A stretch of DNA of 64,000 nucleotides, from NCBI GenBank assembly GCA_963842525.1, contig CAWJGT010000027.1, positions 1-64,000 of the forward strand, written 5' to 3'. Within the stretch, counting starts at the first letter, position 1; each line of letters begins with the position of its first letter. The translations under genes and the position numbers were made by a program. The DNA is from an uncultured Holophagales bacterium (GTDB taxonomy: Bacteria; Acidobacteriota; Thermoanaerobaculia; Multivoradales; UBA5704). The notes beneath the pieces were generated by a model, which was not told where the DNA came from, did no database searches, and was given only the letters and a program-made list of their open reading frames with translations. This document shows, piece after piece, positions 1 to 64,000 of the stretch.

Positions 1-1
1 C

Positions 2-292
2 ATCGCCGAAGCCCGCCTCGTCGAAGACTCGGGCGTCCTCTACTTCTGCGCCAAAGACTGGTGCCCGCACTACCAGGGCCAGCTCGGCATCCTCGCCGGC
101 AGCGAGACCATGCACTGCGCCCTGGTGCAGTACCCGCCGAACCAGATCTGCCAGCCCTTCTACCTCGAAGTCGCCGAGGACCTCGACAAGCAACGCCGAG
201 CCACCTGGGAGCAACGCCTCGCCGAAGCCGAAGCCTTCGAATCCGCCGTGGCCGCCGCCGCGGCAATCCCCCAACCAGGAGTCACCGCATGA
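2..292 (+). CDS. Hypothetical protein (5' partial)
   Basis: Frame open from base 2 through ORF 110..292; codon usage like neighbouring element genes. Confidence 0.6.
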   Translation: MAEARLVEDSGVLYFCAKDWCPHYQGQLGILAGSETMHCALVQYPPNQICQPFYLEVAEDLDKQRRATWEQRLAEAEAFESAVAAAAAIPQPGVTA

Positions 293-330
293 TCGTCCGA
301 TCCGCCCGCTCCGTCCGATTCCGTCCGAGT

Positions 331-372
331 CCCTGCTGTCCTTGTCGTCCTTGGTGTCCTTGCTGTCCTTTT
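331..372. repeat. 9-bp tandem repeat (GTCCTTGNN-like)
   Basis: ccctgctgtccttgtcgtccttggtgtccttgctgtcctttt. Confidence 0.7.
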
Positions 373-381
373 GAGCGCCTG

Positions 382-440
382 TTCCCCCTCTCCCGGGGAA
401 AGGGCGGGCGGGAGATGGGAGAGGGGGCCAGGGGGTGAGG
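382..440 (+). repeat. REP-like palindrome family A (CCCCTCTCCC..GGGAGAGGGGGCCAGGGGGTGAGG)
   Basis: Hairpin core plus GGGGGTGAGG tail; about 10 copies across the window. Confidence 0.85.
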
Positions 441-442
441 CC

Positions 443-1132
443 ATGACCCACCACCAAGCCGCCCTCCCGCCCGGCTGGCACCTCGCCGACGAGGCCGCCC
501 TCCCCGGCGGCAAGACCATCACCGGCACCGCCGCCCGCGTCTACAACCTCCTCCACGAGACCCGCCGCCGCGGCTACCGCTGGAAAGTCGGCCGGCATCT
601 TGCCCCCGCCGGTTGGGTCCCCACCTGGGTCCTGCGCGAGCCCTGGGCCGGGGGAGCTGCTGGCGATCGCCGCCTCCGCGACCTCCGTGAAGCCGGTGTA
701 GACATCGAGAACCTACGCTTCACGCCGCCCGGAGACGCCCCCACCTCCGCCTCCTGGCTCTGGCGCCTGGCTCCGCCAGACCCAGGCTCCCGCCACCCCG
801 TTGCGCTCGCTCAGCCCGTCGAGAGCCCACCGTGCGAAGCATCCGCCGGCACCCCCCTCTACGGCATCGCCATCCGCTTCGTAGCTCGAGAGACTCCTGG
901 CGCGATCGACATCTCGCCGGGAGCCTCGTCGCCGCTGGCGCCGTCCCTCGGCGCCCGCGACGACGAGGCTTACCGGCGAGAGCTGCTCGAAGCCTTCCAC
1001 GCAGGCCGTCTCGTGAGCTGTCTCAAGGGCCACACCGAATGGCGCCTCTGGGCCGATCCAGCCGCCGCCTACGACCCGCGTCCCGTCCTGAGGGGAGCCC
1101 TGTCCAAGCTGGGAGCGAGCCTTGGGGCATGA
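443..1132 (+). CDS. Hypothetical protein, possible winged-HTH
   Basis: ATG just after REP; GDRRLRDLREAG segment resembles an HTH recognition helix; stop overlaps next ATG (ATGA). Confidence 0.6.
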   Translation: MTHHQAALPPGWHLADEAALPGGKTITGTAARVYNLLHETRRRGYRWKVGRHLAPAGWVPTWVLREPWAGGAAGDRRLRDLREAGVDIENLRFTPPGDAPTSASWLWRLAPPDPGSRHPVALAQPVESPPCEASAGTPLYGIAIRFVARETPGAIDISPGASSPLAPSLGARDDEAYRRELLEAFHAGRLVSCLKGHTEWRLWADPAAAYDPRPVLRGALSKLGASLGA

Positions 1133-2047
1133 GCACCTCGCGGCCGTCCTCGAACACGCCAACAAAGGCGGCTCCCATCTCATGATCCTCATGGTCATCG
1201 CCTACTACTGCGACGCGCGCGGCGAGTGGATCGTTGACCAGGCCACGCTTCAGAAGCGCACCCGCTTCAGGCGCCGCCGTGTCCAGCAGCTCCTCGACGA
1301 GCTGGTCAAAGCGGGGAGCTCGCCGTCACGCGCGGCGATGGCCGCGGCAAGCTCTCCAAGCTCTGCCTGCTCATCGGCCCACCCGCTCCCTTCCCCCCTC
1401 TCCCGGTGGAAGGGCGTGCGCTGGGAGAGGGGGGCCAGGGGGGTGAGGGGCTTCCGGAAAAGGGCGCAGGGGAGTGCACCCTTTCCGCCCAAAAGGGCGC
1501 AAGGGAGTGCACCCTTTCGGAGGAAAAGGGCGCAGAGGAGTGCACCCTTTCCGCCCAAAAGGGCGCAGAGGAGTGCACCCTTTCTGCCCAAAAGGGCGCA
1601 GAGGAGTGCACCCTTTCTCACCCCCCGGTCCCCCCTTTTCCCCCAGACCCCCAAATCCCCCCTTACCCCCCAAAAGCAAAAACAAAAAATCAGGAGACCT
1701 TCGGTCTCCGGCCCCTGTCGGGTCCGCAGAGCGGGGTCTTTCGAGCCAACCTTCTGCTCGACGAGGCGGGCATCCCTCGCCCGAGCCCTGCGCAGATCAA
1801 CCTCTGGTCGACGACCCTGGGAGGCATCGAGCCGCTCCTGGCCCTGCTGGGCCGGCTGATCCACGCCGGCCTCGCGACCAAGCGAGAGCCCCACGCCTAC
1901 ATCCACCGGGTCGTCATGGAGCAGGCCGCCAGGCCTGAGCCTGCCCATCCGGCCCGATCCGCCAATCCGATGCGCACCGCCGGAGTGGACGAGCTCCGGC
2001 GACAACAGGCCGCACGAATCATGGCCGGCAAGAAAGGTCACACATGA
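1129..2047 (+). CDS. Phage-type HTH replication initiator with internal iteron repeats (frameshifted in this sequence)
   Basis: N-terminal AVLEHANKGGSHLMILMVIAYYCD..QATLQKRTRFRRRRVQQLLDELVKAG (HTH_36-like); continues in other frames (GELAVTRGDGRG; KGAEECTLSAQ repeats); lies upstream of DnaC/DnaB-like genes. Confidence 0.7.
1391..1449 (+). repeat. REP-like family A copy inside initiator gene
   Basis: cccccctctcccgg..gggagagggggccaggggggtgagg. Confidence 0.85.
1458..1616. repeat. Five 33-bp palindromic iteron-like repeats (putative origin)
   Basis: AAAAGGGCGCA-N6-TGCACCCTTT units start at 1458, 1491, 1524, 1557, 1590; followed by an A-rich tract near 1672-1689. Confidence 0.85.
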
Positions 2048-4278
2048 CACACCACGAAGCTGTCGGATCGCGTTCCCCCTCTCCCGGCGGGGGGCGGTCG
2101 GAAGATGGGAGAGGGGGCCAGGGGGTGAGGTCGCATTCCCCCCTCTCCCGGGGGAAGGGAGTGCGGATGGGAGAGGGGGGCCAGGGGGGTGAGGGTTTGG
2201 GTTCCCCCTCTCCCGTTCGGGGCGGGGGTCCGGCGGACGCACGGGAGAGGGGGCCAGGGGGAGAGGGCTCCCGGCTCAGGTCCTGGCAGTGCACCCGCTG
2301 CCACGAAGACCAAGTCGGCGCCGTCCCCGAAGACGGCCTCTGCCATACCTGCCACGACGCCCAGACAGCCGCCAACGCCTTTACCGAGGCCGACGCCGGG
2401 ATCCCTGAGCGCTATCGCCGCCTCACGCGCGAGAGCTGGACCGCGCGCTTCGAGCGCCCCTGGCCCGAAGCCCTGCAGCACTGGACCGGCACCCCCCATT
2501 GGGTGGCCCTTTGGGGGCCTACCGGCACCGGCAAGACCGGCATTGCCACCGTTCTGCTCGCCGAGCACCTGCGCACAGGCCGCCGTGGTCGCTGGATCTC
2601 CGGCCCCGAGCTCGCGAGGCGCATCCAGCGCGACTTCACAGCCGTCGAAGAAGTCCTCGCCCCGCTCCTGGTCACCCCGCTCCTCGTCCTCGACGAGCCC
2701 CTCACCGGCTCCGCCGCCGACTGGTATATGGACCGGCTGACCCTCATCACCCGCACCCGCGACGACCGCGGCCTGCCCACCGTCCTGACCAGCCAGCTCC
2801 TCCCCGAGCTGCTCTTTAACCCTACCGCCACCTGCCCGCCGCCACTCCTGTCGCGCTGGCTCTCCGGCATCCGCATCCATGACGAGCTCGCCGGCGAGGA
2901 ACGTGCGCCTGAAGGAGGCCTTCTGATGACCAGGCCCAAGCAGCAATTCGTGCCCCACAGCGAAGAAGCCGAACGAGCCGTCCTCGGCGCCCTGCTCCTG
3001 GAGCCCCTGCGCATCGCCCAAGTCCGGACCCGCCTGGAGCCGAGAGACTGGTACGTCGAGCGCAATCGCGTCCTCTACCAGGCCCTCCTCGACGTTGCCG
3101 ACACCGGATCGACGCCCGACCTCCTGACCGTCCAGGCCCACCTCGAGCAGGCCGGCGCCCTGGCCACGATCGGGGGCCCGGCCTACCTCGCCACCCTCGA
3201 CGTGGACCTGCCCGACATCGATCGTCTCGACGAATACGCCGAGATCGTCCGCGAGAGAAGCGTACGGCGCGACCTCATCGCCGGCGCCCAGAAGATCATC
3301 ATCGAGGCCGCCGTCACCGCCCGGCCCGTCGCCGAGTTGCTCTCCGGTCTGCGCGACAGCGCCGACCAGCTCCTCGGCCGCGCCGCCCGGGTCCACTGGA
3401 CAGGCGCAGGCAATGTCCTCAACCGCCTCCTGCTCGGCATCGAGAACGGCCCTCCCGAGGCCCTCCAGGGCCTCAGCACCGGCTATCCGGCCTGGGACCG
3501 GCTCGGCCCCGGCTTCCTCCGCGGCGGCCTCTACGTCCTCGCCGGCCGGCCGGGAATGGGGAAGACCTCCCTAGCCCTCGACCTCACCCGCCACGTCGCC
3601 GTGGATCTACTGCGGCCGGCCGGCGTCTTTTCCCTCGAAATGCGCAGCGACGAGCTGGGCTTGAAGCTCGGCTCCGCCGAAGCCGACGTCGCCGCCCGCT
3701 ACATGAGAGCCGGCCACCTCTCCGGCCGCCAGTGGCAGGACCTCTTCGCAGCCACCCGCCGCATGCTCGCCGCCCCCCTCTACCTCGATGACACCCCAGG
3801 ACTCGTGCTCCGCGACCTCGAAGCCCGGGCCTGGTGGCTCAAGGCCCGGTACCCCGATCTCGCCCTCCTGGTCGTGGACTACCTCCAGCTCGTCAATGCC
3901 GGAATCCGGGTCGAGCAGCGCCGCCTGGAAATCGCCCACATCACCCGGCGTCTCAAAGAGCTGGCCGGCGAGTTGGACGTCGTCGTCCTCGTCCTCTCCC
4001 AGCTCAACAGAGAGCTGACCCGCCGGAGCGACCCCAGGCCGCAGCTCGCCGACCTGGCCGAGTCCGGAGCCATCGAGCAAGCCGCCGACCAGGTCGCCTT
4101 CATCCACCGCCCCGAAGCCTACGAGCCAGACGACGCCGCCCTGCGCGGCCTCGCCGAAATCATCGTGGCGAAGCACCGGCACGGAGAGTCGGGCACCTTC
4201 GAGCTGACCTGGGCCGGCGCCACAACCTCCTTCCGCAACCGTCCAGCGCCGGCCCCAGCCGGACCGGATCCGTTCTGA
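2044..4278 (+). CDS. dnaB: DnaC/IstB-like ATPase followed in frame by DnaB-like replicative helicase (probable separate helicase start at 2926)
   Basis: CxxC..CxxC, GPTGTGKT, LLVLDE; then PHSEEAERAVLG, GRPGMGKTS, VVDYLQL, LSQLNR, DLAESGAIEQAAD, IIVAKHRHG; GGAGG precedes ATG 2926. Confidence 0.9.
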   Translation: MTHHEAVGSRSPSPGGGRSEDGRGGQGVRSHSPLSRGKGVRMGEGGQGGEGLGSPSPVRGGGPADARERGPGGEGSRLRSWQCTRCHEDQVGAVPEDGLCHTCHDAQTAANAFTEADAGIPERYRRLTRESWTARFERPWPEALQHWTGTPHWVALWGPTGTGKTGIATVLLAEHLRTGRRGRWISGPELARRIQRDFTAVEEVLAPLLVTPLLVLDEPLTGSAADWYMDRLTLITRTRDDRGLPTVLTSQLLPELLFNPTATCPPPLLSRWLSGIRIHDELAGEERAPEGGLLMTRPKQQFVPHSEEAERAVLGALLLEPLRIAQVRTRLEPRDWYVERNRVLYQALLDVADTGSTPDLLTVQAHLEQAGALATIGGPAYLATLDVDLPDIDRLDEYAEIVRERSVRRDLIAGAQKIIIEAAVTARPVAELLSGLRDSADQLLGRAARVHWTGAGNVLNRLLLGIENGPPEALQGLSTGYPAWDRLGPGFLRGGLYVLAGRPGMGKTSLALDLTRHVAVDLLRPAGVFSLEMRSDELGLKLGSAEADVAARYMRAGHLSGRQWQDLFAATRRMLAAPLYLDDTPGLVLRDLEARAWWLKARYPDLALLVVDYLQLVNAGIRVEQRRLEIAHITRRLKELAGELDVVVLVLSQLNRELTRRSDPRPQLADLAESGAIEQAADQVAFIHRPEAYEPDDAALRGLAEIIVAKHRHGESGTFELTWAGATTSFRNRPAPAPAGPDPF
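2073..2267 (+). repeat. Three tandem REP-like family A copies in frame at 5' end of DnaC-like gene
   Basis: Three CCCCTCTCCC..GGGAGAGGGGGCCAGGGGG units, no stop in the coding frame. Confidence 0.85.
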
Positions 4279-4661
4279 TGCTGAAACCCGAGCACGCGCG
4301 CGTTCATCTGGCCCGCGTCAATCCTGGCCGCACGCGGTGGGGCTGGCCCGTGGGCCTGCGAGACGGTGCCCTCCTGGCCCTGGTCGCGGCCGGCCTGAGC
4401 GCCGCGGAAATCTCCAGGCTCCGCGCCACCTCGATCACCATGGAGCGGGGGAGGCTCGTGGTCGCGGTCCTGCGGCGCGGCACCGTCCTGCCGATCACGC
4501 TGCCCATGGACCTCGGAGCCCGCCTGCTCGCCTGGCTCTCAGATCGCCGCCTGTGGGGCGCCGACGCACCGGTCTTCACCGGACCGCGCGGGCGGCCGAT
4601 CTCACTGGACGGTCTCTACACAGTCCTGCGGCGATACCGGCGCAGAAGGAGGGACCGCTGA
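4278..4661 (+). CDS. Short tyrosine-recombinase-fold protein lacking catalytic residues
   Basis: GLRDGALLALVAAGLSAAEISRLRATSI resembles integrase box I with R replaced by S; ends before HxxR/Y; TGATG-coupled on both sides. Confidence 0.65.
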   Translation: MLKPEHARVHLARVNPGRTRWGWPVGLRDGALLALVAAGLSAAEISRLRATSITMERGRLVVAVLRRGTVLPITLPMDLGARLLAWLSDRRLWGADAPVFTGPRGRPISLDGLYTVLRRYRRRRRDR

Positions 4662-5065
4662 TGCGAGTCGCCGTCAATCCCCTGGAGCTCCTGGCTTGGT
4701 GGGAGGGTAGGGGAGGGCGCCGCCCTCTCACCGTGCGAGACATCGCCCGCAAGCTCGGCATCTCGGAAGCCACCGCGCGCAAGCACCTCCACGCCCTCCG
4801 AGCCGCCGGTAGAGTCGACGACCCGGCGCGCACCCGTGCCCTGGCGGCTCGGCGAGGCTCCCGCCGCGGAGGCCGGCCAACCAATCCCCTCAACGACGAC
4901 GCCCTGGCCGCCACCTGGGAAGCCCAGCGCCGAGCCGCCTCCCAGCGAGGCACCAGACCCAGCATCGCCGCCGTAGCCCGTCACCTGCACGTCAGCCGGA
5001 GCCGCGTCCGCAGGCGGCTCCAAGAGATCGGACTGCTCGAAGAGCCGGCCGCTTCGAGGCAGTAG
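4661..5065 (+). CDS. Double HTH DNA-binding protein
   Basis: TVRDIARKLGISEATARKHL and SIAAVARHLHVSRSRVRRRL. Confidence 0.8.
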   Translation: MRVAVNPLELLAWWEGRGGRRPLTVRDIARKLGISEATARKHLHALRAAGRVDDPARTRALAARRGSRRGGRPTNPLNDDALAATWEAQRRAASQRGTRPSIAAVARHLHVSRSRVRRRLQEIGLLEEPAASRQ

Positions 5066-5088
5066 AGAAGCCTGGAGGAGAGGAGACG

Positions 5089-5412
5089 ATGGATATCGGA
5101 GAGCTGTTGGACGCACGCTTTCGGGAGCAGGCCCAGCAGATCGAAGCCCTGCGCCGCGAGCTGGAGGAGTTCAAGCGGCGCCGGCAGGAAGTGCCTGCGG
5201 AGGATTGGGTCACCATCGCGGTGTTCCTGAAGCGGCACGCCGCGCGGTTCACCCTGGGCCAGCTCCGCTGGCTCCTCTTCCACCGGAAGAAGAACGGGCT
5301 CGCGCCCTACGTCAAGAGGCCGGGCAAGACCCTGCTGATCCAGGAGCGCCTGTTCATCGCGGCAGCCCTTCAGCTCGACGTTCCGCATCGCCGCCGAGGC
5401 CGAGCAGCCTGA
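5089..5412 (+). CDS. Small DNA-binding/excisionase-like protein
   Basis: Strong RBS (GGAGGAGAGGAG); basic 107 aa; convergent with integrase. Confidence 0.6.
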   Translation: MDIGELLDARFREQAQQIEALRRELEEFKRRRQEVPAEDWVTIAVFLKRHAARFTLGQLRWLLFHRKKNGLAPYVKRPGKTLLIQERLFIAAALQLDVPHRRRGRAA

Positions 5413-6541
5413 TGAGATAGAACGAGGCGTCGTTGCGATGGCGGGCCTGTTTCGAGTACCTGCGCACCATGATCGGCGAGCGCCAACCGCCGCGCAGCAT
5501 CAGCTCGAGCTCCGAGACCCCGAGCAGCAGCGACATGCAGGCCCACTCATGGCGGAGGTCGTGGAAGCGGAAGTCACGGATCTGGGCCTTCTTCTTGGCG
5601 TACCGCCATTGCCCCATCGGAAACACCGGTAGCCGGCGCTGGTCCTCGCCGCGGACGGCCCACACATACCGGCTGAGGACCGGCTTCGCGGCCTGCGCTC
5701 GCAGCAACTCGCCAGCCAACCCGGGGAAGTAGAGCGTCCGCGCCTCCCCTGACTTGGTGTCCGTGACCTTGCACCGCGGCACACCTGGCCGCATCTGGCC
5801 GGTGAAAGGATCGAGCTCCTGGGGATCGAGCCGCAGATGGGCGCGCTCCATGCTCATCAGCTCGCCCTCGCGGGCCCCGGAGGCGAGGGCGCAGACCGTG
5901 AGAGCGTAGAGCCGTGTGTCGCTGCTGGCCCGCAGGGCGGCCCAAAGGCTCTCCCACTCCTGGACCGTAGCCTCGCGGTCGCGTTCCTCCTCCTGCTCGC
6001 CCTTGGCCTTCTTCCGGCGGCTCCCGGAGTGGAGGGGATTGGCCTGGATCCACTCCCAGTCCACACAGGAAGAGAGCACAGCGGAGAGAGCCGCCTTGTA
6101 GCGGTTCGCGGTCGCGTACTTGACCGGGCGGTCGCCGCCGTGCCCCTGATCCCGAAGAGAGCGCAGATCCTCGCGGACCGTGGACCGGGTCACGTCGCGC
6201 AGGATGCAGGCGCCGCGGCGAGCCTCCCACCAGGTGAGCTGCCGTTCGCGGTTCCGGCGTTCGGAGGCCGCGAGCCTGGGCAGCTCCTCGACGCGATACC
6301 GGGCGACCGCCTCGGCCAGCGTCCGGCGCCGCTCACTGCCCGACAGCCCCTTCCGGAGGTCCTGGCGGAGCTGGTCAAGCAGCTCCCGGGCATCCGTGAG
6401 GCGTTCGCGCGTGAAGCTCTTCGGACCGGCGTAGCCGGGGAACCTGGGCTTGATCTGATAGCCCTCGAGCTTGCCCTCGGCGGTGATCCGCTTGTAGATC
6501 CCTGGGTACTGCGTGCTCTCCAGCCGGCGCTTCCCTGGCAT
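5354..6541 (-). CDS. Tyrosine recombinase/phage integrase
   Basis: Catalytic set R (SGAREGE), K (TKSG), HDLRH, W (GGW), Y (RRY). Confidence 0.95.
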   Translation of the reverse strand: MPGKRRLESTQYPGIYKRITAEGKLEGYQIKPRFPGYAGPKSFTRERLTDARELLDQLRQDLRKGLSGSERRRTLAEAVARYRVEELPRLAASERRNRERQLTWWEARRGACILRDVTRSTVREDLRSLRDQGHGGDRPVKYATANRYKAALSAVLSSCVDWEWIQANPLHSGSRRKKAKGEQEEERDREATVQEWESLWAALRASSDTRLYALTVCALASGAREGELMSMERAHLRLDPQELDPFTGQMRPGVPRCKVTDTKSGEARTLYFPGLAGELLRAQAAKPVLSRYVWAVRGEDQRRLPVFPMGQWRYAKKKAQIRDFRFHDLRHEWACMSLLLGVSELELMLRGGWRSPIMVRRYSKQARHRNDASFYLIRLLGLGGDAERRAEGLPR

Positions 6542-6543
6542 TG

Positions 6544-6565
6544 ACTGTCCCCCAACTGTCCCCCA
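6544..6565. promoter_or_regulatory. Putative integrase arm-type binding sites
   Basis: Tandem direct repeat ACTGTCCCCCA x2 between int and tRNA. Confidence 0.55.
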
Positions 6566-6635
6566 AAGGGGTGTAGGGGTACTCTACCACGACCGCCAGC
6601 TAAGCGCAAGTCGTTGAATCTAAAAGAGGGGGAAG

Positions 6636-6711
6636 TGGTGGGCCGTCAGAGACTCGAACTCTGGACCCGCGGATTAAAAGTCCGCTGCTCTACCAACTGA
6701 GCTAACGGCCC
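6636..6711 (-). tRNA. tRNA-Lys(UUU)
   Basis: Reverse complement GGGCCGTTAGCTCAGTTGGTAGAGCAGCGGACTTTTAATCCGCGGGTCCAGAGTTCGAGTCTCTGACGGCCCACCA; 76 nt cloverleaf, anticodon TTT, encoded CCA. Confidence 0.98.
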
Positions 6712-6824
6712 CCAGAGGCGAGAGTATAGCGGAAGCCGAGCACCGGGTCTCCGGCGAGCCCCTGGTGTGGCGGTCCGGCGGCTTTGAGCGGTCTATAATG
6801 AGCTGGCCATGAAAGGAGGGCCCC

Positions 6825-7124
6825 ATGAGGACCCTGGTGAAGCTGGCGATCGTGGCAGGTCTCCTGGCGCTCTGCGCCTGCATGTCCAGCCGGACGGAGC
6901 AGACCAGCCAGGCGGTCGATGCGCAGAAGGTCGACTGCTCGGCGGTGCGCTGCGCGGCCTGTCCGGAAGGGCAGACGCCGCGGCTGAAGCCGCCGGACTG
7001 CTGCCGGTGCGTGCCGGTCGACCCGAAGGTCAAGGACTGCTCGAACGTCCGTTGCGCGGCGTGCCCCGAGGGCCAGCATCCCGCCCTCACGCCGCCGGAC
7101 TGCTGCCGCTGCGTACCTGATTAG
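6825..7124 (+). CDS. Small Cys-rich putative lipoprotein with two tandem 7-Cys modules
   Basis: AGGAGG RBS; signal peptide ending LCAC; DCSxVRCAACPEGQxPxLxPPDCCRCVP x2. Confidence 0.8.
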   Translation: MRTLVKLAIVAGLLALCACMSSRTEQTSQAVDAQKVDCSAVRCAACPEGQTPRLKPPDCCRCVPVDPKVKDCSNVRCAACPEGQHPALTPPDCCRCVPD

Positions 7125-7312
7125 CAGGGACGCGTCGGCCGTTCCCTTGCATGTCCTGGAGGGCCAGCACGGGCATGCTGCGAGGAAAACCTCGCCCCGT
7201 CACACCCGCGCCACTCCATTCGGCCCAAGATCGGTTAAACTCTCTGCCGTCCTCGCTCGATTGCCCGCCGCTCACCCGAGCGGCTGGAGCCTATTTCGGA
7301 GGGAATCACCCC

Positions 7313-10300
7313 ATGCGCCTCGCCCCGCGACTCTTGTTCGTCCTGGCTGCGCTCAGTCTGGCCAGCTTCCTGTTCGCCTCGCCGGTCCAGGCTCAGTGCG
7401 TCTCCCTGACTACGTTGGGGTCGCCCTACACCCAGGACTTCGTCACCCTGGCGAGCGCGGGGACGTCGAGCACCGTGCCGCCGGGGTGGGCGTTCAGCGA
7501 GGCCCTGGCGAGCGCCAACGCCACCTACACCGCGGGCACGGGCTCGAGCGGCACCGGCGATACCTACAGCTTCGGCGCCGCTGCCAGCAGCGAGCGCGCC
7601 TTCGGGGGGCTGCAGAGCGCCAACCTCCTTCCGACGATCGGCGTCTGCTTCACCAACAACACCGGCGTGACGGTCAGCAACCTCTCCATCGCCTACACCG
7701 GCGAGGAGTGGCGTCTCGGCACCGCCGCGCGGACGGACCAGCTCGATTTCGAGTACAGCCTCAACGCCACGAGCCTGACGACCGGCACCTGGACCGCCGT
7801 CAACGCGCTCGACTTCATCACGCCCAACACCGTGGCGCCGGCCGGGGCGAAAGACGGCAACAACGCCAGCTTTCGCACCGCGATCAGCTCGTCGATCTCG
7901 CCGCTCAGCATCGCCAACGGCGCGACGGTCTGGATCCGCTGGCTCGACTTCAACGCCAGCGGCGCGGACGACGGCCTCTCCGTCGACGACTTCTCGTTGA
8001 CGCCCAGCGTCCTCGACACGCCGCCCTCGGTCCTGACCACGGCCCCCCCCAATGGCGCGACCGGCGTCGGGCTCGCCGCGAACATCGACGTCACCTTCAG
8101 CGAGCCGGTCAACGTCGCGCTGGGCTGGTTCACCATCAGTTGCACGGTCTCCGGCCTGCACGCCGCGACGGTGTCCGGCGGGCCGACGACCTTCACGCTC
8201 GACCCTAGCGCGGACTTCGTGGCCAACGAGGTCTGTACAGTGACGATCGACGACGCCTTCGTCAGCGACCAGGACTCCAACGACCCGCCGGACAACATGG
8301 CGGCGGACTTCGTCTGGAGCTTCGATACCAACCCGCCGCCGCTCCTGGTGGTCAACGAGGTCGACTACGACCAGGCAGGCACGGACGCGGCCGAGTTCCT
8401 GGAGATCCGCAACAACGGCGGCGCGCCGGTCAACCTCGATCCGGTCGTGGTCGAGCTGGTCAACGGCAGCGGAACGACGGTCTATCAGGCCATTGACCTG
8501 CCCAGCTTCAGTCTCGCACCCGGCGCCTACTTCGTCGTCTGCGCCGACAACACGACGACCCCCAACTGCAACCTCGACGTGGCGCCGAACTCCAACCTGA
8601 TCCAGAACGGCGCGCCAGACGCCGTGGCGCTGCGCTGGAACGGCGTCCTGGTCGATACCGTCTCCTACGAGGGCGACACCGGGGCGCCGTACACGGAAAC
8701 CTCGGGAAGCGGCCTCACGGACACCGACGATGACTTCGTCGGCATTTCGCGCTTCCCCGATGGTGTCGACACCGGCGTCAACAACGCCGACCTCTCGCTG
8801 CGCTGCATCACGCCCGGCGCCGCCAACGCCGCCGCGGCCACGTCCTGCCCGCCGCCCGCGATCCTCGGCCTGGCGATCGACGACGTGACGCTCGCCGAGG
8901 GTCAGGCGGGGACGCGCATCTTCTCGTTCACGGTGAGGCTCGACCAGCCGGCGCCCGGGCCGGGCGGCGTGACCTTCGACATCGCCACCGCCGACGGCAC
9001 GGCGCAGGACGACGACCCGGTGAGCGAGGACAACGACTATGTCCCGCAGACGCTGACCGGCCAGAACATCCCCGCCGGCAACGACGAGTACACCTTCGAC
9101 GTCACCGTCAACAGCGACATGACGCCCGAGCTCGACGAGACCTTCTTCGTCAACATCACGAATGTGGTCGGTGCGCCGGTCGGCGACCCGCAGGGCCTCG
9201 GCACCATCCAGAACGACGACTTCGCCTCCGTCACACCAATCCACGACATCCAGGGCCCCGGCGCGAGCTCGCCGGAAGACGGCAACGTCCATACCGTGCA
9301 CGCCATCGTCACCGCGGTGAAGTTCAACGGCTTCTTCGTGCAAGAGGAAGAGGCGCAATACGACGCCGATCCCGCGACCTCGGAGGGCATTTTCGTCTTC
9401 ACCTCCAGCGCCCCGCCGGCCGCGGCCCAGGTCGGCAACCTCGTCTACGTCACCGCCACGGTCTCGGAGTTCGTGCCGTCGGCCGATCCGCTGCAGCCGC
9501 CGCTGACCGAGCTCACGTTCGCCTCGACGGTGCTCGACGCGGCCGGCTTCCCGCTGCCGGCGGCGACCCCGCTGACGTCCACGTTCCCGGACCCGGCCGG
9601 GGCCTTCGACCAGCTCGAAAGGGTGGAGGGAATGAGGGTCGAGGTGGGCTCGCTGACCGTCTCCGGCCCGACCCTCGGCAGCACCGACGAGCCCAATGCC
9701 ACCTCGACCTCGACCGGGGTCTTCTTCGGCACGGTCACCGGCGTCCCCCGGCCGGCCCGCGAGCCGGGCATCCAGGCCCCCGACCCGGCGCCTTCGGGCA
9801 GCATTCCGCCGATCCCGCGCTTCGATTCCAACCCCGAGCTGCTGCGGGTGGACGGCGACGCCCTCACCGGCTCCACGGCCCTCGACGTCGGCAGCGGCGC
9901 CGTGTTGACCGGCCTCGTCGGGCCGCTCGACTATACGTTCCGCCGCTACACGATCCTGCCGGATCCGGCCTCTCCGCCTGCCGCAGTCGGCGGCCCGACG
10001 GCCACGGCGGGGTCGGTGCCCACTGCGAGTGAGCTCACCGTCGGCGCCTACAACCTGGAGCGCTTCTTCGACACCGTGAACGATCCGGGCATCGGCGAGC
10101 CGGTGCTCACCGCGACGGCGTTCGACAACCGGCTGAACAAGGCCTCGCTCGGCATCCGCAACCACCTGCGGACGCCGGACGTCCTGGGGGTCGTCGAGGT
10201 CGAGAACCTGAGCGCCCTCCAGGCGCTGGCGGACCGCATCAACGACGACGCGGTGGCCGCGGCGCAGCCTGACCCGGAGTACGTCGCCTATCTCGAGGAG

Positions 10301-11431
10301 GGCAACGACCCCGGCGGCATCGACGTCGGCTTCCTGGTGAAGACGGCCGTGGTGACCGGCGCGACGTCGCGGGTCACCGTCAACGAGGTGGTCCAGGAGA
10401 ACGCGGGAGAGCTGCTCGTCAACCCTGACACCTCGACCAGCCTGCTCAACGACCGGCCTTCCCTGCGCCTCGACGCGGTGGTCAACCATGCCAACGGCAC
10501 CAGCTTCCCGGTGACGGTGATCGTCAACCACCTGCGTTCGCTGAACGACGTCAACAGCACCGCACCCGGCTCGAACGGCTGGGCCACGGACGGTGACCGC
10601 GTCCGGGCCAAGCGCCAGAAGCAGGCCGAGTCCCTCGCCAACCTGGTGCAGGCGCGCCAGACCGCGGATCCCACGGAGCGGATCATCCTTGTGGGTGACT
10701 TCAACGCCTACGAGTTCAACGACGGCCTTGTCGATTCGATGAACGTCATTCAGGGAACCCCGCCGCCGGACAACGAGACGGCCGTGCCGGGCGACGGCGT
10801 CGACCTCGTCAACCCGGACCTCGACAACCTCTTCGACACGCCGCCGCCTCCGGAGCGGTACTCGTACATCTTCGACGGCCAGACCCAGAACATCGACCAC
10901 ATCCTGGTGAACGGAGCGCTCACCGCGGCGACGACCGCGCGGCGGGTCGAGCACCCGCGGATCAACGCCGACTTCCCGGCCGTGGACCGCAACGACCCGA
11001 ACACCCCCCGGCGCCTGTCCGACCACGACCCGATCGTGGGCTATTTCCGGGTGGCGGACTTTGGCACGGGCAACTACTTCACCGTCACGTCGTGCCGGGC
11101 CGTGGATACGCGTCCGAGCGCGCCGCTCCAGGACGGAGTGCCGCAGACGTTCGCTCTGCATGGCATGTGCGGCATTCCGGCGACCGCAACGACCGTCGTG
11201 CTCAATGTCACGGTGGTGGAGCCCACCGGTGACGGCGAGCTGACGATCTACCCCAGCGATACCCCGGCCCCCGCGTTCTCGACAATGCCGTTCCCGGCCG
11301 GCAGGACGCGGGCGCTGTTCGCAGTCGTCTCGCTGTCAAACAACGTGAATGGTGAAGTGACGGTACAGGTTTCGGTGCCCGGCGGCGGGTCGGCCCACGT
11401 CCTGCTCGACGTCATGGGCTACTTCGAATAA
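7313..11431 (+). CDS. Secreted multidomain ExeM/NucH-like nuclease (Ig-like, lamin-tail, Calx-beta, OB-fold, EEP)
   Basis: Signal peptide; VVNEVDYD (LTD); IHDIQG/GFFVQ (OB); YNLERFFD, VNHLRS, GDFNA, IDHIL, SDHDP (EEP). Confidence 0.9.
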   Translation: MRLAPRLLFVLAALSLASFLFASPVQAQCVSLTTLGSPYTQDFVTLASAGTSSTVPPGWAFSEALASANATYTAGTGSSGTGDTYSFGAAASSERAFGGLQSANLLPTIGVCFTNNTGVTVSNLSIAYTGEEWRLGTAARTDQLDFEYSLNATSLTTGTWTAVNALDFITPNTVAPAGAKDGNNASFRTAISSSISPLSIANGATVWIRWLDFNASGADDGLSVDDFSLTPSVLDTPPSVLTTAPPNGATGVGLAANIDVTFSEPVNVALGWFTISCTVSGLHAATVSGGPTTFTLDPSADFVANEVCTVTIDDAFVSDQDSNDPPDNMAADFVWSFDTNPPPLLVVNEVDYDQAGTDAAEFLEIRNNGGAPVNLDPVVVELVNGSGTTVYQAIDLPSFSLAPGAYFVVCADNTTTPNCNLDVAPNSNLIQNGAPDAVALRWNGVLVDTVSYEGDTGAPYTETSGSGLTDTDDDFVGISRFPDGVDTGVNNADLSLRCITPGAANAAAATSCPPPAILGLAIDDVTLAEGQAGTRIFSFTVRLDQPAPGPGGVTFDIATADGTAQDDDPVSEDNDYVPQTLTGQNIPAGNDEYTFDVTVNSDMTPELDETFFVNITNVVGAPVGDPQGLGTIQNDDFASVTPIHDIQGPGASSPEDGNVHTVHAIVTAVKFNGFFVQEEEAQYDADPATSEGIFVFTSSAPPAAAQVGNLVYVTATVSEFVPSADPLQPPLTELTFASTVLDAAGFPLPAATPLTSTFPDPAGAFDQLERVEGMRVEVGSLTVSGPTLGSTDEPNATSTSTGVFFGTVTGVPRPAREPGIQAPDPAPSGSIPPIPRFDSNPELLRVDGDALTGSTALDVGSGAVLTGLVGPLDYTFRRYTILPDPASPPAAVGGPTATAGSVPTASELTVGAYNLERFFDTVNDPGIGEPVLTATAFDNRLNKASLGIRNHLRTPDVLGVVEVENLSALQALADRINDDAVAAAQPDPEYVAYLEEGNDPGGIDVGFLVKTAVVTGATSRVTVNEVVQENAGELLVNPDTSTSLLNDRPSLRLDAVVNHANGTSFPVTVIVNHLRSLNDVNSTAPGSNGWATDGDRVRAKRQKQAESLANLVQARQTADPTERIILVGDFNAYEFNDGLVDSMNVIQGTPPPDNETAVPGDGVDLVNPDLDNLFDTPPPPERYSYIFDGQTQNIDHILVNGALTAATTARRVEHPRINADFPAVDRNDPNTPRRLSDHDPIVGYFRVADFGTGNYFTVTSCRAVDTRPSAPLQDGVPQTFALHGMCGIPATATTVVLNVTVVEPTGDGELTIYPSDTPAPAFSTMPFPAGRTRALFAVVSLSNNVNGEVTVQVSVPGGGSAHVLLDVMGYFE

Positions 11432-11462
11432 ACACGCTCACGGTAGGGGGCGTTGCGCAACG

Positions 11463-11494
11463 AAAGAGGAGGATCTCCAGATCCTCCTCTTTTT
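11463..11494 (+). terminator. Rho-independent terminator-like hairpin
   Basis: AAAGAGGAGGATCT-CC-AGATCCTCCTCTTTTT. Confidence 0.7.
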
Positions 11495-11514
11495 GTACTG
11501 GAGGGGCAAACTGT

Positions 11515-12912
11515 ATGCAGCTCGCTTCGCGGCTCTTGCTCGTTCTCATCGCCATCTCTGGGCTGTTCGTCGCTTCGCCTGTGCTGGCCGACGCCGATCT
11601 GCAGGTCTTCAAGGCCGACGCAGTCGATCCGACCGGGCCAGGCTCCACACAGACCTACACCATCACAGTGATCAACAACGGCCCGGACGATGCGGAATTC
11701 GCCACCTTGATCGACACCCTACCGGCGGGCACGACCTTCCTCTCGCTGACCCCGAGCGCCGGCTGGACGTGCACCACCCCCGCGGTGGGCAGCGGCGGAG
11801 ACGTCGATTGCTCGACCGATTCGATGGCCGCGTTCAGTGCTGCGACCTTCACCCTCCAGGTGGTCTTTGACGACAACCTGCAAGACGGCACCGTAGTGAC
11901 CAATGCGGCGACGGCCGGCTTCGGAAACCCCCGAGGCGAACCCGGGCGACGAGACCGGCATCCACCAGCACCACGATCGGCGAGCCTCACCGACGCCGAC
12001 CTCTCGGTCAGCAAGAGCGGCACACCCGAGCCCGTGCTGCCGGGCGACAATCTCACCTACACGATCACGGTCAACAATGCAGGGCCGGCCGATGCGGCGA
12101 CGATGACGCTCGACGATCCGCTGCCGGCCGGCACCACGTTCCAGTCGCTCGATGCGCCGGTCGACTGGATTTGCACGACGCCCGCCGTCGGCGACAATGG
12201 AACCGTGAGCTGCTCGATCCCCACCCTGGCTCCGGGGAGCGCCGTCTTCACCCTCGTCGTCCAGGTGGACGCTTCGCTGCCGCCGGGCACGGTGATCTCC
12301 AACGCCGCGACCGTTACGTCGCCGACCCAGGACCCCAACCCCGACAACCAGAACACCTCCACCCTCAACACGGTAGGGACCCCGCCGGCGGTGGCGATCA
12401 CCGCCACCAAGACGGCCTCCGGAGACTTCGGGCCGGGAGGCTCGGTGGTCTACACGATCGTCCTGACCAACTCCGGCGACGCCAATCAGGCGAACAACCC
12501 GGGCGACGAGCTCACCGATGTGCTGCCGGCGCAACTGATCCTCGTCGGAGCATCGGCCGCCTCGGGCACCACGACGGCCGTCGTGGCCACCAACACCGTC
12601 ACCTGGAACGGTGCCATCCCGGCCGGCGGCTCGGTGACGATCACCATCCAGGCGACGATCCGGCCTGACGTGGCGGACGGTACCGTCATCGCCAACCAGG
12701 CGTCCCTCGCCTTCGACGCCAACGTCGACGGCACGAACGAGTCGCAGGGCCTGAGCGACGACCCGGACGAGCCTGTCAGTGGCGATGCCACCACGTTCGT
12801 GGTTTCCGCCGGGAGCATCGAGGTCCCGACCCTCGACGTCCTGGGCCGCCTCCTGCTCATCGCCCTGCTGGCGTTGGGCGGCGCCGGCTTGCTGTGGTGG
12901 AGAAGGGCGTAA
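11515..12912 (+). CDS. DUF11-repeat surface protein with IPTL-CTERM-like sorting signal
   Basis: Signal peptide; ADLxVxK..TYTITVxNxGP repeats; C-terminal EVPTL + TM + WRR; compensating frameshifts near 11925-11980. Confidence 0.85.
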   Translation: MQLASRLLLVLIAISGLFVASPVLADADLQVFKADAVDPTGPGSTQTYTITVINNGPDDAEFATLIDTLPAGTTFLSLTPSAGWTCTTPAVGSGGDVDCSTDSMAAFSAATFTLQVVFDDNLQDGTVVTNAATAGFGNPRGEPGRRDRHPPAPRSASLTDADLSVSKSGTPEPVLPGDNLTYTITVNNAGPADAATMTLDDPLPAGTTFQSLDAPVDWICTTPAVGDNGTVSCSIPTLAPGSAVFTLVVQVDASLPPGTVISNAATVTSPTQDPNPDNQNTSTLNTVGTPPAVAITATKTASGDFGPGGSVVYTIVLTNSGDANQANNPGDELTDVLPAQLILVGASAASGTTTAVVATNTVTWNGAIPAGGSVTITIQATIRPDVADGTVIANQASLAFDANVDGTNESQGLSDDPDEPVSGDATTFVVSAGSIEVPTLDVLGRLLLIALLALGGAGLLWWRRA

Positions 12913-12952
12913 GGAGCACGATGAGCCTGGGGGACCTTGAGGTCCCCCTCGA

Positions 12953-14083
12953 TCAGCCGGCGCCTTCTGTGATCAGCCAATACCGGTTAGGAACCTGCCA
13001 AGCGTCCCAATTGTTGACAAATTGGCAGATTATTTCGGCAGCGGGTGACTGTCTGTCGTCTTGCGTCTCTTGGCCGTCGCCACCGTAGGACGTCAGCGCG
13101 AAGCCCTGGCTACATCCTTGGGTTTTGCCGGGAACGACCGGGCTGTAGAGCAAGGCTCTGCCCCATCCGTCGGTAGCGGATTGGACTCCTGGTGGAGCTG
13201 CGGAGGGGAAGCACCAGGTTTTGCCGGTGCGATACCGCGCATCGGCTTTGATGTCGTCGCAGAGCCGGCGGAGGGTCCCTACCGTCGTTGAGACCTTCTG
13301 GCGCTCGCCGTCCAACGTTGCCTTGACCGCCGCCGTTCCGTCGGGGACGACAGCAACGGCCTGCTGCGCCAACGCCTTCGCGTCCGCATACCTCGCCTGG
13401 GCCAAAGCCCGGCCGATTGCGGGGACATACCCCTTCTCGACCAATTTCATCGCTTGGTCTTTTTCGGCCAGCATGGCGGCAAGCTGCCAGGGCTCGTAAC
13501 TCTGGGCGGCATGACAGGCCTCGACCATTCCGTCGAGACCGTCGATCACGCTGGCGGCGAAGGAAGGATCCCCGAGCCCCTCCGCCCAGACGAGCTGCTG
13601 TTGGAAGGCGGAGGCGTTGCAGCCCATTGTTCGCGTCTGCGCGGTCAGCACCTGGCGATAGTCTGCTTCCAGCTCCTTCGCCAGCTCCGGGGACCGCTCC
13701 TTGACCCCGTCGAGGCATTGCTTCGCCTCGGTCCTCCGGTCGACGATCCGGACCGTCGCCTTGCCACATAGGAAGAGGGCCTGGCGGTGCTGCGGGTGCT
13801 CCGCGAGGAAGGGATCGAGCAGGGACCATGCGTCCTGGGCGCGGTCCTCCGCAAGCAACTTACGGGCGTCCCGGACAGCCTTGGCTTCTCGCAGGAAGGC
13901 AACGCCGGTCGTCACCACCAGCCACAGCGCGAGCAGACCCACCAGCGCCTGCCAAACCAATCTCTGCCAGGCAGGCTCCACAACTGGAGTGCGCAGGCTC
14001 TCCGCGATCTGCGGTCTGCCGCAAGCCCCGCAGTACGATGAGTCGGCGTCGGTGAAGGAAGAGCAACGTGGGCAGGTTGGCAT
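12953..14083 (-). CDS. Zinc-ribbon + TM + TPR-like protein with C-terminal GspG-like motif
   Basis: CPRC..CGACG; one TM; helical repeats; DGWGRALLY..FALTSYGGDG. Confidence 0.7.
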   Translation of the reverse strand: MPTCPRCSSFTDADSSYCGACGRPQIAESLRTPVVEPAWQRLVWQALVGLLALWLVVTTGVAFLREAKAVRDARKLLAEDRAQDAWSLLDPFLAEHPQHRQALFLCGKATVRIVDRRTEAKQCLDGVKERSPELAKELEADYRQVLTAQTRTMGCNASAFQQQLVWAEGLGDPSFAASVIDGLDGMVEACHAAQSYEPWQLAAMLAEKDQAMKLVEKGYVPAIGRALAQARYADAKALAQQAVAVVPDGTAAVKATLDGERQKVSTTVGTLRRLCDDIKADARYRTGKTWCFPSAAPPGVQSATDGWGRALLYSPVVPGKTQGCSQGFALTSYGGDGQETQDDRQSPAAEIICQFVNNWDAWQVPNRYWLITEGAG

Positions 14084-14084
14084 G

Positions 14085-14747
14085 TCATCGTCCTCCGAAC
14101 GAGACTCCCTTGCCTACCCTTTCGGCACGGGTGTTGAACTCGATCGCCAGAAACACGTCGATGGCTGTGGCCACGGAGTACAGCGAGATGAAGAGACCCG
14201 CGGCGACGGAGACGAAGAAAACGGACAGCGGAGCGGAGACCAGCAGCAGCTTGGGGGTTCCGGAGCTGATCCCGGACGCCATGCTCGGCGAGATGTCGCT
14301 CAGCATCGAGCCCATGAGAGCGCTGACCGGCTGAAGAAGAGAGCCCAGCCCTGTGCCGACGACATAGACCAGCGCGATCTCACCGAACCAGCGGAAGAGC
14401 ACCGACAGAGCACGGAGGCTTACGAAATCGTCGGCCGGAAGCGCTTGCAAGTGCCTCGCTCGGAGCATCGTGATCCTGAAGACCAGGGCGGCCGTGGCGA
14501 TCGAGATCATCTGGGCGAAGAACGCCTTCACCAGACCCCAGCGCTCGAACTGCTCGTAGATCCCGGGCCAGACGCCGATCCAGAGCAGCACGACGAAGAG
14601 CAGCCAGATGACCGCGCCGACCCGCAACACCCAGGGCAGCGACTGGCGCAACACGTCGCCGCTGTGGAGGTAGGCGAGCAGACCTCGGGCACGAGGCATG
14701 GGCAGCTTCGATCTTGCAACGGTCAAGCGTTCGAGAAGTATTGCCAC
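14085..14747 (-). CDS. Integral membrane protein (about 4 TM)
   Basis: Four hydrophobic segments; GGAGG RBS. Confidence 0.75.
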   Translation of the reverse strand: MAILLERLTVARSKLPMPRARGLLAYLHSGDVLRQSLPWVLRVGAVIWLLFVVLLWIGVWPGIYEQFERWGLVKAFFAQMISIATAALVFRITMLRARHLQALPADDFVSLRALSVLFRWFGEIALVYVVGTGLGSLLQPVSALMGSMLSDISPSMASGISSGTPKLLLVSAPLSVFFVSVAAGLFISLYSVATAIDVFLAIEFNTRAERVGKGVSFGGR

Positions 14748-14843
14748 ATTCGTCCTCCAGGAGACGGCGTTGCGCTCCAGAGCATCCGTTCGCTTCGTGG
14801 AGACACGGCGCCGGCCGAAAAGGTTTACCCGGCCCCGTCCAGG

Positions 14844-15590
14844 CTATCGCTTGTCGCGCATGAGAGTCCGGATGGCCTGCGCGGTTTTCTCGAGGGCGGT
14901 CGCCTGCGGGCCGCCTCCACTCGCTTGCTCCCCTTGCCACGCGGCCGACACCGGAACGGACAGACGCCGCCCGTTCGTGAGCTCGAGCGAGAACACCTGG
15001 GTCGGACGGAGCGGTCCGGTGCTGGGGCGGCGCCCTTTGTTGGCCGAGACGGCGACGTCCTCCTCCAACCTCACCGTGACCACGTCCCGGTAGTGATGCT
15101 CCTCGACGGAGACCTGCGAAGTGAGGCCCTCGAGGCAGTCGTGCTGGCAGGAATAGAGCCCGAGCTGGTCGTCCATCGGGACCAGGATCACAGCGCAGAT
15201 GACAGGGGAGCGGAGGCGGCTATCTTTTCCGGCCCGCGGCCGGACAAGAAACCGGCTTTGGGGCGCTGCGCCCCGCTCAACCGGCCCGTAGAGCGCGAGC
15301 GGCGGTTGCGCGTCAGGAGGAGGGTCGAGGCTGCGTAGCGCGTTCTGCACCAGGGACTGCAGGTCGCGGTCGAAGAGCTCATCAACTTCCCGATCCGAAG
15401 GCCGTCTCGTCTCCAGGATCAGCGCTACGCCGAGCCAGGCAAGACCGAACAGCAGCAGCACCTTCCCCGGCGAAAGCCCCACGAAGACCAGTCCGAGGAA
15501 AAGAGCGACGAAGGCATACCGGAGCCGCGTATCCAGGAAGTACAACCAGATCCGCTGCCTCTCGCCGGAGGTAAGAGTCGCGTCGGTCAT
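14844..15590 (-). CDS. Membrane-anchored hypothetical protein
   Basis: Two N-terminal TMs then soluble beta-rich domain; ATGA overlap with CHAT gene. Confidence 0.75.
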   Translation of the reverse strand: MTDATLTSGERQRIWLYFLDTRLRYAFVALFLGLVFVGLSPGKVLLLFGLAWLGVALILETRRPSDREVDELFDRDLQSLVQNALRSLDPPPDAQPPLALYGPVERGAAPQSRFLVRPRAGKDSRLRSPVICAVILVPMDDQLGLYSCQHDCLEGLTSQVSVEEHHYRDVVTVRLEEDVAVSANKGRRPSTGPLRPTQVFSLELTNGRRLSVPVSAAWQGEQASGGGPQATALEKTAQAIRTLMRDKR

Positions 15591-17227
15591 TCCCGTATTC
15601 CCTCCTTTTCACCCATTCGGTCCACCTCGGCGGCTGACGCGGGGACAAGCTGGAGAAGATGCTTCAACCCTTCGGGTTCCCTCCGAGCTGCGGCCGCACG
15701 CTTCAGCAGCTCATCGTAGCTCGGCTCCGCAGGGAGCAGATAGTTCTCGAGATAGAAGTCCCGCAGCAGGAATGCCAGAAAGCAGAAATGGTGTGCCGCG
15801 CAACCGTCGCTTTCAAGCGCGCGGCGGGCGCTCGCTTCGATCTGCCGGATCTCATTGATCTTGAGGTAGCGGGGGCGGCGGCCTTCCAGCAGGGCCAGCG
15901 CCAGGTAGTAGTGGAGATCGGAAAGATCCACCCCTTGCTCAAGGCATGCCTCGACCACCTGCCTTGCCCTGCTATAGGACCGGGTTTTCAGCAAGCTGGC
16001 GGCGCGGGTGACCGCTTCTTCCTCTCGGGTTGTGCGGTTGTCCGCCGCCGCGCATAAGGGCCGGAACACGCCAGACTCGGAAAGTGCCGTGAACAAAGCC
16101 GGCGTGATCCACTCCCAGGACTCGGGCTCCTCCTGATAGAGAGCGAGCCGGCCGTCGGCGACGGCTGCCTCCAGCGAGCTGCCGCGGACCAACGAACGGT
16201 ATACCGCCTCGCTGAAGATCCTTGCGGCTATGTCCGAGATCGGAAACTGCATCGCGACAACGGCAGGCACGCCGCCGCGGACGAGCGCGGCGGCCGTCCC
16301 CAGGAGGGGGTTCTGACCGGGGCGGTGCCCGACCTGCGCTGTCTCGCAGGAGTTGAGGAACACCAGACGCAGCTCGCGGCTGGCACGAAGGGTGGCGGCG
16401 AGCACGCTGCTGGAGACCGAGTCAGGCTCGCCCTCCGGGGTCGCGAGGAACAGCGAGCCCACGCCGGTCTCGGCGTCACAGCAGCCGTGGGCAATGAAGT
16501 GGACCACCTGATAGTGATCAGACCTGAGCGCCTCGGAGAGGTTGCGCAGGGTCGCCGACAGTAGCAGCTTGACCTCGGCGTTCTGCTGCTCGTACCAGGC
16601 TTTGAGGATGCGAGCTCGTTCGTCGGCATCGTCGAGAGGCGCGAGGCCCCGGGGGGTGGCGACCGCAATGAGAATGCGGATCCGGGCCGCGCCGGTCTCC
16701 GGGAAGGGCGCGGAAACCCCGGAGAGCGCAATCTGCCGCACAACCGGTGTCAGGACGTCTCTGGCGAGAAAGCCGCTCTGCTCAGAGTAAAGCAGCTCCC
16801 AGGGGATCGCTTGGAGAAGCCCCGAGTCCGCAGTATCTGCCGGCAAGACGATGCGGATCCGCAGACCACGGTCGGGGAGCGACTGAAACCGCCCGCGACA
16901 CTCCAGGTAGGTGTCCCGGATGGCCCCATGGAATAGAGCCTGGAAGAGCCGAGCACCAGTCTCCTGGAACGTCGCTCGAGGCTCGCGCCCCGGCTCCACA
17001 CAGACAAGATGTCTGGCCGGCTGGAGACCTCCTGCGCGGGGGCAGCGGAAGAGGCCCGTTCCGACCGCGCGGATCATCTCTTCCACCTCACAGCGGTGGA
17101 CAGGAAGAGTGAAGGGCGCTGTTGCGTGCCCGCACGGCGAGCTCAGGGTGCGTACCTGATGGCGGCCGTCACGATCCGGCTCGATGGCGAGCGCCAGGTC
17201 TTCGTATTGGATAAGCCGGGACATCAT
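15587..17227 (-). CDS. CHAT (caspase-like) domain protein
   Basis: IPWELL, VHFIAHG (His), VFLNSCET (Cys), GVPAVVAMQFPISD; helical C-terminus. Confidence 0.9.
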   Translation of the reverse strand: MMSRLIQYEDLALAIEPDRDGRHQVRTLSSPCGHATAPFTLPVHRCEVEEMIRAVGTGLFRCPRAGGLQPARHLVCVEPGREPRATFQETGARLFQALFHGAIRDTYLECRGRFQSLPDRGLRIRIVLPADTADSGLLQAIPWELLYSEQSGFLARDVLTPVVRQIALSGVSAPFPETGAARIRILIAVATPRGLAPLDDADERARILKAWYEQQNAEVKLLLSATLRNLSEALRSDHYQVVHFIAHGCCDAETGVGSLFLATPEGEPDSVSSSVLAATLRASRELRLVFLNSCETAQVGHRPGQNPLLGTAAALVRGGVPAVVAMQFPISDIAARIFSEAVYRSLVRGSSLEAAVADGRLALYQEEPESWEWITPALFTALSESGVFRPLCAAADNRTTREEEAVTRAASLLKTRSYSRARQVVEACLEQGVDLSDLHYYLALALLEGRRPRYLKINEIRQIEASARRALESDGCAAHHFCFLAFLLRDFYLENYLLPAEPSYDELLKRAAAARREPEGLKHLLQLVPASAAEVDRMGEKEGIRE

Positions 17228-17462
17228 CCTCCTCCCTCAGGTTACCTCAGGCTACGCGCTTCCGCCCCTTCGGGCTGGCGGTGTGTCGCCGTGTGACAAA
17301 AAGGCGCTGGCGCGAGTCTAACTCTTTAATCGTGCCCGGCCGGGCGAATCGTGGCGCTCGGTGAGGAAGAGCAGTCCCACTTCCGCCGCTCGGCGCACCT
17401 CTATTTTTAGGAGCATTCCGGGGAACGCCCTCCCTCCCCACCCCTTGAACAGGAGGAAAACG

Positions 17463-20400
17463 ATGCTGAGAAAGCTTGTCGTTTGCATTGCGACTCTGCT
17501 CGCCTTTGCGGCGGGCACCGCGGCGTACGCCGAATCCTCTCCCTACGAGATCCAGTTGCTCCGCGGGAGCTTCACGCCGGCGCCCGGCACGCGGCCGAGC
17601 GGGCTTCAGCGCCTCGCCCAGGCGGCGGCCGCCACGCCCGGACAAAAGGTCCATGTCCTCCTCCAGCTCCACGAGATCCCGGCCGATTTCCAGGATCTGG
17701 TGCGCGCGGGAGTCGACTTTGGCCCCTATGCCACGGGCCGGGCCTGGGTCGTCGGGATCCCGGCGGCTGTGCTGCAAACCATTTCGACGCGCCCCGATGT
17801 GCGCGCGCTGGTGCTCTGGGACGCCACGCGCAAGGTCCATCCGCGCGTTGCCGCCGGTGACTATGCCCCCTGGACGCGCGACGAATCGCGCCCCGGCTGG
17901 GCCATGCTGTTCGTCCAACTCCACCACGACGTGCCGATCGAGAACGGCTACGCGCTGGCCGACGCCATCGGCGGCGCCGCCATGCCACCGGTCGAGGGCC
18001 TGCACGGCATGACGATCTGGGTGGAGGAAGGCAAGGTCAAGGATCTGGCGGCCTCGGAAGACGTGCTGTGGATCCAGGAAGGGCCGCCGCCGCTCACCGA
18101 GACCAACGACGGCGTGCGCGGCACCATGAAGGTCGACGTGGTCAACAATGCGCCCTACAACCTGACCGGCACCGGGGTGCGCGCCTTCGTCTTCGACGGC
18201 GGCACCGTGCGCTCCACGCACGAGACCTTCAACAGCGGCGGCGGCAGCCGAGTGACCAATCTCGACGCCACGGCGATCTCCAGCCACTCCACGCACGTGG
18301 CCGGCACGGTGGGCGGCGACGGCGCGCCGTCGAGCGCCGGCGGCCGGGGCCGCGGCGTGGCGACCGGCACGACGATCCTCTCGGCCGGCTACCAGCAGGT
18401 CGGCGGCACCATGCTGTTCTGGGACAACGCCGGCGACATCGAGACCGACTACACGCTCGGCCGCAATACCCACAACGCCGACCTCGTCAACAACTCGATC
18501 GGCAGCAACACGGCGGCGAACGGCTATCCCTGCACGCGTGAGGGGGATTACGACCTCACCGGGAGCCTGCTCGACGGCATCGTCCGCGACGACAACCCCT
18601 CGATCAACGGCTCGGTGATCCTGGCCTGGGCCGCCGGCAACGAGCGCGGCGGTGCCGCCGGCCGTTGCGGCGCGAACTACAACACCACGGCCCCGCCGTC
18701 GTGCGCCAAAAACCCGATCCACGTCGGCGCCCTCAACTCGGACGGCGGCTCGATGACCAGCTTCAGCAGTTGGGGCCCGTGCGACGACGGCCGCCTGAAG
18801 CCGGTCATCTCCGCCCCGGGCTGCGAGACCGGCCGGGTCACCGGCGAGACCTTCGTCTATTCCTCGCTCAGCAGCTCCGACGTTGCCTACGGTGGCTTCT
18901 GCGGCACCTCGATGGCCACCCCGGCGGTCACCGGCACCATCGCGCTGTTGATCCAGGACTGGCGCAACCGCGGCTTCGGCGGCGTCAACGACCGGCCTCT
19001 GCCGGCGCTGGTCAAAGGCTGGCTGATCCACGGCGCGCGCGACCTGGGCCTCGACGGGCCGGATTTCATCTACGGCTACGGCGGAGTCAATGCCCAGAAA
19101 ACCGTCGACATCGAGCGCGGCGGCAACGGCACGCTCGGCGACGCCGCGACCGCCTGGGGGACCGATTCGGCCACCAACGGCAGCATCGACAGCTTCTTCG
19201 TCACCGTGCCCGCCAACACGGCGGAGCTCAAGGCCACCCTGGCCTGGGACGACTTTGCCGCGGCGGCCTTTACCGCCAGCGCCCCGGTCAACAACCTGAC
19301 GCTCGAATTGATCGCTCCGGATACGAGCGTGCGCCAGGCCTTTGTGCTCAATGCCGGCAGCCCCAACCAGGCCGCGACCACGGGTGCCAACGCGTTGGAC
19401 AACCAGGAGCAGGTGCTGGTGCAGAGCCCGGCGGCCGGCGTCTGGACGGTGCGCGTGACCGGCACCAGCGTGCCCCAGGGCCCGCAGACCTACAGCCTGA
19501 TTTACACCTATGCGGGGACGCCGATCGATCCGGGCACCTGCGCCACGACCAGCTCGACGTACGAAGCCGGCACCGATAGCTGGACGCTGACCGGTGCGAC
19601 GCGCGTCGCGGCTCCCGCGGCCGGCCACGGCAGCTTCTCGCTGCAATTCGGCGGCGCCAACAGCACCACGCACGAGGCGACCCGCGACTTCACCATCCCG
19701 GCCGGCGCCACCAAGGCCGAATGGACCTTCTTCTGGTACATGACCACCCTGGAGGGCTCCTCCGGCTTCGGCTACGACTCCTTCCGCGCCGAGGTGCGCT
19801 CGACCACCGGCACCGTCCTCGCCGTGGTCGACACCCGCTACGACGGCTGGACGGCGGCCACCTGGCTCAGGATGGAGAACATCGACCTGACCCCTTGGGC
19901 CGGCCAGACCGTGCGGCTCGCCTTCCGCGCGGTCAACGACACGACCCTGCCCTCCACCTTCTGGGTCGACGATGTGGGAGCGGAGACCTGCGGTGGCGGC
20001 GGTCCGTTGCCGCCGGTGACGCTCACCTTCACCTCGGTTGCCAACCAGGATGGCCGGGTCCTCGAGTCAGGGGAGAACTCCAATGTCGGCGGCTCGAACA
20101 ACAGCAACGCGTCGAACACCTCCGCCCTGCGCGTAGGCGACGACAACCAGAACCGGCAATTCAAGACGATCGTGTCGTTCGACACCTCGTCGATCCCGGA
20201 CACCGCCACCATCCTCTCGGTCACCGTGCGGTTGCGGCGCGGCAGCGTCACCGGGGCCAATCCGTTCACAACGCACGGCACCTGCCAGGTGGATATCCAG
20301 AACGGATCGGGTTTCGGCGGCTCGACGGCGCTCGCCAATGCCGACTTCCAGGCCGCGGCCACCGCGGTCGGCGTCACCAGCCTGAGCAACGCCCTGGCCA

Positions 20401-20594
20401 ACAACGACTGGTCGGAAGGCGCCCTCAACGCCGCGGGCCTCGCGGCGATCAACAAGACCGGCACCACGCAGCTCCGGGCCTACTTCTCGCTCGACGACAA
20501 CAACGACAACGGCAACGACTACATGGGCTACTACTCCGGCAACGACGGGAAGCTCGGCCAACCGGCCGCAGCTCGTCGTCATCTACCAGCCGTA
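17463..20594 (+). CDS. Secreted S8 (subtilisin-like) serine peptidase with C-terminal accessory domains; frameshift near 20550
   Basis: FDGG (Asp), HSTHVAG (His), AAGNE, GTSMATP (Ser); natural end [13 protein letters not shown] in shifted frame. Confidence 0.9.
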
Positions 20595-20639
20595 GACGGC
20601 CAAGGTAAGCGCAGGCTCCTCGGCGGCACGCCGCGGAGG

Positions 20640-20775
20640 AGCCTCTGGACCGTGGCCCTCCGCAAGCTCGACCAGCTCGATTCCGCCGAGAGCCTCGACG
20701 ATCTCCGGAGCCCGCCCGGCAACCGCCTGGAGGCTCTCGCGGGTCACCGCGAAGGCCAACACGGCATCCGCGCCG
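20640..20775 (+). pseudogene. HigB/RelE-type 'plasmid maintenance killer' toxin fragment
   Basis: [40 protein letters not shown]; no start, no C-terminus, no antitoxin. Confidence 0.75.
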
Positions 20776-20871
20776 GCATCGCCGAAGCCGCCGAGCTGAA
20801 GCGCATCGGAAGCCTCCAGCTCGCGCCCGCCGCCGTCAGTCACTGACCGCCAGCAGGATGACACGCCGGTG

Positions 20872-21835
20872 TCAGAAGCCTCCGGCGGCCATGGCGAGGA
20901 CGTACAGGACAGTGCCCAGGAGGCCGATGCCGGCCGCTATGAAGGTCCAGGTTGCCGCCTGTTTGGCCGCCGCCTGCGCGCCGGCGAGATCACCCGCGAG
21001 ATACTTCTTGTCGACCTGGGTCGCGAAATAGATCCCGAGCCAGCCCACCAGGGGGCAGCACATCACGGTCGCCAGGATCGACCATACGAGGTAGTTGTCG
21101 GGCTTCACGCCCGTCGGCTGCGGGCTCGGAAATGGGGCTGGAGGCCTCGGGGCCGGCGGTATCGGTGTTGGCCCAGGCACGGGGCGCGGTGGCTGACCGG
21201 ACTGGAGCTGGTCGATCTCGGTGGCCACCTGATGGGACACGTCAGGGCGCTCGCGCAGCATCCTGAGCAGCCGCCGGGCGAGCTCCGCCTCGTCGCCGTG
21301 CAGCCTTGCCTTCAGCTCGGACAGCAGCCGCAACTGGTCCGGGCGCGCGAGCCTCTCCGGGTGCCTGGACCTGACCCCGCAAGTCGGTGAGGTAGGAGAT
21401 CGGCACTTCCGGGCGTGGAGGCATCGGATCGGGGAGCGGCGGCGCGGGCTGGATACTGCCGGTCCCGCGCACCAGGTTGAGAAGGCTGTTGCGGTCGCCC
21501 GGCTTGTAGGAGATCCACTGCGCCTCCGCAATGCGCTGCGGGAACAGGCCAGGGCTGACGTCCTCGATCTTGATGGGCAGGAAAGGCTTCCCCAGCGCGA
21601 TCGCATAGGCGGCCTCGCGCTCGCACGCTGTAGAGGTAAGGTAGGCGTCGCTGAGCACGGGGACGAATACATCACATTGCTCGATCTGCCGCAGGAGCTC
21701 GTCCCACCAGGACTGGCCCCCAGCCAGCTCGCTGTCGAAAAAGGCCGAGTAGCCACAGCCCTTGAAGTCGGCGTCCAACTGTTCCGTCACCGGGCGATTC
21801 ACCCGTGCGTAGCTGATGAAGATTTTTCTTGCCAT
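20872..21835 (-). CDS. TIR domain + CD225/dispanin (IFITM-like) membrane protein; one frameshift near 21360
   Basis: KIFISYAR..FFD..GGQSWWDEL..S..CERE (TIR); [37 protein letters not shown] (CD225). Confidence 0.8.
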
Positions 21836-21957
21836 CGCTGGAGAAATTCTATCACCCGTCAACCGTGAACGTCGATCGACGGGCCGTGGATTGACTGGCG
21901 TCCCCGGTGGGGCTAGCGTTACACGACTGGCTGCATCGTTTGCAGGAGGAGGTATGT

Positions 21958-23478
21958 ATGGTGTCCTCGAGATCGCAGGTCCTGTCGGCGGTATTGGGGG
22001 GATGGCTGGCTGTGTCGGCGTGGGCGGCGGAGCCGCCGGCGCCGATCATTGGCGAGACGATCGACGTCCGCGTCGTCAACGTCGAAGCGGTGGTGACGGA
22101 TGAGACGGGCGGGCGGGTGCGCGGGCTTGCTCCGGCCGACTTCCGGCTGCTGGTCGACGGCAAGGAGGTGTCGATCGACTACTTCACCGAGGTGGCCGAA
22201 GGAGAGACGGCTCCGGCGGCGGGAAAGGCAGGGGGCCCGGTGGCGCCGCTCCCTCCGGACGAGCAGGTCGGACGGTCCTATCTGGTCTTCATCGACGAGT
22301 CGTTCTCGGTCGCGGAGCAGCGCGACGGCATCCTCACCGCTCTGGAGCAGGGGCTGGCGCGGCTCGGCCCCGCCGACCAGATGGCGGTTCTGGCCTTCGA
22401 CGGCAAGGAGATCGACGTCCTCAGCCCCTGGACCTCGGACACCGCGGCGCTCGCCCGGGTCCTGCGCGAGGCCCGGCAGCGCGAAACGCGCGGCAGCCAG
22501 CTCCTGGCCCAGCACCGCAGTGTGGAAGGGGATGTCGACATGCTGGTCGAAATGGCCGAGCAAGGCTTGCTGGAAGGCGACCAGCTCCTCGAGGCCAACG
22601 CCTACCTGGAGAAACGGGTCAGCCCGGAAGCGCGCTCCCAGCTCGGCCGGACCGCGCCCGCCATCGCGGCGGCCCTGCGCGCGTTCGAGGCGCCTCCCGG
22701 GCGCAAGGTCATGTTCCTCCTCTCCGCCGGCTGGTCGCTGACGGTTGCGCCCCAGCTCTTCGGACCGGTGCTGGAGGCCGCCAACCGGCTCGGCTATACC
22801 CTCTATCCGGCCGACGCCTCGGTGCACACGCCCGAGGTCCTCAAGTTCCTCGACGCCTTCGCCGCGCGGACCGGGGGCAAGGTCGTGACCGCGGACCTGA
22901 AGAGCAACGCCTTCGAGCAGGTCCTGAACGACTCCGGCACCTACTACTGGCTCGGCTTCACGCCGTCCTGGAAGGGCGACAACCGCCGCCACGCGGTCCG
23001 CGTCGAGGTGCGCCGGCCGGGCCTGCGCGTGCGGGCGCGGAGCGGCTTCTCCGACCTGGCCCGTCCCACGGAGGCCGGGCTCCGCGCCGAGGGCATCCTG
23101 CTCTTCGGCGGCAGCTCGCAGGACAAGCGGCTGGTCGTCCAGATCGGCCAGCCCCGTCCCGCCGGACGCAAGGAGGTGGAGCTGCCGGTCAGCCTGAGCG
23201 TCCCCATCGACGCGCTCGTCCTCACCCAGGGCGAGGGAGGCTATGTGGCCGAGCTGCCGCTCGCGGTCTCCGCCATCGACGCCAAGGGAGGGCGCGCCGA
23301 CCTCCCGGGCATGCGCCTGAAGATCGTCCTGCGCCAGATCCCGAAAGGGGGAGGGCTCGCGCGGTTCCAGACCGTCGTGAAGGTCCGGCGCCTGGAGCAG
23401 CGGCTGGTCTTCACCGTCGAGGATGCGACGCGCGGGTCCTTCCTCTGGGGCGAGGCGAGGTACACGCCTGCTCCCTAG
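21958..23478 (+). CDS. VWA-related Acidobacterial domain protein (paralog 1)
   Basis: Signal peptide; ETIDVRVVNVEAVVTD..GL..DF; PGRK; YYWLGFTP. Confidence 0.85.
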   Translation: MVSSRSQVLSAVLGGWLAVSAWAAEPPAPIIGETIDVRVVNVEAVVTDETGGRVRGLAPADFRLLVDGKEVSIDYFTEVAEGETAPAAGKAGGPVAPLPPDEQVGRSYLVFIDESFSVAEQRDGILTALEQGLARLGPADQMAVLAFDGKEIDVLSPWTSDTAALARVLREARQRETRGSQLLAQHRSVEGDVDMLVEMAEQGLLEGDQLLEANAYLEKRVSPEARSQLGRTAPAIAAALRAFEAPPGRKVMFLLSAGWSLTVAPQLFGPVLEAANRLGYTLYPADASVHTPEVLKFLDAFAARTGGKVVTADLKSNAFEQVLNDSGTYYWLGFTPSWKGDNRRHAVRVEVRRPGLRVRARSGFSDLARPTEAGLRAEGILLFGGSSQDKRLVVQIGQPRPAGRKEVELPVSLSVPIDALVLTQGEGGYVAELPLAVSAIDAKGGRADLPGMRLKIVLRQIPKGGGLARFQTVVKVRRLEQRLVFTVEDATRGSFLWGEARYTPAP

Positions 23479-23482
23479 AGCG

Positions 23483-25099
23483 ATGGCCTCGCCACGGGGC
23501 CATCTCGACGTGCCGGTACCCGGCGCTACCGTGGGTCCGGGAGCCTTCCAGCTCCTCGGCTGGGCGGCCGACGGTCGCGGTTCCGTTGCGGTCGACATCG
23601 AGATCGACGGCGCGCTCGTGGGCCGCGCCAACATCGGCCTGTCGCGACCCGACGTGGCAGAGGCCCTGGGCCATGCCAATGCCGCCTTCGCGGGATGGGA
23701 ATGCATGCTCGACCTCCATCGCCTCGCGGCCGGCCGCCCGTCCCTGCGGATCGATGCCTTCGCCCAGGGCCGGGACGGCGGACGGACCCTTATCGGCACC
23801 GTCGCCATCGCCGTCGAAACAGCGGCACCGGCGTTCAGCGAGTCTCCTGCGGCGGCTCGCGCCGGTGAGCTGCGGCGCCGTCTCGAGCTCCTCCTCGCAC
23901 GGCACCCCACGCCGCCACCACCGCCGCCGTCGCCGGCGAGGCCCGTGAGGATCCTCGCCGTCCTCCATAGCCTCGACCGCGGCGGCAGCCAGCTCATCCT
24001 GCTCGAGCGGTTGCGCGAGCTCGCTGCCGCCGGGGAAGCGGAGGCGATGGTCGTCAGCCAGACCGACGGCCCGCTGCGCGACGAATTCGAAGCCAGCGGC
24101 TTCCCCTGCCACGTCAGCGGCTGGCTGGTCCAGCCGGATCCCGTTCTCTACGAGGGGAAGATGGCCGAGCTGGCCATGTGGTGCCGGCCGCAAGGTTTCG
24201 AGCTGGTCCTGGCGAGCACGATCGGCGTCAGCCCTGCCATCGACCTGGCGCTGCGGCTCGGCCTGCCGAGCCTGTGGTTGATCTACGAGCGGCCGGTCTC
24301 CAAACATCACTTGTCCCCGTTCCTCTCGATGCGATGGCCTGCCTATGCGATCGCGCAGGCGGAAGATGCGCTGCGCCGCTGCTCGCTGATCGTCTTCGAT
24401 TCGGATGCCTGCCGGCGCGACTACCTCCACCGGGCACCTCCCGAGCGGCTGCTGACCATCCCGGGGGCGATCGACCTGCGAGCCATCGATCGCTTTCGGG
24501 CCGGCTTCGACCGCGCGGCGGCACGCCGCGCCCACGGCCTGCCCGACGATGCCGTGCTGGTGCTCGGTCTGGGCTCGATCCTCGTCCTCAAGGGAACGCC
24601 GCTGCTGCTGCAGGCGTTCGCCACCCTCGCCGGCGAGCGCGCCGACCTGCGGCTGGCGCTGGTGGGCTCGCGCCGCGACGCTCTGGCGGAGGCTCTCGAG
24701 CGGTTTGTTGCCGCGCGGGGGCTCGGCGATCGCGTCCGCATCGAGCCGATGGGGGCGGCGGCGTACGACTGGCTGGCGATGGCCGACCTCCTGGTCTGCC
24801 CCAGCCATCGCGAGTCGATGCCGCGCACCGTCATGGAGGGGATGGCGTTCGAGGTCCCGGTGGTGGCTTCCGCCGTGGGCGACGTGCCGAGCGTCCTCGT
24901 CGACGGCACCACCGGCTGGCTCATACCGCCGAGCGATCCCGCCGCGCTGGAACAAGCGATGCGCCGCGCGCTCGCCGCTTCACCCGAGCAGCGAGGCCGG
25001 ATGGTCGAGGCAGCCGCCCGCCATGTCCGGGAGCATCGCGATGCACCCCGGGCGGCTGCGAGCTTCGCGGAGGCGGTGCGGCGTGTCGCCGTGCGATGA
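23483..25099 (+). CDS. Glycosyltransferase family 4 with N-terminal Ig-like domain
   Basis: HSLDRGGSQ, KG, ESMPRTVMEGMA, VVASAVG. Confidence 0.85.
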   Translation: MASPRGHLDVPVPGATVGPGAFQLLGWAADGRGSVAVDIEIDGALVGRANIGLSRPDVAEALGHANAAFAGWECMLDLHRLAAGRPSLRIDAFAQGRDGGRTLIGTVAIAVETAAPAFSESPAAARAGELRRRLELLLARHPTPPPPPPSPARPVRILAVLHSLDRGGSQLILLERLRELAAAGEAEAMVVSQTDGPLRDEFEASGFPCHVSGWLVQPDPVLYEGKMAELAMWCRPQGFELVLASTIGVSPAIDLALRLGLPSLWLIYERPVSKHHLSPFLSMRWPAYAIAQAEDALRRCSLIVFDSDACRRDYLHRAPPERLLTIPGAIDLRAIDRFRAGFDRAAARRAHGLPDDAVLVLGLGSILVLKGTPLLLQAFATLAGERADLRLALVGSRRDALAEALERFVAARGLGDRVRIEPMGAAAYDWLAMADLLVCPSHRESMPRTVMEGMAFEVPVVASAVGDVPSVLVDGTTGWLIPPSDPAALEQAMRRALAASPEQRGRMVEAAARHVREHRDAPRAAASFAEAVRRVAVR

Positions 25100-25256
25100 C
25101 TTGGCCGGAGGTGTCCTCTCCTGGAGACACCCCGTACCCTCGCGGGGTCTCCGCCCGGTGGTACGATCCCCCGAAATACCTGATTCTGCGACCTTTTCGT
25201 CGCCGGCACCCTCTTTGCTAAGCGCTCAAGCGTTTCCAGAGGAGGAATGAGGAGGA

Positions 25257-27032
25257 ATGAGAATGACTACACCAGTCAGGTTGTTGTTCGCGGCCCTGAT
25301 GGCCGGGGCTCTTGCGGTCTCGGCTCAGACGCGCCCGGCGAACGAGGCCGTCGCCGAAACCTTCGGCGAGGCGATCGACGTCCGCGCCGTCAACGTCGAG
25401 GCAGTAGTCACCGACTCGTCGGGCGAGCGGGTGCGGGGGCTGTCCGCGGCCGATTTCCGGCTGCTGGTCGACGGCAAGGAGGTGCCGATCGACTATTTCA
25501 CCGAAATTGCGAACAGCCAGGCCGCGGCTCCGGCCACCCCGGCGGCTGATGCCGGACAGGCCGGGACCACCGGAGAGACGGCGCCGCAGGCGCCGGCCTT
25601 CGGAACGGTGGGCCGCAGCCTCCTGATCTTTGTGGACGAGAGCTTCTCTCTCGAAACCGACCTCGAAATCGTCCTCCTTCGCCTGCAGAGCGCGCTGCAG
25701 GCGCTGGGGCCCGAGGACCAGGTGGCCGTCGTGGCTTTCGACGGCCGGCGGCTCACGGTGTTGAGCGACTGGAGCCGGGACCGGGCCGCGATCGGAGCGG
25801 TGCTGGAGGCAGCCCGCCAGCGGCCCGCGCATGGGATCCTCGTGAAAGCGGAGCACCAGGCAGTGCTGAACAACGCCATATTCAAGGCTGAGGCCGAGGT
25901 TGCGGCCAGCGGCGAGGACGGAAGCGTCGTCCCCCAGTTGGACCTCTGGCCAGGCTCGGCGGCGCCAGCCCTGAGGGCCGGCCGGTCCTCGCTGGAGACC
26001 GCTGCGCTCGACTCCCTCGCGGGCCTGGTGCCCCAGAGCAGGTCCCGGGTGAGCCGGGTGGGCGCGGCCACTATCGCCGCGTTGCGCAGCTTCGCCTCGG
26101 CCCCGGGGCGCAAGGCTGCGCTGCTCCTCTCCGGAGGCTGGCCGCTCGGGACGGCGCCCGACGTCTTTCCGCGCCTGGTCGAAACAGCCAACCTGCTCGG
26201 CTATACCCTCTATCCGATCGACGTGACCGGGATCGAGGCTCCGCCGGTGCAGTTGACGGACGCCCGCATGGGGCCGGTCGACCTGGCGGCGCTGACCGGC
26301 TCGGCCATGAACGTGAACACGGTCTACACCTTTATCTCGTCGGACTACGAGCAGGACGTGGAGCTCGGCCTCAAGCTCCTGGCGCGGGAGACGGGAGGCC
26401 AGGCCTCCCTCAACTCCAACCGCCTCGCCGCGCTCGACCGGGTGTTGACCGATACGAGCTCCTACTACTGGCTCGGTTTCAGCCCGACCTGGCGCGCCGA
26501 CGGCCGGCGTCATTCGATCCGGGTGGAGGTGCGGCAGCGGGGCCTGGCGGTCCGCTCCCGCAACGGCTACTCCGACCTGACCCGCGAGGCGGACCGGGCG
26601 CTGCAGATGGACAGCCGCCTGGTCTTCGGCGGCGTGTTGCGCGAACGGCGGCTCCTCGTCCAGGTCGGCGCGCCGCGGCTCCTCGACCGGCGCACGATGG
26701 AGGTGACCGTGACCCTGCAGGTCCCCGCGGACGTCCTTCCGCCGAGCACGACGGGCGGCAGGTACACGGCCGAGCTGCCGCTGCGGATCGCCGCCGTGGA
26801 CGACCGGCACAACCGGCTCGAGCTCGAGCCTCTGAAGCTGCGGGTCGACCTCGACCAGGCCCCTCCCGCGTCCGGCTACGCCCGCTTCCAGACGACCCTG
26901 AAGCTGCCGCGCCGCAACTCGACGCTGCGGTTTGCGGTGCACGACCCGATCGGCGACAAGCTGGTCTGGGGCGAGACGGAGGTGACGGCCGAGGGGGTCC
27001 AGGGGCACGGCTTGCCGGAGAGGTCCCGGTGA
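25257..27032 (+). CDS. VWA-related Acidobacterial domain protein (paralog 2)
   Basis: Same motifs as paralog 1. Confidence 0.85.
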   Translation: MRMTTPVRLLFAALMAGALAVSAQTRPANEAVAETFGEAIDVRAVNVEAVVTDSSGERVRGLSAADFRLLVDGKEVPIDYFTEIANSQAAAPATPAADAGQAGTTGETAPQAPAFGTVGRSLLIFVDESFSLETDLEIVLLRLQSALQALGPEDQVAVVAFDGRRLTVLSDWSRDRAAIGAVLEAARQRPAHGILVKAEHQAVLNNAIFKAEAEVAASGEDGSVVPQLDLWPGSAAPALRAGRSSLETAALDSLAGLVPQSRSRVSRVGAATIAALRSFASAPGRKAALLLSGGWPLGTAPDVFPRLVETANLLGYTLYPIDVTGIEAPPVQLTDARMGPVDLAALTGSAMNVNTVYTFISSDYEQDVELGLKLLARETGGQASLNSNRLAALDRVLTDTSSYYWLGFSPTWRADGRRHSIRVEVRQRGLAVRSRNGYSDLTREADRALQMDSRLVFGGVLRERRLLVQVGAPRLLDRRTMEVTVTLQVPADVLPPSTTGGRYTAELPLRIAAVDDRHNRLELEPLKLRVDLDQAPPASGYARFQTTLKLPRRNSTLRFAVHDPIGDKLVWGETEVTAEGVQGHGLPERSR

Positions 27033-27141
27033 GAGCTCGTCCGGCCGGGTAGACGTGCGAAACAAACCCCCTCGCGGGTTTGTTGTGGTTTGTTGTCAGA
27101 AGGGAAACCGCGCGGCCGTGGGCCGCCCCAGGGAGGCATTC

Positions 27142-28803
27142 ATGAGATCTCTTCACCAGACCACCGTCTTCACCGGCCTCCTGCTGAGCGCCGCGCTCGC
27201 CGCCGGCGCGCAGCAGCAGCCGCCCGCCGTAGAGCCGCCGCCGAGCATCTTCGGCGACCAGATCGAGGTGCGGGTCGTCAACGTCGAGGTGGTGGTCACC
27301 GACAAGCAAGGCAATCGCGTCGCGGGCCTGCAGCCGCGCGACTTCGTTCTGCGGGTGGACGGCAAGGACGTGCCGGTCGAGTACTTCAGCGAGGTGCGCG
27401 GCGGCCAGGCGATCGCCGCCGGCGCCGCCGCGGAGGAGAGCCCGCTGCCCGGTCTGCCGAGCCTGGCGCCGGGCAGCCCCGTGGGCACCAGCTACCTGGT
27501 GTTCATCGACGACTTCTTCTCGATCGCGCCGCGCCGCAACGAGGTTCTGCGCGCCCTGAAAGGACAGCTCACCCAGCTCGGGCCCGACGACCGCATGGCG
27601 ATCGTGGCCTACGACGGCCGCGAGCTCGAGATGCTGAGCACCTGGTCCAATTCCGAGCGGACGCTGTCGCGCGCCCTGGACCAGGCCGTCGGCCGCCAGG
27701 CGCTGGGCTTCCAGCGCCTCTCGGAGCTGCGCAGCTTCGACACCACCAGCCGGCTCCACGCCACCATGGGCGTGGTGCCCGGCCCGCGCTCCACGTTCGG
27801 CACGCAGCTCAACCTCGAAGAGATCTCCTATGCGCAGCGCCTGGCCGGGCAGGTCGAGCGGGTGGTCTCGGCGGCGGTCAGCACGCTGCGCGGCTTCGCC
27901 GCGCCTCCGGGCCGCAAGGTGATGCTCCTTCTCGCCGGCGGCTGGCCCGCCTCGCCGGCGGACTTCGCGATCAACAACCCGAACCGGCCGATCGTCAGTC
28001 GCGACGTGCCGCGCGGCGAAGACCTGCTGCGGCCGTTGACCGACACCGCCAACCGCCTGGGCTATACCCTCTACCCGGTGGACGTGCCCGGGGTCGAGGG
28101 CAGTGGTCCGGACGCCTCGATGGGCGGTCCCCAGGACGTCGGCCTCAACCTGCGCGAGCAGGAGATCCACGCGTCCCTCCAGCTCATCGCCAACGAGACC
28201 GGCGGCAAGGCGCTCCTCAACTCGTTGCGCGAGAGCGTGCTGCCCGACGTGACGGCCGACACCCGCTCGTACTACTGGCTGGGGTTCACCCCCACCTGGC
28301 AGAGGAACGACGCGCGGCATGAGGTCGCCGTCGAGGTGACGCGCCCCGGGCTCAGGGTCCGCTCGCGCGACAGCTTCCTCGACCTGTCGCGCAAGACCGA
28401 GGTCTCCATGCTGGTCGAGAGCGCCATGCTCTTCGGCAGCGCCCCCGGCGCCACCCAACTGCCGATGCAGGTAGGCAAGCCGGTCCGCGCCGGCCGCCGG
28501 GAGATCGAGGTCCCGCTCAGCCTGGCGATCCCGGCGGACGGCATCACCACGGTGCCGATCGAGGGCAAGAACGTCGCCGAGCTGGAGCTGCGGGTCGCGG
28601 CCGTGGACGTCGACGGAAACCGTTCGTCGATCCCGGTGATCCCCCTCCGGGTCACCCTCGACGGCGTTTCCGAGACCGCGGGCAAATTCCTGCGCTACGA
28701 CACCAAGGTCCGGCTGCGGCGCATCGGCCAGCACCTGATCGTGGCGATCTTCGATCCACTGAGCAACCGGATTCTCACGGCCGAGGCGGACGTGACCCCG
28801 TGA
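27142..28803 (+). CDS. VWA-related Acidobacterial domain protein (paralog 3)
   Basis: GGAGG RBS; EVRVVNVEVVVTD; PGRK; YYWLGFTP. Confidence 0.85.
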   Translation: MRSLHQTTVFTGLLLSAALAAGAQQQPPAVEPPPSIFGDQIEVRVVNVEVVVTDKQGNRVAGLQPRDFVLRVDGKDVPVEYFSEVRGGQAIAAGAAAEESPLPGLPSLAPGSPVGTSYLVFIDDFFSIAPRRNEVLRALKGQLTQLGPDDRMAIVAYDGRELEMLSTWSNSERTLSRALDQAVGRQALGFQRLSELRSFDTTSRLHATMGVVPGPRSTFGTQLNLEEISYAQRLAGQVERVVSAAVSTLRGFAAPPGRKVMLLLAGGWPASPADFAINNPNRPIVSRDVPRGEDLLRPLTDTANRLGYTLYPVDVPGVEGSGPDASMGGPQDVGLNLREQEIHASLQLIANETGGKALLNSLRESVLPDVTADTRSYYWLGFTPTWQRNDARHEVAVEVTRPGLRVRSRDSFLDLSRKTEVSMLVESAMLFGSAPGATQLPMQVGKPVRAGRREIEVPLSLAIPADGITTVPIEGKNVAELELRVAAVDVDGNRSSIPVIPLRVTLDGVSETAGKFLRYDTKVRLRRIGQHLIVAIFDPLSNRILTAEADVTP

Positions 28804-28837
28804 CGCGTCCCGTATAATCCCCCGAGAGAGCGAACCT

Positions 28838-30592
28838 ATGAACGCACATCGACATCTCCTGGCCGCCTCCCTGGGGCTCGTCCTCCTGCTGAGCGCGGGG
28901 GCCGCCGCCCACTCCCAGGGCACGCAGAAGAAACCGCAGACGCCCCCCAAGCCCCAGGCCAGCGCGGCAGAGAGCGAAGACCAGGGGTTCTTCGTCGACA
29001 CGGTCAACGTCAGCGTCGTCAACGTCGACGTCTACGTGACCGACAAGAAGGGGAACCGGATCAACGGCCTGACCCAGGACGACTTCGAGATTTTCGAGGA
29101 CGGCCGGCCGGTGGCGATCACCAATTTCTTTGCTGTCCAGGACGGCAAGGCCGTGTCCCCGCAGGCCGAGGAGGCCGCGGAGCCGGCGCCGTCCACACCG
29201 GGAGCGCCGGCGCCTCCCCCGGGCACGGAGCGGCCCAAGGTCCCCGAAGACCAGCGGCTGCGGCTCGTGGTCTACATCGACAACTTCAACATCCACCCCT
29301 TCAACCGCAACCGGGTGATGGGGGAGATCCGGGCGTTCCTCAACCAGCACCTGTCGCGCGACGACCAGGTCATGCTGGTGTCCTACGACCGGTCGCTCCA
29401 CATCCGCAACCGCTTCACCAGCGATCCCGGCATCATCGCGGCGGGGCTGACCGAGCTGGAGAAGGTCTCCGGGCACGCCGTCCACCACGACTCCGAGCGC
29501 CGCGACGTCCTCAACAGGATCGAGGATTCGCGCAACGTCAACGAAGCCCTGAGCTACGCCCGCACCTACGCCCAGTCGACCTACAACGACCTGGCGTTCA
29601 GCATCGACGGGCTCAAGCAGCTCGTCGATTCGCTCGCCGGGCTGCCCGGGCGCAAAGCGGTCCTCTACGTCAGCGACGGCCTGCCGATGATCGCCGGCCA
29701 GGACGTCTTCTATGCCGTCCAGAGCAAGTACAGCGACCAGAGCACGGGGCTGACCGAGCAGTTCGAGTTCGACACCTCGCGCCGCTTCAACGAGCTGACC
29801 GCCCAGGCCAACGCCAACCGCATCACCTTCTACACGATCGACGCGGCGGGCCTGCGGGTCTACTCCTCGGTCTCGGCCGAGAACCAGTCGGCGGGGCAGG
29901 GGGTCTACATCGACTCGGTCCAGATCTCCAACCTGCAGAGCACGCTCCAGACCCTGGCCGAGAAGACCGGCGGCGTCGCCATCATCAACGCCAACCGGGT
30001 CATGCCGCAACTGGAGAGGATCGCCCGCGACTTCAACAGCTACTACTCGCTGGGCTATTCGCCGGTCCACAGCGGCGACGGGCGGTACCACAAGATCGAG
30101 GTGAAGCTGAAGCAGCGCACCAAGGGGCTGCTGGTGCGGCACCGCGAGGGCTACCGCGACAAGAACACCGAGGCCCGCATGTCCGACGGCACGCTCGCCG
30201 CGCTCAACTTCGCGGTCGAGAACAACCCGCTCGGCGTCGAGCTCGAGCTGGGCCAGCCCACACGCCGCGAGGACGGCTTTTACCTGCTGCCGGTGGTGGT
30301 CCGCATCCCGATCGGCAAGCTGGTGCTGGTGCCGCGCGACGGCAAGCACGAAGCGCGGGTGCGGCTGTTCATCGCCGCCATCGACGGCTCGGGCAACACC
30401 TCGGACGTGCAGCAGGTGCCCGTGCCGATCAGCATCCCCGAAGCGGACCTGGCCACCGCGACCCGCAAGAGCTACACCTATTCGGTGAGCCTGCTGATGC
30501 GCAGCGGCAACCAGAAGGTCGCCGTCGGGGTGCGGGACGACATCGCCGCCGAGGCGTCGTTCGTCACCCGGGAGCTGCGCGTAGGACCCTAG
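28838..30592 (+). CDS. VWA-related Acidobacterial domain protein (paralog 4)
   Basis: VSVVNVDVYVTD; LPGRKAVLYVSDG; YYSLGY. Confidence 0.88.
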   Translation: MNAHRHLLAASLGLVLLLSAGAAAHSQGTQKKPQTPPKPQASAAESEDQGFFVDTVNVSVVNVDVYVTDKKGNRINGLTQDDFEIFEDGRPVAITNFFAVQDGKAVSPQAEEAAEPAPSTPGAPAPPPGTERPKVPEDQRLRLVVYIDNFNIHPFNRNRVMGEIRAFLNQHLSRDDQVMLVSYDRSLHIRNRFTSDPGIIAAGLTELEKVSGHAVHHDSERRDVLNRIEDSRNVNEALSYARTYAQSTYNDLAFSIDGLKQLVDSLAGLPGRKAVLYVSDGLPMIAGQDVFYAVQSKYSDQSTGLTEQFEFDTSRRFNELTAQANANRITFYTIDAAGLRVYSSVSAENQSAGQGVYIDSVQISNLQSTLQTLAEKTGGVAIINANRVMPQLERIARDFNSYYSLGYSPVHSGDGRYHKIEVKLKQRTKGLLVRHREGYRDKNTEARMSDGTLAALNFAVENNPLGVELELGQPTRREDGFYLLPVVVRIPIGKLVLVPRDGKHEARVRLFIAAIDGSGNTSDVQQVPVPISIPEADLATATRKSYTYSVSLLMRSGNQKVAVGVRDDIAAEASFVTRELRVGP

Positions 30593-30689
30593 ACGGGCTT
30601 CCCGAAGAGCTGTCAGCCGTGTCATCCTGAGGGAAGCGCGGGCCTGGGAGAGGAGGAGACGCATGGTAAGGCAACGGGAGGAGGAAGGG

Positions 30690-31133
30690 ATGGCCGGGTG
30701 GATCCAGATGTTTCGTGGCTTGGGAGAGTCGCTGATCGAGGTCCTGCGGGCCGAGGTGGCGACTCTCCAGGACGACCTCAACCGCTCCGGCCGGAACCTG
30801 GGCCAGGCTCTGGCCTTCCTGGGCGCCGCCCTCGTCCTTCTCTTCTGGATCGTCGGCCTGCTGGTCTTCGCCGCCATCGCCGTGCTTCATATCTGGCTGC
30901 AGCTCTGGGCCGCGGCCCTGATCGTCCTGGCGCTCTTCCTCCTCGTCACCGGCATCCTCTGCTGGATCGGGATGCGGCACATGAAGCAGGTCGAGAACCC
31001 CATGCAGACCGTGCGGCGGCGGGTGGACGACCATCTCGACTGGTGGCAGCACCACCTGCTGCGTGAGACCAAGACCGTGGACGTCACGGACGCGGCCGGC
31101 GGCGAGCCGGCGGGGGAGGGAGACCTGCCATGA
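30690..31133 (+). CDS. Phage holin superfamily III/YqjE-like membrane protein (chromosomal)
   Basis: L(R)AEV motif then two TMs; paired with small downstream gene. Confidence 0.7.
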   Translation: MAGWIQMFRGLGESLIEVLRAEVATLQDDLNRSGRNLGQALAFLGAALVLLFWIVGLLVFAAIAVLHIWLQLWAAALIVLALFLLVTGILCWIGMRHMKQVENPMQTVRRRVDDHLDWWQHHLLRETKTVDVTDAAGGEPAGEGDLP

Positions 31134-31354
31134 GCAATCGACTGGAAGAGGCCCGCCGCGAGGCCGAGCTGCGGCTCGAGCAGAGCCGGCGGGATGCCGA
31201 GATGCGGCTCGCCGAGGTGCGCACCGCGATCCATACCGAGGTCGGCTTCGCGCCCAAGCGCAAGTACCTGGCCCTCCTGCTCGCCGCCGGCGCCGGCGGT
31301 CTCGCCCTGGCCCTGCGCAAGGGCCGCAAGAAGCGCAAGAAGCTGAAGGGCTGA
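31130..31354 (+). CDS. Small coiled-coil + TM protein
   Basis: ATGA overlap; C-terminal TM and basic tail. Confidence 0.7.
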   Translation: MSNRLEEARREAELRLEQSRRDAEMRLAEVRTAIHTEVGFAPKRKYLALLLAAGAGGLALALRKGRKKRKKLKG

Positions 31355-31421
31355 GGCTCCGCCTGCACCGGATTTTCCGGTGTGGGCAGATCCCATAAGG
31401 AGATTGGAACGGGGCTCCGGC

Positions 31422-31622
31422 TCAGTCGGCGGCGGCGACAGGGCGCTTGAAGACCATGGCGATGTTGTCCGTCGCACCGGTCTTGAAGTTCACGGATGTG
31501 ATCGAGACGAGCTCCCACCCATCCTCACCCAACTGGTTCAACTGCGTAAAGGAATTTGGGTCGAGGCGATAGTTCTCACTCCGGATGTTGATGATCTTGT
31601 ACTCCCACTTGGTCATTTCCAC
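31422..31622 (-). CDS. DUF4177 domain protein
   Basis: KWEYK..LNQLGEDGWELVS..FKRP. Confidence 0.85.
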   Translation of the reverse strand: MEMTKWEYKIINIRSENYRLDPNSFTQLNQLGEDGWELVSITSVNFKTGATDNIAMVFKRPVAAAD

Positions 31623-31727
31623 ACGCTCCTTCCCAAAGATCGATCAGGTCCCCAAGCCTCGAACGTCTCATTGTAGCCTGTTCCGGTGCAAGGTGTCACC
31701 GGACGTCACATCCGCCGACTGCACGGC

Positions 31728-32513
31728 TCACCAGACGATCCGGACAGGATCGCCCCGGCTCACCTTCCAGCGGGATGCAAGATCTTCGCCGTTGACCGAA
31801 ATCTCGACCGTGCCGAGAGATCCGGGCAGGACCGCGGCCTCTCCGGGAGGCATTTCGGCATAGTGGCTGGCGCGGTGCCGGGTGCTATGGAAGCCCACCT
31901 CGGCCAGCAGGGGACCGTCCGGAAGCCAGCGCGCCGGGATGTCGGTCACCAGGTTGCCATAGCGGTCGACATGGGCCACCCGGCCGGCGATCTGGCGGCC
32001 GTCCCGCCGCGGCGGCTCGATCTCCAGGCGCTGCGGATCATGGATCTCCGGCCCCAACGCCTTGGCAGGCTCGCCGCGCAGCAGCCAGGCCGCCACCGGC
32101 GCGAAGCGGTCGCGGCCATGGAACGTCTGGCCCGGCCCCTGGAGGAAGAGGTCGCTCCGCTCAACCGAGCGGACCGGCAAGGCCGCCGGCAGGAGGTGCG
32201 TCAACAGGCCATTGTCCGGCGCCACCAGCCAGCTCGGCGGGTCGGACGGATTTTCTGAAGGGACGGCCGCCACCAGGATCCGCCGGCTGCTGCCCACGCC
32301 CGGATCGACCACGGCCAGATGGACCGTCCCGGCCGGAAAGCTCGAAAAGGCCGCCGCCAGCAGGAAGGCGCCGGTCTCGACGTCGCCGGCCGGCACCAGG
32401 TGGGAGACGTCGACCACCTGGGTGTCCGGAGCAAGCCGCAGGACCGTCCCCTTGACCGCGGCGACGTAGTAGTCCTCCAGCCCGAAGTCGGTGAGAAAAG
32501 TAAGGACCGGCAT
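31728..32513 (-). CDS. SAM-dependent chlorinase/fluorinase family (DUF62) protein
   Basis: LTDFG, VVDPGVG, APDNG, TFHGRD, DRYGN. Confidence 0.92.
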   Translation of the reverse strand: MPVLTFLTDFGLEDYYVAAVKGTVLRLAPDTQVVDVSHLVPAGDVETGAFLLAAAFSSFPAGTVHLAVVDPGVGSSRRILVAAVPSENPSDPPSWLVAPDNGLLTHLLPAALPVRSVERSDLFLQGPGQTFHGRDRFAPVAAWLLRGEPAKALGPEIHDPQRLEIEPPRRDGRQIAGRVAHVDRYGNLVTDIPARWLPDGPLLAEVGFHSTRHRASHYAEMPPGEAAVLPGSLGTVEISVNGEDLASRWKVSRGDPVRIVW

Positions 32514-32589
32514 AGGAGGGGTGCGGTGCCCGCGTCTACTTTATCCCACCCGGCCGAGCCCTCTCCCCCTGGCCCCGGCGAGGTACTGG

Positions 32590-32811
32590 CTACTGCCATG
32601 GCGGAGCGCAGTTGTACCAGACGGCGCAGCACGAGCCCCCGTACCCCTCGACGCAGTGGAAGTACGTCACATAGCTGTAGGAGCACCAGCGCTCGACATC
32701 CTGCTGGGCCTGTTCGCAGCAGCCCACACTGCAGTCGGCGGCTGCCGGACGTGGGGTCATGGCCAGGAGACAGAGCGCCAGACAAAGGACGAGACAAGCG
32801 AATCTCTTCAT
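32590..32811 (-). CDS. Small secreted Cys-rich peptide
   Basis: Signal peptide ending AAA; 48-aa mature part with 8 Cys. Confidence 0.7.
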   Translation of the reverse strand: MKRFACLVLCLALCLLAMTPRPAAADCSVGCCEQAQQDVERWCSYSYVTYFHCVEGYGGSCCAVWYNCAPPWQ

Positions 32812-32946
32812 GATCTCTCCTTCCCTTCGAAATGAGGCCACCTCCACTCTGGAGGGCCTCGAAGCGAAACCGCCTTCTAAAGACGAAGGTGCTGAAGGGG
32901 GCTCCTGCCGGGCCGGCTCCCCGGCGCCGCGCTACAATCCCGCCTC

Positions 32947-33604
32947 GTGCCGAGCCGACGCCTCCTCCTCTTCACCAAGCCGGCCCGCGAGGGGCGGGTC
33001 AAGACGCGGTTGATCGGGGATTTGAGCCCGGCCCAGGCCGCTGCGCTGCATGCGGCGTTCCTGGACGACCTCCTGGACCGTCTGCAGCCGGGGAGCTTCG
33101 AGCTGCGCCTCGCCTGGGCCCTCGATCCGGAGGAGGAGGTGCCGGCGGGGCCGCTTCCTGGCCTCCGCCAGCTTGGCGACGACCTGGGCGAGAGACTCTA
33201 CCGGGCGCTCTCGACGGCGGCTGTTGACGCTTCCGAGGTGGCAGCCGTGGGAAGCGACCATCCGTCGCTGCCGCTGGAGCTGGTCCACCGCGCTTTCGAG
33301 CTGCTGGAAGAGGGAGCGGATGTGGTGCTCGGGCCGGCTGAGGACGGGGGGTATTATCTGATCGCGCTACGCGCTGATGCGGTCTTGACGCGGTTGTTTG
33401 AAGGGATTGCCTGGAGCACGGACCAGGTCTTCCCGGAGACGCTGGCCCGCTGCCGCGAGTTGGGGTTGCGGCTCGAGCTGCTGCCGGAGGCCTCGGACGT
33501 GGACACGCCGGACGACCTCCGCCGGCTCGCGGCGCGGATGGGGGCGGGCGACCTGGGCTGTCCGCGCACCCGCGAGCTGCTGCGCACCTGGGGGATCGTC
33601 ATGA
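32947..33604 (+). CDS. DUF2064/TIGR04282-type glycosyltransferase-like protein
   Basis: GRVKTRL, DLGERL, GSDHP, GPAEDGGYYLI, DVDT. Confidence 0.88.
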
Positions 33605-35182
33605 GAGTGCTGACGGCTGAGGCGATGCGCGCGGTGGACCGCGCCGCCATCGAGGGGCTGGGGATTCCCAGCCTGGTGCTGATGGAGAACGCCGCGATCG
33701 GCGTGGTGGACGCCATCGCCGAGGCCTCGGGAAGGATCGGCGAGGCCGTATCGGCGGCCATCTTCTGCGGTCCCGGCAACAACGGAGGCGACGGCCTGGC
33801 GATCGCCCGGCACCTCGCGGTGCGCGGCTACGAGGTGCGGGTCTTCCTGGTGACCGGCGGGAAGGAGCTGAGCGGCGACGCCCGGGCGCAGCTCGGCATC
33901 TGCCGCAAGCAGGGCCTGCCGATCGAGGAGATCGCGTCCTCGGATGACGTCCTGGAGGCTTGGCCGCCGGCGCAGGAGCTCGACCTGGTGATCGACGCCC
34001 TGTTCGGCACGGGGCTGGCGCGTCCTCTCGAAAGGGTTCTGGGCCGAGCTGGTCGAGGGGATCAACGACTTGCCGGTCCCCTGCGTGGCGGTCGATCTCC
34101 CGAGCGGCCTGAACGGCAGCCGGCACGAGCCCCTGGGACCGCACGTGCGGGCCAATCTCACAGTGACCTTCGCCGCCCCGAAGGTGGCCCACATCCTGCG
34201 GCCGGCAGCCGGCGCGGTCGGCGAGCTGGTGATCACCGACCTGGGCATCCCGCCGCGCCTGGTCGACGAGGTCGACGAGCCGGAAGGCCGCCTCAACCTG
34301 CTGGTGGGGGAGGAGCTGGCTCTCCTCCTGCCGCCGCGGGAAAAGGCCGGACACAAGGGGGATTACGGGCATGCCCTGCTCCTGGCGGGCTCGCCGGGCA
34401 AGGCCGGAGCCGCGATCCTGGCCGCCCGCGCGGCGGTCCGGGCCGGGAGCCGGCCTGGTGACGGTCGCCGTGCCGGAGCCGATCCTCGCCGGGGTCGACC
34501 TGGGATCGATCGAATCCATGACCCTGGGGCTCCCGGCCGGAAGCTCGGGCGAGATCAACGGCGAGGCCGTGGCATACGTGCTCGCCGCGGCGGAAGGCAA
34601 GGCCGTCCTGGGGCTCGGGCCCGGTCTGGGCCAGGGGACCGGGACCGCGGAGGTGGTCCGCCTACATCGTGCTGAGTGCGAATCTTCCGCTGGTGATCGA
34701 CGCCGACGCCATCAACGCCTTCGCCGGTCACGCCGGAGAATTGGCGGGCCGTTCTGCTGAGACGGTGCTGACGCCGCACCCCGGCGAGCTCGGACGGCTG
34801 CTGGGGATCTCGACCTCCGAGGTCCAGGCCGACCGGGTGGCCGCGGCCCGGCGGGCAGCCGAGGAGACCGGCGCGATCGTGGTCCTCAAGGGAGACCAGA
34901 CCCTGATCGCCATCGCCCGGCCGGGAGGTCTGGATCAACCCGACCGGCAATCCCGGCATGGCGACCGGCGGCAGCGGCGACGTGCTGACCGGCCTCCTCA
35001 CCGGCCTCGCCGCGCAACGGCGTGCCCATAGCCTGGAGTTGCTGGACGCAACGCTCCTCGCGGTGTACCTTCACGGCCTGGCGGGAGACCTGGCGGTGGA
35101 GAAGAAGGGGAACCGAGGCCTCGCCGCTGGGGATCTGGTGGATTTCCTGCCAGCGGCTTTCGCCGGTATCGATTTCGCGTGA
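33601..35182 (+). CDS. nnr: Bifunctional NAD(P)HX epimerase/dehydratase (multiple frameshifts)
   Basis: LMENAA, GPGNNGGDG, DALFGTG, HKGDYG, GPGLG, DADA, TPHPGE, ATGGSGDVL spread across about 4 frame changes. Confidence 0.9.
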
Positions 35183-35185
35183 CTT

Positions 35186-35675
35186 TGGATGCCTTTCCAG
35201 GACTTCTGGATCGGTTCCACGTAATTCTGGACGCGTTCCAAAATTTCTGGATCGATTCCAAATTTTCTGTACCGGTTCCAAAAAACCTGGAGGGCTTCCC
35301 AAATTTTCTGGACCGGTTCCACGGAGCTCTGGACGCGTTCCAAATTTTCTGGACGCCTACCAAATTTTCTGTACCGGTTCCAAAAAATCTGGGAAGCCTT
35401 CCAAATTTTCTGGACCGGTTCCACGGAACTGTGGACGCGTTCCAAATTTTCTGGATCGATTCCAAAAAACCCGAAGGCCTTTCCAAAATTTCTGGATCGG
35501 TTCCACGGAATCTGGAACGCCTTCCAAAATTTCTGAATCGATGCAGCGTGACTCTGGATGCGTTCCAAAATTTCTGGACGGGTTCCAGGTGACTCTGGAT
35601 GCCTGCCAAATTTTCTGCAGCGGTTCCACGTGACCCTGGGCGCGTTCCAACGGACCGGTCCACGGACCGGTTCCC
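35186..35675. repeat. Degenerate tandem array of 20/21-bp TTCCA-N5/6-TCTGGA units
   Basis: Over 20 units, e.g. ttccaaaatttctggatcgg / ttccacgtaattctggacgcg; AT-richer than flanks. Confidence 0.85.
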
Positions 35676-35897
35676 TGACCAGTCCGCTACCACGAGCCTA
35701 CCGGGTGCAAACAGTCGGGGCGTCTCCCCACGGCGGCTGGTCTACCACAGCCGACGCCACAGGTATGAAATCCGGGCAGGGGAACATTGTTGTGCTACGG
35801 CGTGCTATCGGCGTTGGTGGTAGCTGAGGCCATGAGACGCCCCGACTGTGTGCACCCGGTCAGCGCAGTGCCGACGGACTGGGGCGTCTCTAGAATT

Positions 35898-38228
35898 CTA
35901 CCCGGCCGCCCCGATTTCCCGGATCCAACGGGCAAACAGGGGCACTGCCACCCGCCAGCCTTCGCCACCCTGCCGGATGAGCTGCTCCCGGGCGAGATCC
36001 CGGCGTGCCTGGCTGATCTCATCGGCCCCGGTCGCCGCCGTCAGTTCCTCGCCCCGGGCCAGCGCCGCAATCAGCCCCTTCTCGATGGCGGTGAAATCAT
36101 CCCACAGATTCTGGAAGAGGTTGTTCTCCTCCAGCGCCCGGTCCAGGGCGGCGGTGAGATCGTCATCGGTGGCCTTCAGCCGACCGGCGTCGTTGAGGCG
36201 CCGGGTCAGATCGTAGGCTGTGAGCTGAAGGAGGTAGGGGTGGCAGGCAGTCTCGGCGAGGAGGCGCTCGACTCCACCCGGCGGGTAGATGTCCGGAAAG
36301 CCCTCGACCGGCCGGGTCAGCAGCGCCCGGGCATCCTGCTCGGCCAGCGGCTCGATGCGCCGGGTCTGGGCGCTGATCAGCCGGTCCGACCAGTGCGGCC
36401 CGAGTCGGGAGAAGGGATGTGCGGTGACTAGCAGGAAGCGGCTACGGCGAAGGCGGTCACCGGCGGCGCGCAGGAAATCGAGAAAGGCCGGGTCGCTCCA
36501 CCCCTCCTTGATGCCCCTCTCCAGCCCTTCCACCTCATCCAGGGCGATGAGCAGCCGCCGGCCCGAGGCGGCGAGCGGCTCTTCGAGGGTGGAGAGCCAG
36601 TCGAGGGTGGCACTCCAGAGGGCCTCTTGCGGCGGCCAGGAAGCTGCCTTGACGCCCATATTGGCAAGCGCCGCCGCCACCTGCGCTGCTACCCAGCGGT
36701 GTGGCGCTCCCCGTAGCGGGTTTCCGGAAAGACCCTGGAAATCGAGGAGTACTATGCGGGTGCCAGTGCCCAGCAGGCGAGGGAAGAAGTTAAGCAGAGT
36801 CGACTTGCCCATTCTCCGCTGTCCCAGCAGCACCAGCGGAACTGGCCTCTCGGCGGCCAAGTCCTGATCTAGAAGGCGGGCCAGGTCGGTCCGGCCAACG
36901 AAGAGGCTCTCGTCGGCCGGCGTGAGAGGCACACCAGCGACGAAGACGAGGGGGACCTGGGGATGCTCCCGTTCCAGAAGCGCCAGCGCTTCCTCCTCAT
37001 CCGCCACCCGGTCGAGCCACCGCTTGAGCACACGTAGGAAGGGCCGCTCGTCCCTGGTCAGGTGGTGGGTGGCGGTGAGGCGGTCGAAGTTCCGCTCCAG
37101 CTTCTTCCTTGCACGGGCGAGCGCTTGGCGGCGTTGGTGCTGGTTGCCGGTGGAACGGGCCGCTTCGAGATCCTGGGCGGCAGCGGCAATCGAATCGACG
37201 GTATCCAGGTAGGATCCCAGGAAGGGACTTCTCCAAGCTCCCCTCCCCTGTAGGAACGGTAAGGCCAGGGCGGTGGCACTGGCGTACCTCCTCTCCCGGG
37301 CCGCCCGCTCCAGGGAGCGCGCTTGGAGTTCCACCAACGCCTGCCGGGCCGGTCCCTTTTGCCCCGGCGAAGCGGCAGCTTCGGTTAAAGCCTGGCGGCC
37401 TTCGGCCGGGTACTCTTCTCCTAGCCGAACCAGGAAGCTGACCAGGAAGGGAAGAGGGAGGTAGATGAGATCGTGGTGGCGGTACGGGAGATAGGAGGCG
37501 ACGTGGCGAAGGGAGGCAGGGCGGAGACGTGCAGCCAGGAGGAGGATAGCGGTAAGGGTCAGCTCTGCTGGATAGACGGGCAGTCGGATAAAAACCAGCA
37601 GGAAAGTAATACCGAAGGCAACACCTCCTGTAATGCCTTCAGCAACGGCTCCAACGATCGCTCCATCAATGGCTCCAACAACGATTCCAACAACGGCTCC
37701 AACTATTCCAAAAACACCTTCAGCGTCGCCGTAAGCGACTCCTTCGACAATGCCTCCACCAACGGCGGCAGCAATGCCGGCCGCAACACCGATAGCGATG
37801 CCTCCGGCAGTCCCTTCGGCAATGCCTTGAACGATAGCGATGGAAACGCCGGAAAAAATGCCGAGAGCGATGCCTCCGGCAAGACCTTCCGCAATGCCTA
37901 TAGCAATACCGATAGCGATAGCTCCAGAACCGCCGATAGCAATGCTTTCCCAGTTAACAGGCCGGTTCGATAGGGCAAGCCAACCGGCGGTCGTGCTCAC
38001 TTGCGTTGCCAGCAGTAGCCATCCGCCAAGCCGCGCCACCAGCGCCCAGACCACCGGATCCTTTGCCCTCAGCCTCGCCCTCAGCTTCCAGAGAGAGGGA
38101 TCGTACGCCAAACCCCAGTCCTCCAACAGCCTATGTAGGGTCAGCGGCTGCATGAAGAGTAGCCAGCCAAGGCGCCAGAAGCCGGGGACCGGCGGCGGTG
38201 CATCCTCCTCGTGCAGCGCATCAGCCAT
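35898..38228 (-). CDS. Membrane-anchored STAND-class P-loop ATPase with Gly-rich hydrophobic repeats
   Basis: GIAxGIA repeats; FVGR, GQRRMGKST, IALDE, HPYLLQL, C-terminal winged-helix-like end. Confidence 0.85.
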   Translation of the reverse strand: MADALHEEDAPPPVPGFWRLGWLLFMQPLTLHRLLEDWGLAYDPSLWKLRARLRAKDPVVWALVARLGGWLLLATQVSTTAGWLALSNRPVNWESIAIGGSGAIAIGIAIGIAEGLAGGIALGIFSGVSIAIVQGIAEGTAGGIAIGVAAGIAAAVGGGIVEGVAYGDAEGVFGIVGAVVGIVVGAIDGAIVGAVAEGITGGVAFGITFLLVFIRLPVYPAELTLTAILLLAARLRPASLRHVASYLPYRHHDLIYLPLPFLVSFLVRLGEEYPAEGRQALTEAAASPGQKGPARQALVELQARSLERAARERRYASATALALPFLQGRGAWRSPFLGSYLDTVDSIAAAAQDLEAARSTGNQHQRRQALARARKKLERNFDRLTATHHLTRDERPFLRVLKRWLDRVADEEEALALLEREHPQVPLVFVAGVPLTPADESLFVGRTDLARLLDQDLAAERPVPLVLLGQRRMGKSTLLNFFPRLLGTGTRIVLLDFQGLSGNPLRGAPHRWVAAQVAAALANMGVKAASWPPQEALWSATLDWLSTLEEPLAASGRRLLIALDEVEGLERGIKEGWSDPAFLDFLRAAGDRLRRSRFLLVTAHPFSRLGPHWSDRLISAQTRRIEPLAEQDARALLTRPVEGFPDIYPPGGVERLLAETACHPYLLQLTAYDLTRRLNDAGRLKATDDDLTAALDRALEENNLFQNLWDDFTAIEKGLIAALARGEELTAATGADEISQARRDLAREQLIRQGGEGWRVAVPLFARWIREIGAAG

Positions 38229-40137
38229 TCCAGTGCTCCGCCACGAAATCCCTCCAAGCCGCCCCTGGGAGGCTGAATCGTCCATCGACTTCGACCGCGA
38301 GCCCTCGGTCAACGAGCCGGCGCAGCCGCCGCCGTTCCTGGTCGGCGAGCCCCTCCAGCGCCACCCCTTTGACGCATGTTCCCAGCAGCCGCTTCTCCTC
38401 ATCCTCAGCGCTCCGCCACCAACTGTCGTAGGCCGGCTCCAACGCCTCCCGGAGGGCGTCCGCCGCTAACTCTGGCTGTTGGCCCCGGAAGAGGGCATCC
38501 GCAATCCACTGGAGGGGATAGGGGAGCCGCCCGGCCTCCTCGAACGCCACGACCGTCTGGTCCTGTGTGAGCCCGCGGTTCAGCAGAGCCTCGGCGGCCT
38601 CTTCTTCCAGAGATCCGACCTGCAGCTTCGATGAGTCGTTGAGGAACGGCGAGGTCAGGTGATCATCCCTGAAGAGGGTATGCAGATCGGCGTGAGACGT
38701 GGAGAGCCAGGCCAGCTCCTGACGCTGACCGGCAGCCCGCAGCAGACCGAGAAAGGAGGCATCGAAGCCATGCCCCGGCGCCGCCAATGCCGCCGCTTCG
38801 TCGACCAGCAGCACCAGGGGCAATAGGCTCTCCAGCGCTTCTCCGGCGACGGCCGAAACTCGCTCCACTTTCAGGCTCCCTGCGATCGCCCGGACCAGTC
38901 CCGCAGGGGAGCGGTCTGCCAGAGCGCCGGCATCGACCCAGGCCACCGGCCATTCGGGCCGGTACTCTGCGGCATGGCGCTTCACCCACTGGAGGAGCGA
39001 GGTCTTGCCCATCCGCCGCTCGCCCAGAAGCTGCACCGGCTGGCAGCGGACCAGCGCCTGAGCGATCTGCTCCCGCTGCTGCCGGCGGCCGAAGAAGCCG
39101 GTGTCGGTGGTGATCGGGGGGCCGGCGATGAAGGGGGAAGGTCTGGAATATCCTCCCGACAGCGCCTCCAGATCTTCAACCGACAACTCGTCCAGCAGCC
39201 TGAGCCCACGCGCCAGCCGTAGCAGGAACCCGTTAGCGTCGATACCGACGTAAGGCACCACCACCGTGTCGAGGCCCGGCGCCAGACGCTCCAGATTCGT
39301 GGCGTAGCGCCCCTCGATCTCTTCCCAGTCCGGCTCATAAAAGCACCAGAGGACCTCAGTGCACTGTGCCGGGTCGATCACGATCGAGGTGATCACCTCG
39401 GAAAAGACGTCCCGCCAGCCGCCGTAGCCAAGGACCACCAGATCGGAGCGCTCGAGGAAGCGCTCCAAGCCCCGACGTAGCTGGGGCCGGGGACGGGTGA
39501 GTTGCGCCACTGTATGGGCGGTATGCCCTTCTCCCGACCAGAGGCCGTGGACATGGATAACATGGCAGCCGTCGCCGTAGCGGTCAGAGATTCGGCCATC
39601 CTCAGCCAGGAAGCTCGTGTGGCTCTGGCCTTTCGCCCGCCGGATCGCCACCTCCACCAGCGGATCGAAGTTCGTGGTGAAGACCGCCGTTCCGAAGGTG
39701 TCCGGGCAGGCGGCGATCAGCCGACCCAGCGCCTCGACCCCAGGCGGTAGCGCCCATGCCGCCGGTTCCCGTTCCAGGCGCCGGCAGGCTTCGAGGTCAC
39801 CTCCCCGGGCGGCGGCGATTACGGCCGGATCGCCATCGACGCAGGCTTCCAGCACTGCCTCCCGGACCAGCTCATCGAGCCCTCGCTGGCCGCGGTGACG
39901 CCGGTAAAGCTCCAGTGCGTCCTGATAGCCAAGCTTGGCCCCGTCTCCTTGCAGCCGGTCTGTGACCCGCCGCACGATCTCTTCGGCCCCGGGTACACCC
40001 GGCGCCCGTGCCGTTGGCGGCAGGCTGAGACCGGCTCCCACCAGGAAGACGATTCGCCGCCGATTCCGGTGGGCGTCGATGAGGCGGTTGAGCAGGACCG
40101 CTTCCGTGGCCGGTTGCAAGGACCCTCCGAGCTTCAA
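38221..40137 (-). CDS. SIR2-like domain fused to STAND-class ATPase
   Basis: FLVGAGLS, TTNFD, HVHG, VLGYG; SPFIAG..FFGR, GERRMGKTS, LLVDE. Confidence 0.88.
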   Translation of the reverse strand: MKLGGSLQPATEAVLLNRLIDAHRNRRRIVFLVGAGLSLPPTARAPGVPGAEEIVRRVTDRLQGDGAKLGYQDALELYRRHRGQRGLDELVREAVLEACVDGDPAVIAAARGGDLEACRRLEREPAAWALPPGVEALGRLIAACPDTFGTAVFTTNFDPLVEVAIRRAKGQSHTSFLAEDGRISDRYGDGCHVIHVHGLWSGEGHTAHTVAQLTRPRPQLRRGLERFLERSDLVVLGYGGWRDVFSEVITSIVIDPAQCTEVLWCFYEPDWEEIEGRYATNLERLAPGLDTVVVPYVGIDANGFLLRLARGLRLLDELSVEDLEALSGGYSRPSPFIAGPPITTDTGFFGRRQQREQIAQALVRCQPVQLLGERRMGKTSLLQWVKRHAAEYRPEWPVAWVDAGALADRSPAGLVRAIAGSLKVERVSAVAGEALESLLPLVLLVDEAAALAAPGHGFDASFLGLLRAAGQRQELAWLSTSHADLHTLFRDDHLTSPFLNDSSKLQVGSLEEEAAEALLNRGLTQDQTVVAFEEAGRLPYPLQWIADALFRGQQPELAADALREALEPAYDSWWRSAEDEEKRLLGTCVKGVALEGLADQERRRLRRLVDRGLAVEVDGRFSLPGAAWRDFVAEHWNG

Positions 40138-40285
40138 GGATGACTGGAGGAGTCTATCGAGGAAACAGGCAAGCGCGAAAGGGCGGCCGGCGACGAGCAG
40201 GGGATCGACAAGGTCTGTGGTGGCGGGAGAGGCACCGTCGGCCCTCCAAGGAGGCTGGTAGAATTGGTCTGGAGGTGAAAACTGA

Positions 40286-40509
40286 ATGGCCGAGCTTGCG
40301 GAGACGCATTACCGTGGATCCAGCAGTGTGGTGGCAGACCGTGTATCCGCGGCATGCGGATCCGTGTCAGCGATGTCCTCGATCTCCTGGCGAATGGCCT
40401 GCCTCCTGAAGAGATCGTACAAGAGCTGCCTGATCTCGAGCTGGAGGATGTTCGAGCCAGCCTGCGCTTCGCCAGTCAGCGGTTTGACCACCCGGTGCTC
40501 GTCGCTTGA
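40286..40509 (+). CDS. DUF433 antitoxin-like protein (frameshifted)
   Basis: RITVDPAV..GRPCIRGMRIRVSDVLDLLA..PDLELEDV. Confidence 0.8.
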
Positions 40510-40850
40510 TCCTCTGGATCGACGCCCAACTGGCGCCAGCTCTGGCGCCTTGGATCACAGACACCTTCGGCCTCGTGGCTTACTCGGCACGCTTTCTCAG
40601 CCTTGGGGCGGCCAAGGACCGGGAGATCTTCGTTGCGGCACGCGAGGCCTCCGCGGTTGTTCTGACCAAAGATCGCGACTTCGTGCATTTGGTGGAGCGT
40701 CTGGGACCTCCGCCTCAGGTGATCTGGATTACCTGTGGCAACACGTCCAATGAACGGATGAGGTCGATTCTCAAGGAAAAGCTGGAGGATGCCCTCCGTC
40801 TGCTCCGGCTCGGCGAATGGGTGGTCGAAATATCAGCGACATCCGCTGAA
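40506..40850 (+). CDS. DUF5615 PIN-like toxin (true end uncertain)
   Basis: WIDAQL, DREIF, LTKDRDF, WITCGN. Confidence 0.8.
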
Positions 40851-40954
40851 GCGGGCGTCACGCCCGCCTGGACTTTCAGCGACCGCGGCGTTGCCGCCAA
40901 CTCAATGCAATCCCGAGCATCGAGAGGGGCGGGCGGGACGCCCGCGCTCCCAGG
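40849..40954. repeat. REP-like inverted pair (GCGGGCGGGACGCCCGCGCTCCCAG family)
   Basis: gcgggcgtcacgcccgc ... gcgggcgggacgcccgcgctccca. Confidence 0.65.
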
Positions 40955-40967
40955 AAAAGCAGGGCGT

Positions 40968-41023
40968 CTGGCGCGGGGGACTGCCCAGGGGTTGGGGATT
41001 GCGCCGGCGGAGGTGCAGGCGCC
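40968..41023 (+). pseudogene. 56-bp diverged copy of internal tsaE segment
   Basis: 50/56 identical to 42532..42587 (LARGTAQGLGIAPAEVQAP vs LARGIAQGLGIAPGEVQSP). Confidence 0.85.
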
Positions 41024-41024
41024 T

Positions 41025-41264
41025 TCAGAGCGAAGCCAGCACATCCTCACGGCTCACGCCCTTGTGGCTTGCAACAACTTTGAGAATGCTGTGCAAGGTC
41101 CCAACCCGCAGGTTCTTGTGGGTCGGGACGGCGATTCGCTGGTGGGAAGGTTCGTCGGTCTCCAGGACCGCATGGCTGCCAACTTGATGGACGAGGTGAT
41201 ATCCCCAGCTCTGACAAAGGCCCTTGATCAGAGCTTCTCCACTGAGATCCCTAGGAAGCTTCAT
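41025..41264 (-). CDS. hicA: HicA-family mRNA interferase toxin
   Basis: MKLPRDLSG..GY..HQVGSH..VPTH..GTL. Confidence 0.88.
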   Translation of the reverse strand: MKLPRDLSGEALIKGLCQSWGYHLVHQVGSHAVLETDEPSHQRIAVPTHKNLRVGTLHSILKVVASHKGVSREDVLASL

Positions 41265-41472
41265 AGAAGCGCCAGAGAACTTCGTCCCGAACGAGATGAA
41301 GGCGAACCCCATCTGGCATCGGACGGTCGAAGTGAAAGGCCTCTACAGCTTCCTTAACGTTAGTGCGCAATTGCTCCCAGGAATCCGCTTGAGTGAAGAT
41401 GCTCTCGGTCAAACACTCGGCGACGAAGCCGCCGTCCTCCTCCTGGGTCACCTCAAAGATCAGCTCGCTCAT
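41251..41472 (-). CDS. hicB: HicB-like antitoxin
   Basis: FEVTQEEDGGFVAE..IFTQADSWEQLRTNVKEAV. Confidence 0.8.
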   Translation of the reverse strand: MSELIFEVTQEEDGGFVAECLTESIFTQADSWEQLRTNVKEAVEAFHFDRPMPDGVRLHLVRDEVLWRFYEAS

Positions 41473-41669
41473 GGGATCAAGACTAGCAAAGGTGAGGCCG
41501 CCTGGGGGCCACCCGCGACCTCTTCTTCATGTAGGATGCGTTCAATTTCCTCGTTGCTCAGTGACAGCAGTGGCTGGCCTGTCGCCTTGCGCGCTACAGG
41601 GGGCGGGCTGCGATGACGCCCGGTCACTTGGCGGATCATCTCATCCGGTAGGTCGATCGTCGTCCCCAT
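41469..41669 (-). CDS. Small antitoxin-like protein (possibly a remnant)
   Basis: TTIDLPDE N-terminus typical of RHH/VapB antitoxins. Confidence 0.45.
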   Translation of the reverse strand: MGTTIDLPDEMIRQVTGRHRSPPPVARKATGQPLLSLSNEEIERILHEEEVAGGPQAASPLLVLIP

Positions 41670-41717
41670 GACAGTATTTTTATGGATTTGTGCGAAGAGG
41701 TCAATGCTGCTCCGGGC

Positions 41718-41759
41718 CTATTCGGCCGCCCCGATCTCCCGGATCCAACGGGCAAACAG
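41718..41759 (-). pseudogene. 42-bp copy of the 3' end of the STAND ATPase gene including stop
   Basis: 39/42 identical to 35898..35939 (LFARWIREIGAAE* vs LFARWIREIGAAG*). Confidence 0.85.
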
Positions 41760-41823
41760 TAGAGATTGGAGGTGCGGAAGCTCCTTGGTATGATGCCTCT
41801 GGTCGTTCCGGAGAGGATCATGA

Positions 41824-42021
41824 ATGCTCTATAAGCTCCCGCTGGTATTGGCCCCTCAGCCTGAAGGCGGTTTTACAGTGACCTCGCCCGTGCTTCCGGA
41901 GCTGGTGACCGAGGGCGACACGGTGAGCGAAGCCCTGGCGAATGCCCAGGACGCTCTCGCTGCCGTGATTGAGACCTACCAGGACCTCGGCCGCTCTCTG
42001 CCTTCCATGTCTCTCCGCTGA
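41824..42021 (+). CDS. hicB: HicB-family antitoxin (orphan)
   Basis: PQPEGGFTVTSPVLPELVTEGDTVSEALAN. Confidence 0.85.
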   Translation: MLYKLPLVLAPQPEGGFTVTSPVLPELVTEGDTVSEALANAQDALAAVIETYQDLGRSLPSMSLR

Positions 42022-42049
42022 TCGCCCCGGGTTGACACCAGGCCGGGGA

Positions 42050-42298
42050 GCGCCCCGTTCACGGGGCGCTGGCACATAGCCCCGGGTTTCAAACCCGGGG
42101 TGCGGAGGCCCCCAACCCATTCCTGTGCCCCTTCAGGGGCAATGGCATGGGTGGAGGGGAAGCCGGCGGTGCTCTGGCGGTGGCGGGCCGGTTCGCCACC
42201 TCCCGTGCCTATGCCCCTGAAGGGGCTCGAAAACGAAATCTGGCCTCGCAACCCCGGGTTGAAACCCGGGGCTAGGTGCCGGCGCCCACGAGGGGCGC
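42050..42298. repeat. REPIN-like inverted doublet (GCCCCGGGTTTCAAACCCGGGG)
   Basis: Palindromes at 42077-42100 and 42252-42274 in inverted orientation with nested GCCCC..GGGGC hairpins. Confidence 0.8.
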
Positions 42299-42402
42299 TT
42301 CCCCCAGGCCCCCGGACGAGATGCAACGGTATGGTTTGAACCCAGGGCCTCCCACCCGACCCAGCTCCGGCAACCGTCAGGACACGATAAGCTCTCCTCT
42401 CG

Positions 42403-42855
42403 ATGCAAGGCCGCCGCTGGCAAAGCGCGAGTGAAGCCGAGACCCAGGCCCTCGGCGCCGACATCGCCCGTGAGCTTGCCCCCGACGGCGTCCTGCTCCT
42501 GTCGGGGGACCTGGGAGCCGGCAAGACCGTGCTGGCGCGGGGGATCGCCCAGGGGCTGGGGATCGCGCCGGGGGAGGTGCAGTCGCCGACCTTCACCTTG
42601 ATCCGGGAGCACCAGGGGAGCGGCGGCCGGCTGGTCCATGTGGACCTCTACCGACTGGCGCCGGAGGAGGTGCCGGGGCTGGGATTGGAGGAGATGCTGG
42701 CCGGGCCAGGGGTGAAAGTGGTGGAATGGGCGGAGCGGTTGCCGTTTCCGGTGCCGGGGGCGCTGGCCCTGCGGCTCGCGCGGCTGCCGGAGGGCGGGCG
42801 GGAGGTCGTCGAGATGGATTCCGAAATCAGAGATACCCAAGGAGGGTTTTCATGA
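42403..42855 (+). CDS. tsaE: tRNA threonylcarbamoyladenosine biosynthesis ATPase
   Basis: GDLGAGKT, VQSPTFTL, HVDLYRL, VEWAER. Confidence 0.95.
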   Translation: MQGRRWQSASEAETQALGADIARELAPDGVLLLSGDLGAGKTVLARGIAQGLGIAPGEVQSPTFTLIREHQGSGGRLVHVDLYRLAPEEVPGLGLEEMLAGPGVKVVEWAERLPFPVPGALALRLARLPEGGREVVEMDSEIRDTQGGFS

Positions 42856-43709
42856 AGATCAAGAAGGTGGGTGTCCTCGGCTGCGGCCTGATGGGGTCCG
42901 GCATCGCCGAGGTGGCGGCGCGCGCCGGTCATGAGACGGTGGTGCGCGAGGTGACCCAGGAGCTGGTGGACAAGGGGCTCCAGAAGATCCAGGGGTCGCT
43001 CGGCAAGGCGGTGGAGAAGGGCAAGCTCGAAGCCGGAGCACGCGACGAGGCGCTCTCCCGCCTCTCCGGGACCGTGGCGCTCGACGACCTGGCCGACTGC
43101 GACCTGGTGGTCGAGGCCATCGTCGAGAACCTGGACGAGAAGCGGAAGACCTTCTCGGCCCTCGACCAGGCGGTAAAGCCGGAGGCGATCTTCGCCAGCA
43201 ACACGTCGTCGCTGACCATCACCCAGATCGCCATGTTCACCCGCCGCCCGGACAAGTTCGTGGGGCTCCACTTCTTCAACCCGGTGCCGGTGATGAAGCT
43301 GGTCGAGGTGGTGCGCACGCTGCTGACGTCGGACGAGACGTTCCAGACGGTGTTCGACTTCGCGAAGGCGGCCGGCAAGGAGCCGATCGCCTGCCGCGAC
43401 AACTCGGGCTTTGTAGTCAACCGGCTGCTGGTCCCGTACCTGCTGGACGCGATCCGCGCCCTGGAGGAGGGTGTGGCAAGCGTCGAGGACATCGACAAGG
43501 GGATGCAGCTCGGCTGCGGCTATCCCATGGGCCCGTTCACGCTCCTCGACTTCGTGGGCCTGGACACCACGTACTACATTGCGAACATCATGTTCGACGA
43601 GTACCGGGAGAAGCGGTTCGCGCCGCCGCCGCTGCTCAAGCAGATGGTGCTGGCCGGCCGGCTGGGCAAGAAGAGCGGCCGAGGGTTTTACGAGTACAGC
43701 AAGAAGTAG
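42852..43709 (+). CDS. 3-hydroxybutyryl/3-hydroxyacyl-CoA dehydrogenase
   Basis: GCGLMGSGIA, VEAIVEN, SNTSS, HFFNP, PMGP. Confidence 0.93.
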   Translation: MKIKKVGVLGCGLMGSGIAEVAARAGHETVVREVTQELVDKGLQKIQGSLGKAVEKGKLEAGARDEALSRLSGTVALDDLADCDLVVEAIVENLDEKRKTFSALDQAVKPEAIFASNTSSLTITQIAMFTRRPDKFVGLHFFNPVPVMKLVEVVRTLLTSDETFQTVFDFAKAAGKEPIACRDNSGFVVNRLLVPYLLDAIRALEEGVASVEDIDKGMQLGCGYPMGPFTLLDFVGLDTTYYIANIMFDEYREKRFAPPPLLKQMVLAGRLGKKSGRGFYEYSKK

Positions 43710-43744
43710 GCGCGGGCCCGGTTGGTCCAGCCATGGCCAAACCG

Positions 43745-43864
43745 CCTCCTGTAGGGGCAACCCTTGTGGTTGCCCTGCACCGCCTGCCTCTGCGGTGGGA
43801 AAATGCGCAGCGGCCGCCGCGTGGCAAGACCGCGGGCAACCACAAGGGTTGCCCCTACAGGAGG
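43745..43864. repeat. GTAG-family REP inverted doublet
   Basis: GTAGGGGCAACCCTTGTGGTTGCCC ... GGGCAACCACAAGGGTTGCCCCTAC. Confidence 0.88.
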
Positions 43865-44014
43865 GGATCGGCGGCGCGAACGCCCTCACGCGAGAGGGGG
43901 CCGTCTCTGCTACACTCTGACCCTCGGGCGGCGCCGCTCTGCGGCGTCCTCCCTCTCAACTGACATGGAACCGCAGCGGCCAGACGCCTTTCGCACCGCG
44001 AGAACCCATCCAAG

Positions 44015-45034
44015 ATGGCACAAGTGACTCTTGCCGAGGAGGGGCTCGACACCCTCTTCGGCACGCATGACGAGAACCTGCGGCGGATCGAGCGCACCTT
44101 CGAAGTGAGCCTGAGCGCCCGGGGCAGCGAAGTGAACATCCAGGGCGAGCCCGATCGGGTGCAGGCCGTGGAGCGCCTGCTGCACGAGCTGAACGCGGTC
44201 ACCGAGAAGGGGTACCGCTTCCGGGCGGGAGAGGTGCCGACCGCGATCCGCGTGGCCGCCGAGTCGCCCGAGACCCCGCTGGTGGAGTTCTTCCTGCCGG
44301 AGGGGATGCTGGCCTCGGTACGGCGGCTGGTCCAGCCGCGCAGCTTCCGGCAGCAGCTCTATCTGAAGTCGATGATCGACCATGACATCGTCATCTCGAT
44401 CGGCCCGGCCGGGACCGGCAAGACCTTCCTGGCCGTGGCCATGGCCGCCGCCGCCCTGCAGGAGAAGCGGGTCAAGCGCATCATCCTGGCCCGTCCGGCG
44501 GTCGAGGCGGGCGAGAAGCTGGGGTTCCTCCCCGGCGACCTCGCGGAGAAGGTCAACCCCTATCTGAGGCCGCTCTACGACTCCCTGCACGACATCATCG
44601 GTTATGAGAAGGTCGGGCGGATGATCGAGCGCGGCATCATCGAGGTGGCACCCATCGCGTTCATGCGCGGGCGCACCCTGAACGACAGCTTCATCATCGT
44701 CGACGAGGCCCAGAACACCACCACCGAGCAGATGAAGATGGTCCTCACCCGCATCGGCTTCAACTCCAAGGCGGTCATCAACGGGGACGTCACCCAGGTC
44801 GACCTGCCGCAGGGGCGGATGTCCGGCCTGCGCGAGACCCAGGAGGTCCTGGCCGGGGTCGAGGGGATCAAGTTCTTCTATTTCGACCAGAGCGACGTCG
44901 TGCGCCACCCCCTGGTGCAGAAAGTCGTGACCGCCTATGACCGCTTCGACCGCAGGAAGGACGAGCGGGAAGGCGGAAAACGGCGCGCGGACGTGCCATC
45001 CGGGGTGGAATCCGGGAGGACGGCTCCCGAGTGA
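44015..45034 (+). CDS. phoH: PhoH-family ATPase (YbeZ-like)
   Basis: [28 protein letters not shown]. Confidence 0.95.
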
Positions 45035-47499
45035 GCGATTCCGCGCGCCGGCCCGCGGCGCGCCCAGGAGGGGACATGGCTCCGGCCTCAGGTCAACCTG
45101 TGACTCCTCAATCCACGGCTCCCCAGAAGCCCCGGCCGTCCCGTCTGGAGCTGATCAGCACCGGCACCCTCAACCTGCGCAAACGCGTGCGCGCCGTCGA
45201 TCTCTGGTCCCATGCGCTGGAGATGCCGGCCCTCTGGATCGGGCTGCTGCTGATCCTGGGCACCTGGAGCCTGGCCCCGGGCGCGTTCCTGTTCTTTCCC
45301 CGCGCCGTCCCCAATGCCATCGCCGAGCGCGACTACGTCGCCACCCGCGACCTGCTGCTGCTCGACGAGCCGGCGACGCAGGACCGCCAGACCCGGACGC
45401 GCGACGAGGTCCTGGAGGTGTACGACTTCGATCCCGGTGTGGCGGCCGAGCACGAGGCCGAGATCGGCCGTCTCTTCAGCCGCGGGCGCAAGCTCCTCGC
45501 CCGGGAGGCCGAAGGGGACCCCGCCCAGAGCGCCGACGCGCAGCGCCAGGAGGTGGTGCAGGAGCTGCTCGGCCGGAAGCCCCAGCCGGAGGGCTTCCGC
45601 GCCACCGCGGAGCAACTCGACCTGCTGGTGCGCCGCAAGCTCTCGCCGGACCTCGAAGACCGCCTGCGGGGCGTCCTCGTCCAGGCGCTGCGCCGCAGCG
45701 TGGTCGGCAACAAGACCATGCTGCTGGAGAACCGGATGCGCGGCATCAGCCTGCGCAACCTGGGGACGGGCAGCGAGCGGGTGCAACTCGACCTCTTCGG
45801 CCCCCTCGGTTATCCCGACGAGGCGCGCGAATTCCTGGAGTCCGAGGTACGCGGCTGGAGCGGCTACACGGCGGCCGAGCGCGGTCTCCTGGTCGACCTG
45901 CTGCTCCAGAACCTGCCGCCCAACCTGCTGCCCAACCGCAGCGAGACCCTGGCGCGGCGCGACACCGCGGCGGCCGGCGCCGGGCAGGTGCTCAACCGCA
46001 TCCGCAAGGGGCAGGTGATCGTCCGCAAGGGGGACATCATCGACGAGGCGGACGCGCGGGCCATCGCCCAGATGCGGGGGGAGCGCCGGCTCCGGCTCCT
46101 CATCCCGCCGCTGACGGCGACCCTGGTGCTGCTCGTCCTGGCCGCGGTCGTGCTCGGCCTGGGGCTCAAGCGCGAGCGGGTGGCCGACCATACGCCGCGC
46201 CGGCTCCTCGGCGAGAGCCTGCTGATGCTCCTGCTCTCGATTCTGGGAGCCAAGTTCTTCTTCCTCATCGCCGGAGCGCTCTCCAGCGTGTTTGAGGCAT
46301 CACCGCTCAATTCGGCCCGGAGCTGGGCCTATGCCACCCCGTTCGCCGCCCTGGCCCTCCTGGCCGCCCTGCTCCTGGGGCGCCAGAGCGCGCTGCTGCT
46401 GTCCATTCTTTTTTCCATTTTGGCGAGCCGCCTGGCGGTCGAGGGGGACAACCTCTGGGTGGTCTTCTACAGCTTCGCCGGGTCGGCGGCGGCGATCTTC
46501 GCCCTCGACCGCTACCAGTTCCGGCAGCGCCTGGTCATTGCGCGCGCCGGCATGGTGGTCGGCCTGGTCAACGTCGTGCTGGCCCTGATTCTATCTGCCT
46601 TGGGCGGTCCGGCCGACCGGGGGTGGATGCAGATCGGGTTCGACGTGCTCTGCGCCTTCGCCGGCGGCCTCCTGGTCACCGCCGCGGTGAGCTTCGCGGT
46701 GCCGATCCTGGAGTCGCTCCTCGGCATCACCACGGACATCAAGCTGGTGGAGCTGTCGAACACCAACCTGCCGTTGCTGCGGCGCCTCGCCTTCGAGGCC
46801 CCGGGGACCTTTCAGCACTCGCTGATGGTGGCCAACCTGGCCAAGGAGGGATGCGAGGCGATCGGCGCCGATCCGGTGCTCGCCTATGCCGCGGGCCTCT
46901 ACCACGACGTGGGCAAGGTGCTGCGGCCCAACTACTTCATCGAGAACCAGCGGCCGGGCGACAACCCGCATGACAAGCTGGTCCCCTCGATGAGCGCGCT
47001 GGTGCTGACCAACCACGTCAAGGACGGCCTGGAGCTCGCCCGCGACCACGACCTGCCGCGGGTGATCCGCGACGCGATCGCGCAGCACCACGGCACGCGG
47101 CTGATGAAGTACTTCTACAACAGGGCTTTGGAGCAGCGGGGGCCGGAAGTTGGGGAGGTGGCGGAGGAGAAGTACCGCTATCCCGGCCCCAAGCCCCAGA
47201 ACAAGGTGATGGGCATCCTCATGCTGGCCGATGCCATCGAGGCGGCCAGCCGGACGTTGACCGAGCCCACGCCGCTCAAGATCCGCGGTCTGATCCGTAC
47301 CATCGTCGACGCCTGCCTGGAAGAAGGCCAGCTCGACCAGACGGATCTGACCCTCTCCGACGTCAACCTGGTCTCCGAGGCATTCCTGCGGGTGCTCGCC
47401 AACATCTTCCACCAGCGGATAGACTACCCGGGCTTCGACTTCAACACCGGGGTGTTCCGCCGCGAGAAGCGGTCCCTGGATGCCGCCCGAGCCTCGTGA
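45031..47499 (+). CDS. 7TM-HD phosphohydrolase (PgpH-like)
   Basis: 7TM region; APGTFQHS, YHDVGK, HHGT, YPGPKP, LADAIEA. Confidence 0.92.
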   Translation: MSDSARRPAARPGGDMAPASGQPVTPQSTAPQKPRPSRLELISTGTLNLRKRVRAVDLWSHALEMPALWIGLLLILGTWSLAPGAFLFFPRAVPNAIAERDYVATRDLLLLDEPATQDRQTRTRDEVLEVYDFDPGVAAEHEAEIGRLFSRGRKLLAREAEGDPAQSADAQRQEVVQELLGRKPQPEGFRATAEQLDLLVRRKLSPDLEDRLRGVLVQALRRSVVGNKTMLLENRMRGISLRNLGTGSERVQLDLFGPLGYPDEAREFLESEVRGWSGYTAAERGLLVDLLLQNLPPNLLPNRSETLARRDTAAAGAGQVLNRIRKGQVIVRKGDIIDEADARAIAQMRGERRLRLLIPPLTATLVLLVLAAVVLGLGLKRERVADHTPRRLLGESLLMLLLSILGAKFFFLIAGALSSVFEASPLNSARSWAYATPFAALALLAALLLGRQSALLLSILFSILASRLAVEGDNLWVVFYSFAGSAAAIFALDRYQFRQRLVIARAGMVVGLVNVVLALILSALGGPADRGWMQIGFDVLCAFAGGLLVTAAVSFAVPILESLLGITTDIKLVELSNTNLPLLRRLAFEAPGTFQHSLMVANLAKEGCEAIGADPVLAYAAGLYHDVGKVLRPNYFIENQRPGDNPHDKLVPSMSALVLTNHVKDGLELARDHDLPRVIRDAIAQHHGTRLMKYFYNRALEQRGPEVGEVAEEKYRYPGPKPQNKVMGILMLADAIEAASRTLTEPTPLKIRGLIRTIVDACLEEGQLDQTDLTLSDVNLVSEAFLRVLANIFHQRIDYPGFDFNTGVFRREKRSLDAARAS

Positions 47500-47509
47500 T
47501 ACCGCCCGG

Positions 47510-47968
47510 ATGAGAGAGCCCGACCGATCCCCAGCGGGCGATCGCGAGATCGTCCTCCAGAACCCGAACCGCTACCCCGAGGCGCAGGCCCGGCGTCTGC
47601 GCCCGTGGCTGGAGCGGCTCGTGGCCGACCTGGCGCCGCAGGCAGAGAGCCTGGGCGTCCGTTTCGCCGGCGACCGGGAGGTCAGGAAGTGGAACCGTGA
47701 GCTGCGCGGCAAGGACCGGCCGACCGACGTCCTCTCGTTCCCGGGCGATTCCGAAGACACCGGGCACCTGGGGGACATCCTGATCTCCGTGCCGGTGGCG
47801 CGGCGGCAGGCGGCGGAGGCCGGCCACGATGTGGACCGGGAGCTCCAGGTCCTCCTCCTCCACGGCCTCCTGCACTGCCTGGGTTACGATCACGAGGCCG
47901 ACCAGGGCGAGATGGAGCGCCTCGAACGGCGGCTGCGCCGCACATGGATCTTCAACCGTGAACAGTGA
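47510..47968 (+). CDS. ybeY: rRNA maturation endoribonuclease
   Basis: PTDVLSFP, HGLLHCLGYDH. Confidence 0.95.
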   Translation: MREPDRSPAGDREIVLQNPNRYPEAQARRLRPWLERLVADLAPQAESLGVRFAGDREVRKWNRELRGKDRPTDVLSFPGDSEDTGHLGDILISVPVARRQAAEAGHDVDRELQVLLLHGLLHCLGYDHEADQGEMERLERRLRRTWIFNREQ

Positions 47969-49240
47969 TCCCCTTCTGCCGGCCAGCCTCCTGGTCTGGG
48001 CCGTGGTGCTGCTGCTCCCGGCGGCCGTGCTCGCGTCGGTGCTCTCGGCGCTGCTCGAGCGGACCGGTCCGATCCGGCTCCGCCACTGGGTCGAGGAGGC
48101 GGGCGGCAACCTGCGCCGGCTCTACGACGCGCCGGTGCGGTTCGGCGTCTTCCGCTATCTGCTCTCGCTCCTGGGGCGAGTGACCCCTCTCTTGCTCTTC
48201 CTCGCCCTGACCGAGCTGCTGCGGGTCTGGGGCCGGGCCTGGCCGTCCCTCTGGGCGGCCCTGGTGACCATCGTGCTCATCGCCTGCATCGAAGTCTGCA
48301 ACCGGGTCCTGATCGCCCGCGGCCCCGAGCGGGCGCTGCGCCTCATGACCTGGCCCTACCGGGTCGCCCTGTCGTCCTCACGCCGCTGATCGCCGTCCTC
48401 GCTCCGCTGGTCCCCAAGGCCGGCCCGACCCGCGATGACGAGCACGAGGAAGACGCCACGGACGAGGAGATCGAGGCCTTCATCGACGTCGGCACCCGCG
48501 AAGGCATCCTGGAGCCGGAGCAGGGGGAGTGGGTCTGGAGCATCGTCGGCTTCCAGGACACGGCCGCACGCAGCGTCATGACGCCGCGCATCGACATGGT
48601 CTGCGCGCCGGTGGAGGCGAGCCTCGACGCCCTGGCCGAGCGCTTCATCGAGTCCGGCCACTCGCGCATCCCGCTCTACCAGGACTCGATCGACCACATC
48701 GTCGGCATTCTGCACATCCGCGACGTGCTGCGCGCCCTGCGCAGCCCCGAGCCGCCGCCGGCCCGCGAGCTGATCAAGCCGCCGCTCTTCATCCCCGAGA
48801 CCAAGCCGCTCGGCGAGCTGCTCAAGGAGCTCCAGGCACGTTTCCAGCAGGTGGCCATCGTGGTGGACGAGTACGGCGGCACCGCCGGCCTGGTCACCGT
48901 CGAGGACCTGATCGAGGAAATCGTCGGCGAGATCATGGACGAGCACGAGGCCCTGGTCGCGGAGCTCGAGCCGCTCGAGAACGGCGCCTACCGCCTGGAC
49001 GGCCGCGCCCACATCGAGCTGCTCGACGAGCTGTTCCACGTGAAGGTCGAGGACCCCGAGTACGAGACGGTGGCGGGCCTGATCTTCACCGCCCTCGGCC
49101 ACGTGCCGCAACCCGGCGAGACGGTCGACCGCTTCGGCCTGCGCTTCATCGTCGAGGCGGTCGCGGACCGCCGCATCCAGACCGTCCGGGTGGAGAGGGT
49201 GCCCGAGGGCTCGGAGCCGAGCGACGAGACGGAGGCCTGA
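47958..49240 (+). CDS. Hemolysin-family CBS/CorC domain protein (frameshift near 48370)
   Basis: TM N-terminus; [31 protein letters not shown]. Confidence 0.88.
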
Positions 49241-50151
49241 TGGCCGGCCGCGCGGGGACCGTAGCCTTCCTCGGCCGGCCGAACGCCGGCAAGTCGACGC
49301 TGATGAACCGCCTCCTGGGCGAGAAGGTGGCGATCGTCTCCGACAAGCCGCAGACCACGCGGCACCGCCTGGTGGGCATCCTCTCCGGGGTGCGCGGCCA
49401 ACTGGTCTTCTATGACACGCCGGGCATCCACAGGCCGCTGCACCGTCTCAACCGGCAGATGGTGCGCTATGCCCTGGACGCCCTGAACGACGCCGACGTG
49501 GCCTGCCTGCTGGTCGACGCCAGCCAGAAGTTCGGCTCGGGCGACGCCTACATGCTCGACCTCATCGGCAAGCTGGAGGACAAGGCCACCGAGCAGCGGG
49601 TCCTGGTCCTCAACAAGGTCGACCTCCTGCGGGATAAAAAACAGCTCCTGCCGCTCATGGAGCGGTATGGCCGAACCGGCCTCTTCGCCGAGATCGTGCC
49701 GGTCAGCGCGCGCACCGGCGACGGCTGCGACCGCCTGCTCGACGTCCTGTGGGACAAGCTGCCCGAGGGGCCGCCGCTCTACGACCCGGAGCTGCTCACC
49801 ATCCATCCCGAGCGCTTCCTGGCCGCCGAGCGCATCCGCGAAAAAGTCCTGGAGCTGACCAGCGAAGAGCTGCCGTACACCACCGCCGTGGTCCTCGACC
49901 GCTGGGAGGACGACGCGGAGAAGGGGCTGACCCTCATCTATGCCAGCATCCTCGTGGAGCGTCCCAGCCAGAAGAAGATCGTCGTCGGACGCCAGGGGCA
50001 GATGATCAAGAACATCGGCACCGCCGCCCGGCTCGACCTGGAAGAGTTCCTCGGCCACCGGGTCTACCTCGACCTCCACGTCCGCGTCGAGCCCGACTGG
50101 CGCGAGGACAAGGCGCTGCTGGCGAGTCTGGACAGGGATGTGGAGCTGTAA
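49240..50151 (+). CDS. era: GTPase Era
   Basis: GRPNAGKSTL, KPQTTR, DTPG, NKVD, KH domain. Confidence 0.96.
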   Translation: MAGRAGTVAFLGRPNAGKSTLMNRLLGEKVAIVSDKPQTTRHRLVGILSGVRGQLVFYDTPGIHRPLHRLNRQMVRYALDALNDADVACLLVDASQKFGSGDAYMLDLIGKLEDKATEQRVLVLNKVDLLRDKKQLLPLMERYGRTGLFAEIVPVSARTGDGCDRLLDVLWDKLPEGPPLYDPELLTIHPERFLAAERIREKVLELTSEELPYTTAVVLDRWEDDAEKGLTLIYASILVERPSQKKIVVGRQGQMIKNIGTAARLDLEEFLGHRVYLDLHVRVEPDWREDKALLASLDRDVEL

Positions 50152-50152
50152 A

Positions 50153-50361
50153 ACCTCACCCCCTGTCCCCCTCTCCCATCGCCCCCCCTGCCGCCGGGAG
50201 AGGGGGGACGTAGAGGAGCCGATATACGGCGAATCTGGCAGCATGCGATCCGGAAAGTTGGCGGAAGAGAAATCGGAACGACCTTGCCTCGAACGCTTCG
50301 CATGCGTCCCCCCTCTCCCGGTCGGTGGGGGGGCGATGGGAGAGGGGGACAGGGGGTGAGG
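50153..50361. repeat. REP-like family A inverted doublet
   Basis: cctcaccccctgtccccctctccc ... gggagagggggacagggggtgagg. Confidence 0.88.
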
Positions 50362-50392
50362 TTTGGCACGAGACGTGCGTCTCCAACCGGAT

Positions 50393-51097
50393 ATGATGAG
50401 CAACCACGAGGCGATGACCGACGACATCTCGGGCATCCAGACGACGCTGACCCTCGAGCTGCGGGGGGTGGAGGAGGGGCCGCCGGTCGACGGGGTCGAG
50501 GATCTGCGGCTGCATACGAACGCGGGCACGATCCTCTGCCTCTACCATCCGGTGGCGGAGGGGGATGCGGCGGTGCTCTGGATCGGCGGCGCCGAAGGCG
50601 GCCTCCACGGCCCGGCCCGCGGCCTCTATCCACGGCTTGCCGCGGAGCTCGCCCGCGAAGGGATCGCCTCGGTCCGCCTCCACTACCGCCACCCGAGCTT
50701 CCTCGAGCCGTGCGTGCTCGACACGCTCCTGGGCGCCGCCTTCATGGCGATGCGGGACCTCAAGCGGATCGCCGTGGTTGGCCACTCCTTCGGCGGCGCC
50801 GTGGCGATCAGCGCCGGTGCGATGAGCCCGGCCGTGCTCGGCGTCGCCGCACTGAGCAGCCAGATCTACGGCGCCGACAGCGTCTCCGAGCTGAGCCCGC
50901 GCTCCCTGCTGCTGATCCATGGCGAGGAGGACGAGGTCCTGCCGGACCTCTGCTCGCGGGACCTCTACCGCCGCGCCGAGGAGCCCAAGCAGTTGCTGCT
51001 CTATCCGCAGTGCGGGCATGGCCTCGACGAGTGCCGCAGCCGCCTCGACGGAGACCTCCTGCGCTGGGTGCGGCAGGTCCTGGGCCCGCCGCTTTGA
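50393..51097 (+). CDS. Alpha/beta hydrolase
   Basis: GHSFG nucleophile, HGEEDE, GH. Confidence 0.85.
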   Translation: MMSNHEAMTDDISGIQTTLTLELRGVEEGPPVDGVEDLRLHTNAGTILCLYHPVAEGDAAVLWIGGAEGGLHGPARGLYPRLAAELAREGIASVRLHYRHPSFLEPCVLDTLLGAAFMAMRDLKRIAVVGHSFGGAVAISAGAMSPAVLGVAALSSQIYGADSVSELSPRSLLLIHGEEDEVLPDLCSRDLYRRAEEPKQLLLYPQCGHGLDECRSRLDGDLLRWVRQVLGPPL

Positions 51098-51196
51098 TCG
51101 CAAGATTCTGCCGAAATATGCCACGATCCGGCCGCTGGACGCGAGATCGGGGTAATATGTGAACCGAACCGACGGCTGAGCGAAGGAGGGACAAAG

Positions 51197-51494
51197 ATGC
51201 GTGGAAAGGACAAGACGACCGCCGGCATCCTCGGAATTTTGCTTGGAGGGCTGGGGATCCATCACTTCTACCTGGGATCTACGGTCACCGGGATCATCGA
51301 GATCGTCCTGACGTGTGTGACCTGCGGCTTCGGCGCCCTCCTCGGCTTGGTCGAGGGCATCCTGCTGCTGGTCATGGACCAGAACGAGTTCGAACGCGCG
51401 CTACAACCAGCGGGCGCCGGAGTCGGTCGAGTTCGTCTTCATGAAGCCGAAGACGACAGTACCTCCGACTCCTCCAAGTCCTCCGGCCTACTAG
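51197..51494 (+). CDS. TM2-domain membrane protein (frameshift near 51395)
   Basis: KTTAGILGILLGGLGIHHFYLG. Confidence 0.82.
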
Positions 51495-51560
51495 ACTGCA
51501 CACTCCGCCGGAGTGCCGGGTGCTCCCCGGCGCTCCGGCCCCGCAGCACCACCGCCTGCC

Positions 51561-52322
51561 ATGGGACTCATCACCGCCGAGGCCCTGCTCCTCGACGTCA
51601 TGGACCTCCAGGACGGTGACCGGCTCGTCACCTTCCTCACCCGCGAGCACGGCAAGAAGAAGGGCGTGGCGCGCGGCGCCCGGGTGAAGCACAGCCGCTT
51701 CGGCGGCCAGCTCCAACCCCTGACCAAGGTGCAGATCACCTGGTTCGAGAGGGAGGGGAGAGAGCTCGGCCGCATCTCCTCCGTCGAGATGATCCGGGCG
51801 GCCCACCGCCTGCAGAGCGACCTCGAGGGCCTCCTGCTCGGCAGCTACCTGACCGACCACATCCTGGAGTTCGCCCAGGAGGGCGACCCTTCGGAGGTCC
51901 TCTACCGTCTCCTCGACTCCACCCTGGAGGCGCTGCTCGCGGGTGTGGACCGCGACCTCGCGGCCCGCTACTTCGAGGTCTGGGTCCTGCGGCTCGCGGG
52001 CGTCTTCCCGCCGCCCACCTCCTGCCCGTCCTGCGGCCGGCCCTTGGAGGGTTGGGCGACGCTGCCTCCCAGCGGCGAGACCCTGCTCTGTATGGACTGC
52101 GCAGGAGACGTCGGAGGAACAGCAGGCTTCATCGTCCGGTCGGAGACGCTGGACCTCCTGCGGCGGGTCGGACGGGAGAACCTGCCCAAGCTGGCCACGG
52201 TTCCGCCGTCGCCCGCCGCCCTGCGGCAGCTCGAGCAGCTCTCGGCCCGGGTCCGGCGCCACTTCCTCCAGCGCGAGCTGCGCAGCTACGACGTGATCCA
52301 GAAGACCCGGGCGAGCGTGTAG
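51561..52322 (+). CDS. recO: DNA repair protein RecO
   Basis: DRLVTFLTREHGK, CxxC..CxxC; position after era. Confidence 0.92.
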   Translation: MGLITAEALLLDVMDLQDGDRLVTFLTREHGKKKGVARGARVKHSRFGGQLQPLTKVQITWFEREGRELGRISSVEMIRAAHRLQSDLEGLLLGSYLTDHILEFAQEGDPSEVLYRLLDSTLEALLAGVDRDLAARYFEVWVLRLAGVFPPPTSCPSCGRPLEGWATLPPSGETLLCMDCAGDVGGTAGFIVRSETLDLLRRVGRENLPKLATVPPSPAALRQLEQLSARVRRHFLQRELRSYDVIQKTRASV

Positions 52323-52327
52323 GGGAC

Positions 52328-52483
52328 CCTCACCCCCCTGGCCCCCCTCTCCCATCCGCACTCCCACCCTCCGGGAGAGGGGGGAAGAAACCCGGCCTGA
52401 GAAGAGGGGATTTCCGGGAGAGTCTTTGCTCCCCTCTCCCGGTGGTCGGGGAGTGCGGATGGGAGAGGGGCCGGGGGTGAGGG
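52328..52483. repeat. REP-like family A inverted doublet
   Basis: ccctcacccccctggcccccctctccc ... gggagaggggccgggggtgaggg. Confidence 0.88.
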
Positions 52484-52508
52484 CCTCTACGATAGACTAC
52501 GCCCCGCC

Positions 52509-53430
<922 letters not shown>

Positions 53431-53444
<14 letters not shown>

Positions 53445-55543
53445 GTATCTTCTGGAAGTCCGCAGCGAAGAGATCCCGGCCCGTATGCTGGAGCCGGGCG
53501 TGCGCGAGCTCGCCACCCGCGTCTTCGAGGAGCTGATGGCCCGCGGCCTGGGCCCCAGCGAGGTCGAGACCGGTTACACACCCCGCCGGCTGCTCCTCCG
53601 TCTGGTGGGTCTGCCGGAGCGGGAGCCCGACCGCGAAGAGCAGGTGATGGGCCCGCCCGTGCGCGCGGCCTTCGCCGCCGACGGCGCGCCCACCCCGGCG
53701 CTCCTCGGCTTCGCCAAGCGCTGCGGCGTCGAGCCGGACGCGCTCTCCCGCGTCACCACCGACAAGGGCGAATACCTGGCCGCGGTCAAGAAGACCGAAG
53801 GGCGCCCCATTCCCGAGGTGCTGGCCGAGATCGTGCCGCGCGTGCTCGCCGGCATCTCCTGGGCCAAGACCATGCGGTGGGGGAGCGGAGAAGGCCCGTG
53901 GGTGCGGCCGGTGCACGGCGTCGTCTCGCTGTTCGACGGCCAGGTCGTGCCCTTCCAGCTCTATGGCACCGCGGCGGGTGACGAGACGATCGGGCATCCC
54001 ATCCTCTCGCCGCAGCCCTTTCGGGTGACTGGCGGCGAGGACTACCACCGCGAGCTGGCGGCGCGCCACATCGAAGCCCGTCCGCAGGAACGCCGGCGCA
54101 TCCTGCTCGAAACCATGCAGTCGCGCGCCGAAGCCCTCGGCGGCCGGCTGGTGGACGACCCGGCCCTGCTCGACAAGCTGGCCGCCATCTGCGAGATCCC
54201 CGGCGTCATGGAAGGAAAATTTGACGAAACCTTCCTCGATCTGCCGGCCGAGGTCCTCGCGACCAGCCTGCGCGACCACCAGAGCGCCTTCACCGTGGAA
54301 TCAGCCGCGAACGGCTCCGGCAAGCTCCTCCCGTATTTCCTCACCGTCATGGACCGGCCGGACGATCCCAAGGGGCGTGCCCGGTCGGGCAACGAGTGGG
54401 TCGTCGCGGCACGCCTGGCCGACGCGCGTTTCTTCTACGGCGAGGACCGGCGAATGGGCCTGGAGGCGCGAGCCCAGCAGCTCCACCGGCTCACCTTCCA
54501 GGAGCGCCTTGGCAGCTACGCCGAGAAGTCGGAGCGCCTCGCCGCCCTGGCCGGCATCCTCTGCGACCAGCTCGGCTGGGACGAGGAGAAGGAGCCGGCC
54601 GTCGAGGCCGCGCGCCTGCTCAAGGCGGACCTGCCGACCGAGATGGTCAAGGAGTTCACCTCGCTCCAGGGCATCATGGGAGGGATCTACGCCCGCGAGG
54701 AAGGCCGGCCCGAGGAGATCTGGCAGGCCATCTACGACCAGTACCTGCCCGCTTCGACCGAAGACAGCATCCCCCGTGGCCGTGTCGGGCAGGTCGCCGG
54801 TCTCGCCGACCGTCTGGACACCCTGGTCGGCATCTTCGGCCTCGGCCTGATCCCCACCGGCAGCAAGGACCCGTTCGGCCTGCGCCGCGCTGCGCAGGGA
54901 GCGGTCCGGATCGCCCTGGAAGGAGGGCTGCCGCTCGATTTCGAGAAAGCCGCCGCCGAGGCCGCACGCCTCTATGGCAATCGCCTGACCCGGAGCGCCG
55001 AGCAGATCCTCGACGACCTCCGTCCCTTCCTCTTCGACCGCATCCGCTACCTCCTCGGCCTCGCCGGTTATGCCTACGACGAGATCGAGGCCGCGCTGGC
55101 CATGGGTGTGACCCACTTGCCTGATCTGAGATCCCGGGTCGATGCCCTTCACAAAGTGCGTGAGTCCGCGGACTTCCTCTCCGTAGTCCTGGCCGCCAAG
55201 CGCATCGCCAACATCACCAAGGACGCCGCCGAGCAGCCGCTCGCCGAAGACCTCTCTCGCCGAGCCCGCAGAGAAGGATCTCCACATCGCCTTCCAGGGC
55301 CTGCGCACCGAAGTGGAAGAGGCGGCCGCGTCCGGCGACTACGAGCGCTGTCTGCGGCGCATCGCCGGCCTCGCCCCGGTCCTCGACCGCTTCTTCGTCG
55401 AGGTTCTGGTCATGGCCGAAAACCCGAAGGTGCGCCAGAATCGGATCGCGCTCCTCCAGTCGATCGGCAAGACCGTCAACCGCACGGCGCGCATCACCGA
55501 GGTGGTGGTTGACAAGGCGGAGGCGCGGGCGAAGACGGGGTAG
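53431..55543 (+). CDS. glyS: Glycine-tRNA ligase beta subunit (frameshift near 55255)
   Basis: [35 protein letters not shown]; C-terminus continues in ORF 55313..55543. Confidence 0.95.
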
Positions 55544-55552
55544 AATGGCGTT

Positions 55553-55765
55553 ATGAGCCCGACCGCAGTCCTCCGCCGCGCAAAAAAGCGACTTGAAACC
55601 CTCTCGGAAGAGCGCCTGCGAGTGGCCGATGATTTCCTGGCGTATCTGGAGGAACGGGAAGCCAGCGAGGCCACCGCGGAGCTGCTTCGCATCCCCAACT
55701 TCTTGGGGGATCTGAAGCGAGCAGAGCAGGAGTTCGAGGCCGGCCTCCTCACTCCTCACTCCTGA
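55553..55765 (+). CDS. Small antitoxin-like protein
   Basis: LSEERL..DFLAYL..EATAELL; TAGAAT just upstream. Confidence 0.6.
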   Translation: MSPTAVLRRAKKRLETLSEERLRVADDFLAYLEEREASEATAELLRIPNFLGDLKRAEQEFEAGLLTPHS

Positions 55766-55787
55766 GTAACATCCTGGAGGCTCGACC

Positions 55788-56039
55788 ATGGGTGTCATCC
55801 ACATCGACCTACCCGAGAGCGTACTGTTGTCGACCGGCCAATCGGAGGAGGAGTTCGTCAAGGAAGCAAAGTTCCTTCTGGCTCTCAAGCTCTTCGAGCG
55901 GGGGCGGATCTCCTCGGGTAGAGCGGCGGAGATCTGTGGAATGCCCCGGCTCGACTTTCTTCTCCTGGCCGGGCGGTCGGGTGTCCCGGCCGCTGACCTG
56001 GACCCGAGCGAGTGGGACCGGGAATTCGCGGATGACTAG
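55788..56039 (+). CDS. UPF0175-family antitoxin
   Basis: ALKLFERGRISSGRAAEICGM..DF. Confidence 0.85.
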   Translation: MGVIHIDLPESVLLSTGQSEEEFVKEAKFLLALKLFERGRISSGRAAEICGMPRLDFLLLAGRSGVPAADLDPSEWDREFADD

Positions 56040-56061
56040 GGGCCGATCGTCTGCAACGCCA

Positions 56062-56297
56062 GCCCCAGAGGGGCCTATGGCATGTAGCCCGGGGTCAGAG
56101 CGACGAAGGAGCGGCGACCCCGGGTGCAAGGAGAAAAATATTTTCAAGCCCCGGCAGGGGCGGCAGCAGATTTGGCAGGGCACGGGTTTGCTGCCGCCCC
56201 TCTGGGGCTTGGAAACGAAATCGGTCTCCCTTACCCGGGGTCGCCGCTCCTTCGTCGCTCTGACCCCGGGCTACACGCCTGAGCCTCTCCGAGGCTC
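56062..56297. repeat. REPIN-like inverted doublet
   Basis: GTAGCCCGGGGTCAGAGCGACGAAGGAGCGGCGACCCCGGGT and its exact reverse complement. Confidence 0.88.
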
Positions 56298-56341
56298 TTC
56301 TTTTGGAACAACCGGGTACAGGCATGGGCTCAGGAAAGACG

Positions 56342-56686
56342 ATGAATGAGGATCGGGAGGTCCCGGCAGACCCCCTGAGGTTCATTCAAGAGTGCGTCAG
56401 ACAGCGCCGCATTTTTTGGACGTATCACGTCAATTTGCGGCTCGAGCACAGATTCATTCCCAGGGCGGAGATTTTGGACGCGGTTGACAGCTACGAAGTC
56501 GTGGAAGCCTATCCGGACGACAAGTATCTCCCGAGCTACTTGATCGTTGGAAGAGGTCCTTTGGCCTACTTTCACGCGCTCTTCGCGGCTGACGTCAAAG
56601 AAGACAACGCCAGGATCGTTACGGCCTATCGTCCCAATCTGGAGGAGTGGGCACCTGATCTGAAAACAAGGAGGTCTGGCCGATGA
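56342..56686 (+). CDS. DUF4258-domain putative toxin
   Basis: WTYH..R..EAYPDDKYLPSYL..IVTAYRP..W. Confidence 0.85.
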   Translation: MNEDREVPADPLRFIQECVRQRRIFWTYHVNLRLEHRFIPRAEILDAVDSYEVVEAYPDDKYLPSYLIVGRGPLAYFHALFAADVKEDNARIVTAYRPNLEEWAPDLKTRRSGR

Positions 56687-56904
56687 AATGCCGTGTTTGC
56701 GGTTCCGAGATGGAAGGCATCCGAACTGCTCTCCCCTTCAAGGTGAGTGATACAACGATTGTCGTCCTGCGCAACCTGCCCGTGCTGCAGTGTAGGGGTT
56801 GTGGCGAATATCTGTTCGAGGATCGCGTCTTTGCTGAGATTGAGGAGATCCTCTCGCGGGTTGATAGCTCGGCTGAGCTGGAAGTGATCCGCTACGCCGC
56901 CTGA
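56683..56904 (+). CDS. YgiT-type zinc-finger (MqsA-like) antitoxin
   Basis: MKCRVCG..LPVLQCRGCGE. Confidence 0.85.
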   Translation: MKCRVCGSEMEGIRTALPFKVSDTTIVVLRNLPVLQCRGCGEYLFEDRVFAEIEEILSRVDSSAELEVIRYAA

Positions 56905-57215
56905 CGCGCGGGAAGACGCGCCTGCAGTCCGTTCAAGCCGATGGCACGTGCAAAGAAAGCTGTACATACAGATTTGCGTCCGGGCTGGTCCAGCCTTGCA
57001 GACCAAATCCTGACCCTCCGTCCGACCGGCCCCGAGGGCTTTGAACACCCGAGGGCGTCTCCAAAGCCCCAGCCACCCCCAACGCCCCGGCCAACACGCG
57101 CCCTCCCCCGACGCCGGCCACCCCAGCCTGGACCTGCCCTGGCCGTGAACCGAAGGCGACGCCAGGATCGCAGTGGTCCGGGCGCGAGGTCGAGACCGTT
57201 GTGGTGACGGGGAGA

Positions 57216-57278
57216 GAGAGACGCCCTGACCGCGGTGGTGGCTGGGAGGGCGGTGGGAACGGACCAGGGCGTCTCTAC
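57216..57278. repeat. GTAGAGACGCCC-type REP pair
   Basis: gagagacgccctg ... cagggcgtctctac; related half-sites near 25122, 35716 and 35879. Confidence 0.6.
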
Positions 57279-57346
57279 GGTGGCTCGTCGTCCGGGTTTT
57301 GCTGGCATTAAAATTAAAGGCCGCGACTCCAGGATAGAGTCGCTCC

Positions 57347-57895
57347 ATGCCCTCCGCCTTCACCCATCTGCTGGTCGGCGCCGCCACGGCACAGATGCTC
57401 CCGCCGGAGCTGCCGCGTCGTCGTCTCGCCGTTGTCCTCGCTCTGGCTGCTGCCGCGCCCGATCTCGATGTCGCCGCCTTCGCGGTCGGCATCCCCTACG
57501 CGCACCCTCTGGGGCATCGGGGCTTTTCGCATTCGCTGCTCTTTGCGGCTCTCTTCGGTGCAGCCCTGGGCACGTCCACCCTGGGTGACCGGAACCGGAA
57601 GCACTTCCTCGCGGTCCTGCTCGCCGGCTTTGTCGCGGTGGCCAGTCACGGCTTTCTCGACGCAGCCACGGATGCGGGCCTCGGCATCGGCTTCTTCATT
57701 CCCTTCGACAACGACCGCTACTTCCTGCCGTTCCGGCCGATCGAGACCTCCTCGACCAACCCGGCAGCCTTCTTCTCCCGGCGCGGATGGGAGATCCTGA
57801 AGTCCGAGATCGTCTGGGTCTGGCTGCCGCTCGCAGCGCTGACCGCTGGATGCCAACTGGCCGAGAGCCTCAGGCGCAGACGAGCTGGGAGCTGA
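57347..57895 (+). CDS. Membrane metal-dependent hydrolase (YdjM-like)
   Basis: FTH, PDLD, HRGFSHS, SHGFLD. Confidence 0.88.
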   Translation: MPSAFTHLLVGAATAQMLPPELPRRRLAVVLALAAAAPDLDVAAFAVGIPYAHPLGHRGFSHSLLFAALFGAALGTSTLGDRNRKHFLAVLLAGFVAVASHGFLDAATDAGLGIGFFIPFDNDRYFLPFRPIETSSTNPAAFFSRRGWEILKSEIVWVWLPLAALTAGCQLAESLRRRRAGS

Positions 57896-57951
57896 CGTGC
57901 GTGGTGGGGACCCGGCCGGGGGGCCAGGGGGTGAGGTACCATGCCCCCGCC

Positions 57952-59258
57952 ATGGACATCCAACACCTCTCTCCCGCAGGGCTCTGCGACCTGCTGGCCC
58001 GGGAAGGCATCCGCCGCTTCTATCTAGTCTGGGATGAGGAGGCCGGCCGCGTGCGCGCCTCGCACCCCGTGCTCGTGCCGCTGGCCCGCCTCCTGGAGAA
58101 GGACCGCCGCGACTTCGACCGCCACGAAGGGGTGTTCGTCCAGGTGGCTCCCGACACCGGGGTCCTTCAGGGTGCCTTCGTCCATCGTACCTGCCGCGGA
58201 CAAGGGGCCGGCGGCGCCCGGTTCTGGCGCTACGACACGGTGGAGGCCTTCCTCCGCGACGGCCTGCGCCTTGCCCAGGGCATGACCCACAAGAACGCCC
58301 TCGCCGGCCTCTGGTGGGGAGGCGGCAAGGGGGTGATGGCCCGCGGCACGGGACGGGCCGAGAATCCGGCGGCCCGGCGGCGGATCTACGAGGAATACGG
58401 CGAGCTGATGACCAGCCTCCAGGGGTGCTATGTCACCGCCGAAGACGTCGGCACGTCGGTCGAGGACATGACCGCTGTCTTCTCCCGCACCCGCTTCACC
58501 ACCTGCATCCCGCCCGCGCTGGGAGGCAGCGGCAATCCTTCGGTGCCCACGGCCCGCGGCGTCGTGCGGGGGATGGAGGCGGCCCTGGTCCATCTCGACA
58601 GAGGCAACCTTGCTGGCAAGACGGTCGCGGTCCAGGGGCTCGGGCACGTGGGCGAGCCGCTGATCGGCTTCCTACACGAGAAGGGCGTCCGGCGGGTGAT
58701 CGGCTCAGACATCGACCCGTCCCGCCGCCAGTTGATGGGATGCTTTCCAGGCCTCGATCTCGAGGTCCGGATCGTGGAGAGGGGGGATAACTCGATCCTG
58801 GCCGAGCCCGCCGACATCGTAGCTCCCTGCGCGACCGGAGGGACTCTCAATCCGCGTACCATCCCCACGATCCAGGCGCCGATCATCTGCGGCGCGGCGA
58901 ACAACCAGCTCGAAGACCCTGAGCGGGACGACCTGCTGCTCCGAGGAGAGCGGCATCCTCTACCTGCCCGACTTCCTGGTCAACCGCATGGGGATCGTCA
59001 ACTGCGCCGACGAGCAGTACGGCTACGTCGACCCCGACCCGCGCATCGAAGCCCATCTCGGGGACGACTGGGACAACAGCATCTACAACCTCGCGCTCCA
59101 GGTCCTGGAGGAGGCCAGCCGTACCGGCGTGACCCCGGCCCGCGTCGCCCTTGAGTCTGGCCGAGCGCCGCTCCCGCGAGCTCCACCCGGTCTGGGGCCA
59201 CCGGAGCGCTCAGATCATCCGCTCGCTGGTGCAGAAGGGTTGGGAGAGGACGGCTTGA
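57952..59258 (+). CDS. Glu/Leu/Phe/Val dehydrogenase (frameshifted near 58945 and 59155)
   Basis: GMTHKNA, GGGKG, TAEDVG, QGLGHVG, GAANNQL. Confidence 0.9.
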
Positions 59259-59320
59259 CGCCCGGCTCCGACTTCGCATAGCTTTTTCGAAAGCTTCATC
59301 CCAATCCAAGGAGGCGAGCA

Positions 59321-60070
59321 ATGCGTCGCGCGTGGTGGATTTGTCTCCTCGTACTCGTGCTGACTCCTGGGCCGGCTCCGGCCCAGGAAACCGCCCTCCC
59401 GGCGGATCTCTGCCTGGAGGACGAAATAGCGGCCGAGCTGCCGAAGCTCCCGCTCCCAGATCTGCTCGAGACCCCAGAGCCTCTCTTCCTCCAGTCGGCC
59501 TGTGGCTCGACCACCTGTCGGGCCGGCCAGACATGCCTCACCTGCGGAACGCGGCGAGGCTGCCAACCGCAAGGCTCTTCCTGCTGCGGCTCGAGCTTCT
59601 GTTCTCCGGGTCATGGGTGCCTCACTTGTGGAACCCAACGGAGCTGCCAGCCGCAGGGCTCGTCCTGCTGCGGCTCGAGCTTCTGTTCTCCGAGTCATGG
59701 GTGCCTCACCTGTGGAACCCAGCGGAGCTGCCAGCCGCAGGGCTCGTCCTGCTGTGGCTCGAGCTTCTGTGCTCCGGGCAAGGCGTGCCTCACCTGTGGA
59801 ACCCAGCGGAGCTGCCAGCCGCAAGGCTCGTCCTGCTGTGGCTCGAGTTTCTGTGCTCCGGGTCATGGGTGCCTCACCTGTGGAACCCAACGGAGCTGCC
59901 AGCCGCAGGGCTCGTCCTGCTGTGGCTCGAGCTTCTGTGCTCCGGGCAAGGCGTGCCTCACCTGTGGAACCCAACGGAGCTGCCAACCGCAGGGCTCGTC
60001 CTGCTGTGGCTCGAGCTTCTGTGCTCCGGGTCAGATGTGTGACTCCCGAAGGCGGTGCGTGCCCCGCTGA
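59321..60070 (+). CDS. Secreted Cys-rich tandem-repeat protein
   Basis: AAGGAGG RBS; signal peptide; acidic pro-segment; six 28-aa (84-bp) repeats. Confidence 0.85.
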   Translation: MRRAWWICLLVLVLTPGPAPAQETALPADLCLEDEIAAELPKLPLPDLLETPEPLFLQSACGSTTCRAGQTCLTCGTRRGCQPQGSSCCGSSFCSPGHGCLTCGTQRSCQPQGSSCCGSSFCSPSHGCLTCGTQRSCQPQGSSCCGSSFCAPGKACLTCGTQRSCQPQGSSCCGSSFCAPGHGCLTCGTQRSCQPQGSSCCGSSFCAPGKACLTCGTQRSCQPQGSSCCGSSFCAPGQMCDSRRRCVPR

Positions 60071-60077
60071 CGCGGCG

Positions 60078-61004
60078 TCAGAATTGGCCGACGAATCCGA
60101 TCTCCGGCTCCAACCGGTAGCCGGTCCGCTGCTCGACGACCTCCTGGATGTGGGCGATCAGCGCCCGCACGTCGGCGGCGGTGGCACCCCCGGCGTTGAT
60201 CAGGATGTTGGCGTGCCGGTGGGTGACCATGGCGCCGCCGATGCGGCAACCTTTGAGGCCGCACTGGTCGATCAGGCGGCCGGCGCCGATCCCTTTGATC
60301 TTCTTGAAGATGGAGCCGGCGCTCGGCTCGGTGTCGAGCGGCGGATGGCGCTCGCGGCGCCATTCCAGGTTCTCCTCGACGATCCGGCGCATCCTCTCCG
60401 GCTCGCCCGGCTCGAGCTGGAAGGTGGCGGCGAGGACGATGTCGCGGCGGTGGTGGAGGATGGAGTCGTCGTAGCCGAACTGGAAGTAGTCGACGCCGAC
60501 CGTCTTGCGCGCTCCCTCTGCGGTGAGGATGTCCGCGGAATGTGTCACCTCCGCGATGAACATGGTCCGCTCCCGGGCAGGCGCCGGAGCCAGGAAGTGG
60601 AGGTTCTGCCAGAGGGCGCCGCCCACGGTCGACGGGATGCCAGGGTAGTGCTCCAGCCCGGAGAGGCCGTGCGACACGGCCACCTCGATCAGGTCGGGCC
60701 AGACCACCGCACCGCTCTCGGACCAGACGCGCCGCTCCTCGGAGAGGACCCGCATCGCCCCGGCGGCGTTGCGGATCACCAGGCCGCGGAACCCGCGGTC
60801 GCCGATCAGGATGTTGGCCCCGAGCCCCAGCAGGAACCAGGGAAGGCCCACCTCGCGCACCGCCGTCACCGCCCGCGCCAGCTCGTCCGCGCTGCGCGCC
60901 TCGTAGTAGAGGTCGGCCGGGCCGCCGATCCTGAAGGTGGTGAAAGGGGCGAGGACAACGCCCTCCTGGAGGCGGTCGGGGCCGAGGAGATCCTGAATCC
61001 TCAC
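60078..61004 (-). CDS. murB: UDP-N-acetylenolpyruvoylglucosamine reductase
   Basis: TTFRIGGPA, GANIL, GIPSTVGG, SAGSIFK, HANIL, LEPEI. Confidence 0.93.
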   Translation of the reverse strand: MRIQDLLGPDRLQEGVVLAPFTTFRIGGPADLYYEARSADELARAVTAVREVGLPWFLLGLGANILIGDRGFRGLVIRNAAGAMRVLSEERRVWSESGAVVWPDLIEVAVSHGLSGLEHYPGIPSTVGGALWQNLHFLAPAPARERTMFIAEVTHSADILTAEGARKTVGVDYFQFGYDDSILHHRRDIVLAATFQLEPGEPERMRRIVEENLEWRRERHPPLDTEPSAGSIFKKIKGIGAGRLIDQCGLKGCRIGGAMVTHRHANILINAGGATAADVRALIAHIQEVVEQRTGYRLEPEIGFVGQF

Positions 61005-61051
61005 CCCCTGTCCCCCTCTCCCATCGCACTCCCCCCGACCGGGAGAGGGGG
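60999..61051 (-). repeat. REP-like family A copy overlapping murB start
   Basis: cctcaccccctgtccccctctccc..gggagagggggg. Confidence 0.85.
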
Positions 61052-61167
61052 GATCACCCGATTAGGGATCTCAGCGGTGTTCATGTGATCTCATTGCGGC
61101 CTTCCTCCGGGGGAAGGGGTTCCATGTGTTGCCATTTTGGACCAATTCTCGCCAGAAAGCGTCGAGC

Positions 61168-61203
61168 TGTGTGACCCGTGTGTGACCCAATTTATGCTAT
61201 ACT
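61168..61203 (+). promoter_or_regulatory. Arm-type repeat (TGTGACCC x2) and extended -10 (TGCTATACT) of integrase
   Basis: tgtgacccgtgtgtgaccc; TATACT ends 7 nt before ATG 61211. Confidence 0.55.
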
Positions 61204-61210
61204 TACGCCC

Positions 61211-62515
61211 ATGAGCTACAACATCAAATTTGAGGATCGCACCCTGCGCGGTCTCCGCGTTCCCGATGGCAAGGACAGGCAGGAATGGAGTGACACTGTG
61301 GTCCCGGGGCTTCGCTTCCGCAAGAGCGTTAAGGGACATGGCTCCTTCTCCGTGGTCTACAGGGTCAAGGGACAGGACAAGCAGGATCGCCGGACCATCG
61401 GACCCTTCCCCCGCGTCTCCCTCGCTCAGGCCCGCGAGGAGACTCGACAGGATCTTAACGCCGCCAGCTCGGGACGGGACCCGAAGAAGCTTCGGACGGC
61501 TCCTCCCGAGGCTCCCGAGGAACACCCGATGACCTTCGCGGAGCTCTTCGAGCTTTACATGGAGCGCCACGCTCGCGATCATCTCGCGACTTGGTACGAC
61601 GTCCAGCGGCGGGTCCGCAAGGATGTGATTCCCGTCATCGGTCAGATGCCCGCCGGCGAGGTGCGCAAGCGCCATCTCCATCTGGTCATCGACCGGCTCG
61701 TCACCGGCGGGCACGCCGTCAGCGCTCGCGGCCTGCTGTTTGTGATCTCGGCTATCTTCACCTGGGCCGAGGGGCGCGAGCTCGTCGAGTACAACCCGGT
61801 CCGGCGCTTCCCCTACCCCAAGCCGGCCGCCCCTCCGGAACGCAGGAGCCTCTCCGATGACCAGCTCCGGGCACTGTGGTTCGCCCTCCTGGAGATCGCT
61901 GACCAGCCGGTGCCCGACAAGCAGGAGGAGCTGCACAACGGCCAGTTCACTACGACCCGGGATCTATTCGCTTTGGTGGTGCTGACGCGGCTCCTGCTGG
62001 GCCAGCGCACCACCGAAACGGTCGGCATGCGCCGCCAGGACCTCGAAGCTCAGTGGTGGAATCTGCCGGGCTACATTGGCCGGCGACGGTATACGAAGAC
62101 AGGACGGGATCACCGGGTGCCGCTGGTTCCTCTGTGGAGCGAGTATGTGCTGCCGCGCGTCGAGAGGCTGACCGCCGGGCGGCCGTATGTCTTCCCCAGC
62201 GATCGGCTGCAGGACCAGCACCTTCACGCCGAGAGCATCACGTCGTTCTGTTCCCGGGTGTCGGCCAAGGTGGGTTTCCCCTTCGTGGCTCGTAACCTGC
62301 GGACGACCTTCCTGACTTCCCTGGCTCGGCTTCGTGTGCCGCAGGAGGTCCGGCGACGGCTGGTCAACCACAGTGATGGGACCATCGAGACGATCCACTA
62401 CAATCTGTATGACTACGACGCCGAAAAGTGGGCGGCCGGGCTGCGTTGGGATGCCCATCTTCGGAGCATCTTTTTCGGCGAGACGGCTCAGGTAGCGCCT
62501 TCTCAGGCCGCCTAG
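61211..62515 (+). CDS. P4-type tyrosine integrase with arm-binding domain
   Basis: WSDTVVPGL..IGPFPRVSLAQAR; R (GQRTTE), K (TKTG), RNLR, VNH, HYN. Confidence 0.92.
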   Translation: MSYNIKFEDRTLRGLRVPDGKDRQEWSDTVVPGLRFRKSVKGHGSFSVVYRVKGQDKQDRRTIGPFPRVSLAQAREETRQDLNAASSGRDPKKLRTAPPEAPEEHPMTFAELFELYMERHARDHLATWYDVQRRVRKDVIPVIGQMPAGEVRKRHLHLVIDRLVTGGHAVSARGLLFVISAIFTWAEGRELVEYNPVRRFPYPKPAAPPERRSLSDDQLRALWFALLEIADQPVPDKQEELHNGQFTTTRDLFALVVLTRLLLGQRTTETVGMRRQDLEAQWWNLPGYIGRRRYTKTGRDHRVPLVPLWSEYVLPRVERLTAGRPYVFPSDRLQDQHLHAESITSFCSRVSAKVGFPFVARNLRTTFLTSLARLRVPQEVRRRLVNHSDGTIETIHYNLYDYDAEKWAAGLRWDAHLRSIFFGETAQVAPSQAA

Positions 62516-62521
62516 GTGGCT

Positions 62522-62590
62522 AAAACCGGCTGCCTGCTTCCGGTTTTTCTCCGGAAAACCGGCTGCGGGCAGCCGGTTTTTTCCGGAAAG
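62522..62590. repeat. Two palindromes at 33-bp spacing (AAAACCGGCTG..CCGGTTTT)
   Basis: Units start at 62522 and 62555. Confidence 0.7.
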
Positions 62591-62593
62591 TGG

Positions 62594-62845
62594 CTAGGCG
62601 GCCCAGTCGCGCCGGCCTTCTTGCCATTCGCGGAGCTTGTCCACGCGAAAGGCTTCCCGCCCTGGGCTGAGAGTGTCCGGGGCGGGGAATCGGCCGGCCG
62701 CGATTTCCCGCCGCAACGTGGACCGGGACAGGCTTGACCAGCTGATTACCTCGGGCCAGGTCATGAACCGAGGGAGCACCTCACGGACGTTGGACAATGT
62801 GTGGCGGCTCGGCAAGGACTGCTGCGGTCTGCGGTCGTTTTTCAT
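62594..62845 (-). CDS. AlpA-family excisionase/regulator
   Basis: EVISWSSLSRSTLRREIAAGRFPAP..W. Confidence 0.85.
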   Translation of the reverse strand: MKNDRRPQQSLPSRHTLSNVREVLPRFMTWPEVISWSSLSRSTLRREIAAGRFPAPDTLSPGREAFRVDKLREWQEGRRDWAA

Positions 62846-62989
62846 GGTTTTCTCTGGCTTGATCCTGAATGCTACACTCCGCACAGTGTATGTGTAGATC
62901 GACATTGATGTCAAGAGGAGAGCAGATGTTCCGGGCTTTTTCTGGCAGAGGGCTTGCATATGCGGCCCGCAACATTTACCATGTAGTTC

Positions 62990-63370
62990 ATGACTGCGAC
63001 AGATCCCTTTGAAGGTCTAGGACAAGCGCTGGCCCACCTTCGGGAGCGGGCCGGCTTCGCGACGCAAAAGGATGCGGCAGAGGCTCTTGGCTTCGACCAG
63101 GGCCAATTGTCGCGCTGGGAGAATGAGAATCCTCGGCCCACGCTCGAGAACCTCGGCCGCCTGCTTGCGGCTTACGGAGTTGGCCTGGCGGAGCTGGTGG
63201 CGCTCTTAGGAGAGGTCCGCCGGCCGAAGCGGAAGACTGTGGATGGACTGACCTATGAGGCCGAGATGGCCCGGTTGAACGAGCTGCTTCGGCAAATGGT
63301 GGAAAACCAAGCCGAAGCAGAGAGCCGATTGAAGGCGCTCGAGGTGCTGGTGCGCGGGGGCAAGGGATAG
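62990..63370 (+). CDS. XRE-family HTH repressor with coiled-coil tail
   Basis: LRERAGFATQKDAAEALG..LSRWEN..PTLENL. Confidence 0.88.
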   Translation: MTATDPFEGLGQALAHLRERAGFATQKDAAEALGFDQGQLSRWENENPRPTLENLGRLLAAYGVGLAELVALLGEVRRPKRKTVDGLTYEAEMARLNELLRQMVENQAEAESRLKALEVLVRGGKG

Positions 63371-63382
63371 CCCGCCAGGCCG

Positions 63383-63572
63383 AAAGGGTGCAGCCTGCTG
63401 CGCCCTTTTCTGCCGAAAGGGCGCAATCCGCTTCGCCCTTTTCCCGAGAAAGGGCGCAATCGGCTGCGCCCTTTTCCCGAGAAAACGTGCAACGGGCTGC
63501 ACCTTTTTCTGCGAGAAAACGTGCGATGGGCCGCGCCTTTCCGCGAGAAACGCGCGGGGGGCCGCACCTTTT
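63383..63572. repeat. About six 33-bp palindromic repeats matching the iterons at 1458-1616
   Basis: AAAGGGTGCA-N6-TGCGCCCTTTT units at 63383, 63416, 63449, 63482, ~63515, 63548; further copy at 63886-63911. Confidence 0.85.
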
Positions 63573-64000
63573 CCGCGCGGGGACGGCCCAGAGGCACGGC
63601 GCTTTTCAGTGCAAGCGCTTGCGCCGGAGGACGGGACGGGGCAGCCAGGCCCTAGATAGGGCCATAGGTTCGCTACGCGACACCCTGCCCCCTTTATAGG
63701 TTAAATGTCGGACAAGGCCAGGCCCTGCTCTACCTGGAAAAGAGCTGGGCGGCTGGGACGGACATGGAGGGTCTTCGGGCGGAGCTGAGATGGACCGGCG
63801 TAGCGGTAGGGCCTCAACTGCCCGCCTGGATACTCCCAAAAAACGTGCACTCGGCTTCCCGTGCACTCGGCTTCCCCTTTTCTTGAAAAGGTGCAATGGG
63901 CTTCACCTTTTCCTGGGGTGCTTGCAAGAGAGCGCCGGCCTCTCTAGGCTGAGCGGCTCAGAATGAACGTTGATCTCTGGCCGCAGCGGCTCTTCTGGAT

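Follow-up and report, generated by a model that had tools for sequence, protein, structure and literature searches.

A family of 33-base repeats shared by two integrative islands of one bacterial chromosome

Introduction

Why should an array of repeats that resembles a phage replication origin follow a regulatory gene on an island in which no initiator gene is in view? The question is raised by a stretch of bacterial DNA of 64,000 nucleotides (the window), which bears an integrative island at either end. An array of palindromic units lies in each island, and a sequence-only reading had proposed that both arrays belong to one specific site family. The arrangement recalls lambdoid phages, whose origins occupy the middle of gene O and comprise 4 or 6 iterons, as described in the available portion of PMC7466680.

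Results

The whole window was scanned with the motif AAAGGGYGCA-N6-TGCRCCCTTT, with up to 3 mismatches allowed, revealing 10 sites where 0 were expected (mean 0.00 in 100 dinucleotide-preserving shuffles). All 10 are confined to positions 1459-1616 and 63383-63911. The five left sites each match without mismatch, and the five right sites carry 0, 1, 0, 3 and 3 mismatches. When the first right unit is compared with the reverse complement of the left units, 20/20 arm bases are the same and 22/26 bases agree overall, the differences occurring only in the 6-bp spacer. The arrays show 74-81% complementarity over 103-132 nt in the inverted sense and 62-64% in the direct sense, and are thus mutually inverted. 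A more general hairpin design, AAA-stem7-loop4-8-stem7-TTT, matched 12 times when applied to the whole window; 12/12 matches lie inside the two arrays and a third, smaller one described below, and none in the 54-kb chromosomal stretch that separates the islands (6.7 to 62.5 kb). The motif is therefore not a generic scattered repeat within the window but is limited to the arrays, and it is confirmed that two islands of one chromosome carry one family of 33-base repeats.

Beyond the window, a collection scan revealed that the single unit is a common hairpin, present at at least 120 loci in unrelated phyla, against a chance expectation, by our own arithmetic, of about 2 sites per 596 Gb. Among the matches listed, 117/120 loci have one site each, and 33-bp tandem arrays occur only in the window and in a Thermoanaerobaculia relative, L002.

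Comparison with a family HMM identifies a lambda-O-like replication initiator gene at 1122..2047 on the + strand, with a frameshift near 1315. The fragment 1092-1856 matches HMM positions 4-69 (E 8e-28) and the fragment 1238-2044 matches positions 101-275 (E 2e-81), such that the N-terminal part of the protein is read in the frame 1122-1859 and the C-terminal part in the frame 1238/1406-2047. In L002 the homologous gene is intact, encodes 293 aa and contains 6 units in its central part. Relative to this gene, the left initiator has a 1-nt gap near 1315, which places its halves in different frames, and an insertion of ~65 nt carrying a REP-like palindromic element (1391..1447; repeat families D6/D7 and I11-I13) just upstream of the left array, an element that is not found at the corresponding place in L002. 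As assembled, the left initiator lacks an intact reading frame, although a sequencing error is possible; the out-of-frame N-terminal product is also a separate entry, P0110, in the protein collection. Thus the earlier claim of an initiator gene at 1129-2047 stands insofar as such a gene holds the array, but a single open frame does not. This is the sole co-resident initiator in view, and its frameshift counts against the reading of the right array that we favour below.

The L002 homologue matches the PHROG families 391 (E 4.6e-8) and 8540 (E 7.8e-5), both annotated as 'replication initiation O-like', and Pfam HTH_36 (26.0 bits; cut-off 25), for which the N-terminal part of the window initiator scores only 16.7 bits against the same cut-off of 25. 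The N-terminal DNA-binding domain of the family is thus related to those of O-like initiators.

The left array (1458..1617, + strand) consists of five units of the form AAAGGGCGCA-N6-TGCACCCTTT at a 33-bp pitch, and TRF reports 4.8 copies of a 33-bp period with 90% matches. In the gene frame it is read as EKGAxECTLS repeats situated between the N- and C-terminal domains of the initiator. Its location inside the initiator gene, as proposed from the sequence alone, is borne out by the HMM-matching halves on either side and by the same layout in the L002 homologue, with whose units the left units have 19-25 of 26 bases in common. This architecture is widespread in the family: a periodicity test found an 11-residue periodic linker (equivalent to 33 bp) in 90/110 homologues, and in 31/140 more distant representatives the linker is periodic with repeats of 7 (n=19), 11 (n=7) or 6 (n=5) residues.

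Immediately downstream of the left array is a C-rich, low-GC tract (1618..1720, + strand; GC 0.53, GC skew -0.88). Its lowest span, 1630-1719, has a GC content of 0.53 and a strong excess of C over G, and is not AT-rich in absolute terms. Within the tract, the 22 nt at 1631-1652 are identical in L002, where the surrounding genes are ~73-83% identical, and the sequence GGAGACC-TTC-GGTCTCC at 1693-1709 forms a short hairpin. A DnaC/IstB-like helicase loader and a DnaB helicase, identified through Pfam and PHROG, follow directly on the initiator; a single open frame encodes both, uninterrupted by a stop (2044..4278, + strand). Further along are a tyrosine integrase recognised by domain matches (5354..6541, - strand) and a tRNA-Lys (UUU) gene (6636..6711, - strand), which is likely to be both the integration site and the right-hand border of the island. 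Judged by these features, the left array is probably a lambda-like replication origin located inside the gene for the initiator that would bind it.

The likeness to lambdoid phages extends to the match with PHROG O-like families and, as far as the available text of PMC7466680 describes them, to repeats in mid-gene that add residues to the protein, a unit number that varies among relatives (2-6 here, 4 or 6 there), and a lower-GC tract after the units followed by helicase-loading genes. Unlike in lambda, the post-unit tract in the window is C-rich with a GC content of 0.53 instead of AT-rich, the place of lambda P is taken by a single frame for a DnaC-like loader and a DnaB belonging to the element, and the host is a high-GC Thermoanaerobaculia-like bacterium. 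The units in the window are also 26-bp palindromes of 10-6-10 design at a 33-bp pitch, whereas the lambda origin units are shorter.

The visible part of the right island, 2.9 kb, carries a P4-type tyrosine integrase (61178..62515, + strand) that has Arm-DNA-bind_3, Phage_int_M and catalytic domains. The first two of these are found in the right integrase only, and the two integrases are distantly related (26% identity over 238 aa, E 0.023), in agreement with their earlier assignment to different subfamilies. Convergent with the integrase gene is a gene for an AlpA-like or excisionase-like regulator (62594..62959, - strand), which matches PHROG 66 (E 6e-9) and, below the curated cut-off, Pfam Phage_AlpA (E 0.0024). 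The right island thus has an integrase and an AlpA-type regulator at one end, an arrangement expected of a phage satellite of the PICI or P4-like kind. An XRE-family regulator resembling repressor and CII-like regulators follows (62990..63370, + strand). Past the right units, an ORF of which 12 codons are visible (63963..64000, + strand) runs off the window; it begins 52 nt beyond the last unit, and its 12 visible residues showed no resemblance to the N-termini of 250 family proteins (best ungapped match 5/12). The source contig appears to extend at most 1,586 nt past the window. An initiator belonging to the island may be encoded a short way past the visible sequence, by the ORF at 63963.

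The right array comprises units R1-R6 (63383..63572) and lies antisense to the left array; positions 63382-63577 have a period of 33-34 bp with 79% matches. Together with a second set, the locus holds 6 + 2 tandem units at a pitch of ~33 bp. R1-R3 match the left origin units in type: 21-25 of 26 bases are common to them and the units of the two in-gene arrays, and R2 equals one L002 unit at 25/26 bases, spacer included. By this comparison R1-R3 are within the spread seen among genuine origin units and themselves look genuine. R4-R6 represent a dyad-symmetric variant, AAAA[C/G]GTGC[A/G], which occurs at 63482, 63516, 63547 and 63886, with a dyad symmetry of 9/10 in R4 and in the unit designated F2 and of 7/10 in R5 and R6. 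R4 differs from R3 at five arm positions, four of which form two mirror-image pairs. Such mirror-image changes argue for a constrained dimer site or hairpin and against free decay. What had been described earlier as decay along the array is partly a second, symmetric variant. R5 and R6 are poor, and their pitch slips to 34 and 32 bp. In the right array, spacers and inter-unit linkers resemble one another no less than the arms do, so the arms are not singled out by conservation.

Between the two unit sets is a spacer of ~260 bp (63573..63837) in which the palindrome GCAAGCGCTTGC occurs and the GC content dips locally to 0.53 (63690-63749); with a GC content of 0.53-0.57 it is not strongly AT-rich. 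Of this spacer, 105 nt (63724-63828) are 76% identical to L002 6755-6859. The second set (63838..63911) consists of two variant units, the first with a 16-bp internal duplication and the second reading AAAAGGTGCA-ATGGGC-TTCACCTTTT. The conserved C-rich post-iteron tract is missing on the right, its sole match in the window being that at 1631.

A profile search of 61000-64000 revealed neither the N- nor the C-terminal domain of the family, and the right array matches the family profile only at HMM positions 91-151, the repeat linker (E 5e-9). Within the visible sequence, no matching initiator lies beside the right units, which upholds the earlier description of this array as lying 3′ of the XRE gene without a visible initiator. 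On the minus strand, one frame through R1-R4 reads EKGAxxCxLS four times. The array had also been considered as the tail of a minus-strand rep ORF. That candidate is ruled out: only the linker is matched, and the frame, which a stop near 63606 closes, continues antisense across the XRE gene. In the one relative locus compared, that of L002, there is no further array located outside an initiator gene.

A third array of two units with a 33-bp pitch is located between the integrase and alpA-like genes (62522..62589, the units themselves at 62522-62580; AAAACCGGCT-N6-(A/T)(G/T)CCGGTTTT). It has the same 10-6-10 design with a different core, making it a third unit type (AAAACCGG), and its peptide reading, KTGxxxPVF, resembles the start of the family member P0081. 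Its unit B is a strong hairpin (-26.6 kcal/mol, z -5.0), as are R1 (-23.9 kcal/mol, z -3.8) and R3 (-19.1 kcal/mol, z -3.2). These three GC-rich hairpins are each followed by a U-run and lie 6-14 nt past stop codons, those of the genes for the XRE regulator, the integrase and the AlpA-like regulator, and thus have the features of intrinsic terminators. R2, R4 and the left in-gene units fold weakly (z -1.1 to -1.6; left ~-1.5), and a scan with a simple terminator consensus flagged R4 alone. In RNA form the best units may thus have a side role as hairpins that end transcription of these three genes.

Discussion

The reading that we favour, and to which we give an even chance, is that the right array serves as an origin or control region bound by an initiator that is encoded beyond the window or supplied in trans. 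It draws on the specificity of the site family, the in-gene origin architecture, the genuine look of R1-R3, the symmetry kept by the variant units, and the layout of two unit sets around a GC minimum with an ORF close by. Against it count, besides the frameshift on the left, the lack on the right of a visible initiator, of the C-rich tract and of a strongly AT-rich spacer, the poor units R5 and R6, the dissimilarity of the ORF start to family N-termini, the equal likeness of arms, spacers and linkers, and the want of another such array in L002. Three kinds of known system bear on it. In phage-inducible chromosomal islands (PICIs), as presented in the available part of PMC6092414, the origin consists of two repeat sets around a lower-GC stretch immediately 3′ of a pri-rep gene belonging to the island. 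The right island resembles this layout (PMC6092414, same portion) in its integrase and AlpA-like gene and in the two unit sets that flank a lower-GC spacer, but differs in that no pri-rep gene stands between its regulators and repeats. Its repeats, moreover, come from an O-like family in which the origin is normally in-gene, and the part of the island that precedes the end of the window shows no genes for packaging or interference.

A second comparison is with loci that bind an initiator and pair with it or titrate it, as an array set apart from the initiator gene could do. The plasmid copy-control locus P1 incA is an initiator-binding array without origin function. The 'inhibition phenotype' of lambda likewise involves an initiator-binding array without origin function, according to the part of PMC3349717 available to us. 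Those arrays reside on the initiator's own replicon or on laboratory plasmids, whereas the right array is on a separate chromosomal island. Satellites and genome components of plant single-stranded DNA viruses are reported to carry the Rep-binding iterons of their helper and to be replicated in trans. These offer an analogy only, since they use rolling-circle replication in eukaryotic hosts, an unrelated mode.

A possible but less probable explanation is that the right array and the array at 62522 are remnants of in-gene origins whose coding flanks were lost by recombination or deletion, and which no longer serve replication and are kept by chance or as useful terminators. Arrays of this family normally lie in-gene, unit quality and pitch deteriorate along the right array, the post-iteron tract is missing there, the left initiator gene is itself decaying, and it is R1, R3 and unit B, not the weak in-gene left units, that form strong hairpins at gene ends. 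The match of the minus-strand R1-R4 frame to the family profile also fits such an origin, although an open frame follows automatically from the DNA similarity and is not independent evidence. Against a remnant, the N- and C-terminal domains have vanished without trace beside the array, yet three units are near-perfect; the variant units have changed in mirror-image pairs that keep their symmetry; two or three unit types within 1.4 kb would require several independent remnants; and all the arrays are neatly intergenic.

It is unlikely that the right island is, as the sequence-only reading had suggested, a strict satellite or decoy, having no initiator of its own and using or soaking up that of a rep-carrying element such as the left one. 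The identity of the R1 arms with those of the left units, the lack of an initiator in the visible 2.9 kb and the presence of more than one unit type are consistent with such dependence, and in the portion of PMC3349717 available, plasmids with oop and the ori-lambda iterons ITN3-4 block lambda-type phages. But the left initiator, frameshifted as assembled, is a doubtful helper, the right island continues past the window with an ORF adjoining the units, and the characterised phage satellites P4, SaPIs and PLE have initiators of their own, as the accessible part of PMC7145576 has it. Finally, a chance likeness to the left iterons, with the right units being no more than common bidirectional terminator hairpins, is very unlikely: although the single unit is widespread, tandem arrays at the 33-bp pitch are restricted, among the matches listed, to the window and L002, one right unit agrees with an L002 unit even in its spacer, and the hairpin design is missing from the host's own 54 kb.

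Under the favoured interpretation, both arrays would be iterons of one lambda-O-like initiator family residing on integrative elements of Thermoanaerobaculia-like bacteria. The shared site family, the in-gene layout, the lack of rep coding sequence around the right array and the symmetry of its variant units are direct observations, and binding by the initiator, origin activity and the initiator's source are inferences. The origin of this family would be embedded in the central part of the initiator gene, which encodes the linker. Its 2-6 palindromic units of 10-6-10 design would repeat every 33 bp, or some three helical turns, and a dimer formed by the N-terminal winged-helix domain presumably binds each of them; beyond the units would come a low-GC, C-rich tract and a short hairpin, and then the loader and helicase genes. 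The left array would be such an in-gene origin, in a gene that is frameshifted in the assembly. The right array would be an intergenic copy on a second island, that of the P4-type integrase and the AlpA-like and XRE regulators; its two unit sets enclose a 260-bp spacer that includes a GC minimum, and a rightward ORF starts shortly afterwards. Initiator binding would allow it to work as the origin or a replication-control locus of that island. The initiator required, one of the same recognition class but absent from the visible sequence, would be provided either by the gene running off the window or in trans by a rep-carrying element.

Inverted arrays of one unit family on the two islands

The left array comprises five 33-bp units at 1458-1617 (TRF, 4.8 copies, 90% matches), each reading AAAAGGGCGCA-gaggag-TGCACCCTTT followed by a linker of 6-7 nt, and the right array occupies 63382-63577, with further unit-like sequence at 63838-63911. 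A search of the window with AAAGGGYGCA-N6-TGCRCCCTTT, allowing up to three mismatches, returned 10 sites, all within these two arrays, compared with a mean of 0.00 sites in 100 dinucleotide-preserving shuffles. This bears out the proposal of the sequence-only reading that two distant islands carry the same 33-bp palindromic iteron. The arrays are mutually inverted, being 74-81% complementary over 103-132 nt as against 62-64% in the direct sense, and the left units, when reverse-complemented, match the first right unit (R1) at 20 of 20 arm bases, as had been described.

A single unit is a common hairpin. When used to search the genome-contig collection, the single-unit pattern matched at least 120 loci from many phyla; among those listed, 119 are unrelated places, of which 117 have a single site and two have two far-apart sites. 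The sole relative among them is L002, a Thermoanaerobaculia MAG contig of 11.5 kb, and among the matches listed tandem arrays occur in L002 and the window only. The general design (AAA, a 7-bp GC-rich stem, a loop of 4-8 nt, TTT) has 12 matches in the window, all inside the three arrays, with none across the 54 kb between the islands, indicating that the design belongs to these elements rather than to the host. The first three right units, R1-R3, match units of the in-gene arrays (left and L002) at 21-25 of 26 bases; these two in-gene arrays match each other at 19-25 of 26, and R2 differs from one L002 unit by a single base, spacer included. These similarities make common descent of R1-R3 and the in-gene units far more likely than convergence.

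The genes separating the islands are ordinary chromosomal ones, namely glyS, an era-like GTPase gene, a glutamate dehydrogenase gene and murB. Identity between the two integrases is 26% over 238 residues (E 0.023), in keeping with the earlier remark that they belong to different subfamilies. The left and right regions are two separate islands; their treatment as one element or an assembly artefact was rejected, given the intervening chromosomal genes and arrays that are just 74-81% alike.

The left array lies within an O-like initiator gene

In the left island, the initiator gene containing the array is followed by a loader/helicase frame and a gene for a helix-turn-helix protein; a minus-strand tyrosine integrase gene (5354-6541) and tRNA-Lys (6636-6711) come after these. 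The initiator gene was compared with its intact homologue in L002 (312-1193, minus strand), which encodes 293 aa and has six units mid-gene, and this comparison confirms that the left array sits inside the initiator gene. Relative to L002, the window gene shows a gap of 1 nt near 1315 as well as a ~65-nt insertion carrying a REP-like element, and its out-of-frame product forms its own protein-collection entry, P0110. As assembled, the gene appears damaged; the frameshift may be real or a sequencing error. The units are followed by a C-rich tract of lower GC (GC 0.53, skew -0.88) and then a 7-bp hairpin. A 22-nt core of this tract is the same in the window as in L002, the genes themselves being just 73-83% identical; in the window this conserved tract occurs at 1631-1652 only, with none by the right array.

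The L002 protein matches PHROG "replication initiation O-like" families (E 4.6e-8) as well as Pfam HTH_36 (26.0 bits, above the cut-off of 25). We interpret the left array as an origin inside an O-like initiator gene. In lambdoid phages the origin occupies the middle of gene O and consists of iterons and an AT-rich tract; the iterons number 4 or 6, and additional ones lengthen the O protein (PMC7466680). The left layout agrees with this arrangement, having units in the middle of the initiator gene; the lower-GC tract after them is C-rich rather than AT-rich.

Searching with the L002 protein yielded 110 homologues, the few named ones being from Thermoanaerobaculia MAGs. An 11-residue periodic linker, equivalent to 33 bp, is present in 90 of the 110; the 20 that fail this test include P0057, which is plainly without an array. 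Linker peptides among the homologues are of several types, including KGEAEC[TA]LS, KPAAESQFS, KGGADAPLS and KCAAHDAFS. A 50-member profile retrieved 11,480 representatives at E <=0.001, and periodic linkers were found in 31 of 140 new representatives examined, with periods of 7 (n=19), 11 (n=7) and 6 residues (n=5, a proline-rich tract). In phage and plasmid collections the only matches were weak ones to the N-domain, at 36-38% identity across 67-90 residues, and nothing significant appeared among solved structures. P0028 and P0044, two distinct paralogues of the family, are both listed with a longest contig of 8,381,596 nt, and several initiator-family elements may therefore share one genome.

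Downstream of the initiator gene, a single 744-codon frame (2044-4278, plus strand) encodes a DnaC/IstB-like loader and a DnaB helicase with no stop separating them, and a GAAGGAGG motif lies just 5′ of an internal ATG of the helicase part. The frame could specify a fused loader-helicase or two overlapping products.

The REP-like palindromes, of ~55-60 nt (CCCCCTCTCCCGG...GGGAGAGGGGGCCAGGGGGTGAGG), are otherwise scattered between genes. In the window they occur at 381-440, 1391-1447 (the copy within the initiator gene), 2075-2266 (three copies), 50151-50210, 50305-50364, 52326-52387, 52427-52485, 57919-57948 and 60996-61053, and in L002 at 22-77, 2543-2598 and 6987-7035; identity between the two contigs reaches 96%. 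Together with L002 itself and the named homologues, these elements suggest that the window comes from a Thermoanaerobaculia-like genome.

The right array stands outside an initiator gene

The right island begins after murB (60078-61004). Its P4-type integrase gene (61178-62515) precedes a minus-strand gene for an AlpA-like or excisionase-like protein (62594-62959) and an XRE regulator gene (62990-63370), after which comes the right array. Over 61-64 kb GC is down to 0.62-0.64 from around 0.69. An ORF starts at 63963, 52 nt past the last right unit, and continues off the window; as the contig listed for P0110 measures 65,586 nt, the source contig would stop no more than 1,586 nt further on. When 60.9-64 kb was compared, as DNA and in translation, with the leftmost 7.2 kb, they had nothing in common but their arrays and REP-like elements.

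We searched all six reading frames of the window with a family HMM made from 96 of the 110 homologues. Its only match on the right covers HMM positions 91-151, the repeat linker, in a minus-strand fragment at 62991-63605 (E 5e-9), and around the array it found no N- or C-terminal initiator domain, in agreement with the earlier description of an array that follows the XRE gene with no initiator in view. The minus-strand frame reads EKGAARCTFS-REKGAADCALS-REKGEADCALS-AEKGAAGCTLS through the array, has a stop near 63606 and runs antisense across the XRE gene. The array is not the tail of a minus-strand rep ORF, which the sequence-only reading had named as a refuting outcome; the match is to the linker only and the frame is closed by that stop. 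A role for the units as XRE operator sites was set aside because they lie 3′ of the XRE gene and match the in-gene sites of the initiator family.

The later right units form a second cluster. R4-R6 and F2, the second unit of the distal set, agree with one another at 18-23 of 26 bases (consensus AAAA[C/G]GTGC[A/G]-N6-...CACCTTTT) and keep their dyad symmetry at 9, 7, 7 and 9 of 10 positions for R4, R5, R6 and F2, respectively. R4 and R3 are unlike at five positions of the arms, and four of these make up two mirror-image pairs. The right units fall into a set of six and a set of two with about 260 bp between them, a spacer that contains a 12-bp palindrome and within which GC reaches a local minimum of 0.53. 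Two units of a third type (core AAAACCGGCT) share the 10-6-10 design and the pitch; they are located between the integrase gene and the alpA-like gene, and one of them has the GCCTGC spacer of R1. Their translated reading, KTGxxxPVF, is similar to the opening 20 residues of P0081, the single case of such a start among 250 proteins compared; the link to this member of the initiator family is no more than suggestive.

Between the two sets of right units, ~105 nt (63724-63828) are 76% identical to L002 6755-6859, which is found some 5.5 kb upstream of that contig's initiator gene, by a REP-like element and a low-GC island; the orientation relative to the units is the same in both contigs. On alignment inspection this stretch looks non-coding on either strand. 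A two-sequence consensus fold had 5 of 28 pairs compensated, too little to retain it as an RNA candidate.

As RNA, R1, R3 and unit B, one of the two third-type units at 62522-62589, form strong hairpins with U-runs just past stop codons (z of -3.8, -3.2 and -5.0, respectively); the left in-gene units are weak, about -1.5, owing to a C/A mismatch. Given these hairpins and U-runs by stop codons, a terminator role on the right is plausible, alongside or in place of initiator binding. Among Rfam families, tRNA alone exceeded threshold, and weaker matches over the arrays were dismissed as hairpin noise.

Additional features of the window

An intergenic array at 35186-35655, in a stretch of 58% GC, comprises some 22 units of ~20.5 bp that have a palindromic core (TTCTGGAnCGnTTCCAaaatt); it resembles a partition-site or binding-site array. 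Six tandem 84-bp units (92% matches) lie at 59416-60087, between the glutamate dehydrogenase gene and murB. Four adjacent ORFs of about 520-590 codons (21907-30592) have repeat blocks in common (families D4, D5, D8, D13, D17) and no Pfam match at E <=1e-5; they resemble a cluster of tandem paralogues. A SIR2_2-domain protein (38221-40137) adjoins an 834-aa protein without a Pfam match, and the pair (35898-40137, minus strand), within a lower-GC stretch at 35-42 kb, may be a defence locus. Three near-perfect inverted-repeat pairs (42064-42287, 43745-43864 and 56079-56279), with arms of 31-47 nt that are 88-100% complementary and enclose 58-142 nt, could be MITE-like elements or large hairpins.

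Interpretation of the right array

The reading that we favour, to which we give about an even chance, is that the right array is a working initiator-binding region, representing the right island's origin or control locus, with an initiator of the same recognition class that would be encoded outside the window or act in trans. It is favoured by the near-perfect units without coding flanks, the symmetric variants, the two-set layout and the adjacent ORF. The layout resembles that of PICI origins, which have two sets (PMC6092414). Set against these features are the in-gene position that is the norm for arrays of the initiator family, the fading quality of the right units and the missing post-iteron tract, all of which suit a leftover array, retained, if at all, for termination; we consider this possible, if somewhat doubtful.

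It is unlikely that the right island strictly uses or blunts another element's initiator as a satellite or decoy. The identity of right and left unit arms fits such a relationship, and there is laboratory precedent for iteron-borne exclusion (PMC3349717), but the left initiator gene is frameshifted as assembled and characterised bacterial satellites have their own initiators (PMC7145576). A broader version, more doubtful still, is that the right island, lacking its own initiator, has collected sites for several O-like initiator recognition classes, namely the left-type units, the AAAA[C/G]GTGC variant and the AAAACCGG type. Replication of such an island would fall to any rep-carrying element active in the cell, or the island would blunt that element; it would form a replication-level counterpart of islands bearing a helper's transfer origin. 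Pure convergence of right and left units is very improbable.

If the right array is a leftover, or is owned by an initiator encoded off the window, the finding is an ordinary one. If an island instead depends on, or interferes through, copied sites for a foreign initiator, this would represent a different route of exploitation or exclusion between mobile elements. For the initiator family, the lambda-style in-gene origin with palindromic units at a 33-bp pitch appears to be widespread in an uncultured high-GC lineage, and this pitch is visible as an 11-residue protein repeat, so that the linker offers a simple readout of each element's origin sequence from the protein alone.

What the first reader, a model, noticed from the sequence alone, without database searches (positions are those of the whole stretch)
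20872..21835. TIR domain fused to an IFITM-like CD225/dispanin membrane domain
Seen: TIR retaining the catalytic-position Glu (CERE), a helical and Pro-rich linker, then a CD225 signature with the CC motif; one frameshift separates the halves. Known: bacterial TIRs are NADases or signal generators in anti-phage defence, and animal CD225 proteins (IFITMs) restrict viral entry. Inference: a membrane-anchored TIR receptor joining two innate-immunity domains, possibly sensing envelope perturbation.
Basis: partly seen in the sequence, partly recalled or inferred. Interest (0 to 1): 0.7.

Follow-up and report, generated by a model that had tools for sequence, protein, structure and literature searches.

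The report
Membrane-anchored bacterial TIR immune sensor
A soil bacterium carries a gene, probably broken only by a sequencing slip, that joins an NAD-cutting immune enzyme domain to a small membrane anchor related to human antiviral IFITM proteins; relatives often sit beside a pore-like effector gene, which hints at an undescribed membrane-bound alarm system.

Summary
TIR_2 and a full-length CD225 domain lie on the minus strand, split by one extra G at 21352/21353. The split is most likely an assembly error: the genome shows about nine times the frame-switch rate of congeners. Reads did not span it.

The fusion is real: 41 intact TIR_2+CD225 proteins pass both Pfam cut-offs. CD225 is only one of many swappable tails on a larger module of TIR, a proline loop and an unnamed four-helix domain. 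The catalytic-position Glu is kept in 237 of 238 members. The CD225 tail was gained or lost many times.

In 4 of 5 other fusions with readable DNA, a SLATT effector gene is adjacent, a Thoeris-like layout. The window's copy and its closest intact relative have no such neighbour.

Best reading: a membrane-anchored TIR that makes an NAD-derived signal, here orphaned. Enzyme activity, phage defence and membrane sensing by CD225 are untested. Ten literature searches found no description.

The parts
20872..21835 (-). Whole TIR-helix-CD225 gene (320 aa when read through), interrupted by one extra base
21846..21875 (-). Promoter-like site (TCGACG, 18 nt, TG-extended TAGAAT) ending 10 nt before the ATG; would give a nearly leaderless message (inference)
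   Evidence: 1 found, 0.2 +/- 0.4 expected in shuffles; consensus match only
21500..21823 (-). TIR domain (Pfam TIR_2)
   Evidence: the fold of an intact homologue matches SARM1 and SPARTA TIRs
21614..21625 (-). CERE motif with the catalytic-position Glu74
   Evidence: Glu in 237 of 238 family units
21401..21442 (-). Conserved proline loop (PxPxPxxPxxP) between TIR and the helical domain
   Evidence: P135 235, P139 238, P142 238, P145 237 of 238
21199..21400 (-). Unnamed four-helix domain, found almost only behind this TIR type
   Evidence: models; no named relative
21352..21353 (-). One extra G: the frameshift, probably an assembly error
   Evidence: not spanned by reads
21106..21198 (-). Variable proline-rich linker, low model confidence
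20902..21105 (-). CD225/dispanin domain: two hydrophobic segments, CC (21055-21060), GDLAG (20980-20994)
20652..20771 (+). Neighbour, not part of the gene: fragment of a HigB-like toxin gene, convergent with the TIR gene
   Evidence: profile positions 28-67 of 91

Best explanation
The gene encodes a membrane-anchored, enzymatically competent TIR sensor of a Thoeris-like signalling system, present here as an orphan. Step 1 (shown by sequence): one protein with cytoplasmic TIR, proline loop, four-helix domain, flexible linker and a CD225 membrane hairpin. Step 2 (inferred): the conserved TIR pocket cleaves NAD+ when several TIRs are brought together. Step 3 (inferred): the variable tail sets the trigger. 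In sister proteins it is a membrane helix plus an outer sensory domain; here it is CD225, which has almost no outer part and can only anchor, cluster or respond within the membrane. Step 4 (inferred from neighbours): the ADP-ribose product opens a SLATT membrane effector and stops the infected cell. In this genome no cognate effector is adjacent, so the protein either signals to effectors encoded elsewhere or is a leftover half.
For: 41 intact fusions pass both Pfam cut-offs: 6 and 35 of 35. Pocket residues are near-invariant in 238 units: E74 237, D34 238, W44 238, S68 238. The model's best PDB matches are the NADase TIRs of SARM1 and SPARTA. 4 of 5 other CD225 fusions with readable DNA (L102, L107, L145, L144; not L129) adjoin a 500-550 aa gene of one family; the two members scanned pass the NCBIfam SLATT_1 cut-off. 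In L148 (the wider L145 region) the two genes abut on one strand. These four fall in two clades, one of which holds the window protein. 19 of 96 family loci carry SLATT, SLOG (LSDAT_prok), TPR-S or RyR-domain genes, against 1 of 29 control regions. TIR+SLATT pairs are type VII Thoeris, shown to defend via cADPR (10.64898/2025.12.03.692087, sections 5 and 8). IFITM3 oligomerises through a GxxxG motif (PMC7665892, passages); the window protein has GDLAG in that loop. The gene is patchy: the helical module was found in 0 of 150 other class genomes.
Against: No activity or phage test exists. The window gene and its closest intact relative L129 have no effector neighbour. G000 gave no hit for LSDAT_prok, SLATT_1, DUF4231 or the SLOG-like-SLATT protein (the two SLATT-type family searches also found nothing in the control genomes). 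77 of 96 family loci lack such neighbours within the DNA held, and most neighbours are housekeeping genes. PADLOC hit 8 of 142 immediate neighbours, all through generic domains. 7 of the 19 positive loci supplied the queries, and the control regions are not taxon-matched. The SLOG call for the effector's N-terminus is below cut-off (E 0.0055). GxxxG is kept in only 21 of 44 fusion rows. The genome has 84 TIR_2 matches, so one more TIR is not special there.
Confidence: 0.45

Rival explanations
1. Stand-alone NAD+-depleting effector: the membrane-tethered TIR is clustered by CD225 during infection or envelope stress and drains NAD+ itself, needing no partner gene.
For: The window gene and L129 are single genes without an effector neighbour, and the window gene has its own promoter-like site. 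The closest folds are the NAD-depleting TIRs of SARM1 and SPARTA. Single-gene TIR defences, some with TM parts, exist in E. coli (PMC11350192, passages).
Against: 4 of 5 other fusions sit beside a SLATT gene, which points to a signal and a separate effector. Fold similarity does not tell the product.
Confidence: 0.2
2. Non-defence transmembrane signalling: the TIR+helix unit is the output domain of modular receptors, like bacterial Ser/Thr kinases, reporting envelope or environmental cues; CD225 is only an anchor.
For: Tails include PASTA, NHL, Lcl_C, DUF6636, DUF2510, WD40, TPR and PknH_C. Several of these are also kinase sensor domains (recalled). Most neighbours are housekeeping genes. In three Acidimicrobiia loci a free CD225 gene (with DUF2752 in two) precedes the TIR gene.
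Against: Recurrent SLATT, SLOG, TPR-S, RyR, STAND and CHAT neighbours, and SIR2 and patatin fusions. The patchy distribution fits defence genes better than core signalling.
Confidence: 0.2
3. The frameshift is real and this copy is a pseudogene: a decayed, recently acquired defence gene beside a HigB fragment. It would make at most a 197-aa soluble TIR with half a helical domain.
For: No read spans the break. No partner gene is present. The adjacent higB is a fragment. Controls also show some frame switches (7 in 358 kb).
Against: G000 has 1,455 switches in 8.14 Mb of coding DNA, 1,126 of them extra bases, against 0.195 per 10 kb in congeners. The next gene carries a similar one-base excess about 800 nt away. 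Both halves have no in-frame stops and keep the motifs.
Confidence: 0.15

Closest known systems
Type VII Thoeris (TIR ThsB + SLATT effector ThsH, cADPR signal; 10.64898/2025.12.03.692087)
   Same: A TIR with catalytic Glu next to a SLATT gene in 4 of 5 other CD225 fusions.
   Different: The TIR carries a four-helix domain and a CD225 membrane hairpin. The effector is about 500 aa with two SLATT-like repeats and a weakly SLOG-like N-terminus. The window copy has no adjacent effector. ThsB-type profiles score far below cut-off. 'CD225' and 'helical' occur 0 times in that paper's main text; its supplements could not be read.
CD225/dispanin family (IFITM3, PRRT1/2, bacterial dispanins; PF04505)
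   Same: Full Pfam match; two hydrophobic segments, CC, G-D, A-X6-A and GxxxG motifs; best solved relative PRRT1, E 4.6e-6.
   Different: Fused to an enzyme domain. Bacteria are said not to S-palmitoylate (PMC3282796). Tailed phages do not enter by membrane fusion (own knowledge), so the IFITM mechanism does not transfer directly. CC is lost in 29 of 44 fusion rows.
SARM1 and SPARTA TIR NADases
   Same: Closest solved TIR folds (E 5.8e-6 and 3.2e-5); catalytic-position Glu.
   Different: About 20% identity; no ARM/SAM or APAZ/Argonaute parts. The position four residues before the Glu is Ala in 195 of 238 units, where a Trp is recalled for SARM1.
Toll-like receptors (architecture only)
   Same: In sister proteins: outer domain, membrane helix, cytoplasmic TIR.
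   Different: Reverse order (TIR at the N-terminus), no LRRs, enzyme pocket kept. The CD225 variant has almost no outer domain.

Membership tests
TIR domain (TIR_2) | Profile match above cut-off and TIR fold | tested here: met
   78.7 bits vs cut-off 28; model of an intact homologue matches SARM1 TIR
NAD+-cleaving TIR | Catalytic-position Glu and conserved pocket | tested here: met
   Glu74 in 237 of 238 units
NAD+-cleaving TIR | Measured NAD+ cleavage and product | not testable with these tools
   needs an assay
CD225/dispanin | Pfam PF04505 above cut-off; two hydrophobic segments | tested here: met
   78.2 bits vs 27.1, 68 of 68 positions; hydropathy peaks 1.81 and 2.12
CD225/dispanin | CC, G-D and A-X6-A motifs (PMC3282796) | tested here: met
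   all present in the window sequence; CC in only 15 of 44 fusion rows
IFITM-like restriction factor | GxxxG oligomerisation motif in the loop (PMC7665892) | tested here: met
   GDLAG at 20980-20994; 21 of 44 fusion rows
IFITM-like restriction factor | Amphipathic helix that stiffens membranes and blocks fusion | not tested
   no helical-moment analysis or membrane assay was done
Thoeris (any type) | TIR gene in an operon with an effector gene, at this locus | tested here: not met
   neighbours are a HigB fragment, a subtilase and a VWFA gene
Thoeris type VII-like | Adjacent SLATT effector in homologous loci | tested here: met
   4 of 5 other CD225 fusions; SLATT_1 47 and 42.3 bits vs 41 for the two scanned; one pair is tail-to-tail
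Thoeris (any type) | Match to ThsB-type profiles above cut-off | tested here: not met
   ThcB4 28.6 bits vs 220; PADLOC only weak generic TIR hits
Thoeris (any type) | Phage-triggered ADPR-type signal and protection | not testable with these tools
   needs phage challenge and LC-MS
SLOG domain (N-terminus of the neighbouring effector in relatives) | Profile or fold match to a SLOG family | tested here: inconclusive
   cpYpsA E 0.0055, below cut-off; no PDB sequence hit; no match to LSDAT
Known helical adaptor domains | Sequence or fold match for the four-helix domain | tested here: inconclusive
   no recurrent Pfam hit in 72 members; best Z 8.2, rmsd 2.2, 66 aligned, to generic helical repeats; no Foldseek hit at E<=0.001

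The most novel reading that the evidence does not exclude
A widespread, undescribed class of receptor-like bacterial TIR sensors (TIR + new four-helix domain + exchangeable membrane or outer sensor tail) detects infection at the envelope and makes an NAD-derived signal that opens SLATT or other effectors. The CD225 version uses an IFITM-type hairpin to turn membrane disturbance during phage entry into TIR clustering. That would give bacterial dispanins their first native function, an antiviral one older than animal IFITMs.
Probability: 0.22. Interest if true: 0.87.

Novelty: new variant of a known kind. Interest (0 to 1): 0.6.

Why it matters
Bacterial CD225 proteins are the proposed ancestors of IFITMs (PMC3282796), and mycobacterial ones restrict influenza in human cells (PMC4488726), but no native role was found in the papers read. 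A TIR output with an adjacent SLATT effector gives a direct readout (NAD product, cell arrest, plaques) to test what CD225 does in bacteria. The wider family would also add membrane-anchored, receptor-like sensors to TIR signalling; one survey remarks that some TLR features seem absent from bacterial TIR systems (PMC11350192, passage). For this window the gene is an orphan with an unresolved indel, so the intact relatives are the better test objects.

Tried and rejected
Reads: one run held three short contigs identical to the region (181-471 nt), none across the break; no RNA holder was listed.

Complex prediction of two TIR+helix copies with NAD gave no answer.

The one-clade test on all 238 rows did not finish in two runs, so a 31-row subset was used.

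The four-helix domain found no named relative in Pfam, PDB sequences, Foldseek, VIA-align or the Atlas. This does not show a new fold.

No match in 50,697 phage records; one plasmid record covers TIR+helix.

'Two separate genes' was rejected, because the break lies inside a conserved domain and intact single-frame homologues exist.

'One ancient TIR-CD225 fusion' was rejected on the trees.

Codon usage is only mildly atypical (12th-25th percentile) and does not show foreign origin.

Three look-ups of earlier findings returned nothing.

Ten paper searches listed no description of the fusion or the module. One older comparative-genomics paper recalled as relevant is not held. The bioRxiv supplements of the Thoeris survey were closed and may list this TIR cluster.

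Full report
Observation. The minus strand from 21835 to 20872 is 964 nt. The first frame gives a TIR_2 domain (E 6.7e-22) and the second a complete CD225 domain (E 5.1e-22, 68 of 68 positions), both above Pfam's cut-offs. The genome (G000, 9.95 Mb, 34 contigs) has one CD225 match and 84 TIR_2 matches. A neighbour passes the acidobacterial VWFA model, so the host is probably an acidobacterium (inference).

The break. Alignment with the intact homologue in L129 shows one extra G at 21353/21352. It lies inside a conserved domain, whose profile splits at position 32 of 89. A codon-usage detector, written without reference to this gene, found the switch. It counted 10 switches in 50.5 kb of coding DNA in the window and 1,455 in 8.14 Mb genome-wide (1.79 per 10 kb; 1,126 extra bases; 957 of 6,741 genes). 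In 20 regions from three congeners it found 7 in 358 kb (0.195 per 10 kb). The adjacent subtilase carries another one-base excess near 20550 against two paralogues, which the detector missed. The rate ratio favours an assembly error by roughly nine to one. The controls are other species, and the sequencing method is unknown. Public contigs identical to the region did not span the break.

The fusion is real. Of 25 hits to the read-through protein, 6 are single-frame TIR_2+CD225 proteins at 32-65% identity. Of 149 best representatives at 50% clustering, 143 carry TIR plus the helical domain and 36 also a CD225-like tail. The profile contained CD225, so that share is inflated. All 35 new ones pass both Pfam cut-offs. 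Automatic database names already join the two domains. The Atlas lists a 56-member TIR_2+CD225 cluster of 269 aa (score 0.87, a lead only) and a TIR+TM2 cluster.

The larger module. The model of an intact homologue (mean pLDDT 86.4) shows TIR, a proline loop, four helices at 149-212, a disordered linker and a helical hairpin. The TIR is closest to SARM1 and SPARTA. In 238 TIR+helix units Glu74 is kept in 237, D34, W44, S68, P139 and P142 in 238, Q167 in 237 and R196 in 230. The helical domain has no named relative. Of 39 hits to it, 36 carry TIR_2; two more begin mid-TIR and one was not resolved. In GTDB 340 stretches encode relatives. The 80 kept span ten named phyla, Actinomycetota first with 34. 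62 of 78 have at least one hydrophobic segment after the helical domain. Tails include PASTA, NHL, Lcl_C, DUF6636, DUF2510, WD40, TPR, STAND, SIR2 and patatin. CD225 is thus one tail among many. On the TIR+helix tree the 44 CD225 rows (two identical, one the window's own) need 22 changes, at least 9 forced by well-supported branches; shuffles average 40.9. A 31-row subset rejects one clade at p-AU 1e-50; it held 16 of the 44 rows plus their nearest non-CD225 rows, chosen after seeing the tree. Gains cannot be told from losses.

The CD225 part. It has the dispanin motifs CC, G-D and A-X6-A (PMC3282796, passages) and GDLAG, matching the GxxxG that drives IFITM3 oligomers (PMC7665892, passages). 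Across the 44 rows CC is kept in 15 and GxxxG in 21. The best solved relative is PRRT1. With an IFITM-type topology (recalled) the TIR is cytoplasmic and only a few residues face outward, so there is no outer ligand-binding domain.

Context here. The gene has a promoter-like site and converges on a HigB fragment. A VWFA gene cluster beside it is present in 5 of 5 congeners, but none of the 9 regions fetched holds the TIR or CD225 part; one contig ends 1.2 kb upstream. No full-length match was found in 40 relatives. The helical profile hit 0 of 150 other class genomes. G000 gave no hit for LSDAT_prok, SLATT_1, DUF4231 or the effector described below; it has 7 TPR-S matches elsewhere.

Context in relatives. 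Most neighbours are unrelated housekeeping genes (99 selected neighbours of 530 were scanned). PADLOC hit 8 of 142 immediate neighbours, all through generic domains. But 19 of 96 family loci hold SLATT, LSDAT-type SLOG, TPR-S or RyR-domain genes, or partial matches to them, against 1 of 29 control regions. Seven of the 19 supplied the queries and the controls are acidobacterial. The 18 that entered a tree need 9 changes. Of five other CD225 fusions with readable DNA, four adjoin a 500-550 aa gene of one family. It lies directly downstream on the same strand in L102, L107 and L145 (one clade; abutting in L148), and tail-to-tail in L144. L145's CD225 call rests on my own profile. The two effectors scanned pass the SLATT_1 cut-off; their N-terminus is only weakly SLOG-like. 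L144 and L130, both beside this effector, share a well-supported seven-row group with the window protein. The exception is L129, the closest relative. In three Acidimicrobiia loci a free CD225 gene precedes a TIR gene of the family.

Mechanism. TIR plus SLATT is the layout of type VII Thoeris, where phage-triggered cADPR activates the effector. Type VIII uses a hydrolase-TPR effector that the TPR-S neighbours may resemble, which is my inference (10.64898/2025.12.03.692087, sections 5 and 8 read; supplements closed). I therefore read the protein as a membrane-anchored signal-making TIR (0.45), orphaned in this genome. Rivals: stand-alone NAD depletion (0.2), non-defence receptor (0.2), true pseudogene (0.15). 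Architecture, motifs and neighbours are shown; catalysis, clustering, trigger and defence are inferred.

Papers seen. Passages: PMC7665892, PMC3282796, PMC4488726, PMC7075850, PMC9503650, PMC11350192, PMC7159879. Two sections and passages: the Thoeris preprint. All others: search listings only. Ten searches listed nothing on a TIR-CD225 fusion or this module; most subscription papers are not held.

Verdict. A real, recurrent architecture and a new variant of TIR signalling. It is not a unique union of two immune domains, and this locus is not a Thoeris member as it stands. Interest 0.6.

Noticed in passing
window 17361-20846 (+): Subtilase (Peptidase_S8) with a one-base excess near 20550 against two paralogues; its natural stop is at 20593-20595, and the listed 1161-aa frame runs on into a HigB-like fragment.
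   Followed up: yes
window 12953-17227 (-): Four co-oriented genes: a CHAT-domain protein and three proteins without Pfam match, two with hydrophobic segments, one with an N-terminal CxxC pair. Not seen beside the VWFA cluster in congeners except for CHAT paralogues.
   Followed up: partly
window 21958-30592 (+): Tandem cluster of four VWFA-type genes, conserved in the genus, here interrupted by a family 4 glycosyltransferase not seen in the congener regions fetched.
   Followed up: partly
G000 whole genome: 957 of 6,741 predicted genes carry a frame switch, mostly extra bases; split genes in this assembly should be treated as likely errors. 84 TIR_2 matches.
   Followed up: yes
L051, L074, L087, L138, L142, L143: A 630-800 aa gene with a RyR domain lies beside TIR+helix genes; directly upstream on the same strand in L051, L074 and L087.
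   Followed up: partly
L052:2074-5365, L091:7680-10971, L085:3654-6551: MAP3K_TRAF_bd/TPR-S gene plus LSDAT SLOG gene, with a patatin gene in L091, beside TIR+helix genes.
   Followed up: partly
L062, L075, L103: Free CD225 gene (with DUF2752 in two loci) directly upstream of a TIR gene ending in a DUF2510-type tail; P0096 and P0141 carry TIR, DUF2510 and CD225 in one chain.
   Followed up: partly
P0030, P0033, P0071, L130: Tandem repeats of the TIR+helix unit, or of the helical domain alone, within one protein.
   Followed up: no
window 2044-4278 (+): DnaB-family helicase with about 300 extra N-terminal residues before the DnaB domain.
   Followed up: no
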